Part shown: positions 1-53,028 of the stretch, piece by piece
Position numbering within the stretch: the first letter of the stretch is position 1
How the letters are laid out: every line of letters begins with the position of its first letter
From: Candidatus Nealsonbacteria bacterium
GTDB lineage: Bacteria > Patescibacteriota > Minisyncoccia > Minisyncoccales > RBG-13-42-11
DNA: 53,028 nucleotides
Assembly (NCBI GenBank): GCA_026396115.1
Contig: JAPLXL010000006.1
Span: forward strand, 1 to 53,028
Reading direction: 5' to 3'
The notes under the pieces: model-generated
The model's database searches: none
The model's input: the letters and a program-made list of their open reading frames with translations, nothing else
What the model was told of the DNA's origin: nothing
Position numbers and translations under genes: made by a program

Positions 1-494
1 CCCCGATGATTGCTTGAATATTCTTGAGGAAAATATACAAGCTCGTCTGTATCTAGTGCCTGTCTTAAGGTATCCCATATCCAGACATGTTTTTCGGTAT
101 TGACACGAACAGGTATTAAAGGATCAGAAGGAGAACGTCTGGTTTGATAAATTTTTCCTTTCGCTGCGTGTTTAAGAATAGCTGCTTTCATTCGGTCAAT
201 AAGAAGGGGTGTTGGTATTGCCATAGGTGTTAATTCTAAACGATCAAACCCTTGTGGAACTTTTCTGCCTGCAAGCTCTCTATTATGAGCAAATAGTTCT
301 ACAACCTGTTCTTGGGTTGGCATTGGATACTCTTTTCCATCTATTCCAATCACCCCTAAACTTTCCGATCGTGGAAGTAGGGTTAAAATTCCTGTTCGGT
401 TCAATGCGGTAACGGTGCGAGCATACTCCTTCTCAAGAGGGAATAATCCTTCGGAGGGACGAGCACCTTCTAATTGTATTGTTCCTTTATCCAT
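1..494 (-). CDS. hypothetical protein, N-terminal part only (gene runs off the left edge)
   Basis: Absent from the ORF track because there is no stop inside the window. Reverse-strand reading from ATG (492-494) is open to position 1: MDKGTIQLEGARPSEGLFPLEKEYARTV...LVYFPQEYSSNHR. About 42% GC on a hand-counted line. No family recognised. Confidence 0.5.
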   Translation of the reverse strand, partial: MDKGTIQLEGARPSEGLFPLEKEYARTVTALNRTGILTLLPRSESLGVIGIDGKEYPMPTQEQVVELFAHNRELAGRKVPQGFDRLELTPMAIPTPLLIDRMKAAILKHAAKGKIYQTRRSPSDPLIPVRVNTEKHVWIWDTLRQALDTDELVYFPQEYSSNHR

Positions 495-593
495 GCACTA
501 ATGTTAACTGATGAAATGATCTAGGACAACTGATGGGTTTGACCAGTCGCCTTGTTGTGGCTGATTGTTTTAATTTCGTTTCGGGATCCGCCG

Positions 594-619
594 AAAAATC
601 GCCAAAAAGGCGATTTTTT
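594..619. other. perfect 10-bp hairpin AAAAATCGCC-aaaaa-GGCGATTTTT in the divergent intergenic region
   Basis: Inverted repeat read directly. Same stem sequence as the terminator at 4157-4184. Sits 15 nt upstream of the helicase ATG. Confidence 0.5.
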
Positions 620-633
620 GATATTATGATATT

Positions 634-3570
634 ATGCCTTTAGATTTAACAAAGTTGAATAAAGAACAAAGGGTAGCTGTGATTCATGGTAAAGGACCGC
701 TTTTAATTGTGGCAGGGGCTGGAACCGGTAAGACGACGGTTATCACCCAGAGAATAGTTTATTTGATAGAAAAAGAGGAGACTAAACCAGAAGAAATACT
801 GGCCGTAACTTTTACCGAAAAGGCGGCCGCGGAAATGGAAGAAAGGGTTGACAAGCTTTTACCCTACGGCTATGTGGATTTGTGGATTTCTACTTTCCAT
901 TCTTTCTGCGAAAGGATTTTGCGCGATTATGCCTTAGATATCGGTTTGCCGGCAGATTTTAAGATTTTAGACAACCCGGCCGGCTGGCTTTTGGTTTATC
1001 GTAATTTGGATAAATTCGATCTTAATTATTACAAACCCTTGGGAAATCCGACGAAATTTATCCAAGCTTTAATTTCTCATTTTTCCCATTGCAAAGACCA
1101 GGCGATTTATCCTGAAGATTATTTAAAATACGCTGAAAATCTAAAAACCAGGGACGATATCCCCGAAGACAATGAAACGGAGAGGATAAAAGAAGTGGCT
1201 AACGCTTATCATACTTATCAGCGTTTGCTTTTAGAGAACAGTTCTTTGGATTTCGGGGACTTGATAAATTATTGTTTGAAATTGTTTCAGGAGAGGCCGC
1301 TGATTTTGAAAAAATACAGGGAAAAATTCAAATACATTTTAGTCGATGAATTTCAGGATACAAACTGGGCGCAATACGAGCTTATAAAAGTTCTTGCTAA
1401 ACCAAAAAACAATCTGACTGTTTGCGCTGACGATGATCAGGCGATCTATTTGTGGAGATCCGCGTCTTTTAATAATATTATCCAATTCAACAAAGATTTC
1501 CCGAAAGCCAAACAAATTTCTTTGGTTAAAAACTACAGGTCTCGCCAGAATATTCTGGATTTGGCTTACAAATTCATAAAAGCCAATGATCCTGACCGCC
1601 TTGAATACGTAAACAAGATAAGCAAAAAATTGTTTTCCCAAAAAAAGGGGAAAGGCGTAATAGAACATATTTCGGCGAAAAGCTTAGACGAAGAAGTTAA
1701 TAAAACCATAACGAAGATACTGGAGATTCTTAAAAAAGACAAGGATGCCGATTATAACGATTTTGCGATTTTGGTCAGGGCAAATGACTCGGCAAATCCT
1801 TTTATTAAAGCCTTGGAGCGTACGGGCTTGCCTTACCAATTTTTGGCTTCAAAAGGGCTTTATTCAAAGCACGCTGTCTTGGATGTAATTTCATATTTTA
1901 AGCTCTTGGATAATTACCATGAAAGCCCGGCTGTTTTTAGGATTTTGAATATGCCGTTTTTGGAAATCCCGGTCGAGGATATAATGAAGCTTACCCAGTA
2001 CAGCTACAAAAGAACAAAATCGCTTTATGAGGCAATGGAAGAAATTATTTTAATCCCCGGGATCTCCCAAAAGACGCAGGAAAAAATCTCTTTTATTTTA
2101 AGCTTGATTAAAAGACACAGCGTTTTGGCGAGGGGAAAATCGGTTTCAGAAATACTGGTTGCTTTTCTGGAAGAGTCAGGATATTTGAAATACCTGATAA
2201 ATAAAGACGACAAAGAGCAGCTGGACTTGCTTAATCAATTTTATAAAAGAGTGAAGAATTTTGAGGGCACTACCATAGAGCCGACTTTAAACAACTTTAT
2301 GCGGGAAATAAATCTTGAAATAGAGTCTGGCGAAGAAGGAAAGCTTGAATTTGATCCCGAACAAGGCCCGGATATGATAAAAGTAATGACTATTCATGGA
2401 GCTAAGGGTTTAGAATTCAAATATGTTTTTTTGGTTAATATGGTAGATAAAAGATTTCCGACAATTGAAAGAAGAGATTTGATCGAGCTTCCTGAAGATT
2501 TAATCAAGGATATAAAGCCAACGGGAGACGTCCATCTGCAGGAAGAGAGGCGTATTTGCTATGTTGCCATTACCAGGGCCAAGAAAGACATCTATTTCAC
2601 TTCAGCTGAAGATTACGGCGGGGTAAGAAAAAAGAAATTATCTCGCTTTATGATTGAAATGGGGTATCAGGATAAATCCGAAATCAGAAATCCGAAATCC
2701 GAAAACGGATTGCTGAAGAAAAAACCGTCGCTTGGCGGGATAAAGCAAAAGCCAATGCCCGATTATTTGCCCGAGCATTTTTCATTTTCTCAATTAGCTG
2801 CTTTTGAAAAGTGCCCATTGCAGTATAAATTCGCTTTTATTTTGAAAGTTCCCGTAAAGGGAAAGGCGGTTTTTTCTTTCGGGAAAACGATGCACAATAC
2901 TCTATTTTTATTCTTAAAACAGGCAAATGAAAACAGTAAGGCAAACCAAAGCAATCTGTTCGGCTTTGAAGAGAAAGAAATTAAGGGCAGCAAAAAAGAG
3001 AATATTCTGAATTTGGATTATTTGATGGAATTATATGAGAAAAATTGGATTGGCGAATGGTATGAAAATAAAAAACAAAAGGAGGAATATTACAATCTCG
3101 GAAAGAAGATAATAAAAGATTTTCACGGAGAATTATCAAAAAATCCACCGAAGATTTTAAAAATAGACAGTGGCTTTGCTCTGGAAATGCCGTTTAATTT
3201 AAAAATAGGGGAACATACTTTATTCGGAATTATAGATCGCATTGACGAAATGGAAAGCGGAGTAAAAATTATTGACTACAAAACCGGCCATTCAAAAGAT
3301 AAATTGGACTTGGACGACAAAAAGCAGCTGTTGATTTATCAGATAGCGGCCGAAGAAGTTTTGAAAATAAGCCCGAGAGAGCTGGTTTATTATTATTTGG
3401 AAGACGGGAAAAAAGCGTCGTTTTTGGGAACGGAAAAAGAAAAAGAGAAATTGAAGGAAAAAATACTGGCAGAAATAGAGGAAATAAAAACCAGCGATTT
3501 CAAGCCGACTCCCGGCTGGCAATGCGCTTTCTGCGATTTCAAAGATATTTGCGACTCGGTCGAGAGATGA
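634..3570 (+). CDS. UvrD/PcrA-family SF1 helicase fused to a C-terminal PD-(D/E)XK, 4-Cys (AddB/Cas4-like) nuclease domain
   Basis: Helicase motifs: Walker A AGAGTGKTT, DEFQDTN, VKNYRS, TIHGAKGLEF, YVAITRAK. C-terminal region has IIDRIDEM...IIDYKTG plus Cys in EKCPLQY and CAFCDFKDIC. Confidence 0.9.
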   Translation: MPLDLTKLNKEQRVAVIHGKGPLLIVAGAGTGKTTVITQRIVYLIEKEETKPEEILAVTFTEKAAAEMEERVDKLLPYGYVDLWISTFHSFCERILRDYALDIGLPADFKILDNPAGWLLVYRNLDKFDLNYYKPLGNPTKFIQALISHFSHCKDQAIYPEDYLKYAENLKTRDDIPEDNETERIKEVANAYHTYQRLLLENSSLDFGDLINYCLKLFQERPLILKKYREKFKYILVDEFQDTNWAQYELIKVLAKPKNNLTVCADDDQAIYLWRSASFNNIIQFNKDFPKAKQISLVKNYRSRQNILDLAYKFIKANDPDRLEYVNKISKKLFSQKKGKGVIEHISAKSLDEEVNKTITKILEILKKDKDADYNDFAILVRANDSANPFIKALERTGLPYQFLASKGLYSKHAVLDVISYFKLLDNYHESPAVFRILNMPFLEIPVEDIMKLTQYSYKRTKSLYEAMEEIILIPGISQKTQEKISFILSLIKRHSVLARGKSVSEILVAFLEESGYLKYLINKDDKEQLDLLNQFYKRVKNFEGTTIEPTLNNFMREINLEIESGEEGKLEFDPEQGPDMIKVMTIHGAKGLEFKYVFLVNMVDKRFPTIERRDLIELPEDLIKDIKPTGDVHLQEERRICYVAITRAKKDIYFTSAEDYGGVRKKKLSRFMIEMGYQDKSEIRNPKSENGLLKKKPSLGGIKQKPMPDYLPEHFSFSQLAAFEKCPLQYKFAFILKVPVKGKAVFSFGKTMHNTLFLFLKQANENSKANQSNLFGFEEKEIKGSKKENILNLDYLMELYEKNWIGEWYENKKQKEEYYNLGKKIIKDFHGELSKNPPKILKIDSGFALEMPFNLKIGEHTLFGIIDRIDEMESGVKIIDYKTGHSKDKLDLDDKKQLLIYQIAAEEVLKISPRELVYYYLEDGKKASFLGTEKEKEKLKEKILAEIEEIKTSDFKPTPGWQCAFCDFKDICDSVER

Positions 3571-3732
3571 TTTTTTGACATTTATAATCGGAGTCTAAGA
3601 TTGGCTGGCATTATACAGGGGGTTGATTTTTTATAAATAATAATATAGCATAAAATGGTAAGTTTCTTATTTCTTTTTTCTTACGTAGAAAATATGTAGG
3701 TTTTTAGAGAAAAAAAAGAGGGTCGACTTACT

Positions 3733-3789
3733 TACCGAGCTTCCGTTTATGGAAGCGAAGTCGAAGAAGAGGATGAAGTCCTCTTCGCC
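3733..3789. repeat. palindromic repeat family copy R1 (arm type II), in the 5' UTR of the RRM gene
   Basis: TACCGAGCTTCCgtttatGGAAGCGAAGTCGAAGAAGAGGAtgaagTCCTCTTCGCC. Its reverse complement closely matches 22610-22665. Confidence 0.8.
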
Positions 3790-3812
3790 TATTAAAATTT
3801 AAAGAGAGCATT

Positions 3813-4148
3813 ATGGCAAAAAAACTATACGTAGGCGGTTTGTCTTATAATACGACCGAAGATACTTTGCGAGATACATTTTCTAAAGCTGGCACCGTCG
3901 AATCGGCAGCTATAATTATTGATAAAATGTCCGGGCGTTCAAAAGGATTCGGTTTTGTTGAGATGTCTTCTGATGAAGAAGCACAAAAAGCTATTAAAAT
4001 GTTTAATGAAAAAGAGCTTGATGGCCGCAAAATTATAGTCAACGAAGCCCGTCCCATGGAGTCGCGACCTCGAGGAGAGTCTGACCGTGGCGATCGAGGA
4101 GGTTTTGGCAGAAATCGTTTTGGCGGAAGTCGTAGAAACGAATGGTAA
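3813..4148 (+). CDS. RRM-type RNA-binding protein with RG-rich tail
   Basis: RNP-2 LYVGGL and RNP-1 KGFGFVEM motifs. C-terminal RGESDRGDRGGFGRNRFGG. Confidence 0.9.
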   Translation: MAKKLYVGGLSYNTTEDTLRDTFSKAGTVESAAIIIDKMSGRSKGFGFVEMSSDEEAQKAIKMFNEKELDGRKIIVNEARPMESRPRGESDRGDRGGFGRNRFGGSRRNEW

Positions 4149-4156
4149 AAATCCAC

Positions 4157-4184
4157 AAAAAATCGCCTTCTCGGCGATTTTTTG
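4157..4184 (+). terminator. rho-independent terminator after the RRM gene
   Basis: AAAAAATCGCC-ttctc-GGCGATTTTTT, which is a stem followed by a T-run. Confidence 0.7.
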
Positions 4185-4219
4185 GTAGAATGGAATAATT
4201 ATTCGCCTGATTCACATTT

Positions 4220-5353
4220 ATGAAAATTTTAATTAGTTCATTAACATATCCTTTGCCCAACGGCGTGACTGTTTCAATAGACGCAAGCGTTGACGGCCTT
4301 ATTGCAGAGGGATATAAGACTCTTATTGTGGCTCCAAGATATAAGACTATTAAACATAGGCCTGAACATTGTCAAGTGCCTTCCTCATCTGTGGCCCGAG
4401 CTATTGGTTCTTTGATCGGGAAAGAGGAAAGAACTTTTGGTGTTACAGCTCGCTACCATATAGAGAAAATTGCAAAAGAGTTTAAGCCGGATATTTACTG
4501 GCTTCATACTTTAACTTGGGCTCCGAACGCTTTTGAATTGCATATGCTTAAATCAAAAAAGCCAAAAGTGCTTTCTTATCATACTTTAGTTGAAGAATAC
4601 GGCAGAATGTACGGAGGAAAAATTGGAGCCGATCTGATGCGCCGACGATCTAAATCGGTTGCCGATAAAATGGATGCAGTCATTGTTCCCAGCAAAGTAA
4701 TTGAACAAAAATTACGCGAATACGGCGTAGTCAAACCAATATATGTTATACCCACCGGTATAAATATTGTTAAAGATTATTTTACCAAAGAAGAACTATG
4801 CGCAAAATTCAGCCTTCCTCCGAATTCAAAAATTCTGCTTTATGTGGGAAGAGTGTGTAAAGAAAAAAATATAGAGGCACTTTTAAAAATGATGGGAGAG
4901 ATTAAAAAGAAAGACAGCAATATATTTTTACTAATTGTCGGACCCGGAGAGATTGAGAAATTTAAAAACACTGTTCAAAACATGAATATAGCAGACAGAG
5001 TTATTTTTGCCGGCTTTTTTCCTGCAAAAGAGACGCAGAGAATGTACGGAGGCAGCGATGTTTTTGTTTTTTCTTCAAAAAGCGAAACGCAAGGGCTTGT
5101 TATTGGAGAAGCAATGATGGCCGAAATACCGGTAGTAGCTCTTGAATCGCAAATTCAGCCGGAAATTTATCCAGAGAGCTTATCTGTTGTGGTTAAAAAT
5201 GAATCACAATTTTCAACTGCAGTTTTGGATATTCTCAAGAATTGCAAAAAAAGAGACGAGATGGTAAAAAAGGCAAAGGAATTTGTTTTGGAAAACTTTT
5301 CGCGGGGAGCAATGACCAAAAAACAAAAAAAATTATTTACCAAGCTTTTGTGA
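4220..5353 (+). CDS. GT4/GT1-family glycosyltransferase
   Basis: 377 aa. C-terminal GT-B signature FSSKSETQGLVIGEAMMAEIPVVA. Confidence 0.8.
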   Translation: MKILISSLTYPLPNGVTVSIDASVDGLIAEGYKTLIVAPRYKTIKHRPEHCQVPSSSVARAIGSLIGKEERTFGVTARYHIEKIAKEFKPDIYWLHTLTWAPNAFELHMLKSKKPKVLSYHTLVEEYGRMYGGKIGADLMRRRSKSVADKMDAVIVPSKVIEQKLREYGVVKPIYVIPTGINIVKDYFTKEELCAKFSLPPNSKILLYVGRVCKEKNIEALLKMMGEIKKKDSNIFLLIVGPGEIEKFKNTVQNMNIADRVIFAGFFPAKETQRMYGGSDVFVFSSKSETQGLVIGEAMMAEIPVVALESQIQPEIYPESLSVVVKNESQFSTAVLDILKNCKKRDEMVKKAKEFVLENFSRGAMTKKQKKLFTKLL

Positions 5354-5395
5354 AGCAAAAGCGAAGGTGGAAAAGAGAACGAAGTTCTTTTTGAC
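5354..5395. repeat. palindromic repeat family copy R2 (degenerate, arm type I)
   Basis: AGCAAAAGCGAAGGTGGAAAAGAGAACgaaGTTCTTTTTGAC starts at the stop codon of the glycosyltransferase gene. Confidence 0.55.
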
Positions 5396-5438
5396 TTAAA
5401 AATCCATAACAAATAAAAGGTTTGATATATCAAAGAGG

Positions 5439-5466
5439 TTTACAAAAATTTAGTGCGGGTTATACT
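5439..5466 (+). promoter_or_regulatory. sigma70-like promoter of ftsZ, geometry implies a leaderless mRNA
   Basis: TTTACA, 16-nt spacer, TATACT. The ATG at 5473 begins 7 nt after the -10 hexamer. Confidence 0.5.
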
Positions 5467-5472
5467 AAGATA

Positions 5473-7038
5473 ATGGCTAAAAATCTTAAGAAAAAGTCAA
5501 CCACCAAGCTTTCGAAGAAAGCGAAGGTGAAGAAGAGAACAAAGTTCTCTTCGCCCACCGAGCTTCTTAAAGAAGCGAGGGTGGACGAGAAAATAAAAAA
5601 GACCAAAATCAGGATAATTGGCATTGGCGGCGGAGGCGGAAACATTGTTTCTGAAATTGCTTCAGAAATATCGAAAGCCAGTTTTATTGTAGCCAACACG
5701 GATATCAAATCGTTAAAAAGCTGCAGCAAGAAGGTGACAAAATTTCAATTTGGCCAGAATTTAACTCATGGCTTGGGCACCGGGATGAATCCTGAGTTGG
5801 GGAAAGCTGCCGCTCAAAGCGAAAAAGAGAGAATAAAAAAGCTTCTAGAGGGTCAGGATTTGTGCATTTTGGTTGTTTGTTTGGGTGGCGGAACGGGATC
5901 CGGAGCCGTTTCAACTTTTGCCAAAATTTCCAAAAACCTGGCTAATCTTACTTACGGAATTTTCACTTTACCGTTTAAGTTTGAAGGAGAAAAGAAAATG
6001 GAAATTGCCATAAATTCTTTAAAAGAAGCAAAGAATCATTTAAACGCAATTACTATTATTCCCAATGAAAAAGTTTTTCAGGTAATTTCCAAAGATACCC
6101 CTCTCAAAGAGGCCTTATCCACCATTAATAAATTTTTGTCTGAAAGTTTGAAGGGACTTATTGAAACAATTTATGAGCCGGGTTTAATAAATATTGATTT
6201 TGCCGATTTAAAAACCATCTTGGAGGGCAGGGGAAGGCTTGCTTATTTAAATACTATTGAGGCACAGCAGAAAGAAGGCGCAATCAAGGATATTGCGGCA
6301 AAAGTGCTTAATTCTCCTTTATATCCTTACACCATTCGGGGAGCAAAAGGAGTTTTGTTTAATATTGCCGGAGAAAAAAACCTTTCTCTCGCTGATGTTA
6401 GTCAAATATCAAAGGCAATTTCTGAGTTGGTAAATCCAGAAGCAAAAATTATTTTTGGAATTTCTCAACACAAAAAGTATTCCAATATTATAAAAACTGT
6501 TTTATTGGCTACAGGTTGCGGGATGAAGATTTTTTCTTCGCCTACCAAGTTTCCGAAGGGAGCGAAGGTTAAAAAGACTTTGCCTACCAAAAAGAAAAAA
6601 AGAAGAGAGAGGAAAGAAGGAAAAGTCAAAAAAGGTTCCTTTTCCTCCACCTCAGCTAAAGCTTCGGTAATTGAAGAGCCCCAGAAGGAAAACCTTCGGT
6701 TTCCTACGGGGCAGGCAAAAGTTGAAAAACCAAAGGTTGGAACAAAAGAACAAGAGAAGACGCCTCCCAAAAAAGTGAAAATTAGGAGGGCGAAGAAAAT
6801 AGATTTTCTTCTTCCACCTTCGCTGTTGCTCGGGAGCACAAAAAAACCAAGAGAAGAAAAATCTCAAGAATCGAAAGAAAAAGAAAAAGAGACAATAGTT
6901 CTAAGCAACAACGAAGAAAAGGTAAGAAAAAACGGCCTCCAGATTAAAAAAGAAGCCGAAGAGCTTGAGAAAGAAATGATTGAAAAAGAAAAAATTTGGG
7001 AAACGCCGGCGTTTTTAAGAAAAAAATTAATTAAATAA
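5473..7038 (+). CDS. ftsZ: cell division protein FtsZ with repeat-derived N-terminal extension and long K-rich C-terminal linker
   Basis: GIGGGGGN, GLGTGMNPELG, GGGTGSGA and the terminal WETPAFLRKK peptide. The ORF-track start at 5422 is a TTG; the ATG at 5473 is preferred. Confidence 0.93.
   Translation: MAKNLKKKSTTKLSKKAKVKKRTKFSSPTELLKEARVDEKIKKTKIRIIGIGGGGGNIVSEIASEISKASFIVANTDIKSLKSCSKKVTKFQFGQNLTHGLGTGMNPELGKAAAQSEKERIKKLLEGQDLCILVVCLGGGTGSGAVSTFAKISKNLANLTYGIFTLPFKFEGEKKMEIAINSLKEAKNHLNAITIIPNEKVFQVISKDTPLKEALSTINKFLSESLKGLIETIYEPGLINIDFADLKTILEGRGRLAYLNTIEAQQKEGAIKDIAAKVLNSPLYPYTIRGAKGVLFNIAGEKNLSLADVSQISKAISELVNPEAKIIFGISQHKKYSNIIKTVLLATGCGMKIFSSPTKFPKGAKVKKTLPTKKKKRRERKEGKVKKGSFSSTSAKASVIEEPQKENLRFPTGQAKVEKPKVGTKEQEKTPPKKVKIRRAKKIDFLLPPSLLLGSTKKPREEKSQESKEKEKETIVLSNNEEKVRKNGLQIKKEAEELEKEMIEKEKIWETPAFLRKKLIK
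5505..5584. repeat. palindromic repeat family copy R3 (composite, arms I+II), in frame in the ftsZ 5' end
   Basis: ...AGCGAAGGTGAAGAAGAGAACaaaGTTCTCTTCGCCCACCGAGCTTCttaaaGAAGCGAGGGTGG. Encodes KAKVKKRTKFSSPTELLKEARV. Confidence 0.75.
6525..6587. repeat. palindromic repeat family copy R4 (arm II), in frame in the ftsZ linker
   Basis: GAAGAtttttTCTTCGCCTACCAAGTTTCCgaaGGGAGCGAAGG plus a degenerate second unit. Encodes SSPTKFPKGAKVKK. Confidence 0.7.
6619..6669. repeat. palindromic repeat family copy R5 (arm III), in frame in the ftsZ linker
   Basis: GGAAAAG...CTTTTCCTCCACCTCAGCTAAAGCTTCGGTA. Encodes FSSTSAKASV. Confidence 0.75.
6786..6836. repeat. palindromic repeat family copy R6 (arm I), in frame in the ftsZ linker
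   Basis: GAGGGCGAAGAAAatagatTTTCTTCTTCCACCTTCGCTGTTGCTCGGGAG. The arms are identical to those of 16356-16406. Confidence 0.85.
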
Positions 7039-7041
7039 CCA

Positions 7042-7135
7042 TACGAATTACGAATTACTACGAATATACGAATATTTTATTCGTAATTATTCGTAGCCGA
7101 AAGCGCAGATTCGTAAATTCGTACGACGCTTTCGG
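7042..7135. repeat. array of four TACGAAT heptamers followed by four inverted ATTCGTA heptamers, plus an enclosing CCGAAAGCG/CGCTTTCGG stem
   Basis: ACGAAT starts at 7043, 7050, 7060 and 7068. ATTCGTA lies at 7079-7085, 7089-7095, 7109-7115 and 7117-7123. The outer stem is 7097-7105 with 7127-7135 and ends 1 nt before the nnrD ATG. Confidence 0.8.
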
Positions 7136-7136
7136 T

Positions 7137-8006
7137 ATGATAAAAGTAACCAAAAACATTTTAAAAGATATTTATAAACCAAGACCGTTAGATGCCAGGA
7201 AATATGATTTCGGGCTTTTGCTGGTCATTGGCGGCTCGGATTTTTACTCTGGCTCACCGGCTCTGTCAGCCATGGCAGCTTTCAGGAGTGGAGTTGATAT
7301 GGTAAGAATTATTGCTCCCAAAAGAGCAGCCGATATTATTGCTTCTTTTTCTCCAAATTTAGCAGCTTATCCCTTAGAGGGAAAATGGTTAACCAAAGAA
7401 CATCTGGCAACCTTAATTTCTATGACCGAATCAGCCAAAGTAGTGTCTGGGGGAAATACGGCCGTGGTTATTGGCGGAGGAATGGGTAGAACAGAAGAAA
7501 CCCAAGAAGCAATTTTAGAATATCTTTCTCAAGTTCAGGTGCCTGTAGTGATAGACGCCGATGCCATTCATGCTATTGGCAAAAGACCAGAATTGATTTC
7601 AGGTAAAAACTTTTTAATTACCCCCCACACCTATGAATTTTTTGTTCTGACGGGAAAACAAGTTTATAAACTGCCGGACAAAGAAAAGATAAAAGTGGTT
7701 CAAGAAGAAGCTGCTCGTCTTGGAGCTACAATTTTACTTAAAGGGAAATTAGATATTATTTCAGACGGTAAAGAGGTGGCCATAAATAATACTGGCAGTC
7801 CTTTGCTTACTGTGGGAGGTATGGGGGATACGCTGGCTGGAATTGCGGGAGCCTTAATGGCAAGAGGCACAAACATCTTTGAAGCAGGATGCGCAGCTGC
7901 TTATATAAATGGGTTAGCCGGAGAGCTAGTCGGAAAAAAACTTGGGGAATCCATGACAGCCACCGATTTAATTGAAGCAATTCCTGAGGTTTTATCTAAT
8001 ATCTAG
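7137..8006 (+). CDS. nnrD: ADP-dependent NAD(P)H-hydrate dehydratase (YjeF C-terminal family)
   Basis: 289 aa. Carbohydrate-kinase-like fold motifs VVIGGGMG and GGMGDTLAGIAGALMA. Confidence 0.85.
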   Translation: MIKVTKNILKDIYKPRPLDARKYDFGLLLVIGGSDFYSGSPALSAMAAFRSGVDMVRIIAPKRAADIIASFSPNLAAYPLEGKWLTKEHLATLISMTESAKVVSGGNTAVVIGGGMGRTEETQEAILEYLSQVQVPVVIDADAIHAIGKRPELISGKNFLITPHTYEFFVLTGKQVYKLPDKEKIKVVQEEAARLGATILLKGKLDIISDGKEVAINNTGSPLLTVGGMGDTLAGIAGALMARGTNIFEAGCAAAYINGLAGELVGKKLGESMTATDLIEAIPEVLSNI

Positions 8007-8016
8007 ATAGTATCTT

Positions 8017-8958
8017 ATGGTTGTTTACGACCTCATAATAATCGGCGGGGGGCCGGCTGGGATTACGGCTGGCATTTATGCTGCCCGCCAAAAATTAAAC
8101 ACTCTTTTAATTACCAAATCATTTGGCGGCCAAATAGCCAGAAAAGCTGTTGGTATTGAGAATTATCCTGGGTTTGAGGAAATTTCCGGATTAGATTTAA
8201 TTAAGAAGTTTGAAAAACATTTAAGGCGCGCGTCAGCGCGCAGTGATGGCCATAAAATAGATATAGAAAGAGATGGGGTAAGAAAAGTAAAAAAAATTGG
8301 CGAGAAATTTTTAGTTCAGACTACTGGCAAAAATACATTTGAAGCAAAAGCGGTTATTATTGCTTCGGGAGCTGACCCGAGACCCTTGGAGGTTCCTGGC
8401 GAAAAAAAATTTATTGGCAAAGGTGTGAGTTACTGTACGACCTGCGACGGACCATTATTCGCAAATAAAAAAGTGGCTGTTGTTGGCGGTGGAAATGCTG
8501 GTTTTGAAGCAGCGATATTTCTGGCAAAATTCGCTAAAAAAATCTATATTTTAGAATACAGCGAAAAAATAAGCGCAGATGTTGAAAATCAGGAAAGAGT
8601 TAAAAAAACTGGAAAAATAGAAGTCATCATCAATGTCCAGCCAAAAGAAGTTAAAGGAGAAAAATTTGTTAACTCCTTAGTATACCTAAACGGAAAAACG
8701 GAAAAAGAAGTTAACTTGGCAGTTGAGGGTGTTTTTATTGAAATCGGCACTCAGCCGGCTACTTCTTTTGTTAAAGGTTTAGTTGATTTTAACGAAAAAG
8801 ATGAGATAAAAGTTAATCCTTGGACCTCTCAGACTTCTTGTCCCGGTCTTTTTGCTGCAGGTGATGCTGACGAAGTTCCTTATAAGCAAATTGTCATTGC
8901 GGCGGGCGAAGGAGCCAAAGCCGCCATATCAGCCTATGAATACTTACAAAAATTCTAA
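8017..8958 (+). CDS. trxB: thioredoxin-disulfide reductase
   Basis: FAD motif IIGGGPAGITAGIYAAR, redox CTTCDG, NADPH motif VVGGGNAGFEAA, and GDA..VPYKQIV. Confidence 0.92.
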   Translation: MVVYDLIIIGGGPAGITAGIYAARQKLNTLLITKSFGGQIARKAVGIENYPGFEEISGLDLIKKFEKHLRRASARSDGHKIDIERDGVRKVKKIGEKFLVQTTGKNTFEAKAVIIASGADPRPLEVPGEKKFIGKGVSYCTTCDGPLFANKKVAVVGGGNAGFEAAIFLAKFAKKIYILEYSEKISADVENQERVKKTGKIEVIINVQPKEVKGEKFVNSLVYLNGKTEKEVNLAVEGVFIEIGTQPATSFVKGLVDFNEKDEIKVNPWTSQTSCPGLFAAGDADEVPYKQIVIAAGEGAKAAISAYEYLQKF

Positions 8959-10177
8959 AATCAAAAAAATTAAAGCCAGAGAAATTTTTGATTCAAATAA
9001 TAAGCCAACAGTAGAGGTTAAATTGGAAACAGAATGGGGAAAGTTTTTAGCCTCTGTGCCTTCAGGCGTTTCTACTGGTAAATACGAAGCAGTGGAATTA
9101 AGAGATGAAGATGGTGGAGTAGATAAAGCAATTGGGAATGTAGAAAAGGTTATTGCATCAGTTTTGGAAAAAGAAGGTTTAGCTAACCAAAAAAGAGTTG
9201 ATGAAATCTTGATAAAATTAGACGGTACGAAAAATAAATCGCGTTTGGGCGCGAACGCGATTTTAGCCGTTTCAATGGCAACCTGCCGCGCCATCGCCGC
9301 AGCAAAAGAATTACCTTTATACCGATATATTTCTCAATTGGCAGAAAGCGATCTAAAATTGCCAAAGCCGTCTTTTAATATGATAGAAGGCGGAAAACAC
9401 GCAAAAAACAATCTTGCCTTTCAGGAGTTTATGATAGTGCCGCAAAAAGGCCTTTTTAAAGATAATTTAAAGATTGGAAAGGAAATTTACAAATCTCTCA
9501 AGACAATTTTGGAGGAAAAATTCGGCAGAAAAAACATAGGATTGAGCCGGGAAGGTGCCTTCACGGCGCCGATTCAAAAAATTACGGATGCTTTTGATTT
9601 AATTTTAGAAGCGGCAGAAAAAGCAGGTTATAAAAACGATATAAGATTCGCCATAGATGCAGCCGCTTTAAGTTTTTTTGGCGAGGAAGGATATAAAATA
9701 GATGATAAAATTTTAGTTAAAGAAAAATTAATTGATTTCTACAAAACTATTATAGAAAAAGAAGAATATCATTTTATTTCCGTGGAAGATCCTTTTGAAG
9801 AAGAAGACTTCTTAGGATTCCCAGAGATTATAGAAGAAATGGGGGAAAGATTAATTGTTTTTGGGGATGACTTATTAGCGTCTAATGTTGAAAGAATCAA
9901 ATTGGCTCACGAAAAGGGGACCTATAATGGTTTAATTTTAAAGCCAAACCAGATAGGAACCGTTACAGAAACATTGGCGGCGGCAAAATTGGCGAAATCT
10001 TACAATTGGAAGATTATGGTGTCAAATAGAGCAGGGGAAACGGAAGATGATTTTATCGCTGATTTATCCGTAGGCATCGGAGCCGATTTTATAAAATCCG
10101 GAGCACCGTTTCCCAAAGAAAGAATGGTAAAATACAATAGATTATTAAGAATTGAGAAAGAGTTATGCCGAAACTAA
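8936..10177 (+). CDS. eno: enolase (start moved to ATG 8936; overlaps trxB by 23 nt)
   Basis: IKAREIFDSNNKPTVEV, QEFMIVP, SVEDPF, GDDL, LKPNQIGT, and SNRAGETED as a variant of SHRSGETED. Confidence 0.92.
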   Translation: MNTYKNSKIKKIKAREIFDSNNKPTVEVKLETEWGKFLASVPSGVSTGKYEAVELRDEDGGVDKAIGNVEKVIASVLEKEGLANQKRVDEILIKLDGTKNKSRLGANAILAVSMATCRAIAAAKELPLYRYISQLAESDLKLPKPSFNMIEGGKHAKNNLAFQEFMIVPQKGLFKDNLKIGKEIYKSLKTILEEKFGRKNIGLSREGAFTAPIQKITDAFDLILEAAEKAGYKNDIRFAIDAAALSFFGEEGYKIDDKILVKEKLIDFYKTIIEKEEYHFISVEDPFEEEDFLGFPEIIEEMGERLIVFGDDLLASNVERIKLAHEKGTYNGLILKPNQIGTVTETLAAAKLAKSYNWKIMVSNRAGETEDDFIADLSVGIGADFIKSGAPFPKERMVKYNRLLRIEKELCRN

Positions 10178-10734
10178 TATTATTAAGACATCTTGAGTCG
10201 CAATGGAATAAAGAAAATCGCTTTACCGGCTGGACCGACGTTCCTTTGAGCGAAGAAGGAATTGAAAGCGCAAAAGAAGTTGCCGGAAAACTTGCTGGTT
10301 TTAAGATTGATAAAGTTTATACCTCGCCGTTAATCAGAAACAAAGAAACAGTTTCTTTAATTTTAGGAAACCTTGGCAAAAAAGATTTACCAGTTGTTAT
10401 TGACAAGGCGTTAGATGAAAGAAATTACGGCAAACTGCAGGGTCTGAACAAAGACGAAGTTAAAAAGCAATATGGCGAGGAACAAGTTCAGCTGTGGCGA
10501 AGAAGCTGGAATCAGGCGCCGCCGGGCGGCGAAAGTTTAAAAGACGTCTATAAGAGAGTCATCCCTTTTTATAGAAAATATATTGAAAGAGATTTAAAAA
10601 AAGAAAAAAATGTTTTGGTGGTGGCCAGCCATAATAGTTTAAGGGCTTTAGTGAAATATATTGAAAAGATTTCAGACAAAGACATAGCCGGTTTTGAAAT
10701 GCCGACCGGGACCATAAAAGAATACAACCTTTAA
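10165..10734 (+). CDS. gpmA: histidine-phosphatase family phosphoglycerate mutase, short form
   Basis: LILLRHLESQWNKENRFTGWTDVPLS and SHNSLRAL. 189 aa. Overlaps eno by 13 nt. Confidence 0.8.
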   Translation: MPKLILLRHLESQWNKENRFTGWTDVPLSEEGIESAKEVAGKLAGFKIDKVYTSPLIRNKETVSLILGNLGKKDLPVVIDKALDERNYGKLQGLNKDEVKKQYGEEQVQLWRRSWNQAPPGGESLKDVYKRVIPFYRKYIERDLKKEKNVLVVASHNSLRALVKYIEKISDKDIAGFEMPTGTIKEYNL

Positions 10735-10736
10735 TC

Positions 10737-10765
10737 TTGACAGGGTTTTTTGATTTTGTTAATAT
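10737..10765 (+). promoter_or_regulatory. sigma70-like promoter for the Rrf2-suf-mnmA operon
   Basis: TTGACA, 17-nt spacer, TAATAT. Confidence 0.6.
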
Positions 10766-10769
10766 AAAA

Positions 10770-10786
10770 CCGACCAATTTGGTCGG
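10770..10786. promoter_or_regulatory. palindrome CCGACC-aattt-GGTCGG between the -10 hexamer and the Rrf2 start; candidate operator or attenuator
   Basis: Perfect 6-bp inverted repeat, 4 nt after the -10 hexamer and 9 nt before the ATG. Confidence 0.4.
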
Positions 10787-10794
10787 CTTTTAAT

Positions 10795-11199
10795 ATGAAA
10801 ATTTCTACAAAATCTCAATACGGGCTTCGGGCAATAGTGTTTTTAGCCCGCTCTAAGGAAAAAATTTGTCCCTTGAGAGTGATTTCGAAAAAAGAAGGGC
10901 TTTCTTTTGATTACTTAGAGAAGATAATTGCGAAACTTGAAAAAGCCGGATTGGTAAAATCTAAAAAAGGGAGCCAAGGGGGATATTTCTTAGCTAAAAA
11001 ACCGGAAAGGATTAAAATTGGAAAGATAATTCTGGCTTTAGAGGGTAAGGGGGGGTTGGTCAAATGCATAGCCAAAGAGAGAAGATATCGTTGCCCCTTA
11101 GAGAGAAAGTGTTTAACAAAGGGTCTTTGGCAAAAAATCCAAAGTTCCATAGAAAAAACTCTAAATTCAATAACCTTAGCCGATTTAATTAAAAAATGA
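10795..11199 (+). CDS. Rrf2-family transcriptional regulator (IscR/SufR-like position)
   Basis: MKISTKSQYGLRAIVFLA N-terminal wHTH. Cys-containing segment KCIAKERRYRCPLERKC. Sits upstream of sufC. Confidence 0.85.
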   Translation: MKISTKSQYGLRAIVFLARSKEKICPLRVISKKEGLSFDYLEKIIAKLEKAGLVKSKKGSQGGYFLAKKPERIKIGKIILALEGKGGLVKCIAKERRYRCPLERKCLTKGLWQKIQSSIEKTLNSITLADLIKK

Positions 11200-11927
11200 G
11201 AGAAATTTTATTAAAAATTGACAAATTAAAAGTTAAGGGTAGTGGTAAGGAAATATTAAAAGGAGTAAATCTCCAAATAAAAAGGGGAGAAATTCAGACT
11301 CTTTTGGGTCCCAATGCTTCTGGGAAAAGTACTTTAGCTCAGGTAATTTTGGGTAATCCGAAATATAAAATTACCCAAGGCAGAATTTTCTTTGAAGGTA
11401 AAGAAATTACCAAGTTTTTTCCGGAAAAAAGGGCGAAGTTAGGAATTGCTATGACTTGGCAGTCGCCACCTGCAATAAAAGGAGTAAAGTTTTCCCAACT
11501 TCTGGCGAGAATTTCAACCTTTGGAGGTTCAACCTCCCGAGAGGTAGCGAAGGGGGTTGAACCTAATTTGTTAGAAAGAGAAATAAATGTAGATTTTTCT
11601 GGTGGCGAGAAGAAAATGTCGGAATTAGTGCAAGTAATAGCCCTTAATCCAAAATTAGTAATTTTCGATGAAATAGATTCTGGTTTAGATATTAAAAGAT
11701 TGGAAAAAGCGGCAAAAATAATCAAAAAGGAATTGGTAGATAAAAAAGTTTCAATTTTACTAATCACTCACTCGGGGGCAATTTTGAATTTTTTGAAGCC
11801 AGATATTACCAATGTAATGGTTCAAGGGCGAATCATTTGTCGGGAAAAAGATTACAAAAAAGTTTTAAAGATTATTAAAAAATATGGCTATGAAAAATGT
11901 AAAAAGTGCAAATTACTGGCAGGTTGA
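11196..11927 (+). CDS. sufC: Fe-S cluster assembly ATPase SufC
   Basis: Walker A GPNASGKST, LGNPKY, FSGGEKKM, Walker B VIFDEIDSGLD. Confidence 0.88.
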   Translation: MREILLKIDKLKVKGSGKEILKGVNLQIKRGEIQTLLGPNASGKSTLAQVILGNPKYKITQGRIFFEGKEITKFFPEKRAKLGIAMTWQSPPAIKGVKFSQLLARISTFGGSTSREVAKGVEPNLLEREINVDFSGGEKKMSELVQVIALNPKLVIFDEIDSGLDIKRLEKAAKIIKKELVDKKVSILLITHSGAILNFLKPDITNVMVQGRIICREKDYKKVLKIIKKYGYEKCKKCKLLAG

Positions 11928-12795
11928 TCACGAGGTAAGGAACATTTTTGGAGTAAAAGGAATTACTGTTTTGCCCAGTCCCAGGGCTTGGGAAAAGTTC
12001 GGTTGGACAAGGAAATGGTTTGAAAAAAAACCAAAAGAGGGCTATTTTATTTGGGTAAAAAAACAAGTGGATTTTCCCTTAGCCACCTGCATTACGATTG
12101 CCACTCCCAAAATTTCCCAAAATTTAAACAATTTATTAGTTATCGAAAAAGGAATAAAAGCTAAAGCCATTGTAACTTGCAATGCAGCTGAGAATAAGCT
12201 GTGCGGAAAACATCGAGCAAAAGGTAAATTAATTCTTAAAGATAATGTTTCTTTAGAATATAATCATTTTCATAAATGGGGAGAAAAAGATTTTGTTTCC
12301 CTCGATTATGAGTTTATTCTTGGAAAAAACTCTCAATTGCTCTACACCTATCAAAATTTATTTCCGCCCGAAAATCTTCAATTAAAAACAACGATTTATA
12401 GCAACGAGAACTCTTCTTCTAAATTAAATTTCATCATTAATGGTTTAAATTCTAATATAAAAATCCAAGACATTATTTTCTTAAAAGAAAAATCTGCTCA
12501 GGGAATAGCCAGATTGAGATTGGTCGGAAGAGAAAACAGCCGGATTGAAGCAATTAGCAAAATATTTGCTTTGGCTCCAAGTAAAGGGCATTTAGATTGC
12601 CGGGGCTTATTATTAGACAGAACTGCTAAGATTTCTTTAATACCCGAAATAGTTTGTCAAAATAAAGATGCTCAAATTACCCACGAGGCTTCAATTGGAA
12701 AAATTTCTGAAGAGGAACTAACTTATTTAAGAATGAGAGGATTGAGTGAGGAAGAAGCCATCGATTTAATTGTTAGCGGATTTTTAAATATTTAA
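11884..12795 (+). CDS. SufB/SufD-family Fe-S assembly protein (short)
   Basis: C-terminal THEASIGKISEEELTYLRMRGLSEEEAIDLIVSGF matches the conserved SufBD tail. Overlaps sufC. Confidence 0.8.
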   Translation: MAMKNVKSANYWQVDHEVRNIFGVKGITVLPSPRAWEKFGWTRKWFEKKPKEGYFIWVKKQVDFPLATCITIATPKISQNLNNLLVIEKGIKAKAIVTCNAAENKLCGKHRAKGKLILKDNVSLEYNHFHKWGEKDFVSLDYEFILGKNSQLLYTYQNLFPPENLQLKTTIYSNENSSSKLNFIINGLNSNIKIQDIIFLKEKSAQGIARLRLVGRENSRIEAISKIFALAPSKGHLDCRGLLLDRTAKISLIPEIVCQNKDAQITHEASIGKISEEELTYLRMRGLSEEEAIDLIVSGFLNI

Positions 12796-12797
12796 AA

Positions 12798-12842
12798 ATC
12801 GAAGAAGATTCCTTCTTCTCCACCTCAGCTAAAGCTTCGGTA
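12798..12842. repeat. palindromic repeat family copy R7 (arm III) filling the sufBD-mnmA spacer
   Basis: ATCGAAGAAGattcCTTCTTCTCCACCTCAGCTAAAGCTTCGGTA. Its reverse complement matches 31991-32035 at 43/45 positions by hand alignment. Confidence 0.9.
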
Positions 12843-12843
12843 G

Positions 12844-13956
12844 ATGAAAAAGATAAATAAGAAAATAGTAGTGGCAATGTCTGGCGGATTAGATTCCTCG
12901 GTGGCAGCAGCCCTTTTAAAAAAGGGCGGTTTTAAGGTTGTGGGAGTTTTTTTGAAATTAGCGGATTTACCAACTTTCAAAGAAAATGAAAGAAGGGCCA
13001 AAAGAATCGCTAAAATTTTGAAGATACCATTTCTGGTTTTAGATTTAAGAAAAGAATTTAAAAAAAGAATTGTTGATTATTTTTTAAAAGAAAATAAGCG
13101 AGGACTGACCCCTAATCCCTGCGTTGTTTGCAACAAGGAAATTAAATTCGGTCTTTTGTTGGAGAAAACGCTCAAACTGAATGCTGATTTTATGGCCACT
13201 GGTCATTATGCCCGAACAAATTTTTTCAAAAATTTCACTATCCCGAGCAACAGCGAAGGGGGAAGAAGAAAACTTGCTTTCTTCGCCCTCGTGAAAAATT
13301 TGCAAAAAATAAAATTAATGAAAGGAAGAGATAAAAATAAAGATCAGTCCTATTTTTTGTGGATGTTGAACCAAAAACAATTAAAAAGAGTTTTATTTCC
13401 AATTGGAGATTATACCAGAAAAGAAGTTGAGGGTTTGGCAAAGAAATTTAAATTATCTTTTTTAACTAAGGTCCCCAAGTCGCAGGAAATTTGCTTTATT
13501 GAAATCACAATTGAAGATTTCTTAAAAAGATATTTAAAAACAAAACCGGGCCATATCGTAGATGCTAACGGAAAAATACTGGAAAAACACGAAGGATTGT
13601 ATTTCTATACTATTGGGCAGAGAAAAGGAATTGGGCTTTCCGGAGGTCCTTATTATGTTTTAAACAAGGACTTAAAGAGAAATCTTTTAATTGTCACCAA
13701 AAATGAAAATGACTTATATAAAAAAGAATTAAGCGTTAAAAAAGTTAATTGGATTTCAGGAAAAGAACCCAAACTTCCTCTAAAAGTTAAGGCAAAAATA
13801 CGCTACCGTCACAAAGCTTCACCGGCTACAGCATACAAAATACTAAATACTAAATATAAAATACTATTAAGCTCGCCTCAACGAGCCATCACTCCCGGCC
13901 AATCAATAGTTTTTTATAGGGGACAGGAGCTTCTGGGCGGTGGAATAATTTGTTAA
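12844..13956 (+). CDS. mnmA: tRNA-specific 2-thiouridylase MnmA carrying an in-frame repeat insertion
   Basis: PP-loop VVAMSGGLDSSVAA, CNKEIKF, ATGHYAR, KDQSYFL. Confidence 0.92.
   Translation: MKKINKKIVVAMSGGLDSSVAAALLKKGGFKVVGVFLKLADLPTFKENERRAKRIAKILKIPFLVLDLRKEFKKRIVDYFLKENKRGLTPNPCVVCNKEIKFGLLLEKTLKLNADFMATGHYARTNFFKNFTIPSNSEGGRRKLAFFALVKNLQKIKLMKGRDKNKDQSYFLWMLNQKQLKRVLFPIGDYTRKEVEGLAKKFKLSFLTKVPKSQEICFIEITIEDFLKRYLKTKPGHIVDANGKILEKHEGLYFYTIGQRKGIGLSGGPYYVLNKDLKRNLLIVTKNENDLYKKELSVKKVNWISGKEPKLPLKVKAKIRYRHKASPATAYKILNTKYKILLSSPQRAITPGQSIVFYRGQELLGGGIIC
13241..13291. repeat. palindromic repeat family copy R8 (arm I), in frame inside mnmA
   Basis: TCCCGAGCAACAGCGAAGGGGGAAGAAGAAAACttgcTTTCTTCGCCCTCG. 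Its reverse complement matches 16356-16406 at 48/51. Encodes IPSNSEGGRRKLAFFAL. Confidence 0.92.
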
Positions 13957-13982
13957 CTCTTTACGATTAAGAAAGATAAGGG

Positions 13983-14010
13983 TTGACAGGGTGATTGATT
14001 GAAATAGAAT
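13983..14010 (+). promoter_or_regulatory. sigma70-like promoter of the S8 protease gene
   Basis: TTGACA, 16-nt spacer, TAGAAT. 87-nt leader. Confidence 0.55.
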
Positions 14011-14097
14011 AAAATTAGGAATTAAAACTAATAAAGGTCGACCCCAGTAGTAGAGCAAAACTCGCTACGGGGTAAGAATTTCATTAAAAACAAAAAA

Positions 14098-15822
14098 ATG
14101 AAAAAGATAATCCTACTTGGAATAACATTAACAATATTAGCTGTGACGGCAGGGATTGTGATGGCTTCAAATGGTAATGGCAAAGAAATGGCCAGGGTTA
14201 TGGCAGATACCACTGGCATTATAGATAAGTTGAGCTTTAGGATGAGGGGTTGTGAGATTGTCCACGAATTAAGTGATGCCACAGCATTAAAATGTCCGGC
14301 AAATATCGTTTCTAAACTAAAAGTCAGAGAAGACTCGGTACTCCATATCATGGATATGGAGGCGAATGTCCAAATAAATGCTGATGATGTTTGGGCTTTA
14401 GGTTATACAGGGACTGGCGTAACGGTAGCAGTTTTGGACACGGGTGTAGATACAGATCATCGGGAGTTGTTTGATAGTATCGCCGGGGGGCAGGGCTTTG
14501 GATATGCCACCTATGAAGATGATAATGGGCACGGAACCCATGTTTCAGGCATCATTACGGCTAATGGCGTTGATGCTAAAGCGAAAGGAGTGGCTCCAGA
14601 TGCCGGAGTATGGATGGCAAAAGTTTGTAATGCTCAGGGTTCTTGTTACACCAGCGATATTGCCGCGGCCATTGAATATGTGGTGAAGGGACCCGATGGC
14701 ATTATTGGCAATGGCGATGAACCAGCCAAAATCATAAGTATTAGTCTGGGTGGCGGAGGAACTTCGCGGGCAAACTGCGATACAGATTACCTTGCTCAAA
14801 AAGTTAATTGGGCGGTAGATAATGGAGTAACGGTAGCAGCAGCTGCTGGAAATACTTCTGGCAGAGTATCAAGTCCAGCTTGTGCGAGTAAAGCGATAGC
14901 GGTTGGAGCAGTTAATAAAACCGATGTCAGAGCTTCTTGGTCTGGTACAGGTTTGGCTTTAGACATAATGGCACCCGGGGTAAGTATCTATTCTTCTATA
15001 ATAGATGGTTATGCCTCTTGGTCAGGAACCTCAATGGCTACTCCCCATATTTCGGCAACCGTGGCCTTACTGAGACAAGTAAATTCAGCGTTAACTGATG
15101 CTCAAATTAAGGATGCTTTATATAAAACTGCCAAGAATTTAGGGGCTACTGGCTGGGATTCATATTATGGTTGGGGGAGAGTAGATGCTTTAGTCGCGGT
15201 TAATTATGTCAAACCGCTAGAACCAGATACTGATGGTGACGGGGTACCGGATTCAAAAGATGCTTGTCCAAGCATAGCTGGAACAGATTGTAATGGTTGT
15301 TCAAATCTCTGCTCAGGATGCGCAATAATGTCTTGCAATGTTGGAACTTTAACGCCTCCAACTTGTGTAGCCGGAACTTGTCAAAATGCAGTTTGTCCAG
15401 CCAATGGATGTGGCGTGGGTACCTGTGCTTCAAATGAATATGGAACATATACTTCTGTAAGTAATACCTGTGACATCGCGGGCAATGTGGGCACTTGTAC
15501 GAATAATCCATGCACGCTAACTTGCGCATATGACCAAAAATGCGAGACACCACCGGCTGTAAAATGTTGGAGTGGAATAAATAAATATCTCTACCGAGCG
15601 GTTACCCAGGCCAAAAAATTCTGTAAATGTGCTTCCGGGATCTACGGATACAAAAGTTACACTTCTAAAATATTAAAGGCAACAGTTTACAAATATGTTG
15701 ATACGGGAAACAATGGAATTTGGAATGTAACTCCAATTTCTTCTAATTTGCCGATATCTCAAGTTACCTGTACCGATGGCAAAGCCTATCCGACAAATCA
15801 AGATTATTACTATCCAAAGTAA
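14098..15822 (+). CDS. secreted subtilisin-like (S8) serine protease with Cys-rich C-terminal region
   Basis: Catalytic triad contexts VAVLDTGVD, HGTHVSG and GTSMATPH. N-terminal hydrophobic signal or anchor. DTDGDGVPDSKDACP followed by a segment with more than 25 Cys. Confidence 0.9.
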   Translation: MKKIILLGITLTILAVTAGIVMASNGNGKEMARVMADTTGIIDKLSFRMRGCEIVHELSDATALKCPANIVSKLKVREDSVLHIMDMEANVQINADDVWALGYTGTGVTVAVLDTGVDTDHRELFDSIAGGQGFGYATYEDDNGHGTHVSGIITANGVDAKAKGVAPDAGVWMAKVCNAQGSCYTSDIAAAIEYVVKGPDGIIGNGDEPAKIISISLGGGGTSRANCDTDYLAQKVNWAVDNGVTVAAAAGNTSGRVSSPACASKAIAVGAVNKTDVRASWSGTGLALDIMAPGVSIYSSIIDGYASWSGTSMATPHISATVALLRQVNSALTDAQIKDALYKTAKNLGATGWDSYYGWGRVDALVAVNYVKPLEPDTDGDGVPDSKDACPSIAGTDCNGCSNLCSGCAIMSCNVGTLTPPTCVAGTCQNAVCPANGCGVGTCASNEYGTYTSVSNTCDIAGNVGTCTNNPCTLTCAYDQKCETPPAVKCWSGINKYLYRAVTQAKKFCKCASGIYGYKSYTSKILKATVYKYVDTGNNGIWNVTPISSNLPISQVTCTDGKAYPTNQDYYYPK

Positions 15823-15850
15823 AATTATTTAGCCAAAATACCTTGTGGGC

Positions 15851-15881
15851 AAAATCCCTCAATTTTGAGGGATTTTGTTTT
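15851..15881 (+). terminator. rho-independent terminator after the protease gene
   Basis: AAAATCCCTCA-attt-TGAGGGATTTT followed by GTTTT. Confidence 0.75.
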
Positions 15882-16034
15882 GGGCAAAAATAAGATATAA
15901 TTAAAAATCATATTTGGTTTTTTCCAGGAGCAATTTAAGTTTTAGAATATGGATGTCTTTTTTACATTTTAATTAGCACATTTTTTTGTCTTTTTGTCGG
16001 GAATTGGTATAATGTTTTTGATGAAATTATTCTG

Positions 16035-16682
16035 ATGTCTATTGTTTTAACAGATGAAAATTTTGAAAGTGAAGTTTCTGGCGCAAAAAAACCGGTTTTG
16101 GTCGATTTTTGGATGCAGGGCTGCCATCCTTGTTTTTTGCTTTCTCCGATTTTAGAAAAATTAGCCCGGGAATTTGAAAAGAAAATAGTTTTTGCGAAAG
16201 CAAATCTTGACGACATTTCCCTTATAGCTCAAAAATACGGTATTAACGCGGCTCCGACAATGATTCTTTTTAAAGAAGGAAAACCGGTAAGCGGATTTAT
16301 CGGATTAAAACCGGAAGAAACAATAAGGCCGTGGCTTGAGGAAAACTTAAAAGAGGAGGGCGAAGAAAGCAAGCTTTCTTCTTCCCCTTTCGCTGTTGCT
16401 CGGGAGAATGAAAAAATTAATAAACTAATTCAGGAAGTCAAAGAATACGCTAAAAAGAACGGATTTTTCCTTAATCCAAACAGAAAAGTGGTAGAGGGGA
16501 TTGTCAAAAGTTTATTGGAAAGAGAGAAAAAATTCGGCGGAAGATTCTGTCCCTGTAGGAGAATAACCGAAAATAATGAAGAGGACAAAAAAATTATTTG
16601 TCCCTGTGTTTATCATCTTCAGGAGCTTGAAAAAGAAGGCAAATGCCTTTGTGGACTATTTGTAAAAAACATAATAGAATAA
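16035..16682 (+). CDS. thioredoxin domain fused to a ferredoxin-thioredoxin-reductase catalytic-subunit-like domain
   Basis: N-terminal half: VDFWMQGCHPCFLLSP (CxxC) thioredoxin fold. C-terminal half: FCPCRR...ICPCVYH...CLCGLF, the FTRc CPC/CPC/CxC pattern. The two halves are joined by a repeat-encoded linker. Confidence 0.8.
   Translation: MSIVLTDENFESEVSGAKKPVLVDFWMQGCHPCFLLSPILEKLAREFEKKIVFAKANLDDISLIAQKYGINAAPTMILFKEGKPVSGFIGLKPEETIRPWLEENLKEEGEESKLSSSPFAVARENEKINKLIQEVKEYAKKNGFFLNPNRKVVEGIVKSLLEREKKFGGRFCPCRRITENNEEDKKIICPCVYHLQELEKEGKCLCGLFVKNIIE
16356..16406. repeat. palindromic repeat family copy R9 (arm I), forms the Trx-FTRc interdomain linker
   Basis: GAGGGCGAAGAAAGCaagcTTTCTTCTTCCCCTTTCGCTGTTGCTCGGGAG. 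Encodes EGEESKLSSSPFAVARE. Confidence 0.92.
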
Positions 16683-16717
16683 TTATAAAAGATAAAAGGT
16701 CGAAAATTTTTAAAAAC

Positions 16718-16760
16718 CCGAATCGCAATGAAGGGTGAAGAAGAGATTTATCTCTTCGAC
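16718..16760. repeat. palindromic repeat family copy R10 (arm IV)
   Basis: CCGAATCGCAATGAAGGGTGAAGAAGAGATTTATCTCTTCGAC. Same subfamily as 17779-17820 and 36762-36803. Confidence 0.8.
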
Positions 16761-16781
16761 TACTAAACAAATTAACAAAAT

Positions 16782-17543
16782 ATGTTTGATGTTAAAAATA
16801 AGGTAGCGATTGTTACCGGAGCCAAAAGGGGAATGGGTAGAACCCATGCTTTGGCTTTGGCTAAGGCCGGCGCCAAAGTAGTAGTTTCTGACATTTCCCA
16901 GGAGGACTGCCAAGTCGTGGTTAAGGAAATTAAAAAAGACGGGGGCGAGGCAATAGCAATAAAATGCGATGTGTCAAAAAAGGAAGAGGTAGATAATATG
17001 GTCAAGGCAACTGTTGATAAATGGGGAAAAATAGATATTTTGATTAACAATGCAGGGATTTGTCAATTTAAGCCCTTTTTGGAATTAACCGAACAAGAGT
17101 GGGACAGAACCATTGATATAAATTTAAAGGGATATTTTCTTTGCAGCCAGGCAGCAGCCAAAGAAATGGTAAGGCAAAAATCAGGGGCGATTGTCAATAT
17201 TGCTTCAATTGCTATGGGTCAGGTAGGAGTTGGTTTTTTAAATCTGGCGCATTATTCTGCTTCAAAAGGCGGGATAGTCGGGATGACCGAAACAATGGCT
17301 ATAGAATTAGGACCTTACAATATCAGGGTAAACGCTATTGCTCCCGGAGTCATTGAAACGCCAATGATTGATCCTATAAAACAAGACCAAAAAGCAATGG
17401 AAGGAATATTAGCCCGGGTTCCTCTTCATCGAGTAGGAAAGTCGGAAGAAGTATCTAATTTAGTTTTATTTTTAGCTTCCGATGCTTCTTCCTATATGAC
17501 CGGTTCCACCGTAGTGATTGACGGCGGCTGGCTGGCTGGATAA
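16782..17543 (+). CDS. short-chain dehydrogenase/reductase (FabG-like)
   Basis: VAIVTGAKRGMG, NNAG, YSASKGG. 253 aa. Confidence 0.88.
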   Translation: MFDVKNKVAIVTGAKRGMGRTHALALAKAGAKVVVSDISQEDCQVVVKEIKKDGGEAIAIKCDVSKKEEVDNMVKATVDKWGKIDILINNAGICQFKPFLELTEQEWDRTIDINLKGYFLCSQAAAKEMVRQKSGAIVNIASIAMGQVGVGFLNLAHYSASKGGIVGMTETMAIELGPYNIRVNAIAPGVIETPMIDPIKQDQKAMEGILARVPLHRVGKSEEVSNLVLFLASDASSYMTGSTVVIDGGWLAG

Positions 17544-17756
17544 ATGGTTATGAAAATTACCAAAGATACAACCTTAACTGAAATTTTAAAGAATACAGAG
17601 GCAGAGAAAATTTTAGCAAAGTATAATTTGCCCTGTTTGGGTTGTTCATTTTTTCAGTATGAAATGGAAAGTTTAAAAATCGGCCATATTTGTAAGATGT
17701 ATAATATAGATATTGAAAAATTGCTTAAAGAGTTGAACGGGGTTTACAAAAAATAA
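17544..17756 (+). CDS. DUF1858-like small redox-disulfide protein
   Basis: 70 aa. TEILKNTEAEKILAKYNLPCLGCSF pattern, as in hybrid-cluster-protein-associated redox disulfide proteins. Confidence 0.6.
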   Translation: MVMKITKDTTLTEILKNTEAEKILAKYNLPCLGCSFFQYEMESLKIGHICKMYNIDIEKLLKELNGVYKK

Positions 17757-17778
17757 TCTTTAAAGTATAATTAAAAAG

Positions 17779-17820
17779 TCGAATATAATGAAGGCTGAAA
17801 AAGAGATTTATCTCTTTAAC
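17779..17820. repeat. palindromic repeat family copy R11 (arm IV)
   Basis: TCGAATATAATGAAGGCTGAAAAAGAGATTTATCTCTTTAAC, ending 2 nt before the ATG at 17823. Confidence 0.75.
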
Positions 17821-17822
17821 AT

Positions 17823-18578
17823 ATGTTAGAAAAAATCAACAAAATAATAATACCTTTGTCTATTATTGCCGTAGGAATAATTATTGCGGCAGCTTTTGTT
17901 TTTGTTAATCAAGAAAAAATCAAAGGAGCGGCCCTAAAGGAATTGCCGGCTCAGCAAGCAGCTGAAAAAGCAATAAATTATGTCAACGAGAATCTTTTAG
18001 GCCAGGGGATCGTTGCTTCTCTGGTTGATGTTTCGGACACAGGAAGCATTTATAAGATCCGTCTAAAAGTTGAAGAAACGGAGTACGATTCTTACGTGAC
18101 CAAAGACGGAAAGCTTTTGTTTACCGAACAGGGGATTGATTTGGATAAAGAACAAAATAATCCCGAAGAAATTGTTAAACAGAAAGGTACTACCATTGGC
18201 AATTTTTCCATCAGCGAAGACGAGATTTGCAAGGAAAACGAAAAACCGATTGTATATTTTTTTGGTTCAGAGAGCTGTCCTCACTGCCTATGGGAACATC
18301 CGATTTTTGAGAAAGTGGTAAATAATTTTGAAGGATATATTTCTTTCCACAACAATATGGATTCGGATAAAGACACGGAAGTATTGACGAAATATAGCAC
18401 CGGCGGAATACCAACCTTAGTTTTGGGCTGCAAATATTATCGAGTCGGTTCAGGAGAACAGGCAGGCGAAGAAACAGAGTCCAAGAATCTAACTGCTTTA
18501 TTTTGTAAATTAACCGGAGAGAAACCAGGTGATATTTGTGAACCGGTCAAAGATTTGATAAACCAAATTAATGAGTGA
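17823..18578 (+). CDS. membrane-anchored thioredoxin-fold (DsbA/thiol:disulfide interchange-like) protein
   Basis: N-terminal TM helix IIPLSIIAVGIIIAAAFVFV. CxxC in FFGSESCPHCLWEHP. Confidence 0.7.
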   Translation: MLEKINKIIIPLSIIAVGIIIAAAFVFVNQEKIKGAALKELPAQQAAEKAINYVNENLLGQGIVASLVDVSDTGSIYKIRLKVEETEYDSYVTKDGKLLFTEQGIDLDKEQNNPEEIVKQKGTTIGNFSISEDEICKENEKPIVYFFGSESCPHCLWEHPIFEKVVNNFEGYISFHNNMDSDKDTEVLTKYSTGGIPTLVLGCKYYRVGSGEQAGEETESKNLTALFCKLTGEKPGDICEPVKDLINQINE

Positions 18579-18876
18579 AAATAAAGCATTCCAAGTCAAA
18601 GAAGATTCTTTCTTCTCCTCTTCAGCTAAAGCTTCGGAAAGAAAGGTGCGATTATTTTCTACGCCGGGTTGCCCTTATTGTTTTACTTTAAAGGAATTTT
18701 TAAAGGAACATAATGTAAGTTTTGGAGAAATAGATGTTTCCGAAGATGAAAAGAGTCGTGATTATATCATTGAAAAGACCGGCAAAATGGAGGCGCCGAT
18801 AGTGGAAATAGACGGCGAAATTGTCGTGGGATTTGATAAAGAAAAAATTTGTAAGTTATTAAAGCTTAAGGAATAA
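18571..18876 (+). CDS. glutaredoxin/NrdH-like protein with repeat-encoded N-terminal extension
   Basis: RLFSTPGCPYCFTLKEFL (CPYC) and the glutaredoxin pattern APIVEIDGEIVVGFD. Confidence 0.85.
   Translation: MSENKAFQVKEDSFFSSSAKASERKVRLFSTPGCPYCFTLKEFLKEHNVSFGEIDVSEDEKSRDYIIEKTGKMEAPIVEIDGEIVVGFDKEKICKLLKLKE
18597..18638. repeat. palindromic repeat family copy R12 (arm III), in frame at the glutaredoxin 5' end
   Basis: CAAAGAAGAttcTTTCTTCTCCTCTTCAGCTAAAGCTTCGGA. Encodes KEDSFFSSSAKASE. Confidence 0.8.
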
Positions 18877-18934
18877 GCCCTAGCCTATTCCTTTCGCCTC
18901 TTCATTTTTTTAATTCAGAGAATAAAAGAATAGT

Positions 18935-19960
18935 ATGCCAATTAAAATTGCCATAAATGGCTTCGGAAGGATAGGCCGGCCTACTTTTAGGAGAATTTTA
19001 GACAGTCATCCCGAGTTGGATATTGTGGCGGTTAATGATTTAACCGACCCCAAAACCTTAGCTTATCTTTTAAGATACGATTCGGTTTATGGAATTTATA
19101 AAAAATCGGTGAAATTTGCCGAAAAAGAACTTTTAATTGATGGAACCCAGCAAGGGAAAAAGGTTAAAATTTTAGCCGAGACCGATCCTTCAAAATTACC
19201 CTGGAAAGAGCTGGGGATTGATATTGTTTTGGAATGCACTGGTCACTTTACCGATTATGAAGGAGCAAAAAAACATTTAACAGCCGGAGCAAAAAAAGTG
19301 ATAATTTCCGCTCCCTCAAAAAATCCGGAGAAAATTCCTTCATATGTCTTGGGAGTAAATGAAGAAAAATTTGATAACAAAAAAGATGAAGTGATGGATA
19401 TGGGTTCTTGCACTACCAATTGTTTAGCTCCCGTTGCCAAAATTCTAAATCAGAATTTTAAAATTATTAAGGGCTTTATGACAACGGTTCACAGTTATAC
19501 CAATGATCAGCGAATTTTAGATCTGGCTCACAAGGATTTGAGAAGAGCGAGGGCGGCGGCCATAAATATTATTCCCACAACTACGGGAGCAGCCAAAGCC
19601 ATTGGTAATGTAATTCCCGAATTAAAAGGAAAATTAGACGGTATTGCTTTTAGGGTTCCGACAGCTACGGTTTCTGTATTAGATTTAATTTGTCAGGTGG
19701 AAAAAGAAACATCAAGCGAAGAAGTGAATTATGCATTCAAAAAGGCCTCTCAGCAAAAAGAACTAAAAGGAATTTTGGGGATAGAAGACGCTCTTTTGGT
19801 CTCTTCTGATTATATTGGAAATTCTTTTTCAGCCGTGGTAGATGCCGGACTGACAATGGCGCAAGACAATTTGGTAAAGGTTGTTGCCTGGTATGACAAC
19901 GAATGGGCATACGCTTGCAGATTAGCCGAATTTGCCGAATTTGTAGGGAAGAGAATGTAA
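18935..19960 (+). CDS. gap: glyceraldehyde-3-phosphate dehydrogenase
   Basis: INGFGRIGR, SCTTNCLAP, WYDNEW. Confidence 0.95.
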   Translation: MPIKIAINGFGRIGRPTFRRILDSHPELDIVAVNDLTDPKTLAYLLRYDSVYGIYKKSVKFAEKELLIDGTQQGKKVKILAETDPSKLPWKELGIDIVLECTGHFTDYEGAKKHLTAGAKKVIISAPSKNPEKIPSYVLGVNEEKFDNKKDEVMDMGSCTTNCLAPVAKILNQNFKIIKGFMTTVHSYTNDQRILDLAHKDLRRARAAAINIIPTTTGAAKAIGNVIPELKGKLDGIAFRVPTATVSVLDLICQVEKETSSEEVNYAFKKASQQKELKGILGIEDALLVSSDYIGNSFSAVVDAGLTMAQDNLVKVVAWYDNEWAYACRLAEFAEFVGKRM

Positions 19961-19989
19961 AGTTTACAGAAAATAATTCTCTATATTTA

Positions 19990-20012
19990 ATCGGGGCTTT
20001 GCTCCGATTTTT
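19990..20012 (+). terminator. rho-independent terminator after gap
   Basis: ATCGGGG-ctttg-CTCCGAT followed by TTTT. Confidence 0.6.
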
Positions 20013-20051
20013 AATTTAAGGTATAATATAATAAGTTAAAAGTTAAAAATT

Positions 20052-22028
20052 ATGATTAAGAGAGGAGACTTATATTTTCCGACTAAAGATTTTAAGAAAA
20101 AGGCCTGGCTAAAAGATAAAAAAATTTACAGAGAGGCGCAAAAAGACCCAATTAAATTTTGGGAAAATTTGGCTAATGAATTGAGTTGGAGGAAAAAATG
20201 GAAAAAAGTTTTTGAGCATAAGCCGCCCTATTTTAAGTGGTTTGTCGCCGGAAAATTAAATATTACCGAGAATATTTTTGAAAAGAACTCTCAAGGTTGG
20301 GAAGAAATAAAAAACAAAACAGCTATTATCTGGGAACCGGAACCAGAAAAAGAAAAACCAATAATTCTGACTTATCAAGAACTTTTTCAGAGAGTTAATA
20401 AGTTGGCTAACGGTCTTAAAAAATTGGGAGTAAAAAAAGGCGACAGGGTGGGGATTTATTTGCCAATGATTCCTGAAGTAATAATTTCAATGCTGGCTTG
20501 CGCCAGAATTGGAGCTGTTCATACTGTGGTTTTTTCCGCTTTTTCGTCACACGCCTTACAAATACGGCTACAAGATACTGAAGCCAAAATTTTGATAACT
20601 GCCGATGGTTATTATAGAAGGGGTCAAATTATTAATCTAAAACAGGCAGCCGATGAGGGGATAAAAGAAACGAATGTTGAGAAAGTTCTTGTTGTTAAGA
20701 GGGCCGGCAATCAGGTTTCTTGGGATAAAAATCATGATTTGTGGTGGCATGAGTTAGTTGGAAAAGAATCTGACCAGTGTCAACCGGAAATAATGGATTC
20801 AGAAGATCCCTTTTTTATTTTGTATACGAGTGGAAGCACCGGTAAGCCCAAGGGCATTTTGCACACTTGCGGGGGTTATACGGTTCAGGCAAAATTTACA
20901 GGAAAATGGATATTTGATTTGAAAGAAGATGATATTTTGTGGTGCACTTCTGATGTCGGTTGGATTACCGGAATAACATACACAGCTTACTCACCTTTGC
21001 TCAATGGAGTTCCTACTTTATTTTTTGAAGGCGCTCCTGATTGGCCGGCTCCCGACAGATGGGCTAAAATTATTGAAAAACACAAAGTCACAACTTTTTA
21101 TACCGCTCCCACCGCCATCAGAATGTTTGAAAAGTACGGCACAAAAGTTATTGAGAAATACAAATTTGAAAGTTTGCAGCTTTTGGGCTCGGTTGGCGAA
21201 CCGATTGATGAATCAGCTTGGCTTTGGTATTTTAAAGAGGTAGGAAAGGAGAGATGTCCGATTGTTGATACTTGGTGGCAGACAGAAACCGGCGGAATTT
21301 TAATTACTTCTTTGCCGGGAATCGGCCCTTTTAAACCGGCCTTTACCGGATTACCATTTCCGGGAGTGAAAGTTGAAATTTTAAATGAAAAGGGGAAACC
21401 TTGCAAAGAAAATGAAGCCGGAAATTTAGTTTTACTTCCTCCTTTTGCCCCAGGTTTATTAAGAGGAATTTACAAAAACCCTCAAAAATATTTAGAAACT
21501 TACTGGAGCCAGTACGGAAAGAAAATTTATTTTACTTCCGATGGAGCGATAATTGATAAAAATGGTTTAATCCGAATTATTGGCAGGGTAGATGACGTAA
21601 TTAAGATGGCGGGTCACAGATTGTCTACCGGAGAATTAGAGGCAGCAGTTAACTTTCATCCAGATATTACCGAATGCGCAGTCATTGGAATTCCAGACGA
21701 GATAAAAGGAGAGGCGCCGGTCGTCTTTATAGTTTATAAAGGTCAAAAATCTGTAGATGAAGTAAAAAAAGAAGTAATAGAGCATATCAAAGAAGAAATC
21801 GGCCCCATTGCTTTGCCCAAAGAAATTTATTTGGTTGAAGATTTGCCAAAGACCCGCTCCGGGAAAATTATGCGCCGAATTTTGAAGAAATTATTTACCC
21901 GAGCCACAGCGAAGGGTGAAGAAGAGGATAAATCTTCTTCGCCTACCGACCAAGAGCTTGGTGATCTATCAACTTTGGCTAATCCGGAGAGTGTTGATGA
22001 ACTTAAAAAAATAATTGGTAAAAAATGA
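20052..22028 (+). CDS. acs: acetyl-CoA synthetase (AMP-forming) with in-frame repeat insertion near the C-terminus
   Basis: YTSGSTGKPKG, WWQTETGG, SGKIMRRIL, GDLSTLANP. Confidence 0.95.
   Translation: MIKRGDLYFPTKDFKKKAWLKDKKIYREAQKDPIKFWENLANELSWRKKWKKVFEHKPPYFKWFVAGKLNITENIFEKNSQGWEEIKNKTAIIWEPEPEKEKPIILTYQELFQRVNKLANGLKKLGVKKGDRVGIYLPMIPEVIISMLACARIGAVHTVVFSAFSSHALQIRLQDTEAKILITADGYYRRGQIINLKQAADEGIKETNVEKVLVVKRAGNQVSWDKNHDLWWHELVGKESDQCQPEIMDSEDPFFILYTSGSTGKPKGILHTCGGYTVQAKFTGKWIFDLKEDDILWCTSDVGWITGITYTAYSPLLNGVPTLFFEGAPDWPAPDRWAKIIEKHKVTTFYTAPTAIRMFEKYGTKVIEKYKFESLQLLGSVGEPIDESAWLWYFKEVGKERCPIVDTWWQTETGGILITSLPGIGPFKPAFTGLPFPGVKVEILNEKGKPCKENEAGNLVLLPPFAPGLLRGIYKNPQKYLETYWSQYGKKIYFTSDGAIIDKNGLIRIIGRVDDVIKMAGHRLSTGELEAAVNFHPDITECAVIGIPDEIKGEAPVVFIVYKGQKSVDEVKKEVIEHIKEEIGPIALPKEIYLVEDLPKTRSGKIMRRILKKLFTRATAKGEEEDKSSSPTDQELGDLSTLANPESVDELKKIIGKK
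21898..21961. repeat. palindromic repeat family copy R13 (arm I plus partial arm II), in frame inside acs
   Basis: CCCGAGCCACAGCGAAGGGTGAAGAAGAGGAtaaaTCTTCTTCGCCTACCGACCAAGAGCTTGG. Encodes RATAKGEEEDKSSSPTDQEL. Confidence 0.88.
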
Positions 22029-22651
22029 AAGAAAAGATTCTTAAAAAAGAAATTCCCATTGAGGTCTCGGCACGACATATTCATTTATGCCAAAAAGATT
22101 TAGAGGCGCTTTTTGGCAAAGGATATAGATTAAAAAAACTGAAGAATCTTTTCCAGCCCGGCGAATTTGCAGCAAAAGAAATTTTAGAGGTCAATGGTAA
22201 TTCTGAAAAAAGTTTAAATTTCAGAGTGATTGGACCCGTTCGAAAAGAAACTCAAATTGAATTATCTAAAACCGATGCAATTTTTTTGGGAATAAATCCT
22301 CCGGTTAGAGACTCAAGTGATCTTAAAGGTACTCCTTCTGCCTTTTTAATAGGCCCGAAGGGTAAAATTAAATCCAAGCAGGGAGTAATTAATAATTGGC
22401 GGCATATTCATTGTAATTTTAAAGAAGCTAAAAAAATTGGCTTAAAAGACAAAATGTTGGTTTCAATTAGAGTAAATGGTTTATGTGCGCTAACTTTTCA
22501 TAATGTTAAGGTTCGAGTGAAAAAAAGATCGCGGCTTTGTCTGCACCTTGATACTGACGAAGGAAATGCAGCCAATATAAAAACTAAGGGAAGCGGTGAA
22601 ATTTTATTAGGCGAAGAGGGTTTCCCCTCTTCTTCACCCTCGTTTCCATAA
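22025..22651 (+). CDS. pduL: PduL-type phosphate acyltransferase with repeat-encoded C-terminal tail
   Basis: IPIEVSARHIHL and a second WRHIHC repeat, the two-PduL-domain pattern. ATGA overlap with acs. Confidence 0.85.
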   Translation: MKEKILKKEIPIEVSARHIHLCQKDLEALFGKGYRLKKLKNLFQPGEFAAKEILEVNGNSEKSLNFRVIGPVRKETQIELSKTDAIFLGINPPVRDSSDLKGTPSAFLIGPKGKIKSKQGVINNWRHIHCNFKEAKKIGLKDKMLVSIRVNGLCALTFHNVKVRVKKRSRLCLHLDTDEGNAANIKTKGSGEILLGEEGFPSSSPSFP

Positions 22652-22665
22652 ATGGAAGCTCGGTA
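22610..22665. repeat. palindromic repeat family copy R14 (arm II), supplies the last 14 codons and the stop codon of pduL
   Basis: GGCGAAGAGGGtttcCCCTCTTCTTCACCCTCGTTTCCataaatGGAAGCTCGGTA. The TAA at 22649-22651 lies in the loop of the second hairpin. Confidence 0.88.
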
Positions 22666-22734
22666 TATGATTAAACATAAAAAATTTAATTTAAAAATCT
22701 GAAAAAAATTCTTATCGCTATAAAAAATGATTTT

Positions 22735-23256
22735 ATGAGAAAAACGTATTTTGAGGTTTTTCAGGCCGAAGGTTTCCAGGCCTTTAAGACAAACAACGGG
22801 AAAGAGGTCTTGGATTTAGCAAAAAAAGAAACGCCAAATATAATTTTGCTTGATGTTGCTTTGTCGGAAATGGATGGTTTCCGGGCGTTGGAAGCCCTAA
22901 AAAAAGACACGTCCACCCAAAAAATTCCTGTGATTATGTATGCGCAATTAGAAAAAAAAGAGGACAGGGCGAAGGCAATTGAGTTGGAGGCCAGGGACTT
23001 TATCACTGCTGCCGAGGTTACTCCTTTAGAAGCGATCAATAGAATAAAAATTATCCTGGGCGAACAAAGGTCTTACAGGGTTGCCATTAATAAAAACGAT
23101 GGATATGACATTAAGGAATTTATCGAAGACTTAATCGGTAATAAAGTTGCCAAATGCCCCAAATGCGGCTCCGACCTTATCTTGCATTTAATAAAAGATT
23201 TATCAAAGGGTCCCGATTATTTTAAGGTATCTTTTATATGTCCTAAATGCGCTTGA
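22735..23256 (+). CDS. response-regulator receiver-like domain with C-terminal zinc ribbon
   Basis: PNIILLDVALSEMDGFRALEALKK...IPVIMY receiver core. C-terminal CPKCGSD...CPKC. Confidence 0.7.
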   Translation: MRKTYFEVFQAEGFQAFKTNNGKEVLDLAKKETPNIILLDVALSEMDGFRALEALKKDTSTQKIPVIMYAQLEKKEDRAKAIELEARDFITAAEVTPLEAINRIKIILGEQRSYRVAINKNDGYDIKEFIEDLIGNKVAKCPKCGSDLILHLIKDLSKGPDYFKVSFICPKCA

Positions 23257-23260
23257 AAAT

Positions 23261-25654
23261 ATGATAAAAGAAAAATCAGAAAAAAATATTTTATGGCTAA
23301 ACGAAACTAGTATTGAAGATATTCCTTTGGTTGGCGGGAAAAACGCTTCTTTGGGCGAGATGTACAACCAGCTTTCCAAAAAGGGAATTAATGTCCCGGA
23401 CGGTTTTGCTTTTACCACCGCAGATTATTGGTATTTTTTAAAAGAGAATAAGCTTAAGAAAAAATTAAAAGAAATTTTTGTTAAATTCAATTCAAAAAGC
23501 ATCAAGAGTTTGCAAGAAACCGGCAAGAAAGCCAGAGAAATTGTTTTAGAAGGAGAATTTCCGGAAGATTTAAAAAAAGGAATTATAAAAGCTTATCAAA
23601 AATTAGAAAAAGAATATGGAAAAAACTGCCAGGTGGCAGTCAGGTCTTCCGGCACGGCTGAAGACGCTCCCCGAGATTCTTTTGCCGGCCAGTTTGAAAC
23701 CTATTTGAATGTTAAAGGAGAAAAAAGGTTATTGGGAGCGGTTAAAAAATGCCTGGCTTCATCCTTTAGTAACAGGGTGATTGCTTACAGGGAAGAGAAA
23801 AAAATTTCTCATTTGGAGTTTGCTCTTTCAATCGGCGTTCAAAAAATGGTCAGGTCTGATTTGGCTTCTTCTGGGGTAATGTTTACCTTAGATACCGAAA
23901 CCGGTTTTCCCGATGTGGTTTTAATAAGTTCTATTTTTGGAGTGGGAGAGATGATTGTTCAGGGCAAAATCACTCCGGATGAGTTTTATGTGCATAAACC
24001 CACTTTTAAAAAGGGCTACAAGTCAATAATTCTTAAAAATTTGGGAAGAAAAACAAAAAAATATATTTTTGCTAAAGCCGGCGGGCTGAAAGAAGTTCAA
24101 GTTGCGGAAAAAGATCAATTAAGATTTTCCTTGACTGACGAAGAAATTTTAACTCTGGCTCAATGGGCAATGACTATAGAAGAACATTATGGCAAGGCCC
24201 AAGATATTGAATGGGCAAAAGACGGAAAAACAGGAAAGCTTTTTATTGTCCAATCTCGGCCGGAAACTGTTCATACCCAAAAGAAAGAATCTTTTTACGA
24301 AGAATATGAAATAAAAACAGGCAAATTACCAGTTTTAACCGGCACCGCCATTGGCGATAAAATTGGCCAGGGAAAGGTTCGAATAATTCCCGATGTATCA
24401 AAAATCTCTCAATTTCAAAAGGGAGAAGTTCTGGTGACAAGAATGACTGACCCTGATTGGCTGCCGGCAATGAGAATTGCTTCGGCCATTGTGACCGGCG
24501 AGGGTGGAAAAACTTGCCATAGCGCAATAGTAGCAAGAGAAATAGGAATACCGGCAATCGTCGGAGCGAAAAACGCAACAAAAGTTTTAAAAATGGGAGA
24601 AATGGTAACCGTGGATTGTACCCAAGGATTAAATGGAAAGATTTTCCGAGGCAGAGTTCCGTTTAAGGTTAATAGATACAATCTTAAAAAAATCCCCGAA
24701 CTCAAAACCAAAATAATGGTTAATATCGGAGCGCCGGAAATTGCTTTCAAAACTTCTTTTTTGCCGACAGACGGCGTGGGTTTGGCCAGAGTTGAATTTA
24801 TTTTAGCTGAGAAAATTAGAGTTCATCCTTTAGCCCTTTATCATTATAAAAAATTAAAAGATAGAAAAATAAAAAAAGAAATTGAAAAATTGACAATTGA
24901 ACATAAAGACAAAAGGGAGTATTTTATTAAAGAACTGGCTGAGGGAATTGCTCAGATAGCTTCAGCCTTCTATCCGAAAGAAGTCATTGTCCGTTTTTCT
25001 GATTTTAAATCAAACGAATATAAAAATTTAGTTGGCGGTAAATTGTTTGAAAAAGAAGAGGAAAATCCAATGTTAGGTTTCCGAGGGGCCTGTCGTTATT
25101 TAGACAAAGAGTTTCGGCCGGCATTTGAAATGGAATGTCAGGCAATTAAAAGATGTCTGGAAGTTTTCGGCCTGAAAAACATTTCGGTTATGATTCCTTT
25201 TTGTCGAACGGTCGAGGAAGGCAAGCAAGTTCTTGATTTAATGAAAAAATTTGGACTGGAAAAGGGCAAAGACAGTTTAAAGGTCTATGTGATGTGCGAA
25301 ATTCCCTCTAATGTAATTATGACTGATAAATTTTTAGAAATTTTTGACGGAATGAGCATTGGCTCTAATGATTTAACTCAATTAGTTTTAGGGATAGACA
25401 GGGATAATGCTAAAATAGCTTATATTGGCGATGAACAGAATGAGGCAGTGAAAGAAATGATTAAAAGAGTGATTGATATTTGCAGAAAAAGAAAAAAATA
25501 TGTGGGAATTTGCGGACAGGCGCCGTCGGATTATCCCGAATTTGCCAAACTTTTAGTAAAACAGGGGATAGAGAGTATTTCTTTAAACCCCGATACCGTA
25601 ATTAAAACAATTTTATTAATTGCTAAAAGAAAAAAGAAAAAACATAATGTTTGA
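23261..25654 (+). CDS. ppsA: phosphoenolpyruvate synthase (pyruvate, water dikinase)
   Basis: GGKNASLGEM and the phosphohistidine segment TGEGGKTCHSAIVAREIGIPA. C-terminal PEP-utilising TIM barrel (GSNDLTQL). Confidence 0.95.
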   Translation: MIKEKSEKNILWLNETSIEDIPLVGGKNASLGEMYNQLSKKGINVPDGFAFTTADYWYFLKENKLKKKLKEIFVKFNSKSIKSLQETGKKAREIVLEGEFPEDLKKGIIKAYQKLEKEYGKNCQVAVRSSGTAEDAPRDSFAGQFETYLNVKGEKRLLGAVKKCLASSFSNRVIAYREEKKISHLEFALSIGVQKMVRSDLASSGVMFTLDTETGFPDVVLISSIFGVGEMIVQGKITPDEFYVHKPTFKKGYKSIILKNLGRKTKKYIFAKAGGLKEVQVAEKDQLRFSLTDEEILTLAQWAMTIEEHYGKAQDIEWAKDGKTGKLFIVQSRPETVHTQKKESFYEEYEIKTGKLPVLTGTAIGDKIGQGKVRIIPDVSKISQFQKGEVLVTRMTDPDWLPAMRIASAIVTGEGGKTCHSAIVAREIGIPAIVGAKNATKVLKMGEMVTVDCTQGLNGKIFRGRVPFKVNRYNLKKIPELKTKIMVNIGAPEIAFKTSFLPTDGVGLARVEFILAEKIRVHPLALYHYKKLKDRKIKKEIEKLTIEHKDKREYFIKELAEGIAQIASAFYPKEVIVRFSDFKSNEYKNLVGGKLFEKEEENPMLGFRGACRYLDKEFRPAFEMECQAIKRCLEVFGLKNISVMIPFCRTVEEGKQVLDLMKKFGLEKGKDSLKVYVMCEIPSNVIMTDKFLEIFDGMSIGSNDLTQLVLGIDRDNAKIAYIGDEQNEAVKEMIKRVIDICRKRKKYVGICGQAPSDYPEFAKLLVKQGIESISLNPDTVIKTILLIAKRKKKKHNV

Positions 25655-26645
25655 TGTTATTACTTTCGGGTCAGCGACCCAGGATATTTATCTAAAATCA
25701 AAAAAGTTTCTGCCGGTTTCCGGCGAAACTTTTGCCACAGGGCAAGGCATTTGCCTGACCTTTGGTTCAAAAATTGAGATGGAAGATATTTTTTTGAGTT
25801 CTGGTGGCGGCGGAACAAATACGGCTGCTACTTTTGTTAATCAAGGACTGAAAACCGCTTGGTGCGGTCAAGTTGGCGAGGATTGTTTTGGCAATTTAAT
25901 AATCGTCGAACTGAAAAAATTAAAAATTAGCACCGAATTTATTTTAAAAACAAAAAATAAGCTTACCAATACCTCGGTCTTTTTAACTTATCCTGGCAAA
26001 GACCGGACAATTTTGGTTTATCGGGGGGCTTCCGATGATTTGGGGAAAAAGGATATTCTTTGGCAGAAAATTAAAAAGACCCGCTGGTTTTACTTGGCTC
26101 CATTCTCCGGAAAGTTGGCGAATTTAACCGAGGACTTAATTAATTTTGCCCAAAAATCTAAAATTAAGATTGCTTGGAATCCGGGATATGATCAATTAAG
26201 ATTTCCAAAGCCGGTTTTGGAAAGAATTTTGAAAAAAATTGATATTTTAATTTTAAATCGAGAAGAGGCTTCGTTATTGACTAAAATTACTTTTCAGAAA
26301 GAAAAAGAAATTTTCCAAAAAATCGATAAAATAACAAAAAATATAGCTATAATGACAAAAGGCGGGGATGGCGTGGTTGTTTCTGACGGAAGATATCTTT
26401 ACCGGGCGCCATCTTTAGCGTTGAAATTTATTGACGGCACTGGAGCGGGCGATGCCTTCGGTTCGGGTTTTGTTGCCGGAATGATTGAGAAAAACGATAT
26501 AACTTTTGCCATCCAGTTAGCGATGGCAAATTCAGGTTTTTGCATTGGTAAATGGGGAGCTAAAAAAGGATTGTTGAAAAAAGGCCAAAAATGGCCAAAG
26601 ACAAAAGTAACTAAAGAGTTATGTTCAAAAAACGGTTTATGCTAA
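25647..26645 (+). CDS. PfkB-family sugar/nucleoside kinase (start moved to ATG 25647)
   Basis: MFDVITFGSATQDIYL, GGGGTN, DGTGAGDAFGSGF. Confidence 0.85.
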   Translation: MFDVITFGSATQDIYLKSKKFLPVSGETFATGQGICLTFGSKIEMEDIFLSSGGGGTNTAATFVNQGLKTAWCGQVGEDCFGNLIIVELKKLKISTEFILKTKNKLTNTSVFLTYPGKDRTILVYRGASDDLGKKDILWQKIKKTRWFYLAPFSGKLANLTEDLINFAQKSKIKIAWNPGYDQLRFPKPVLERILKKIDILILNREEASLLTKITFQKEKEIFQKIDKITKNIAIMTKGGDGVVVSDGRYLYRAPSLALKFIDGTGAGDAFGSGFVAGMIEKNDITFAIQLAMANSGFCIGKWGAKKGLLKKGQKWPKTKVTKELCSKNGLC

Positions 26646-27511
26646 ATAAAAACTTAAAGGATTATTTTGAGAAGGCTCAGAAGGAAAGGTGGGCGATAGG
26701 GCAGTTTAATATTTCCAATTTAGAAGCCTTACGAGCAATAGTTCAGGCCACTAAAAATTTAAAAAGCCCGGTAGTTATTGGTACCTCAGAGGGAGAAAGT
26801 AAGTTCCTGGGATTAAAACAAGCGGTGGCCCTGGTCAAGGTTTTTCGTAAAGAAACAGGCCTTCCGATTTTTTTAAACCTTGACCATGGAAAGAGTTTTG
26901 AGTATATTAAAAGAGCCATCAAAGCCGGGTACGATAATATTCATTTTGACGGTTCAGGGTCGTCGCTTGAAAAGAATATAGCAATTACCAAAAAAATTGC
27001 AGAATACTGCCACAGGAGAAAAGTTTTAATTGAAGGAGAAATAAATTCTATAGCGGGTTCTTCCGAAATCCTTAAAAAAAGACCCGAGATTAAAGAAGTA
27101 AACTTAACCAAACCGAAAGATGCCTTAAAATTTATAAAAGAAACTAAAGTTGATAGCTTGGCAATAAATATAGGAACTTTTCATGGTATGGAAGTTGACC
27201 GGGAAAACCCTCGAATTTACCTCCAGAAACTGAGAGAGATAAAAGAAAGAATAGGGGAGAAAGTATTTTTGGTTTTACACGGAGGTTCTGGCACCCCAAA
27301 AGAAGACATTAAAGAGGCAATAAAACTTGGCATAGTAAAGATTAATATCAATACCGAATTAAGGGTTATTTACACAGAGACTTTAAAGAAAACATTTAAA
27401 GAAAAGCCAGAAGAAACTACTCCTTATAAATATTTTCCGAAAGTAATTTCATCGATCCAAAAACTAGTCGAAGAAAAAATTAAATTATTTGGTTCGATTA
27501 ATAAAATATAA
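26639..27511 (+). CDS. fba: class II fructose-bisphosphate aldolase (alternative ATG at 26621)
   Basis: WAIGQFNISNLE, NLDHG, LVLHGGSGTP. Confidence 0.9.
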   Translation: MLNKNLKDYFEKAQKERWAIGQFNISNLEALRAIVQATKNLKSPVVIGTSEGESKFLGLKQAVALVKVFRKETGLPIFLNLDHGKSFEYIKRAIKAGYDNIHFDGSGSSLEKNIAITKKIAEYCHRRKVLIEGEINSIAGSSEILKKRPEIKEVNLTKPKDALKFIKETKVDSLAINIGTFHGMEVDRENPRIYLQKLREIKERIGEKVFLVLHGGSGTPKEDIKEAIKLGIVKININTELRVIYTETLKKTFKEKPEETTPYKYFPKVISSIQKLVEEKIKLFGSINKI

Positions 27512-27512
27512 A

Positions 27513-27563
27513 GGCGAAAAGAACGAAGTTTTCTTCTTCGCCTTCGCTTCCATCGGAAGCTCG
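27513..27563. repeat. palindromic repeat family copy R15 (arm II) filling the fba-rplY spacer
   Basis: GGCGAAAAGAACgaagTTTTCTTCTTCGCCTTCGCTTCCatcGGAAGCTCG. Confidence 0.88.
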
Positions 27564-27567
27564 TCAA

Positions 27568-28248
27568 ATGATTACTTTATCAGCTAAAATTAGGAAAGAT
27601 TTAGGTAAAAAAGTAAAAAAAATCAGAGAAAAAGGAATAATTCCCGCGATTTTATACGGGCCGAAGATAAAAAATATTCCTTTAGAGGTTGACTTGAAAG
27701 AATTTGAAAAAGTTTATCAGGGGGCCGGAGAAAGTTCTTTGATTCATCTTCAGATAGATAATAAAAAGTTTTTGGTTTTGATTTATGATCTTGAAATTGA
27801 TGCCATTTCTCAAAAGCCAATTCATATTGATTTTTACCAGCCCAAATTGGATGAAGAAATTACAGCAACCGTTCCTTTGGTTTTTGAAGGAACAGCTGCG
27901 GCCGTAAAGGACTTGGGGGGAACTTTGGTTAGAAATATTCATGAATTAGAGGTAAAAGCCCTGCCCCAGAACCTTCCTCACGAGATTAAAGTGGATATAA
28001 GTAAATTGAAAACTTTTGAGGATAATATTTTAGTTAAAGATTTGATTATTCCCAAAGAAGTGAAAATTCTTAAAACGCCTCAGGAGACCATTGCTTTTGT
28101 TTCAGAGCCAGAAAAAATAGAAGAAGAATTAGAAAAACCAATAGAGGAAAAAGTGGAAGAAGTTGAAAAAGTAGAAGGAAAGAAGCCGTCTGAAGACGAA
28201 ATTGCGGAAGAAAAAGAAACAAAAGAGACAAAACAAAAAGTGAAATGA
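27568..28248 (+). CDS. rplY: ribosomal protein bL25 (Ctc form) with acidic tail
   Basis: LSAKIRKDLGKKVKKIREKGIIPAILYG and HIDFYQP. E/K-rich C-terminus. Confidence 0.9.
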   Translation: MITLSAKIRKDLGKKVKKIREKGIIPAILYGPKIKNIPLEVDLKEFEKVYQGAGESSLIHLQIDNKKFLVLIYDLEIDAISQKPIHIDFYQPKLDEEITATVPLVFEGTAAAVKDLGGTLVRNIHELEVKALPQNLPHEIKVDISKLKTFEDNILVKDLIIPKEVKILKTPQETIAFVSEPEKIEEELEKPIEEKVEEVEKVEGKKPSEDEIAEEKETKETKQKVK

Positions 28249-29732
28249 AAATCTCTGATTTTGTCAAGCTAATTTTATTAATTTTCTTGGTTTCGGTTTT
28301 AGTCTTGTCGAATTTTTCTGGTTTTGCCCTCCCGAGCAACGGCGAAAGTGGAAGAAGAGGATTCATCGTCTTCGCCCAAGAAGAATGTAAAACCAAAGAG
28401 GAGTGCGAGGTCTTATTGAAAAAGTACGAGGAAGAAATTAAAAAATTAGAAGGGGTTATTGGTCAAACCGAACAAGAGCAGAGAACAATTCAAAACCAAA
28501 TCAACGCCCTGAGATCAACAATTCAAAAACTTGACCTTCAGATTCAGCAGGGCAATATAATGATAGAGGATTTGAGTTACCAGATAAAAGATACCGATGG
28601 TTCAATAGAACAAACATCCTTAAAAATTGAAGATTCAAGAGCTAAATTGGCAAATATTTTACAGATAATTAATGAAGAAGACCAGACCTCAATTATTGAG
28701 GTTTTGCTTTCCGAAGCGACTTTATCCGATTTTTTTGACAATTTAATGGCTTTGGAAACCTTGAATTTAAAAAGCCATGAATTTTTAGAGGAAATTAAAA
28801 ATCTTAAAATAACTTTGGAGGGGCAAAAACAATCTTTAGATACTGAAAAGGGGGACATGGAAAGGGTTGTTAAGATTCAATATGGGCAAAAACAGCAAAG
28901 CCAGGCAGCCAGAAACGAACAGGAATATTTTTTAAAATTAACCGAAGTTCAAAAACAGCAGTATCTTAAAGAAAAGGAAGCTGCCGAGAAAATAGCAGCT
29001 GAAATTAGAGAAAGACTTTTTCGATTAATTGGAATTCCTGATATTCAGGCTCCTACTTTTGGAGAGGCACTTCAGATTGCTAATGCCGTTACAAAAGTGG
29101 TGAAGATCAGATCTGCCTTTCTTCTCGGCGTAATTTCCGCAGAATCAGCTCTGGGTAGAAATGTTGGTCAGTGTTATATAACCAACAGCCAGACCGGCGG
29201 GGGCGTTTATATTAAAAGTGGGAACCCCGTGAATCGTATTATGCATCCCACTCGCGATGTGCCCATTTTTTTAAGAATTACAGGTGATAATTTTTCCCAA
29301 ATTCCTATTTCCTGTTGGATACCGATATGTTATTCATCTGCAACAGGAAAATTCTCTAACAATGTATCAATTGACAAGACGGGCAATATTATCTGCCCTG
29401 CAGGTTACGGTCCTTGGGGTTTCGGGGGAGCGATGGGACCGGCTCAATTTATTCCCAGCACCTGGGCATTGTATGAGGGAGAGATAAGAAGTTTGTTTGG
29501 AGTTTCTACTCCTAACCCCTGGAATGTTTATGATGCTTTTGCCGCTTCATCTTTATATTTATATGAATTGGGGGCAGGACAAAAAACGTTAGCCGCTGAA
29601 AGTAATGCAGCCAATCGTTATAGCGGAGGATACAGTTGGTACGCTAGTGATGTAATGCGTCGCGCTTCCTGTATTCAGGATTTTATTGATAAGGGTTCTA
29701 TGTCCTCAGAGTGCCAGCAATTAATATTTTGA
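28245..29732 (+). CDS. secreted coiled-coil protein with C-terminal lytic transglycosylase-like domain
   Basis: Signal/TM segment LILLIFLVSVLVLS, a coiled coil of about 250 aa, then ISAESALGRNVGQCY and GAMGPAQFIPSTW (MltB/SLT_2-like motifs). Confidence 0.75.
   Translation: MKISDFVKLILLIFLVSVLVLSNFSGFALPSNGESGRRGFIVFAQEECKTKEECEVLLKKYEEEIKKLEGVIGQTEQEQRTIQNQINALRSTIQKLDLQIQQGNIMIEDLSYQIKDTDGSIEQTSLKIEDSRAKLANILQIINEEDQTSIIEVLLSEATLSDFFDNLMALETLNLKSHEFLEEIKNLKITLEGQKQSLDTEKGDMERVVKIQYGQKQQSQAARNEQEYFLKLTEVQKQQYLKEKEAAEKIAAEIRERLFRLIGIPDIQAPTFGEALQIANAVTKVVKIRSAFLLGVISAESALGRNVGQCYITNSQTGGGVYIKSGNPVNRIMHPTRDVPIFLRITGDNFSQIPISCWIPICYSSATGKFSNNVSIDKTGNIICPAGYGPWGFGGAMGPAQFIPSTWALYEGEIRSLFGVSTPNPWNVYDAFAASSLYLYELGAGQKTLAAESNAANRYSGGYSWYASDVMRRASCIQDFIDKGSMSSECQQLIF
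28329..28377. repeat. palindromic repeat family copy R16 (arm I), in frame just after the signal peptide
   Basis: CTCCCGAGCAACGGCGAAAGTGGAAGAAGAGGAttcaTCGTCTTCGCCC. Encodes LPSNGESGRRGFIVFAQ. Confidence 0.85.
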
Positions 29733-30776
29733 TTCCTGCAAAATAGAGATTATTGCATCTAATTTTCCTTCCATAATTTCTTCAAGATTGTGGAAGGATT
29801 TTTTAATCCGATGATCGGTTATTCTATTCTGGGGGAAATTATAGGTTCTGATTTTTTCCGCTCTCTCCGCTTTTCCTATTTGCGTTTTTCTTTTATCTTT
29901 TAATTTTTCTTCCTCCTCTTTGATTTTCTTTTCCAGTATTTTTGCTTCCATAATTGATAAAGCGTTTTCTTTGTTTTGTTGTAAACTTCTTTCGGTTTGA
30001 GAGGTGACAATGGTGCCGGTTGGCAAGTGGGTGATTCTGACAGCCGTCATCCTTTTGTTGACGTATTGGCCGCCGGGACCCGAAGCCTTGTATGTGTCAA
30101 TTTTTAGATCTTTAGGATTCATTGCGATTTTTCCTTTTTTGGGTTTTTGCAGTACGGCCACCGAAGCGGTAGACGTATGAACTCTTCCGGATTTTTCGGT
30201 TGTTGGAATCCGTTGAACCCGATGAACTCCGGCTTCGTATTTCATAGAAGACCAGACATCACCGTCTTTAATTTCAAAAACAATTTCTTTAAACCCGCCG
30301 ATTTCGCTTGGTCTTGAATCCAGAATTTTTTGTTTCCATCCTTTTATCTGAGAATATTTTGAATATGTTCTGAATAAATCAGCAGCAAATAAAGCCGCTT
30401 CTTCGCCGCCCGTACCCGCCCTAATTTCAACAATTACTGATTGAGGACCGTCCTTTCTTTTTTCCTCCTCAACGCCTAATTTAAATAAATTTTCTAATTC
30501 TTCTTCCAAAATTTTCAGTTTTTTACTTAATTGGACTATTTCGGTTTCGGCCAAAGAGGAAAGCTCTTTATCTTCGTGGGACTTTAAAATTTCTTTGTTT
30601 TCTTCAATTCTGTTTTTTAAATCCTCGATTTCTTTTTCTTTCTCAATGATTTTTTCAAGAAAACTTTTTCTTTTTGTCAGTTCTTCAAATGCGGGCCAAT
30701 TTGAAATTAGCTCAGGGTCGCTGAGCTGGCTTAAAATTTTTTCATACTCTTTTTTAATCGCTTCGATATCAACCAT
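29721..30776 (-). CDS. prfA: peptide chain release factor 1
   Basis: GGQ motif SGPGGQYVNK and RF1-type tripeptide context RIPTTEKSGRVHTS. Its 3' end overlaps the convergent gene by 12 nt. Confidence 0.92.
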   Translation of the reverse strand: MVDIEAIKKEYEKILSQLSDPELISNWPAFEELTKRKSFLEKIIEKEKEIEDLKNRIEENKEILKSHEDKELSSLAETEIVQLSKKLKILEEELENLFKLGVEEEKRKDGPQSVIVEIRAGTGGEEAALFAADLFRTYSKYSQIKGWKQKILDSRPSEIGGFKEIVFEIKDGDVWSSMKYEAGVHRVQRIPTTEKSGRVHTSTASVAVLQKPKKGKIAMNPKDLKIDTYKASGPGGQYVNKRMTAVRITHLPTGTIVTSQTERSLQQNKENALSIMEAKILEKKIKEEEEKLKDKRKTQIGKAERAEKIRTYNFPQNRITDHRIKKSFHNLEEIMEGKLDAIISILQESKY

Positions 30777-30844
30777 TAATTTGTTTGTTGGTTGATTAGC
30801 TTAGATAAGCAACCGCCTCTATTACTGAGCTTTTATGTAATAAA

Positions 30845-30877
30845 AGCGAAAGTTAAGAAGAATGAATATTCTTCGCC
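30845..30877. repeat. palindromic repeat family copy R17 (short, arm I-like) between rpmE and prfA
   Basis: AGCGAAAGTTAAGAAGAATgaatATTCTTCGCC abuts the rpmE stop codon. Confidence 0.65.
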
Positions 30878-31104
30878 TATTTTTTCTTTTTCTTAGTTTC
30901 TTCTTTTCTCGCCAATCTTTTATTGAATTTCTGAATCTGGCCCATGGCGTCAACAATTTTTCCTTTTCCGGTATAAAAAGGATGACAGGCAGAACAAATT
31001 TCCACTTCAATGAATTCCTTTGTTGAACCAATCGTAAAAGTGTTGCCGCAAGCGCAACGGGCTTTAGTATTTGGGTAGTATTTTGGATGTATATCTTTTT
31101 TCAT
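30877..31104 (-). CDS. rpmE: ribosomal protein bL31 (4-Cys form)
   Basis: [27 protein letters not shown]. Confidence 0.93.
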
Positions 31105-31206
31105 CGAGTTTTAACTTGTTAAAAACGAAGATCGAAATGAAGCTTTAGCTTCATTGAGTATCAACCTTTTTCAATTTATCATAAAATTAATTATTAGGCA
31201 ACCCCC

Positions 31207-31234
31207 TTGTTATATTTTCTTCTTATGTTATATT
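31207..31234 (+). promoter_or_regulatory. sigma70-like promoter of rpsB-tsf, geometry implies a leaderless mRNA
   Basis: TTGTTA, 16-nt spacer, TATATT. The ATG at 31242 begins 8 nt after the -10 hexamer. Confidence 0.5.
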
Positions 31235-31241
31235 TAAAAAT

Positions 31242-32060
31242 ATGATAGAAATCAAAAAGAAAATTAAAGAATCCGATTTTGGCATAAATACTGAGGAGAT
31301 GGCTCAGGCCGGCCTTCACTTTGGCCATCGAACCTCCAGAGTTCATCCTAAAATGAAACCTTATTTGTTTGGGGCAAGAAATGCGGTTCATATTATAGAT
31401 TTAGAAAAAACTGCAGAAAAACTTAAAGAAGCCCTAAACTTTATTCAGCAATTAATTTCGGAAAATAAAGTTTTGCTTTTGGCAGGAACAAAAATTCAGG
31501 CAAAGGATTTAGTTAAGTCAACCGCTAAAGAGTGCGGCTTGCCCTATGTTTCAGAACGGTGGCTGGGCGGAACTTTCACAAATTTTGAAACTATTAAAAA
31601 AAGAATTGATTATTTTAAAGACTTGGAAAGGAAAAAAGCCGAGGGAGAGTTAGAAAAATACACAAAAAAAGAAAGAGCTGATATAGACAAAGAATTAAGA
31701 ATTCTTGAATTGAAGGTCGGAGGAATTAAAAACTTGATTAAATTGCCCGAGGCCATTTTTGTTTTAGATATGAGAAAAGACGCGCTAGCCATAAAAGAAG
31801 CAAAAAGAAAGGGGGTTAAAGTTATTGCCATAGTTGACACTAATACCGATCCTACCTTGGTTGATTATCCGATACCGGCTAATGATGACGCTATAAGTTC
31901 TCTTAAATATATTTTAGAGAAAGTTAAAGATGCTATTTTAAAAGCGAAACCTAAAATAGAAGGCGAAGAGGATAAATCCTCTTCTTCACCTACCGAAGCT
32001 TCAGCTGAGGTGGAGAAGAAGGAATCTTCTTCGACTTCGCTTCCTTCGGAAGCTCGATAA
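31242..32060 (+). CDS. rpsB: ribosomal protein uS2 with a repeat-encoded C-terminal tail of about 33 aa
   Basis: AGLHFGHRTSRVHPKMKPYLFG, ERWLGGTFTNF, DTNTDP. Confidence 0.95.
   Translation: MIEIKKKIKESDFGINTEEMAQAGLHFGHRTSRVHPKMKPYLFGARNAVHIIDLEKTAEKLKEALNFIQQLISENKVLLLAGTKIQAKDLVKSTAKECGLPYVSERWLGGTFTNFETIKKRIDYFKDLERKKAEGELEKYTKKERADIDKELRILELKVGGIKNLIKLPEAIFVLDMRKDALAIKEAKRKGVKVIAIVDTNTDPTLVDYPIPANDDAISSLKYILEKVKDAILKAKPKIEGEEDKSSSSPTEASAEVEKKESSSTSLPSEAR
31962..32056. repeat. palindromic repeat family copy R18 (double unit, arms III+II), in frame at the rpsB 3' end
   Basis: GGCGAAGAGGAtaaaTCCTCTTCTTCACCTACCGAAGCTTCAGCTGAGGTGGAGAAGAAGgaatCTTCTTCGACTTCGCTTCCttcGGAAGCTCG. Encodes EGEEDKSSSSPTEASAEVEKKESSSTSLPSEAR. 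Confidence 0.92.
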
Positions 32061-32504
32061 ATGATAAAAATTGAACAAATTAAACAATTAAGGGAAGAAA
32101 CTGCTGTTTCTGTTCAGGATTGCAAAAAAGCTCTTATTGATGCAGGCGGCGATCTGAAAAAAGCAAAAGAAATTTTAAAAAAATGGGGGAAAGATTTGGC
32201 GGCAAAAAAAGCAAGTCGGGGGACGGAACAGGGAATTATTGCCAGCTACATTCATCCTAATAAAAAAATTGGCGTTCTTTTAGAGTTGGACTGCGAAACA
32301 GATTTTGTCGCCAAATCACAGGATTTTCAAAATTTGGTTCACGAATTGTGTTTGCAGATTGCCGCCACCAGGGAAGAGAATCCGCTTTTAGAACAGTTCT
32401 GGATAAAAGACCAAACAAAAACCATAAAAGATTTGATTAATGATTATATTTCAAAAACGGGAGAGAATATTGTTGCTAAAAGATTTACCAGATACGAGAT
32501 ATGA
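32061..32504 (+). CDS. tsf: elongation factor Ts, short form (147 aa)
   Basis: N-terminal UBA-like IKQLREETAVSVQDCKKALIDAGGDLKKAKEILKKWG, then ELDCETDFVAKSQDFQ. Confidence 0.88.
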   Translation: MIKIEQIKQLREETAVSVQDCKKALIDAGGDLKKAKEILKKWGKDLAAKKASRGTEQGIIASYIHPNKKIGVLLELDCETDFVAKSQDFQNLVHELCLQIAATREENPLLEQFWIKDQTKTIKDLINDYISKTGENIVAKRFTRYEI

Positions 32505-32842
32505 TAGAATTAATTGCTACAATTATTTTTTTTACTAGCTTGGTTGCCATAGCAATGATTGTTTTCAGGAAAATACCTGTACTTTTAGGATTGCCCGAAA
32601 CCGTCCCTTCTCAATTTGATTGGAAAGAGTTGTTAATAAAAATTAAAAACTTGCTGCCGTTTAGAAATTTTTCCTTTGAGATTTTTCTCCAAAAAATCCT
32701 TTCTAAAATTAGAATTTTAACTTTAAAAACAGATAACAAAACCTCAAGCTGGCTTCAAAAATTAAGAGAGAAATCTCAGAGAAAGAAATTTGGAGAAGAT
32801 GATAACTATTGGGAAAAGGTGAAAAAATCTACAAAGAAGTAG
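32501..32842 (+). CDS. small membrane protein, unknown function
   Basis: 113 aa. N-terminal TM helix LIATIIFFTSLVAIAMIVF and a basic C-terminus. ATGA overlap with tsf. Confidence 0.55.
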   Translation: MIELIATIIFFTSLVAIAMIVFRKIPVLLGLPETVPSQFDWKELLIKIKNLLPFRNFSFEIFLQKILSKIRILTLKTDNKTSSWLQKLREKSQRKKFGEDDNYWEKVKKSTKK

Positions 32843-32855
32843 ACTTTGAAACTCA

Positions 32856-32927
32856 GCCAGCGTAGCTCAACAGCAGAGCAGTTGCTTTGTAAGCATCAGG
32901 TTGTCGGTGCAAGTCCGACCGCTGGCT
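32856..32927 (+). tRNA. tRNA-Thr (anticodon UGU), no encoded CCA
   Basis: Hand-folded cloverleaf. Acceptor GCCAGCG/CGCTGGC, D arm GCTC/GAGC, anticodon loop TTTGTAA, T arm GTCGG/CCGAC. One U-U mismatch in the anticodon stem. Unusual T loop TGCAAGT. Confidence 0.8.
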
Positions 32928-33019
32928 CTTGACAAATTTTTTTTGAAAAATTAAAACTGTAGAAAAATAATAAGAAAAAGATAGTATTTTAACAATTTGG
33001 ATTGGAGGTGAAGTGAGAA

Positions 33020-33853
33020 GTGATGGAAAGAGATAGTTTCCGGATTGATTTGCAGTTTCATCCATTTAAGAATAGCGACTACGGGCTCCTGGATATTCTT
33101 AGGGCAATGGAAGAAAAGGATCTTGATGCGCTCGGCTGCTTGGAATACAATTGGCAGAGAAATGTTTCTTTGGCTGTTATCAGGAAGATGAATAAAGAGG
33201 TAAAGAAGAATTATCTTGTTAATGATGTTAATGGTAATCTTTTCTTTACGAATAAAGAGACCGGTAGAGTTCTTTGTTTGATTTTGGGGCAGGAGGTTGC
33301 TCCGCCGAATCAGGAATGGCATTTCCTTTCCATAGGCGCTCTGGAGATAAGGTCCTGGCGGAGACTTGAAGATATAATAGAGGAGATTCTGGATAAAAAT
33401 GGCTTGGTAGTTTTTGATCATCCTTTTGCAGATCCTCAGAGATTTTTCGCAGGCATTACCAAACAAAAAGAAGAAAAATTGTTCTTGCTCTGCGAAAAAT
33501 ATAAAGGAAAAATTGCCTTGGAATGGAACGGTTATTGTCTGCCTCGGCTGAGAAAAATTCTGCCTTTTTACAGCGACGTTAACAAAAAAACAGAAGAGTT
33601 GGCTAAACGATTAGGTATTCCTGTTGTGCCGACAACAGATCTGCATGCCATAGACAAAGATATGCTGAGCGTGATGGGCACTTGTTTTATTGAGATTCCT
33701 TTTGATGGTATGTATTGCGAGAAGATTTTGTCGGTTTTGAAAGAGAGCATTTTTAGCTTTAATTTTGAGCCACATAGGGACTATGTTTCTTTTTCTCACT
33801 TTTTTAGGGCATTCGCAGTACCTTATATCAAGAGTAAGATGGCGGCTGGATAA
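33020..33853 (+). CDS. PHP-domain-like metal-dependent phosphoesterase (tentative); ATG at 33023
   Basis: FRIDLQFHP, VVFDHPFAD and PTTDLHAID resemble PHP motifs. Preceded by GGAGGTG. GC content is clearly above that of its neighbours. Confidence 0.45.
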   Translation: MMERDSFRIDLQFHPFKNSDYGLLDILRAMEEKDLDALGCLEYNWQRNVSLAVIRKMNKEVKKNYLVNDVNGNLFFTNKETGRVLCLILGQEVAPPNQEWHFLSIGALEIRSWRRLEDIIEEILDKNGLVVFDHPFADPQRFFAGITKQKEEKLFLLCEKYKGKIALEWNGYCLPRLRKILPFYSDVNKKTEELAKRLGIPVVPTTDLHAIDKDMLSVMGTCFIEIPFDGMYCEKILSVLKESIFSFNFEPHRDYVSFSHFFRAFAVPYIKSKMAAG

Positions 33854-33956
33854 TTCCAACGCCATTTTATTTTAAAGCTTTGTCCTTACACCTAATCAGT
33901 AAAAGCGCATTAACGCCAAACTAACGAAGCTATTACTGCTGATTAGGTAGGGGGGC

Positions 33957-33984
33957 TTGACAAAGATCTTTGGAAGAGTAAAAT
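33957..33984 (+). promoter_or_regulatory. sigma70-like promoter upstream of the 16S rRNA gene
   Basis: TTGACA, 16-nt spacer, TAAAAT. About 260 nt upstream of the mature 16S 5' end. Confidence 0.55.
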
Positions 33985-34122
33985 TAGAATTAGAAGAGAC
34001 AAATCTATGGCAAAAAAGAAAGCAAAAAAGAAAAAGGTTTGTTAGTGAGATTAGGGATTGAATGAAGAAAAGATTAGAAAAGTCAGGAAGTCTCTTCCTG
34101 GTTTTTTATATCCTGTATGATT

Positions 34123-34175
34123 GTCGAAAGAGAATTTCATTCTCTTTCTTACCTTCGCTTCCTTCGGAAGCTTGG
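34123..34175. repeat. palindromic repeat family copy R19 (arm II) in the 16S leader
   Basis: GTCGAAAGAGAATttcATTCTCTTTCTTACCTTCGCTTCCttcGGAAGCTTGG. Confidence 0.8.
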
Positions 34176-34208
34176 TGATGGAAGAACTTTAAAAATTAAA
34201 TATGGAAC

Positions 34209-34233
34209 ATCAGTTATTTTAAGTTGTTCCGAA
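34209..34233 (+). other. 5' half of the pre-16S processing stem
   Basis: ATCAGTTATTTTAAGTTGTTCCGAA pairs with 35848-35872, about 23 of 25 positions complementary by hand. Confidence 0.75.
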
Positions 34234-34244
34234 TCTATTTTTTT

Positions 34245-35746
<1,502 letters not shown>

Positions 35747-35782
35747 CTAATTTTTTAAATTAGAAAAATAGTGTCGACTGGA

Positions 35783-35810
35783 GTCGAAGGGGAAGAATTC
35801 TCTCTTTAAC
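35783..35810. repeat. degenerate palindromic repeat family copy R20 in the 16S trailer
   Basis: GTCGAAGGGGAAGAATTCTCTCTTTAAC. Contains the boxA-core-like CTCTTTAAC. Confidence 0.5.
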
Positions 35811-35847
35811 TCCAAGGTGTTGGTCGAGGAGCCGTGAAATCTCGACT

Positions 35848-35872
35848 TTCGGAACAACTTTAAGTAACTGAT
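35848..35872 (+). other. 3' half of the pre-16S processing stem
   Basis: TTCGGAACAACTTTAAGTAACTGAT is complementary to 34209-34233. Confidence 0.75.
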
Positions 35873-35873
35873 A

Positions 35874-35907
35874 AAAAAACGCATTTTTTCAGACTGCGTT
35901 TTTTTTT
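35874..35907 (+). terminator. rho-independent terminator directly after the 16S unit
   Basis: AAAAAAACGCA-ttttttcagac-TGCGTTTTTTTTT. Confidence 0.7.
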
Positions 35908-35950
35908 GTAGTAAAATTAAAAAATGATGTCATGTCGTCTTTGACAAAAG

Positions 35951-36172
35951 ATGGCGAAATATAATTTTGATGAAATAAAATTTTGGCGAACTATTCAGAA
36001 AAATGAGGTTGATTTTGTGGTCGGGGGAGAAATTCCCTTTTCAACAAATTTCAATAACTTTCTACGAATTTCTATTATATTTCTTGTAATTATCGCTTGG
36101 ATTTTTCCGGATGACCGCAGGTTTGGCAAAAGCCGGCAATTCAGCCGGAGGTTAAAGAAGCAGTGCTGGTAG
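35951..36172 (+). pseudogene. remnant of the C-terminal end of a DUF4143/AAA-ATPase-type gene
   Basis: IKFWRTIQKNEVDFVVGG resembles the conserved C-terminal WR..G.EVDFV motif of that family. The rest is low-complexity read-through with no upstream ATPase domain. Confidence 0.35.
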
Positions 36173-36227
36173 CTCAATACATTTAAATAGAACTTGAAAC
36201 ATCCAAAAATTTTAAATAAAATAAAAT

Positions 36228-36256
36228 GGCAGAGAATAGTTCTCTGCCATTTTTTG
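36228..36256. terminator. bidirectional-looking terminator hairpin
   Basis: GGCAGAGAA-tagt-TCTCTGCC flanked by an A-run and a T-run. Confidence 0.6.
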
Positions 36257-36288
36257 TCTGGGGGATGTATTTGGTAAACTTAGCTTGT

Positions 36289-36370
36289 CAACGCGAAAGT
36301 TGAAAAGTAATTCTTTTTGGAATCATCGCACAACGCGAAAGTTGAAAGATGATTCTCTAGAATCATCGCA
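36289..36370. repeat. two tandem 42/40-nt direct repeats, each with internal palindromes
   Basis: CAACGCGAAAGTTGAAAAGTAATTCTTTTTGGAATCATCGCA followed by CAACGCGAAAGTTGAAAGATGATTCTCTAGAATCATCGCA. The second unit holds the 9-bp-arm palindrome GATGATTCT-ct-AGAATCATC. Confidence 0.85.
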
Positions 36371-36376
36371 CAAATT

Positions 36377-36619
36377 TTAGCCCAGATGTATTTTGCCTTT
36401 TGATTCAATCTTTCGTAAGAAAAGCTCAATGTCTTCTGGTTTGTAAATTCGATAATTATTTAAAGGATTTCGATAAGCAATTAATTTTCCTGACTTATCC
36501 CAATTTCGGAGAGTTAAAGGAGTAACTCCCAACAAGTCAGCTGTTCGTTTGACGGTGAGGTATCTTTTTTCAATTTTTGGTTTTTTTATATGATGAAGTC
36601 CGATAGAAAAATTTTTCAT
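36377..36619 (-). CDS. small MerR-type HTH DNA-binding protein (80 aa, DNA-binding domain only)
   Basis: YLTVKRTADLLGVTPLTLRNWDKSGKLIAYRNPLNNYRIYKPEDIELFL matches the MerR/excisionase-type HTH pattern. Confidence 0.75.
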   Translation of the reverse strand: MKNFSIGLHHIKKPKIEKRYLTVKRTADLLGVTPLTLRNWDKSGKLIAYRNPLNNYRIYKPEDIELFLRKIESKGKIHLG

Positions 36620-36673
36620 ATTATTAATGTTTATTAATCTTTTTTAGGATAAAACTTTAATAAACTTTATTAT

Positions 36674-36712
36674 ATTATAATCTTGTTCGAATAACCTTGT
36701 CAATGTGGATAA
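36674..36712 (-). promoter_or_regulatory. promoter of the MerR-type gene with an abutting perfect TTATCCACA box
   Basis: Minus-strand reading: TTATCCACA (36712-36704), TTGACA (36703-36698), 17-18-nt spacer, TTATAAT. Confidence 0.6.
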
Positions 36713-36761
36713 CTCGATATCCTCCCATATCGGAGAGGGGTCGGGAGAACCCTCTGGTTGC

Positions 36762-36803
36762 TGAATCGCAATGAAGCGAAAGATGAGATTTATCTCATCG
36801 CAC
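36762..36803. repeat. palindromic repeat family copy R21 (arm IV) in the divergent regulatory region
   Basis: TGAATCGCAATGAAGCGAAAGATGAGATTTATCTCATCGCAC. Confidence 0.75.
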
Positions 36804-36865
36804 ATCCCGTGTAGGAAAACAGGCTTTCGCCGAAGGCGAGAGAGTGTCTTTGTACTACCCACGAG

Positions 36866-36902
36866 TTTTCCACAGTTGACAAAGTTTTAAACATGCTAAA
36901 AT
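36866..36902 (+). promoter_or_regulatory. promoter of the giant gene with an adjacent TTTTCCACA box
   Basis: TTTTCCACA (8/9 of TTATCCACA), g, TTGACA, 15-nt spacer ending in TGC, TAAAAT (extended -10 type). Confidence 0.5.
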
Positions 36903-36965
36903 AGATTAGATTATATTGATTAATCTCAAAATCTCGATGGTCGAGATACGAGCTTATTCTTCTAT

Positions 36966-39900
36966 ATGGACATTATTAGAAGAAAAGCTAATACTGAATA
37001 TATTGTCCTGCAAAAAGCAGCCAGTAAAACTGGCTATGTTTCTGATTATATTGGCTGGCTTATTAGAACCGGAAAAGTTAAAGGAAAAAAAGTTTATACC
37101 CAAACTTCTTTGCAGGTAGAAAGAGAAGAACTAATTAAATATTGCCAAAAACAGAAAAATCTCGTGTTTCGAGATTTTTCTGTTTTCAAGAAAGAATATC
37201 TATCTTTGAAAGAAGCGGCTGAAATTTCAGGCTATGCCTCAGATTATATTGGCTGGCTTATTAGAACCGGAAAAGTTAAAGGAAAAAAAGTTTACACCGG
37301 TATATCATGGCAGACGACCGAAGAAGCCATAAGAGATTATCAGGAAAGAAAAAAACGGAAAAAAATATTTTTTAATTTTCCATCATATATAAAATTAATC
37401 CATCTTGTTCCGGAAAGCGGGAATAAGGTTTTTGGTTTCGGTTGGCGTTTATCTTTAACAGCTCTCATTATTTTCTTTTTGGTTTCCGGTTTTGCTCCAA
37501 TAAAATTTTTGCACAGTTCTCTTATTTCGGCTATCACTGCCGGAGAGACAAAAACGATTAATTATTATCCCGCCGTTTCATCTGGGGACTGGCAGAATCC
37601 GGAGAATGTTCAAGCACTACCAGAGGTCGGGTCGAGCGGTGACATAAACTCGTTTAACGAAAACAATTCAGCGGTTTACAAAACAGGACCCCTGGCATTA
37701 ATAATTGAAGGTTTTGTTGTTGAAGAAGAGCTTGGTGGAAAAGAACCGATTATTATTGAAGAAGAAAAAGATGAAGTAGAAAAGGATGAAGTGGAAGAAG
37801 TAGATGAGGTGAAAGAAGTAGAAGAAACAGAAGAATTAGAAGTAATTCCTGAAGAGGTTCAAGAAAACGAAACTCTGGAAACCGAGGAAGAAATTTTTAA
37901 TCCAGAACTTCAAACTTCTTTATTTGAGACGTTTAAAAGATTTTTTGGGTTTAAAGCTTATGCCCAAGAAAATACGTTTTCAGCAAAAATTAAACTATCT
38001 TTTGCCATAGGAGAAAAAGAATCGGATATTCAAATAATTGAAAACCAAGAAATTGAGCCTGTACCTTCAGATTCTGAACCAACTGGTCTTTGGAATAAAA
38101 CTAAAAATTTCTTCAGCATTTTAGATAACAAAATAAGCCAGATAGTTGAATCTTTAAAAATTAAAAATTTCTTAGTTGTTAAAGCCGACGAAGGACAAGC
38201 AGAGAACGGGTCTCTACCTGCTGAGGAAATGCTTTCGCATTTGGATAGCCGAATTATTATCTGGTGGTCTTTGGATGGCCAAGATTGGCAGCAATTAGTT
38301 ACTATTTCTGATTATCCGCTTTCTAATTTCTTGAATGGCGGCTATTTTGAATACGAAGCTCCCTTTTTGAAAGATTTTGAAGATGTCAAAAATCTAAAAA
38401 TTAAATTTGAAGGAGTAGTTGGCAGCGAGACCAATATTGTAGCTTATTTAGATAGCGTTTGGGTGGAAGTAGAGTATAAGGAAGAAAAAGAAGAAGAGGA
38501 ATTTGAGCTGATAGCCATTAAAAAAGATTGGCAAGCAAACGAGACACCTACTTTTGAAATTCTAGCCAAGGGTGAGAAAAAAACAGAAAATATTATTGAA
38601 AAATTAGCAGGTCAGGTCTCCTCGTTTTTTATAGAAAAACCTGAAATTAAAGTCAAAGCTGATATTGCCTTTCCTCAGGGAGAAATTCGATCTCTGAAAG
38701 AAGATAAAGATTTCAAAGCCGAAACCCATTCGCCAACTAAAATTACAATTTTCAGACCGGAGGAATTTAGTCCCGGACGATATAATTTAAAAATTGAATT
38801 TGAGAAAAACGGCAAAATTCATATTCTTGAACAAGATTTCACCTGGGGAGTTTTGGTAATTAATGTTAATAAATCAATTTATTTACCACAAGAAAAAGCC
38901 TATTTACAAATGGCGGTTTTGGATGAGGAAGGTCGTACCATTTGCGGTGCCGATTTAACCTTGGAAATTACTGCCTCCGATGGAACAAAAACAACATTTA
39001 AAACAGAAGGCCAACAGGAAACTACTTCAACTTTAGAAGCCACTACTACTGAAGCCACAACAACAGAGGCAACTTCGACAGAAGAAGTTTTAGAAGAAGC
39101 AACCTCAACTTCTTTAGAGGCAACCACTACTGAAGCAACCACCACCGAAATAACTATTATTGAAGCCACAACTACCGAAGCCACCTCAACCGAATTAACT
39201 ACCACTACCGAAGAGTCAGCTACTACTTCAATATCTGAAATAGCCACCACTACTTATACAGAGAACGGGTCTCTGAAATCTGAAACTTCGACTTCAGAAA
39301 TTCAAGAGAGTGAATCAACGCCTGAAATAACTACTTCCATAACTAGTTTTTGGAATAAAATTAAAAATCCTTTTGCAATTCTCAAAGCCAAAGCAGCCGA
39401 TAATTCTTCAGTCGGAGTAATAGAACGAAGCCCAGAATGCGGGCCAAGTTCCGTAACTTATACGCCTGATTACTATACATATTATAATGTTGAGGGCCCA
39501 GGAGTTTATCAATTAAATTTAACTGCTACTACTAAAAACGGCACCCGTTCAATAACTGACTCATTTGAAGTCAGAGAATCAGTGCCTTTTGATGTTGAAA
39601 GAATTGGGCCGACTAGAATTTTCCCACCAGCAACTTATGAGATGATCCTGCGGATAAAAGCTAATCAGGATTTTAAAGGAGAAGTTGTTGAAACAGTACC
39701 AACAAGTTTTGAAATTATTAACCCACCAATAGACACTAATATTAAACTAAATGACACTAATAAAGAAATAATCTGGGACGTAAATTGGAAAGCAGGGGAA
39801 TCCTATGAACTAAAATATCAATTTGATGCGCTGGATATCAGCCCTTACATATATTTACTGGGTCCGTTAACTTTTGAAGAAAATGAAAATCTTTTAAATA

Positions 39901-42900
39901 AACTAAAAGAAATTATAACTGAAACCGATGCCAGCGTTGTATTCAGCGAAGCAAGGCAGTGGCAGATTGCGGCTGATGCGTCGGGAAGGCGAGTTAAAAC
40001 TGTTGAATTTTTTGCCGGTCAATATAAAGGTTCAGCCACCAACCAAAATGAAAACGCTGTTTTAAGTTTTTCTTCGCCGGCCACCTCTACGATTAATATT
40101 CCGGAGAGCAATATTGACATCAAGAATGCTTATGTACAACTTGAGGCGCAGATTGGCGCCACCACGGCTAGAACTTACTACGGCATTATTATTTACTTTG
40201 ATTCCTGCGTTTCCCCATGCACGCCCTCGCCAGCCGCTTTTCTGACCAATCAGGGAACAAATATTATCGGCACAAACTCCGGCGAATCACGATATGTGCA
40301 ATCTTTGGCTAATGTTACTTCAGAAGGCACCTTAGACACATTTACCGGCGGAACCCTGACTGCTCAAGTTCAATATTGCTTTTCCACTTCCACAAGCGGC
40401 GGCTGCACCGGAACTGCTGCGGCGAACATTCAGGCCGCCCATGCCAAATTAGTGGTAACTTATGAATACGATGCTACTTCAACCACCGGAGTCAACACTG
40501 TCATCTATCCTTTGATGTCCACATCTACCGTCGACAGCGGTTCAAAAATGGCTGAGCAGGCGGTCTGTACGATGGATTCAAACTGCCCGAAGTTTGATTT
40601 CAATGTTGATGCACCGGAGGCCCAAACAACGGTTTCCCAGTGGTTTGAGATACAACAGCATGCTGAAAAGACGACATCTGGTACTGCCGATCTTTCGGTG
40701 ACTCCCCAGATAGACGGATTTACAAGCGGGTCGGTGCATTACAGCGAGGATGCCCTCAACCGAAACAGTGGGTGGAAAAGATGGTTTGTAAATAATCTGG
40801 CAGGATTTGCCACCAGCACCGCCAAAAAATTTGAATACGGAATCGCGGGTAATTACTGGACCGCGACGCTCATGGGCGGGGAGGTGTATTATACCTATAC
40901 TTATTCTTACTCGGCTCCAACCAAGACAAGAACTGTGGTTTATCCGGTAGGCATTATTTGCGGCACAGCCTGTACTTCAAAATCTAGCTTAACCGGTCCG
41001 ACAGTTTATTTTGGCGAAAGCGGGGTGACGGTAAAAAGCGCTTATTTCCGTATCAGAACCAGTCATGGCGGCTCAACCACCAACGGCACCATTCGGGTTA
41101 CCACCAAGGTTGGCGATAACACAGAATCTGGGGATTATGATTACGCAATGGGAGCCGGTACCTATCCGGTAAGCGAAAATGGTTATTTTATCCATGTGAT
41201 TCCTTCTTCAGATTACGCTAAACTGGCTTCGGGTGAACAAGCCGCTCAGATGACAGCTTATTGGGCGGCAACAGCTGGCGGTGGAATTTCGGCTGAACTC
41301 GTTGTCACCTACACCTATACTGGCGAGGACAGCGGCTATTTGGTTTATCAATCTCTTTTTTCCGGGCAGAAAACCGGGACCATGCTGGCTGACGCAACGC
41401 AATATAGCACAGGTCAAAATGTGACAACTACCATGCCAGAGACAACCGGAACAAAAACAATCAGAGGAGCAAGTATGGAAATGAGCCTTAATCTAACAGA
41501 CGATGACACCACAATTGAAGCTGATCCTGATATCAGCACCAATTTAGGAACCACAACTTGTACCGCCCAAACTGGGCCGGCTGAAATGTTGATTGATAAA
41601 TATGGCGCTACTTATGGCGAGGTCGAAAACATGGGAATGTTTAAGGATGTCACAAGCGTCGTGGGAAACAGCAACGCTACCTATACTGCCTGCGCGGTTC
41701 TTGATGACCCGTCAGGCGCGCCGGCCGATGTTTATGCCGGCAATCACGCAATGGTTTTAAGGATTGTCTACCAATGGCAGGCACCGCAGGCACCGATTCC
41801 CATTCTCAACCAGAATCACTATCGCTGGAGGAATAACTCAACAGCTTTAAATACTGATGGCGGTTGGCTGGCAGCTACTGATACTGCCTATACTTCTTTA
41901 CAAAAAGCAACCACTACTCGTTTAAGAGTGGAAATTGCCAATACCGGTACTGCCGCGGCTACTGGAACCCAATACCAACTTGAATATGCTGGAAAAGTTG
42001 GCGTTTCTTGTGGTGATGACGAAACTTTCTCTGCTGTACCCACCACTACTGCTTCAGCCCATTTTGTAATGGCTACCTCAACCCAATATTCAGACAACGC
42101 TACCATCACCACTTTTTTTTTAACCCCAACTGGTACCTCTACCGATGGTAAGGGAGTAACTTATCCTTCAAATAAAACTGCTGTTTTTGACTTAACTGAT
42201 GGTTATTATACTGAATTCGAATATGCTATTCAGGCAACTACCAATGCTATCAGCGGCCAGGCCTATTGCTTTCGTTTAACCAATAACGGCGCCACTACCA
42301 CTTTTACTTATGATATTCATCCTGAGGTTCAAATATATATTTCTCCACCTAATATTACCCAGCGGGCCTACATCTTTAGAAGCGATGACGGAGGAAGAGG
42401 ATATGGTGGAACTGATATGTCTAATGCCAATACGACCAGCACTGAGGTTAAGAAAGGACAAAGAATGATTGCCAGGATTCAGGTAGATAATACAGGAGTT
42501 ACTTCCACTGATGTCTACAAGCTTCAATATGACAAGAATGATAATAATTGGACTGATGTCAGAAGACAAGGAGAAATTCATTATAACCGAAGTTATTTAG
42601 GCAGGGATGAAGATGCCATCCCTTACCCAGCTGCCGGTTCTTGCACTGGCGGTACCACCTGGATAGATGGAGAGTTCTATGAAAACAGAAACAGAACAGA
42701 TGCCTTTGTTTTAGGTCCCAACAAATGCACTGAGTTTGGCTTCCTGATTGATACTTCCAGCAGTACGGTTGATACTACCTACCGTTTAAGGCTGATTAAC
42801 CTCACTGCCAGTTCTACCTTAGATACATATATATATTATCCTTCCTTTACCATTGTTAGTTCTAGCAATGATACCCAAAGATATTCCAAGTCTTTGCAAA

Positions 42901-45900
42901 TCAATGAACCTCTTACCATAGGCCAGCTTAAATACCTTTTGGACAAGCAGGGATATTCTAATGCCAATGTTGATGATTCAGCCAGAGACATTCTGAACAA
43001 TGTCATAATGGATACTCCTACTTCCACTTATAATGTGTATTTAGAGTATGCCTCAACCGATGATGCTAATTTCGGTCGTTCCGTTTCTTCTGGCGATGTC
43101 AACGGAGATGGATATGATGATTTGGTAGTAGGAGCCCAGATATCTGACCTCAAAGCCACTGCTGCCGGAGCAGCCTTTATCTATTACGGAGGTCCCTCAA
43201 TGTCAACCACTTCTACCTATGATGTCTATCTTGAGTATCTCTCAACCGATACTGATGCCTATTTCGGTAATTCTGTTGATGCTACTGGCGATGTTAATAA
43301 AGATGGGTACAATGATATAATTGTTGGGGCTTATAGTTCTAATATCAAAACCACTGATGTAGGAGCTGCCTTTATCTACTACGGTTCTTCCACAATGCCT
43401 ACTACTTCTACCTATGGTGTCTATCTAGAATATCCGGGAACTGATGCTTCTGGTTTTGGTTATGCTGTCTCTTCAGCCGGGGATGTCAATGGAGACGGAT
43501 ATGATGATGTAATTGTTGGAGCTTATCTTTCTGGTGCCAAGCAAGCCAGTGGAGGGGCAGCTTATATTTATTACGGCTCCTCTGCAATGTTAACTACTTC
43601 TACTAATAATGTATATATTGCATATCCTGGAACTGATGGTGGTCGTTTCGGCCGTTCTGTATCCTCAGCTGGTGATGTTAACAGCGATGGGTATGACGAT
43701 GTAATTATCGGGGCTTATTATTCTAATATTAAGGCCAGTTTAGTAGGAGCTGCCTATATTCTTCGCGGTTCTTCTTCTTTAACCAGTACAGAAAATCCTG
43801 ATGTCTATCTTCAATATCCCGGAGCTGATACAGGTGTCATGTTAGGTTGGTCTGTCTCCTCAGCCGGGGATGTCAATGGAGACGGCTATGATGATGTAAT
43901 TGTTGGAGCCTATAGTTGTGATTTTAAGGTCGCTAATGCCGGAGCGGCCTTCATCTATTACGGAGGTTCCTCAATGTCACCCACCTCAAGTTACAATGTT
44001 TATCTTGAATATCCGGGGACCGATGATGCCTTTTCCGGTAATTCCGTTTCCTCGGCTGATGTTAATGGAGATGGATATTCTGATTTAATTGTAGGAGCCT
44101 ATCTGTCTGATCTCAAATTATCTGCAGGTGGAGCTACTTTCATTTATTACGGTTATTCATCAATGCCAACAACCTCTACCTATGACGTTTATCTTGAATA
44201 TCCAGGAAGCGATATAAGTGCTGATTCTGGGTATGATGTTTTTTCTGGGGATATTAATGGCGATGGCTATCCTGATGTAATTTCAGGAGCTTTTATTTCT
44301 GACATTAATGCCACTGATGCCGGAGCTGCGTTTATTTACTGGGGAGGCAGGAATATGGACACCACCTCTACCTACGAGCACTATCTTCAGTATGCCGGAA
44401 CCAATTCTGCCTATCTCGGCGGTTCCGTGTCCTCAGCCGGCGATGTCAATGGGGATGGCTACGATGATGTAGTGGTGGGAGCCTATCAATGTAACTTTAA
44501 GGCCATTGGTGCCGGAGCCGCCTTCATTTACTACGGAGGTCCCTCAATGTCAACCACCTCAACCTATAATGTCTATCTTGAGTATGCCTCAACCGATGAT
44601 GCCTATCTCGGTCGTTCCGTGTCCTCAGCCGGCGATGTCAATGGAGATGGCTACGATGATGTGGTGGTGGGAGCCTGGGGTTCTGACATCAAAGCCGCTG
44701 ATGTCGGAGCCGCCTTTATTTACTACGGAGGTCCCTCAATGTTAACCACTTCCACCTATGATGTTTATCTTGAGTATGCCTCAACCGATACTAATGCCAA
44801 TTTCGGTAATTTCGTGTCCTCAGCCGGCGATGTCAATGGAGATGGCTACGCTGATGTGGTGGTGGGAGCCTATCGTTCTAACCTCAAAGCCACTGATGCC
44901 GGAGCGGCTTTTATTTACTACGGAGGTCCCTCAATGTCAACCACCTCAACCTATAATGTCTATCTTCAGTATGCCTCAACCGATGTTGCCTATTTTGGCC
45001 ATTCTGTCTCCTCAGCCGGCGATGTCAATGGAGATGGCTACAATGATGTGGTGGTGGGAGCCGATTATTCTGACCTCAAAGCCTCTAATGCCGGAGCGGC
45101 TTTTATTTACTACGGAGGTCCCTCAATGTCAACTACCTCAACTTATAATGTCTATCTTCAATATGCCTCAACCGATGATGCCTATTTCGGCCAATCTGTC
45201 TCCTCAGCCGGCGATGTCAATGGAGATGGCTACGCTGATGTGGTGGTGGGAGCTCAGTATTCTGACCTCAAGTTCTCTAATGCCGGAGCGGCCTTCATCT
45301 ATTACGGAGGTCCCTCAATGTTAACCACTTCCACCTATAATGTCTATCTTGAGTATGCCTCAACCGATGTTGCTGATTTCGGCTATTCCGTGTCCTCAGC
45401 CGGCGATGTCAACGGAGATGGCTACGATGATGTGGTGGTGGGAGCCGAAATTTCTGACCTCAAAGCCGCTGATGCCGGAGCCGCCTTCATCTATTACGGA
45501 GGCTCCTCAATGTCAACTACCTCAACCTATAATGTCTATCTTGAGTATGCCTCAACCGATGATGGCCGTCTTGGCCAATCCGTGTCCTCAGCCGGCGATG
45601 TCAACGGAGATGGCTACGATGATGTGGTGGTGGGAGCCTTTTGGTCTGACCTCAAAGCCGCTAATGCCGGAGCGGCCTTCCTATATATGGGTGCTAAATC
45701 CATTTCCTCCCCCTATTTCTATTTTGCCGAAAAAGTTTCCGGCACCCCGAGCAATATTGATGCTACCTGGAATGGCCAATCATCAATCAATGCCTCAACC
45801 AAAAACCTTAAATTAGATGTTTATCGTTTTGGAACAACTCAATGGGAAAATGCCACCACCAATTCCAGCTGCGCCACTAATACTGACTGCACCTTATCTA

Positions 45901-48900
45901 AATCCATTACTACCAGTGTCTCTGAATACTACAGTTCTGGCTGGACCTATTGGCGGGCTTATCAGACCAGCGGAAACCAGGTTTTGAAAACCGACTATTT
46001 TAATGCTACTTCTGAAGCTGCTGCTGGTATTGATATTTCCGGGAATGTTTATACTGATGAAGGTCAAACTACGACAACCGACACTTCAATAGTTGCTTTG
46101 GCAATCAACAGCACTAAAACAGCTACAACTTCAATATCTAATGGTTCTTATCAATTCACTGGCCGAAGCATAAATTCTTCTGACATAGTTACTGTTTTTT
46201 GGGATACTAACGGAGGGAATAAAGCAGTCACCGTAACTAAAGGAGTCAGCGCCAGTGTTTCTGATTTCCATCTCTATCAAAATAGGGTTATTGTTAGACA
46301 CGAGGGTTCCAGCGCTTTAACCATTGCCAATATGAACTATTACGATAACGGTCAGGATACGGATATTCAATTTACTGCTGCTACCAGTACTCCCAATACT
46401 CTTTCAGTTGACGCCAATGCTATGCTTTATATCTGGCCGACAAAAACATTTGCTCCCGGCGGCAATGTTACTATTGACCCCGGTGGTTCGGGTGACTGGT
46501 GGGATGGCAGTTTAAAGATTACTGCCTCCTCTACTTTTACTGCAACCGGTACCGAATCTCATTCTATCGGCGGTTCTTGGTTTGCTTCTTCAACCGCTAC
46601 CTTTACGGCGGCCAGTTCTACCATTACCTTTACCGCTACCACTACTGGCAAGACAATCACAACGGCCGGCAATTCTTTTTACAATCTGACTTTCAATGGC
46701 GCTAACGGCGGCTGGACTTTCCAAGATAACACTACTTCTACTAATAATTTCACCATTAGCAGTGGTACAGTTACCGGTCTTTCAGCCGGCACTATTGCTG
46801 TTGGCAACAATTGGTTAAATAATGGCGGCACTTTTACTCATAATAATTCTACAGTACGATTTTATGCCACTGATTCCGGCAATACTATAACTTCCGGCGG
46901 TTCATCTTTCTGGAAAGTGCAGTTCAATGGCTCTGGCGGTTATTGGACAATCACTGACCCGATGAGGGTTTCAGCTTCAAATGCCACAGACACTTTGGTT
47001 ATCAAACAAGGAACAGTCCAAATGGGTGATGGTAATGGTGATGATTTGGAGGTTTTAGGGAAATTCATAGTTGGCGACGGAACAGGAAACGCCACTTTTA
47101 CCACTGCCGTCCTTCCTCAGGGTCAATCTCTTACCATTCATATTAATGCTTCAAGTTCTCCTTCTGATTGTTTAAATTGTATTGTTCAGGTTGGAGCTTC
47201 GAGCGGTTCCGGAACTTTTAATTTAAAGAAAAACGCTATCTTAAAATTCAATTCATATAGTTCTGTTCAGTCGGGCTTGGAAGTTGAATCAACCGGCTAT
47301 TTATGGATTGAAGGAGAACAAGCAACAACCAGCGCTGTTTCTTTAATATCAGAAGATACAGCTTCAACCACTATTACTGTTTCAGGAAATCCCTGGAGCG
47401 GAATTGATTTTACCGGAATGCATTTGAGAATCAGCAACACCGCTTCTTCAACCACTGCTTTTGGTAAAATCTATGATGTTTTAGGAAATACCGCTAACAC
47501 CATCAGAATCAATGCCACCACTTCACTTACTGATACGGCCCCTGATGTCCAGAGTGGCACGGCTTGTTCTGGAAATGCAGTTTGCATGATTAATGTTGCC
47601 GAGAATTTAATTGCTACTTCAGGTCAAGCCACCGGTCGCTATTTATACAATATTACCAATACCAAATGGTATCTGATTGCCACCTCAACAGAAGCTGCTA
47701 CTGACACAATTGGCATCATTACCAACTCTCCCGATGACTTCACCACAATGGATGATGGTGATTCTGTCAGAATTGTCGATGGTATTAAAGTAAGTGATAC
47801 TTTCGAAATCTTAGATTACGCCCAAGTTACTGCCCATTCAGACAATCATGGATATATTTATGCCAAAGCAGGTTCTGAAACTTTGATAAGATACGCTGAT
47901 ATTTCTGAGTTGGGAGTTGATGATTCTGCTGGTGAGAATAAACGTTATGGGGTTGTTTTCAGATCAGTTAATGGAGCCAATGCCAACGAAGGAGTAACTG
48001 TTGAGAAATCAAGGATTCATAAAGGATATGATGGTGTATTTCTTTGGGATGCAACCAACAATACAGAGATTTCTAATAACGGGACTTATAATAATGGTGA
48101 TGTTGGTTTCTACCTTTTCTCCACCTCCTCCAACAACACCCTCACCTCTAATAATAGTTATGGGGATACTTACGGCTTTGTTCTTAATATGAACTCCAAT
48201 AACAACAACCTCATTTCCAATAATAATTACGGGAAGAGTTATGGCTTTGTTATCGATATCTCCTCCAACAACAATACCCTCACCTTTAATAATAGTTATG
48301 GGAATAGTAATTATGGTTTTTACCTCTCCTCCACCTCCTCCAACAACACCCTCACCTCTAATAATAGTTATGGGAATCGTTATGGCTTCTACCTCTGGTC
48401 CTCCTCCAACAATACCCTCACCTTTAATAATAGTTATGGGAATAGTGCTGATGGTTTTCGCCTCGACTTATCCTCCAACAACACCCTCACCTCTAATTAT
48501 GGTTATGGGAATCGTTATGGCTTCAACCTTTATGATTCCTCCAACAACAATACCCTCACCTTTAATAATAGTTATGGGAATAGTACTGGTGGCTTCCGTC
48601 TCTACTCCTCCTCCAACAACACCCTCACCTCCAATAATAGTTATGGGAATAGTAATTTTGGTGGCTTCTACCTCCAGTCCTCCTCCAACAACAACACCCT
48701 CACCTCTAATAATAATTATGGTAATTTGGCTGGTTTATATATCTTTCGTTCTACCGGCACTATCATAGTTAACGATAATTATGCAACAAACACTATTGCC
48801 GATATCTATTTTAATGAATCTGTTTCTGGTTCAACCATTCGCTGTTATTCCTGCAATTTAGCTTCTCCAACCTCAACAATTGGTATAAATTACGACGGTG

Positions 48901-51698
48901 CCTATTTCGCTTCTTTCAAACACAATGGTATATCCACTTCAACCAAAATCTGGGGAGAATACACAATTCCTGACAATGACCCAGAAACTCCTCAAAATGA
49001 AGCAATAAATAAATTCAACTACGCCAACAATCTCTGGGAAGATTCCATTGCCAGAGTTAATTTCTATGATGACGGAGCTACGACAACAAAAGATACCGAT
49101 CTAGAATTCAGTTTCGGTGGAGGATATGGCACATCTTCCTCTGCATACAGAGTAGTATTTAGTACTTCCACTAACTACTGGACGGTATACAGAAATGAAG
49201 TGAATATAGGCACCACTACCTTTGCATCCGCATTCACAGATTCATACAATCTGTCCTTCAAGATTGGAGGCTCTGGCTACACCACGAACGACACCTACAC
49301 CTTCGTCGCTTTCAAAAAATCTAATAACCAAGATTACCAAAAGTTCCTGACCATAATGCAAGACGGAGATAAATTCACCGTCGCTTCAGGAACGGTATTA
49401 GAAATAAAGGGCGGTGGCCAAAATTCGTCTGACATTACTAAGGTAGGATATAATCCCGGCAGTGGTTTTTGGAGCTTCTATAACCAAACCATTTCTGAGT
49501 TAATCTTTCAGGAAGCTGAAATAAATTCAGTCCAATTTGCCACCGGCACGGTTACGGTTCTGAATACGATTTTGAATAATGAAAGCGTGACTTCTACTGC
49601 CATTTTAAATTCCGATTGGTATTTGGGAGGCCATGTAGTTGATGCTAATTCTACTTCTACCAATATTGCCAATGCCACGACAACTATTTCTGAAAACAGT
49701 ACTACTTCCCAATCCACTATCTGGGAATGGTCAGGCAGCGGCTGGGGAACTGCTTCAACCAGCCAGACAATTCTAACTAATGCTTCCGGAATCATTCCTC
49801 AACCTGGCACAAACGGCGCCATAAGGATTAGAGAGTATTCTATAACCAGCGGTGGCGGAGGAGGCAGTGATGTAACAAGTACTGTAGCTACTTCAAGTAA
49901 TGCCGATGCTTCTGCTTATGCCTTTCAGCGAAAGACATGGTATGACGGAAGCCGTTTTTGGACAGCTTTTTATAGAAACTCACAAATTCAGTTCTGGTAT
50001 TCCTCCGATGGTTCATCTTGGAATCAAAATGCTTCAGCCACTATTACCGAGGCGGGTGAGTCTAGTGTTCTTTCTTCTGACTTTTCCATTGAGGCCGATT
50101 CTTCCAATGTGTTTATTCTTTATAAAGTGCAAAGTATATGGTCAGCTCGTATAAGGAATGCTTCTACAACGACTTTATATCCTGGCACAGAATTTTCTTG
50201 GGGATCAGCTACTACAGTCTTTTCAGCAGGTCCAAACTCTCCTTATAATTATCTATCTATAGACAGAGATACAAATAACAAGATTCGAGTAATTGCAAGA
50301 CAAGAAGATGTTGGACCTCAATATTATATTAGATCTAAACTATCTATTAATCCTAATAATATCTCAGGTTGGGGATCAGAGGAGACAATCGATAGTGCTA
50401 GTGGTAATAGTAATAAGTACGGTACAGTAGTGCCTTTGACCAATGGCGATATGTATGCTGTTTGGATTGACGGGACAACAATTGAGGGTAAAAAATATGC
50501 CACTGGAACAGGTTGGACTGCTACGACCACTATTGACACCGGAACTTCAGGATTTGGATATAATATGCAGATGGTTAGTAGCACTTCTAGCGATGAAGCT
50601 TATCTCACTTACATTAATTCCAGCAATAATGTAGTCTTCTGGAAGTATGTTGATGCCAGTGGCTGGCAGGCATCAACTACCTTGGATTCAAACGCAACTT
50701 GCACTTACCCGACAATTAGTATTGATACGGCAAACTCTAATAATCTATATGTTTTTTGGGTTCGCGATAACACGATTTATTACAAAAAAGGTGTTTCTCC
50801 TTATGGTGCTTCAGATTGGGATTCTACCTCAACTGCTCTGGTAACAACCGGCACTAACAAATGGCTTTCCAGTGGCTATCAAGGTGGTAACAATTATATT
50901 TTCTTTGAGTGGACCGAAGGAACAGCTTCTCCCTATAATGTTAAATTTTATGGGTTAAGTACTGTAGAAGAAGGCGGAGCTACCTATTACAAATATAATT
51001 TACAGATTTCGGCTGCCGGCTTCAGCAGCTACAATTATTGGACTGATTTTGGCAATCAGTATATTACTTCGGTTTCAAGCACGGAATCAACCAGCACTGT
51101 CGACAAATGCATTTCAGAAAATTGGAGGAGGTATGATATTGATGTTAATAATACTCCGGAACCCACTATCAACTACCCTCCAACTAATGGCACCTGGTAT
51201 GCCGGTATGTCTTCAGATTTGGAATTCGGCGTTGATAAGACAACTGTTGATTTGGGTATTTTAAGCGATATAAACTATCTTACTGCTACCGGTACCACAA
51301 TATTATATGTCACTACTACTGCCTCCAATGGCTATTTGATTACTGCCTATGCTGGTAATGATGGAGCAATGACCACCTCTACTTATTCGATTCCGAGATT
51401 GAATGTCAACAATACTACTCCTACTTCTTGGACAAGTACTTGCTGGCAAGGCGATTACTGTGGTTTTGGTTATACAACCGATGATAACAATCTCGCTGGC
51501 GGAACCGCCGATCGTTTTGCAACCTCTACCAAATACGCTGGATTTACCAGTTCCACCGAAGAAGTAGCCGATAGGCCTGGTGGCAGTTGGTATGGTGCGC
51601 AAAATAAAATTACCTACAAGGTTTCTGCTTCTCCAACTCAGAAACCAGCAAAAGATTATACCGCCACCATTCATTACATATGTACCGCAAACTATTAA
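36966..51698 (+). CDS. giant (4910 aa) membrane-anchored surface protein: two N-terminal HTH modules, one TM helix, acidic and Thr-rich linkers, Ig/jelly-roll-like modules, 14 FG-GAP repeats, parallel beta-helix repeats, a beta-propeller-like region and a C-terminal beta-sandwich-like module
   Basis: Single uninterrupted 14,733-nt frame. The domain motifs were read from the translation (see the repeat features and findings). Confidence 0.9.
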   Translation: MDIIRRKANTEYIVLQKAASKTGYVSDYIGWLIRTGKVKGKKVYTQTSLQVEREELIKYCQKQKNLVFRDFSVFKKEYLSLKEAAEISGYASDYIGWLIRTGKVKGKKVYTGISWQTTEEAIRDYQERKKRKKIFFNFPSYIKLIHLVPESGNKVFGFGWRLSLTALIIFFLVSGFAPIKFLHSSLISAITAGETKTINYYPAVSSGDWQNPENVQALPEVGSSGDINSFNENNSAVYKTGPLALIIEGFVVEEELGGKEPIIIEEEKDEVEKDEVEEVDEVKEVEETEELEVIPEEVQENETLETEEEIFNPELQTSLFETFKRFFGFKAYAQENTFSAKIKLSFAIGEKESDIQIIENQEIEPVPSDSEPTGLWNKTKNFFSILDNKISQIVESLKIKNFLVVKADEGQAENGSLPAEEMLSHLDSRIIIWWSLDGQDWQQLVTISDYPLSNFLNGGYFEYEAPFLKDFEDVKNLKIKFEGVVGSETNIVAYLDSVWVEVEYKEEKEEEEFELIAIKKDWQANETPTFEILAKGEKKTENIIEKLAGQVSSFFIEKPEIKVKADIAFPQGEIRSLKEDKDFKAETHSPTKITIFRPEEFSPGRYNLKIEFEKNGKIHILEQDFTWGVLVINVNKSIYLPQEKAYLQMAVLDEEGRTICGADLTLEITASDGTKTTFKTEGQQETTSTLEATTTEATTTEATSTEEVLEEATSTSLEATTTEATTTEITIIEATTTEATSTELTTTTEESATTSISEIATTTYTENGSLKSETSTSEIQESESTPEITTSITSFWNKIKNPFAILKAKAADNSSVGVIERSPECGPSSVTYTPDYYTYYNVEGPGVYQLNLTATTKNGTRSITDSFEVRESVPFDVERIGPTRIFPPATYEMILRIKANQDFKGEVVETVPTSFEIINPPIDTNIKLNDTNKEIIWDVNWKAGESYELKYQFDALDISPYIYLLGPLTFEENENLLNKLKEIITETDASVVFSEARQWQIAADASGRRVKTVEFFAGQYKGSATNQNENAVLSFSSPATSTINIPESNIDIKNAYVQLEAQIGATTARTYYGIIIYFDSCVSPCTPSPAAFLTNQGTNIIGTNSGESRYVQSLANVTSEGTLDTFTGGTLTAQVQYCFSTSTSGGCTGTAAANIQAAHAKLVVTYEYDATSTTGVNTVIYPLMSTSTVDSGSKMAEQAVCTMDSNCPKFDFNVDAPEAQTTVSQWFEIQQHAEKTTSGTADLSVTPQIDGFTSGSVHYSEDALNRNSGWKRWFVNNLAGFATSTAKKFEYGIAGNYWTATLMGGEVYYTYTYSYSAPTKTRTVVYPVGIICGTACTSKSSLTGPTVYFGESGVTVKSAYFRIRTSHGGSTTNGTIRVTTKVGDNTESGDYDYAMGAGTYPVSENGYFIHVIPSSDYAKLASGEQAAQMTAYWAATAGGGISAELVVTYTYTGEDSGYLVYQSLFSGQKTGTMLADATQYSTGQNVTTTMPETTGTKTIRGASMEMSLNLTDDDTTIEADPDISTNLGTTTCTAQTGPAEMLIDKYGATYGEVENMGMFKDVTSVVGNSNATYTACAVLDDPSGAPADVYAGNHAMVLRIVYQWQAPQAPIPILNQNHYRWRNNSTALNTDGGWLAATDTAYTSLQKATTTRLRVEIANTGTAAATGTQYQLEYAGKVGVSCGDDETFSAVPTTTASAHFVMATSTQYSDNATITTFFLTPTGTSTDGKGVTYPSNKTAVFDLTDGYYTEFEYAIQATTNAISGQAYCFRLTNNGATTTFTYDIHPEVQIYISPPNITQRAYIFRSDDGGRGYGGTDMSNANTTSTEVKKGQRMIARIQVDNTGVTSTDVYKLQYDKNDNNWTDVRRQGEIHYNRSYLGRDEDAIPYPAAGSCTGGTTWIDGEFYENRNRTDAFVLGPNKCTEFGFLIDTSSSTVDTTYRLRLINLTASSTLDTYIYYPSFTIVSSSNDTQRYSKSLQINEPLTIGQLKYLLDKQGYSNANVDDSARDILNNVIMDTPTSTYNVYLEYASTDDANFGRSVSSGDVNGDGYDDLVVGAQISDLKATAAGAAFIYYGGPSMSTTSTYDVYLEYLSTDTDAYFGNSVDATGDVNKDGYNDIIVGAYSSNIKTTDVGAAFIYYGSSTMPTTSTYGVYLEYPGTDASGFGYAVSSAGDVNGDGYDDVIVGAYLSGAKQASGGAAYIYYGSSAMLTTSTNNVYIAYPGTDGGRFGRSVSSAGDVNSDGYDDVIIGAYYSNIKASLVGAAYILRGSSSLTSTENPDVYLQYPGADTGVMLGWSVSSAGDVNGDGYDDVIVGAYSCDFKVANAGAAFIYYGGSSMSPTSSYNVYLEYPGTDDAFSGNSVSSADVNGDGYSDLIVGAYLSDLKLSAGGATFIYYGYSSMPTTSTYDVYLEYPGSDISADSGYDVFSGDINGDGYPDVISGAFISDINATDAGAAFIYWGGRNMDTTSTYEHYLQYAGTNSAYLGGSVSSAGDVNGDGYDDVVVGAYQCNFKAIGAGAAFIYYGGPSMSTTSTYNVYLEYASTDDAYLGRSVSSAGDVNGDGYDDVVVGAWGSDIKAADVGAAFIYYGGPSMLTTSTYDVYLEYASTDTNANFGNFVSSAGDVNGDGYADVVVGAYRSNLKATDAGAAFIYYGGPSMSTTSTYNVYLQYASTDVAYFGHSVSSAGDVNGDGYNDVVVGADYSDLKASNAGAAFIYYGGPSMSTTSTYNVYLQYASTDDAYFGQSVSSAGDVNGDGYADVVVGAQYSDLKFSNAGAAFIYYGGPSMLTTSTYNVYLEYASTDVADFGYSVSSAGDVNGDGYDDVVVGAEISDLKAADAGAAFIYYGGSSMSTTSTYNVYLEYASTDDGRLGQSVSSAGDVNGDGYDDVVVGAFWSDLKAANAGAAFLYMGAKSISSPYFYFAEKVSGTPSNIDATWNGQSSINASTKNLKLDVYRFGTTQWENATTNSSCATNTDCTLSKSITTSVSEYYSSGWTYWRAYQTSGNQVLKTDYFNATSEAAAGIDISGNVYTDEGQTTTTDTSIVALAINSTKTATTSISNGSYQFTGRSINSSDIVTVFWDTNGGNKAVTVTKGVSASVSDFHLYQNRVIVRHEGSSALTIANMNYYDNGQDTDIQFTAATSTPNTLSVDANAMLYIWPTKTFAPGGNVTIDPGGSGDWWDGSLKITASSTFTATGTESHSIGGSWFASSTATFTAASSTITFTATTTGKTITTAGNSFYNLTFNGANGGWTFQDNTTSTNNFTISSGTVTGLSAGTIAVGNNWLNNGGTFTHNNSTVRFYATDSGNTITSGGSSFWKVQFNGSGGYWTITDPMRVSASNATDTLVIKQGTVQMGDGNGDDLEVLGKFIVGDGTGNATFTTAVLPQGQSLTIHINASSSPSDCLNCIVQVGASSGSGTFNLKKNAILKFNSYSSVQSGLEVESTGYLWIEGEQATTSAVSLISEDTASTTITVSGNPWSGIDFTGMHLRISNTASSTTAFGKIYDVLGNTANTIRINATTSLTDTAPDVQSGTACSGNAVCMINVAENLIATSGQATGRYLYNITNTKWYLIATSTEAATDTIGIITNSPDDFTTMDDGDSVRIVDGIKVSDTFEILDYAQVTAHSDNHGYIYAKAGSETLIRYADISELGVDDSAGENKRYGVVFRSVNGANANEGVTVEKSRIHKGYDGVFLWDATNNTEISNNGTYNNGDVGFYLFSTSSNNTLTSNNSYGDTYGFVLNMNSNNNNLISNNNYGKSYGFVIDISSNNNTLTFNNSYGNSNYGFYLSSTSSNNTLTSNNSYGNRYGFYLWSSSNNTLTFNNSYGNSADGFRLDLSSNNTLTSNYGYGNRYGFNLYDSSNNNTLTFNNSYGNSTGGFRLYSSSNNTLTSNNSYGNSNFGGFYLQSSSNNNTLTSNNNYGNLAGLYIFRSTGTIIVNDNYATNTIADIYFNESVSGSTIRCYSCNLASPTSTIGINYDGAYFASFKHNGISTSTKIWGEYTIPDNDPETPQNEAINKFNYANNLWEDSIARVNFYDDGATTTKDTDLEFSFGGGYGTSSSAYRVVFSTSTNYWTVYRNEVNIGTTTFASAFTDSYNLSFKIGGSGYTTNDTYTFVAFKKSNNQDYQKFLTIMQDGDKFTVASGTVLEIKGGGQNSSDITKVGYNPGSGFWSFYNQTISELIFQEAEINSVQFATGTVTVLNTILNNESVTSTAILNSDWYLGGHVVDANSTSTNIANATTTISENSTTSQSTIWEWSGSGWGTASTSQTILTNASGIIPQPGTNGAIRIREYSITSGGGGGSDVTSTVATSSNADASAYAFQRKTWYDGSRFWTAFYRNSQIQFWYSSDGSSWNQNASATITEAGESSVLSSDFSIEADSSNVFILYKVQSIWSARIRNASTTTLYPGTEFSWGSATTVFSAGPNSPYNYLSIDRDTNNKIRVIARQEDVGPQYYIRSKLSINPNNISGWGSEETIDSASGNSNKYGTVVPLTNGDMYAVWIDGTTIEGKKYATGTGWTATTTIDTGTSGFGYNMQMVSSTSSDEAYLTYINSSNNVVFWKYVDASGWQASTTLDSNATCTYPTISIDTANSNNLYVFWVRDNTIYYKKGVSPYGASDWDSTSTALVTTGTNKWLSSGYQGGNNYIFFEWTEGTASPYNVKFYGLSTVEEGGATYYKYNLQISAAGFSSYNYWTDFGNQYITSVSSTESTSTVDKCISENWRRYDIDVNNTPEPTINYPPTNGTWYAGMSSDLEFGVDKTTVDLGILSDINYLTATGTTILYVTTTASNGYLITAYAGNDGAMTTSTYSIPRLNVNNTTPTSWTSTCWQGDYCGFGYTTDDNNLAGGTADRFATSTKYAGFTSSTEEVADRPGGSWYGAQNKITYKVSASPTQKPAKDYTATIHYICTANY
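37044..37294 (+). repeat. internal 198-nt-offset duplication encoding the two HTH modules
   Basis: 37044-37096 and 37242-37294 are identical over 53 nt (GATTATATTGGCTGGCTTATTAGAACCGGAAAAGTTAAAGGAAAAAAAGTTTA). Confidence 0.9.
39016..39345 (+). repeat. Thr/Glu/Ala-rich low-complexity linker (TTTEATTTEATSTE...)
   Basis: Degenerate ACT/ACC/GAA/GCC codon repeats. Translation: ETTSTLEATTTEATTTEATSTEEVLEEATSTSLEATTTEATTTE... Confidence 0.85.
43018..45705 (+). repeat. 14 tandem 192-bp (64-aa) FG-GAP repeats
   Basis: The unit TSTYNVYLEYASTDDAYFGxSVSSAGDVNGDGYDDVVVGAxxSDLKAxxAGAAFIYYGGPSMS occurs 14 times. CAGCCGGCGA recurs at 44821, 45013 and 45205. The last 7-8 units are near-identical in DNA. Confidence 0.9.
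48057..48760 (+). repeat. about 10 tandem repeats of 22-25 aa of parallel beta-helix (PbH1/NosD-like) type
   Basis: NNTLT[SF]NNSYGNxxGFxLxSSS repeated, at a period of about 69 bp. Confidence 0.8.
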
Positions 51699-52768
51699 TC
51701 ATTTTTACTTTGTTGATATTTTTTCCTTTCTTGGTCAGTGCTCAGATATCACCTCGGTTAGCAGTTAGTCCTCATACTTTTGAATTGGATATTTTTCCAG
51801 GAGAAACTATTACTAAGAAAATCAAACTTACTAACAAAAGCCAAGTGGCTTTGCCAATTTTAGCTCGGACCACTGATTTTACTGCTTCTGATGAGGAAGG
51901 AGGAATGGCTTTTGACGAGCTTTCCCAAGATATTTCTTTTGCTTCCAGAAAATGGATTAAAATTGAAAATCCAAATTTCATTTTGAATCCGGGAGAAACA
52001 AGGGAAGTTTATTTTACAATTCAGGTTCCGGAAAATGCCGAGCCGGGCGGCCATTATGCTGTGATGCTTTTTGAGCCTCAGCTGCCATCTTTCTATTTTG
52101 AGGAAAATAAGCCCCGGGTTATTCCGGTAATTGGGGTTTTGTTTTTAATTTCAATAAAAACTTTTGCCTTAGAGCCGGAGGTCGAACAAAAATTAGAAGT
52201 GGTTGAATTTTCTCTGCCAAAAGAAGAGAGAATTTTAGTTTTAGAAAATCTTTTTTCTAAAACTCTAGGATTTATTGCTCAGGCAGCCGAATTTATCATC
52301 AGCGAAAAGTCGCCTTCAAAATTTATTTTGAGAATCAAAAATAACGACATTTATCACATTAAACCTTACGGCAAAATTTCAATTTATAATATCTTTGGCA
52401 AGAAAGTAGGGGAGACGGAGGTTTTGCAAAAAACAATTTTGCCGGGAAAAACTCGGGCTTTTCCGGTTGAGTTTTCGCCGGAGATTCCGGAAAAATTGAA
52501 ATGGCTGCCATCATTCATTTCTGATTTTTTACTTCAGAATTTTTTTGTTGGAAAATATCAGGCAAAACTTGAGTTGGAAGCAAAAACCCCTTTGAGTGCC
52601 GAGATTTTCAAACCCTCCGCCCCTTTTATTTTAAATTTTTTTTCTCTGCCCTGGCATTTCTGGCTGCCATTTTTATTGATACTTGCTTTGTTTTTTTTCT
52701 TTAGTGTAAGATATAGAAAAAGGATTAGATTGGCAATCAAAATTTTAGTCAGCCGGAAATCAGCATAA
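51680..52768 (+). CDS. DUF916-like cell-surface protein with signal peptide and C-terminal TM anchor; overlaps the giant gene by 19 nt
   Basis: Signal peptide MYRKLLIIFTLLIFFPFLVSAQ, beta-rich core (LAVSPHTFELDIFPGETITKKIKLTN...PGGHYAVMLFEP), and C-terminal WHFWLPFLLILALFFFFSV followed by RYRKRIR. Confidence 0.65.
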   Translation: MYRKLLIIFTLLIFFPFLVSAQISPRLAVSPHTFELDIFPGETITKKIKLTNKSQVALPILARTTDFTASDEEGGMAFDELSQDISFASRKWIKIENPNFILNPGETREVYFTIQVPENAEPGGHYAVMLFEPQLPSFYFEENKPRVIPVIGVLFLISIKTFALEPEVEQKLEVVEFSLPKEERILVLENLFSKTLGFIAQAAEFIISEKSPSKFILRIKNNDIYHIKPYGKISIYNIFGKKVGETEVLQKTILPGKTRAFPVEFSPEIPEKLKWLPSFISDFLLQNFFVGKYQAKLELEAKTPLSAEIFKPSAPFILNFFSLPWHFWLPFLLILALFFFFSVRYRKRIRLAIKILVSRKSA

Positions 52769-52793
52769 ATCAGCAAAATCAGCATCAATCAGC
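52758..52793 (+). repeat. four direct AATCAGC repeats at 10/9/10-bp spacing
   Basis: AATCAGC at 52758, 52768, 52777 and 52787. The array spans the stop codon of the DUF916-like gene. Confidence 0.8.
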
Positions 52794-52802
52794 GTTCAGA
52801 AG

Positions 52803-52840
52803 TTATCCACAGTTTTATTTGACAAGATTTTTGGTATAAT
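52803..52840 (+). promoter_or_regulatory. perfect TTATCCACA box plus TTGACA and TGGTATAAT upstream of the last gene
   Basis: TTATCCACA 52803-52811, TTGACA 52819-52824, extended -10 TGGTATAAT 52832-52840. The TTGACA to -10 spacing is only 10 nt, so the hexamer pairing is uncertain. Confidence 0.45.
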
Positions 52841-52910
52841 AAAAAAATCTATCTGGGATGTCGACAGATGTTTAAATTTTAATATTGAAAATTAAAAAAG
52901 AATAGAAGAA

Positions 52911-53028
52911 ATGGCTGAAAAAATAAAAAAACACAAGGATTTAATTTTCATTTTTGGGATTGGATTGGTTTTAGCAATAGGGGCGATATTAGCGATGTCC
53001 GGGATGGTGCCTTCGCCCAATACTGTTT
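52911..53028 (+). CDS. hypothetical membrane protein, N-terminal part only (runs off the right edge)
   Basis: The ATG at 52911 opens MAEKIKKHKDLIFIFGIGLVLAIGAILAMSGMVPSPNTV with a TM helix. No stop before the window end. Confidence 0.4.
   Translation, partial: MAEKIKKHKDLIFIFGIGLVLAIGAILAMSGMVPSPNTV

Follow-up and report, generated by a model that had tools for sequence, protein, structure and literature searches.

We identified a family of short, modular palindromic elements in a contig of a Nealsonbacteria-like member of the Parcubacteria (CPR); the window referred to below is the whole 53,028-nt stretch analysed. We conclude, with a probability of roughly 80%, that these units form a mobile, selfish, non-autonomous family resembling Rickettsia palindromic elements (RPEs) and MITEs, and that the family is, or recently was, active in this lineage. 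An initial annotation of the window had proposed an RPE-like modular palindromic family with coding insertions; sequence models, folding, orthologue comparisons and polymorphism all support that proposal. In the literature searched we found no description of such a family in CPR.

Repeat finding and small-word self-BLASTN of the window recovered the family at 19 loci, with pairwise E-values down to 6e-16 and 82-93% nucleotide identity between copies in unrelated genes, confirming that the repeats are real. Using self-BLAST, nhmmer and a covariance model, we counted ~22 units between positions 3731 and 36800, that is, in 33 kb; hence, the earlier figure of at least 21 copies stands. Unit scores were 14-72 bits, as compared with no more than 12.3 bits in 50 shuffles. 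With one nhmmer model for each of three unit types and 50 dinucleotide shuffles as controls, matches in the window scored 14-67 bits, far above shuffle maxima of 9.4, 10.8 and 12.3 bits, and copies outside the training set were recovered (5556-5594, 30823-30879 and 36761-36796). The covariance model, whose matches were also far above those in shuffled sequence, detected 15 window sites at E ≤ 0.015. Two hand-aligned pairs had been offered as evidence of common descent. The match of 12798-12842 to the reverse complement of 31991-32035 at 43 of 45 positions is exact; that of 13241-13291 to the reverse complement of 16356-16406 reaches 48 of 51 positions once the register is shifted by one base, but only 18 of 51 as written. 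Repeat finding paired 13222-13290 with 16356-16424 over 69 nt at 87% identity. The genome has a GC content of 36%; the best-preserved units have 47-57%, and decayed ones as little as 25%. A further repeat, at 36289-36373, is a local tandem duplication whose membership in the family is uncertain.

The mobile unit is 45-57 nt long and consists of two hairpins, an arm and a second hairpin, H. In the arm, an outer stem of 3-5 bp leads through an asymmetric GA//GAA internal loop to an inner stem-loop that varies in length and reads GC-NNNN-GC in arm I, GCTTCC-loop-GGAAGC in arm II and AGC-TTTA-GCT in arm III; H is GAAG-rich (GGCGAAGARRA-loop-TYYTCTTC). Arms I-IV are variants of one hairpin architecture rather than four unrelated sequences, and the 30-100-nt element originally reported has a smaller basic unit. 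Units frequently adjoin or sit inside other units, at the H/arm junction, giving modular composites of up to ~105 nt. Of 83 distinct arms, 73 contain the GA and 81 the GAA; their outer pairs covary (C:G in 44, A:T in 22) and their inner stems vary with compensation. In H, 97% of cells are paired, and three inner pairs have 17, 18 and 7 double compensatory changes, a value reached by none of 500 shuffles; the 94 distinct H stems are Watson-Crick at 706 of 752 pairs, with no excess of G:T wobbles on the sense strand. Arm I cores are 46 nt long in 60 of 62 cases. Each unit folds, with a mean z of about -3 on either strand and values for single units from -0.7 to -7.5.

Intergenic units, copies in the 16S rRNA leader and spacer, and 13 in-frame units bear out the claim that spacers, rRNA flanks and reading frames have all been colonised. 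Units of H + arm II lie on the minus strand between the UvrD/PD-(D/E)XK helicase-nuclease gene and the RRM gene (3731-3793; nhmmer 63 bits) and between prfA and rpmE (30821-30881; outside the training set, nhmmer 14.4 bits); on the plus strand, one fills the spacer between fba and the L25 gene (27510-27568; nhmmer 59 bits) and another occupies the 16S rRNA leader (34121-34184; nhmmer 54 bits), upstream of the processing stem 34209-34233/35848-35872. An arm III + H unit on the minus strand (12793-12846; nhmmer 65 bits), belonging to a 93% repeat pair, fills the sufD-mnmA spacer, overlapping the stop codon of sufD and the start codon of mnmA. Arm IV occurs, always on the minus strand, in a 47-nt intergenic unit with H (16719-16765), in a 45-nt unit with degenerate H that separates a promoter-like site from the start of gene 17823 (17776-17820), and, in variant form with H, in the spacer between the 16S rRNA gene and a giant ORF (36759-36800).

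The 13 in-frame, stop-free units, whose hosts include essential genes, are found in ftsZ, mnmA, trx-FTRc, grx, acs, pduL, rpsB, a glycosyltransferase tail and an uncharacterised ORF. The N-terminal tail of FtsZ (ATG 5473) contains two tandem arm II units, the second with degenerate H (5497-5600, minus strand). Its C-terminal linker carries, in disordered sequence, a degenerate H + arm II unit (6520-6584, minus) and an arm III + H unit (6612-6675, minus), and also an H + arm I unit reading RRAKKIDFLLPPSLLLGS (6784-6840, plus; nhmmer 51 bits, covariance model 71.8 bits). Other H + arm I units are in frame in mnmA (13236-13292, minus; IPSNSEGGRRKLAFFALV; also in the relative L193), in the linker of the thioredoxin-FTRc fusion (16354-16410, plus; EGEESKLSSSPFAVARE; covariance model 72 bits), in acetyl-CoA synthetase (21896-21943, minus; 48 nt or 16 codons, TRATAKGEEEDKSSSP) and directly after the N-terminal hydrophobic segment of ORF 28245-29732 (28325-28380, minus). 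A 45-nt arm III + H unit is in frame at the glutaredoxin N-terminus (18593-18637, minus). At gene ends, pduL takes its final 14 codons and its stop codon from an H + arm II unit (22606-22668, plus), and rpsB its C-terminal tail and stop codon from a nested composite, H - arm III - H - arm II (31958-32062, plus; z -7.5), which extends into the tsf start codon. All these host genes had been listed before; what did not hold was the label of lytic transglycosylase for ORF 28245-29732, which has only sub-threshold SLT_2/PcsB matches and a weak SLT_2 flag in its L201 orthologue. Two sites go beyond that list: the 3' end of glycosyltransferase gene 4220-5353, whose final codons and stop codon are overlapped by an H + arm II unit (5336-5398, minus), and sufC, within which lies a tentative arm-only variant (CTCCC-GA-...-GAA-GGGGG; 11527-11562, minus) that is marginal at nhmmer 8.6 bits, is bracketed by GTTCAAC/GTTGAAC and coincides with a local net gain of 6 aa relative to orthologues.

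Alignments indicate that the coding copies are derived insertions, since the segments are missing from orthologues. The mnmA segment occurs in none of 26 MnmA orthologues, the Chlorobi one included, and only 5-6 of 121 aligned Acs sequences (the window sequence and its 120 closest homologues) carry the acs insertion. The trx-FTRc, grx, pduL and ftsZ segments are likewise missing from orthologues, the grx unit being found neither in L201 nor in four more divergent orthologues. The two closest homologues, which are 89-90% identical, have an empty acs site, but four lineages at 72-75% identity have an occupied one, a pattern that needs a hot spot, recombination or repeated precise loss.

We compared the window with four relatives that are 90-95% identical (L129, L193, L201 and L203), all comparison sequences being metagenome assemblies. 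Near-identical genomes differ by the presence or absence of whole blocks: we detected at least 12 such differences, of 44-58 nt and in both directions, at least nine of them with matching flanks. Nine events of 45-58 nt distinguish the window from L201 and L203, and comparison of metagenome contigs gave three events, each of exactly 57 nt. Block lengths are 45, 47, 49, 51 and 57 nt in intergenic DNA and 45, 48, 54 and 57 nt in coding DNA. L201 lacks the 16719-16765 unit, with matching flanks, and the 17776-17820 unit, with identical flanks; the acs and pduL units are missing from both L201 and L203. At pduL, L201 keeps a TAGTCGA remnant, and individual polymorphisms could be deletions. The unit in ORF 28245-29732 is shared with the L201 orthologue. 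Relative to the window, L193 has an extra 54-nt unit inserted at the H/arm junction in trx-FTRc, the L129 counterpart of the 5336-5398 unit has a 44-nt unit nested within the arm loop, and the ftsZ region 6520-6675 is rearranged with respect to L129. Orthologous copies also have H stems replaced wholesale, with compensating changes. Closely related genomes differ mainly in the copies that they carry.

Clean filled/empty pairs contain no fixed-length target duplication, TA or other; instead, junctions have variable microhomology of 0-4 nt (for example, TACC at acs and AA at grx), and several have none. Since this is microhomology rather than target duplication, templated, recombination-type gain and loss could be at work. 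A Y-R-A motif keeps a constant distance to the arm end (A in 24 of 24 arm II and 68 of 71 arm I units), with 4-5 variable host bases between it and the inferred junction; since empty alleles have it too, it probably reflects a target preference. GAAGA-like motifs are enriched in one flank (0.37 versus 0.11 per 25 nt). This enrichment, the variable microhomology, the wholesale replacement of H stems with compensation, the nested insertions at unit junctions and the imprecise deletion remnants would all fit a process with no dedicated enzyme, in which host replication and recombination errors, with stalling at hairpins (CGAAG mini-hairpin motifs), lead to template switching and gene conversion via GAAG-rich microhomology. 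We consider such a process unlikely: block lengths are sharp, as seen in the 46-nt arm I cores and the three independent 57-nt events, the near-invariant Y-R-A at a fixed distance resembles enzyme specificity, and several junctions lack any microhomology.

One subfamily has a uniform length of 67 nt and imperfect terminal inverted repeats (TIRs) of 13-14 nt (ATCAAC-N1-2-CCCGAG), and in 8 of 9 contexts TA flanks it at both ends; TA also stands on both sides of the window copies at 3731, 21896, 22606 and 30821. These features suggest classical MITEs, cut and pasted by an IS630/Tc1-mariner-type DDE transposase with TA target duplication, of which copies without TIRs would be decayed or internally deleted forms. 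However, no clean filled/empty pair has the TA duplication, and neither the window copies nor any of the units polymorphic between the 90-95% identical genomes have TIRs; hence, the form that moved recently is not the one with TIRs. The flanking TA may simply belong to the inverted repeat, since TA equals its own reverse complement, and no parent IS, sought as a pair of these inverted repeats 130-5000 nt apart, was found in ~2 Mb of DNA from partial genomes. We judge a classical MITE origin to be quite improbable.

Conserved hairpins with compensatory changes could also reflect selection at the transcript level on RNA elements with a function (terminators, regulatory motifs, or hairpins for RNase processing or stability), rather than mobile DNA. 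Many intergenic copies adjoin stop or start codons or occupy 5' leaders, that of 16S rRNA included, and some arm loops read UUCG on one strand. Nevertheless, units occur in both orientations relative to transcription (for arm I, 84 sense and 51 antisense), most copies are housed in coding sequence, there is no T-run, no unit is called as a terminator in the sense orientation, and the H stems are Watson-Crick on both strands without sense-strand wobble bias. No unit matches a covariance model in Rfam 15, for which only 16S rRNA and one tRNA pass, with one chance sub-threshold overlap with a unit. Presence or absence at orthologous sites among near-identical genomes would be unexpected for a required regulatory site. 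An RNA-level role as the explanation is thus very unlikely.

The units are unusually permissive of translation: 46 of 68 are open in five of six frames, as compared with 3% of random 54-mers. Two frames, which encode GEE[DN]K.SSSP-like acidic peptides that are hydrophilic and probably disordered, together account for 38 of 48 coding copies, but five frames are used, and the same DNA yields unrelated peptides (EGEENKFSSSPFAVARE, SRATAKGEEEDLSSSP, LPSNSEGGRRKxIFFAL and RRAKKIxFLLPPSLLLG). Although the dominance of these two frames and the location of copies in linkers and tails might suggest genuine protein modules (low-complexity linkers or tags) with DNA similarity as a by-product, this is refuted as the primary explanation, and has next to no chance of being correct, given the five frames, the approximately one-third of units that are non-coding (rRNA leader copies included), the nucleotide identity between copies in unrelated genes and the orthologues without the segments. 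The use of both orientations and five frames places the operation of the family at the DNA rather than the protein level.

We therefore favour mobility of the units as DNA. Blocks would move by transposition-like insertion catalysed in trans, being gained and lost as discrete units without a fixed-length target duplication, and those landing beside or within other units at the H/arm junction would create composites. Copies may persist in genes because five of six frames are open; with open frames and hydrophilic peptides, multiple-of-three insertions in loops, linkers and termini would survive purifying selection, and insertions of other kinds would be purged. The block lengths in coding as against intergenic DNA, and a share of units inside long ORFs that is below that of random positions, speak for such selection. 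The mobiliser may be an HUH/Y1-like or similar enzyme that acts on DNA by recognising the imperfect hairpin, although we propose this tentatively and consider it rather doubtful; phmmer searches of the window and of ~840 kb of element-bearing DNA found no transposase or other mobilising gene, a weak test with Y1/RAYT queries only (approximate sequences of IS608 TnpA and E. coli RAYT). It is possible, but on balance doubtful, that hairpin micro-elements of 45-75 nt form a class spanning the CPR, of which the GAAG-hairpin family is one visible representative, and that they are moved without target duplication by a hairpin-recognising enzyme reading the GA//GAA-bulged arm and the Y-R-A target. 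If so, hairpin micro-elements would be the main source of indels and lineage-specific protein insertions in streamlined CPR genomes.

Several known systems share features with this family. RPEs (Ogata et al. 2000, as summarised in PMC10969869) are ~100-150 bp long and are likewise palindromic repeats of a small reduced genome that have entered unrelated housekeeping genes, in frame and without stops, and also spacers and RNA-gene flanks, adding peptide segments at tolerated positions, with no transposase known. Our units, too, are in-frame palindromic repeats in unrelated genes and missing from orthologues. They differ from RPEs in being 45-57 nt long, in their modular two-hairpin structure with a conserved GA//GAA internal loop, in having one subfamily with TIRs and TA flanks, in their clear ongoing polymorphism between 90-95% identical genomes, and in their host, CPR/Parcubacteria rather than an alphaproteobacterium; size and host place them outside RPE families 1-10 of Rickettsia. 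TA-flanked bacterial MITEs (Correia/CREE of Neisseria, RUP of S. pneumoniae and Nezha of cyanobacteria) are similarly short, non-autonomous, abundant, hairpin-forming and mutually nested, and the TIRs of the 67-nt subfamily end in TA; however, our units are much smaller, mostly lack TIRs, have variable microhomology in place of a fixed-length target-site duplication at the tested junctions, and are mostly intragenic and translated, not intergenic. REP/BIME, BOX mosaics and REPIN-RAYT systems are also modular mosaics of imperfect palindromes with compensatory hairpin upkeep and no target duplication, and make a hairpin-recognising HUH enzyme plausible as mobiliser, but REP and BOX are extragenic by definition, whereas about two-thirds of our units (64% of 291) are inside ORFs; moreover, we found no RAYT gene in the partial genome DNA and no conserved GTAG-type head. 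The PATEs of IS200/IS605 share hairpin-defined ends (subterminal imperfect hairpins), the lack of target duplication and, at a constant distance from a hairpin, a short conserved motif in the flank. PATEs insert directly 3' of a specific tetra- or pentanucleotide; in our family, the motif lies 4-5 variable host bases from the inferred junction, orientation bias is weak where that of IS200/IS605 is strong, no TnpA was found, and units are shorter than known PATEs. The AT-rich mitochondrial genomes of yeast contain mobile GC clusters, GC-richer palindromic mini-elements of a compact genome that are sometimes in coding regions; the likeness is by analogy only, as sequences, host and compartment are unrelated to those here.

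At least 115 low-GC metagenome contigs, from many samples, carry the family, with a total of 291 units; ORFs of at least 120 codons contain 64% of the units, versus 85% of random positions. The family is almost absent from ~600 kb of other CPR genomes, and in 36 further CPR and 6 Chlorobi loci (~690 kb) the covariance model matched, at E ≤ 0.015, a single site, of 25 bits in L016. Separately, we observed other hairpin families, namely GC-rich mnmA insertions in many Parcubacteria and polymorphic elements of 66, 73 and 74 nt.

A repeat search and a word-9 self-BLASTN of the window identified 19 loci between positions 3733 and 36373, in both orientations and with pairwise E-values as low as 6e-16; the palindromic repeat family that the initial annotation had described by eye is real. 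Models of three unit types, built with nhmmer, scored 14-67 bits at ~22 window sites, compared with top scores of 9.4-12.3 bits in 50 dinucleotide shuffles, and also recovered copies that had not been used for training (5556-5594, 30823-30879 and 36761-36796). These models detected no units in positions 1-3570 or in the giant ORF at 36966-51698. A covariance model trained on 46 units found 15 window sites at E ≤ 0.015, and one site at this threshold in ~690 kb of sequence from 36 other CPR loci and 6 Chlorobi loci. Two pairwise alignments had been put forward as evidence of common descent: the one with 43 of 45 matching positions is exact, and the one with 48 of 51 is correct after a one-base shift in register, though not as quoted. 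The observation is confirmed, and its interpretation, by likeness to Rickettsia palindromic elements (RPEs), is supported.

Each unit consists of an arm and a GAAG-rich hairpin, H. The GAAGAAG hairpin seen by eye is an 8-bp stem of the form GAAGARRA-loop-TYYTCTTC, with 97% of cells paired across the 46 units. Double (compensatory) changes number 17, 18 and 7 at its three inner pairs, a level of covariation reached by none of 500 shuffles. The proposal of four separate arms did not hold, since the arms follow one shared design: a 3-5-bp outer stem and an asymmetric internal loop. Of 83 distinct arms, 73 have GA on the 5' strand of this loop and 81 have GAA on the 3' strand. For its inner hairpin, arm I has GC-NNNN-GC, arm II has GCTTCC-loop-GGAAGC, with many compensated variants, and arm III has AGC-TTTA-GCT; arm IV is arm I in decayed form. 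Columns that would permit an alternative pairing (GCGAAG with CTTCGC, and GAG with CTC) are nearly invariant. As a group, units fold better than shuffled sequences, with a mean z of approximately -3 for both strands; individual values span -0.7 to -7.5, and some of the decayed units are not distinctive. The best-preserved units have a GC content of 47-57% and decayed units 25-42%, against 36% for the genome. H stems are Watson-Crick paired whichever strand is read (706 of 752 pairs), with no preference for G:T over A:C and none for the sense strand; the constraint is therefore on a DNA palindrome rather than on one transcript.

Units are found inside ftsZ, rpsB, mnmA, acs and prfA, the prfA copy being in a relative rather than in the window. 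Alignment with orthologues indicates that the coding copies are insertions. The mnmA segment IPSNSEGGRRKLAFFALV is missing from all 26 aligned orthologues, including one from Chlorobi. In acs, the insert is a clean 16-codon block, TRATAKGEEEDKSSSP, between KKLF and (D/G)QELGD, and the peptide across its junctions reads ...KKLFTRATAKGEEEDKSSSPTDQELGD... We aligned the window Acs with its 120 closest homologues (72-90% identical); 5 of these 121 sequences, the window included, have the insert at that site, one more has a remnant, and the two closest homologues (90% and 89% identity) lack it. The same insertion pattern was observed in the Trx-FTRc linker, at the N-terminus of grx, in the tails of pduL and rpsB, and in both the N-terminal tail and the C-terminal linker of FtsZ. 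The initial annotation had named the sharing of these segments by orthologues from distant phyla as evidence that would refute insertion; the alignments therefore do not refute it. In an AlphaFold model of Acs, which is of moderate confidence (mean pLDDT 70) and has other low-scoring parts in its C-terminal domain, the insert lies within a segment (616-648) with pLDDT < 50, which is consistent with, and weak support for, a disordered surface loop.

At least 120 contigs matched the arm I pattern in a metagenome scan; among the contigs listed, at least 115 are low-GC and CPR-like, and carry ~270 units in one count and 291 in another. Four metagenome contigs (L129, L193, L201 and L203) match parts of the window at 90-95% identity. 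Four differences set L129 and L193 apart from the window: a 44-nt unit is nested within an arm loop, a 57-nt unit lies between genes, the FtsZ linker is rearranged, and the Trx-FTRc copy is interrupted exactly between H and arm by a 54-nt unit. Comparison with L201 and L203 revealed five window units (16719-16765, 17776-17820, 18593-18637, 21896-21943 and 22606-22663) that are missing in a relative with matching flanks. Conversely, four units found in one or other relative have no counterpart in the window; one is in prfA, one upstream of rpmE, one in acs (at 20708) and one where acs meets pduL. Three independent polymorphic arm II units, each exactly 57 nt long, came from other contig pairs of at least 95% identity. 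The evidence for ongoing turnover of units is unusually clear. Junctions between filled and empty alleles show microhomology of 0-4 nt and no duplication of fixed length. Blocks between genes measure 45, 47, 49, 51 and 57 nt; those of 47 and 49 nt rule out an inherent unit length divisible by three, and the multiple-of-three lengths of coding copies thus reflect selection rather than anything inherent in the element.

In the flank logos, conserved sequence stops three bases short of GGCGAAG. At the arm end, 3-4 variable bases are followed by a nearly invariant Y-R-A, whose A is present in 24 of 24 arm II units and 68 of 71 arm I units. The Y-R-A bases are also found in the empty allele of clean events, and hence appear to be a target preference. 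CGAAG motifs of the element itself supply such targets, which would account for the nesting at junctions. One subfamily has a uniform 67-nt form, found in nine contexts, that ends in 13-14-nt imperfect inverted repeats (ATCAAC-N1-2-CCCGAG ... CTCGGG-N2-GTTGAT), with TA at each end in eight of the nine. We searched ~2 Mb of DNA for an IS-sized element bounded by these inverted repeats and found none. Nor did a phmmer search with IS608 TnpA and E. coli RAYT sequences, a weak test, find a Y1 transposase or RAYT homologue in element-bearing DNA. There was no sign of a phage vector, a scan of IMG/VR with the arm I pattern giving no matches.

Reading the GA//GAA internal loop as a K-turn or hammerhead is rejected on sequence grounds and for want of any Rfam match. 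An RNA motif or terminator is likewise rejected: no unit matches Rfam or is terminator-like in the sense orientation, and orientation relative to transcription is mixed. Among 68 full arm I units, 46 have five of their six frames open, as opposed to 3% of random 54-mers. Five frames are in use; two that encode acidic, serine-rich peptides account for 38 of 48 coding copies, and hydrophobic readings are rare. Most units within ORFs of at least 120 codons are ORF-internal, and 64% of 291 units are stop-free within such ORFs, as compared with 85% of random positions. This frame use and depletion are the pattern expected if what the host protein tolerates decides which copies of a DNA element survive, and they rule out a protein-module origin.

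Among known systems, classical MITEs have a target duplication that this family lacks, and inverted termini occur here in one subfamily; REP and BOX elements are extragenic, which this family is not. PATEs (palindrome-associated transposable elements) of the IS200/IS605 type likewise have hairpin ends and no duplication, but the target motif of the family described here does not abut the junction, orientation relative to genes is mixed, and TnpA was not found. The behaviour of RPEs, as given in the summary in PMC10969869, matches that of the window elements; we do not file the elements as RPEs because size, host and architecture differ. We conclude that intragenic palindromic mini-elements are a kind already known, of which this family is a distinct variant. 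A full-text literature search found no account of such elements in CPR/Patescibacteria.

An nhmmer scan of 80 loci from GTDB representatives, a set that does not include the window's genome, gave nothing at E < 0.01 except one weak match; on this evidence the exact family is lineage-restricted. A database of 5.8 billion sequences is too large for so short a query as the element-encoded peptide, which gave four weak matches there, naming Candidatus Nealsonbacteria MAGs. In public Nealsonbacteria MAG annotations, 'hypothetical proteins' of 61-71 aa (P0001-P0004) consist solely of tandem units read in frame; the elements have probably given rise here to gene-calling artefacts. Unrelated tiny palindromic families are also present or absent between near-identical metagenome contigs: L154 3781-3846 (66 nt, TG on both sides), L091 1492-1566 (73 nt, a perfect inverted repeat with CATA flanks), L188 6100-6175 (74 nt, inverted repeat CACCCTGTTAAAT) and L162 7532-7626 (93 nt). 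Parcubacteria relatives from GTDB (L013-L022) have their own GC-rich hairpin insertions at varied positions in mnmA loops (for example L014 1160-1192; L015 2193-2213 and 2887-2907; L018 10604-10654; L019 10367-10399; L022 10376-10453). The L014 insertion, CCCGCCGAAGCTTTAGCGAAGGCGGG, is built to the design of arm III of the window, and that in L018 combines an arm with a GAAG hairpin, so the phenomenon appears to extend beyond one family. A motif in the FtsZ linker, CCTACGGGGCAGGCAA (window ~6703-6718), is missing at that place in L129 and recurs within an mnmA insertion of the distant relative L015 (TTCCCTACGGGGCAGGCAAG); it may be part of another repeat family.

High streamlining, leaving scant space for selfish DNA, is considered typical of CPR/Patescibacteria genomes. 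Mobile element makes up ~4% of the 33-kb core-gene region, and is the source of most length differences between genomes that are 90-95% identical. The RPE strategy, in which being translatable permits survival where genes are densely packed, would have had a separate origin in a second group of reduced symbionts. The elements help to explain CPR-specific insertions in protein alignments; they affect gene calling, with small spurious ORFs called on tandem units, and probably also MAG assembly and strain typing. Very small, sharp-edged units with a bulged, conserved hairpin, a target motif at fixed distance and no target duplication offer a tractable substrate for finding the mobilising enzyme.

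The window has a GC content of 37% (the genome is given as 36%), and nearly all of its genes are on the plus strand. They encode a UvrD-type helicase-nuclease, ftsZ, enolase, suf genes, mnmA, a Trx-FTRc fusion, gapA, acs, pduL, ppdK, fba, L25, prfA, rpsB and a short tsf. The closest named relatives are Candidatus Nealsonbacteria and Minisyncoccales MAGs (65-66% identity for mnmA and 73% for Acs), and on these identities the genome is assigned to the Parcubacteria (CPR/Patescibacteria). A small rpmE (L31) gene on the minus strand between prfA and rpsB (~30880-31105), shorter than our 80-aa ORF cut-off, was identified by synteny with L201. The lone 16S rRNA gene (34241-35746) is not followed by a 23S gene and is flanked by a 25-nt inverted repeat (34209-34233/35848-35872), probably a processing stem. 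The 1.2-kb spacer downstream (35750-36960) contains a 42-nt local tandem duplication at 36289-36373 and a sub-threshold sraA-like Rfam match at 36167-36259 (E = 0.04).

The giant ORF (4910 aa) has a higher GC content (0.42-0.48), reversed GC skew, internal tandem repeats with periods of 192 nt (~43017-45714) and 69 nt (~48055-48725), and weak Pfam matches to MG2 and WxL-interacting-protein and nothing else. It contains no hairpin units, against ~5-6 expected from the density elsewhere, which could reflect recent acquisition or strong selection. A subtilase (S8) gene at 14098-15822 lies in a ~2-kb segment (~13980-15990) between mnmA and trx-FTRc; L193 lacks this segment, and the two genes are adjacent there. 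At the left edge of the segment (~14042-14072) is a different palindrome, CCCCAGTAGTAGAGC...GCTACGGGG, resembling the inverted repeat CCCGGTAGTAG of a 73-nt element whose presence differs between L091/L118 and L121. Between 12841 and 13980, identity of the window to L193 reaches 100% across the ~120 nt surrounding the mnmA unit; in the 5' third of mnmA it is only ~75%, and a CxxC-containing segment there is present in L193 and missing from the window. Such a mosaic of identity suggests recombination between lineages.
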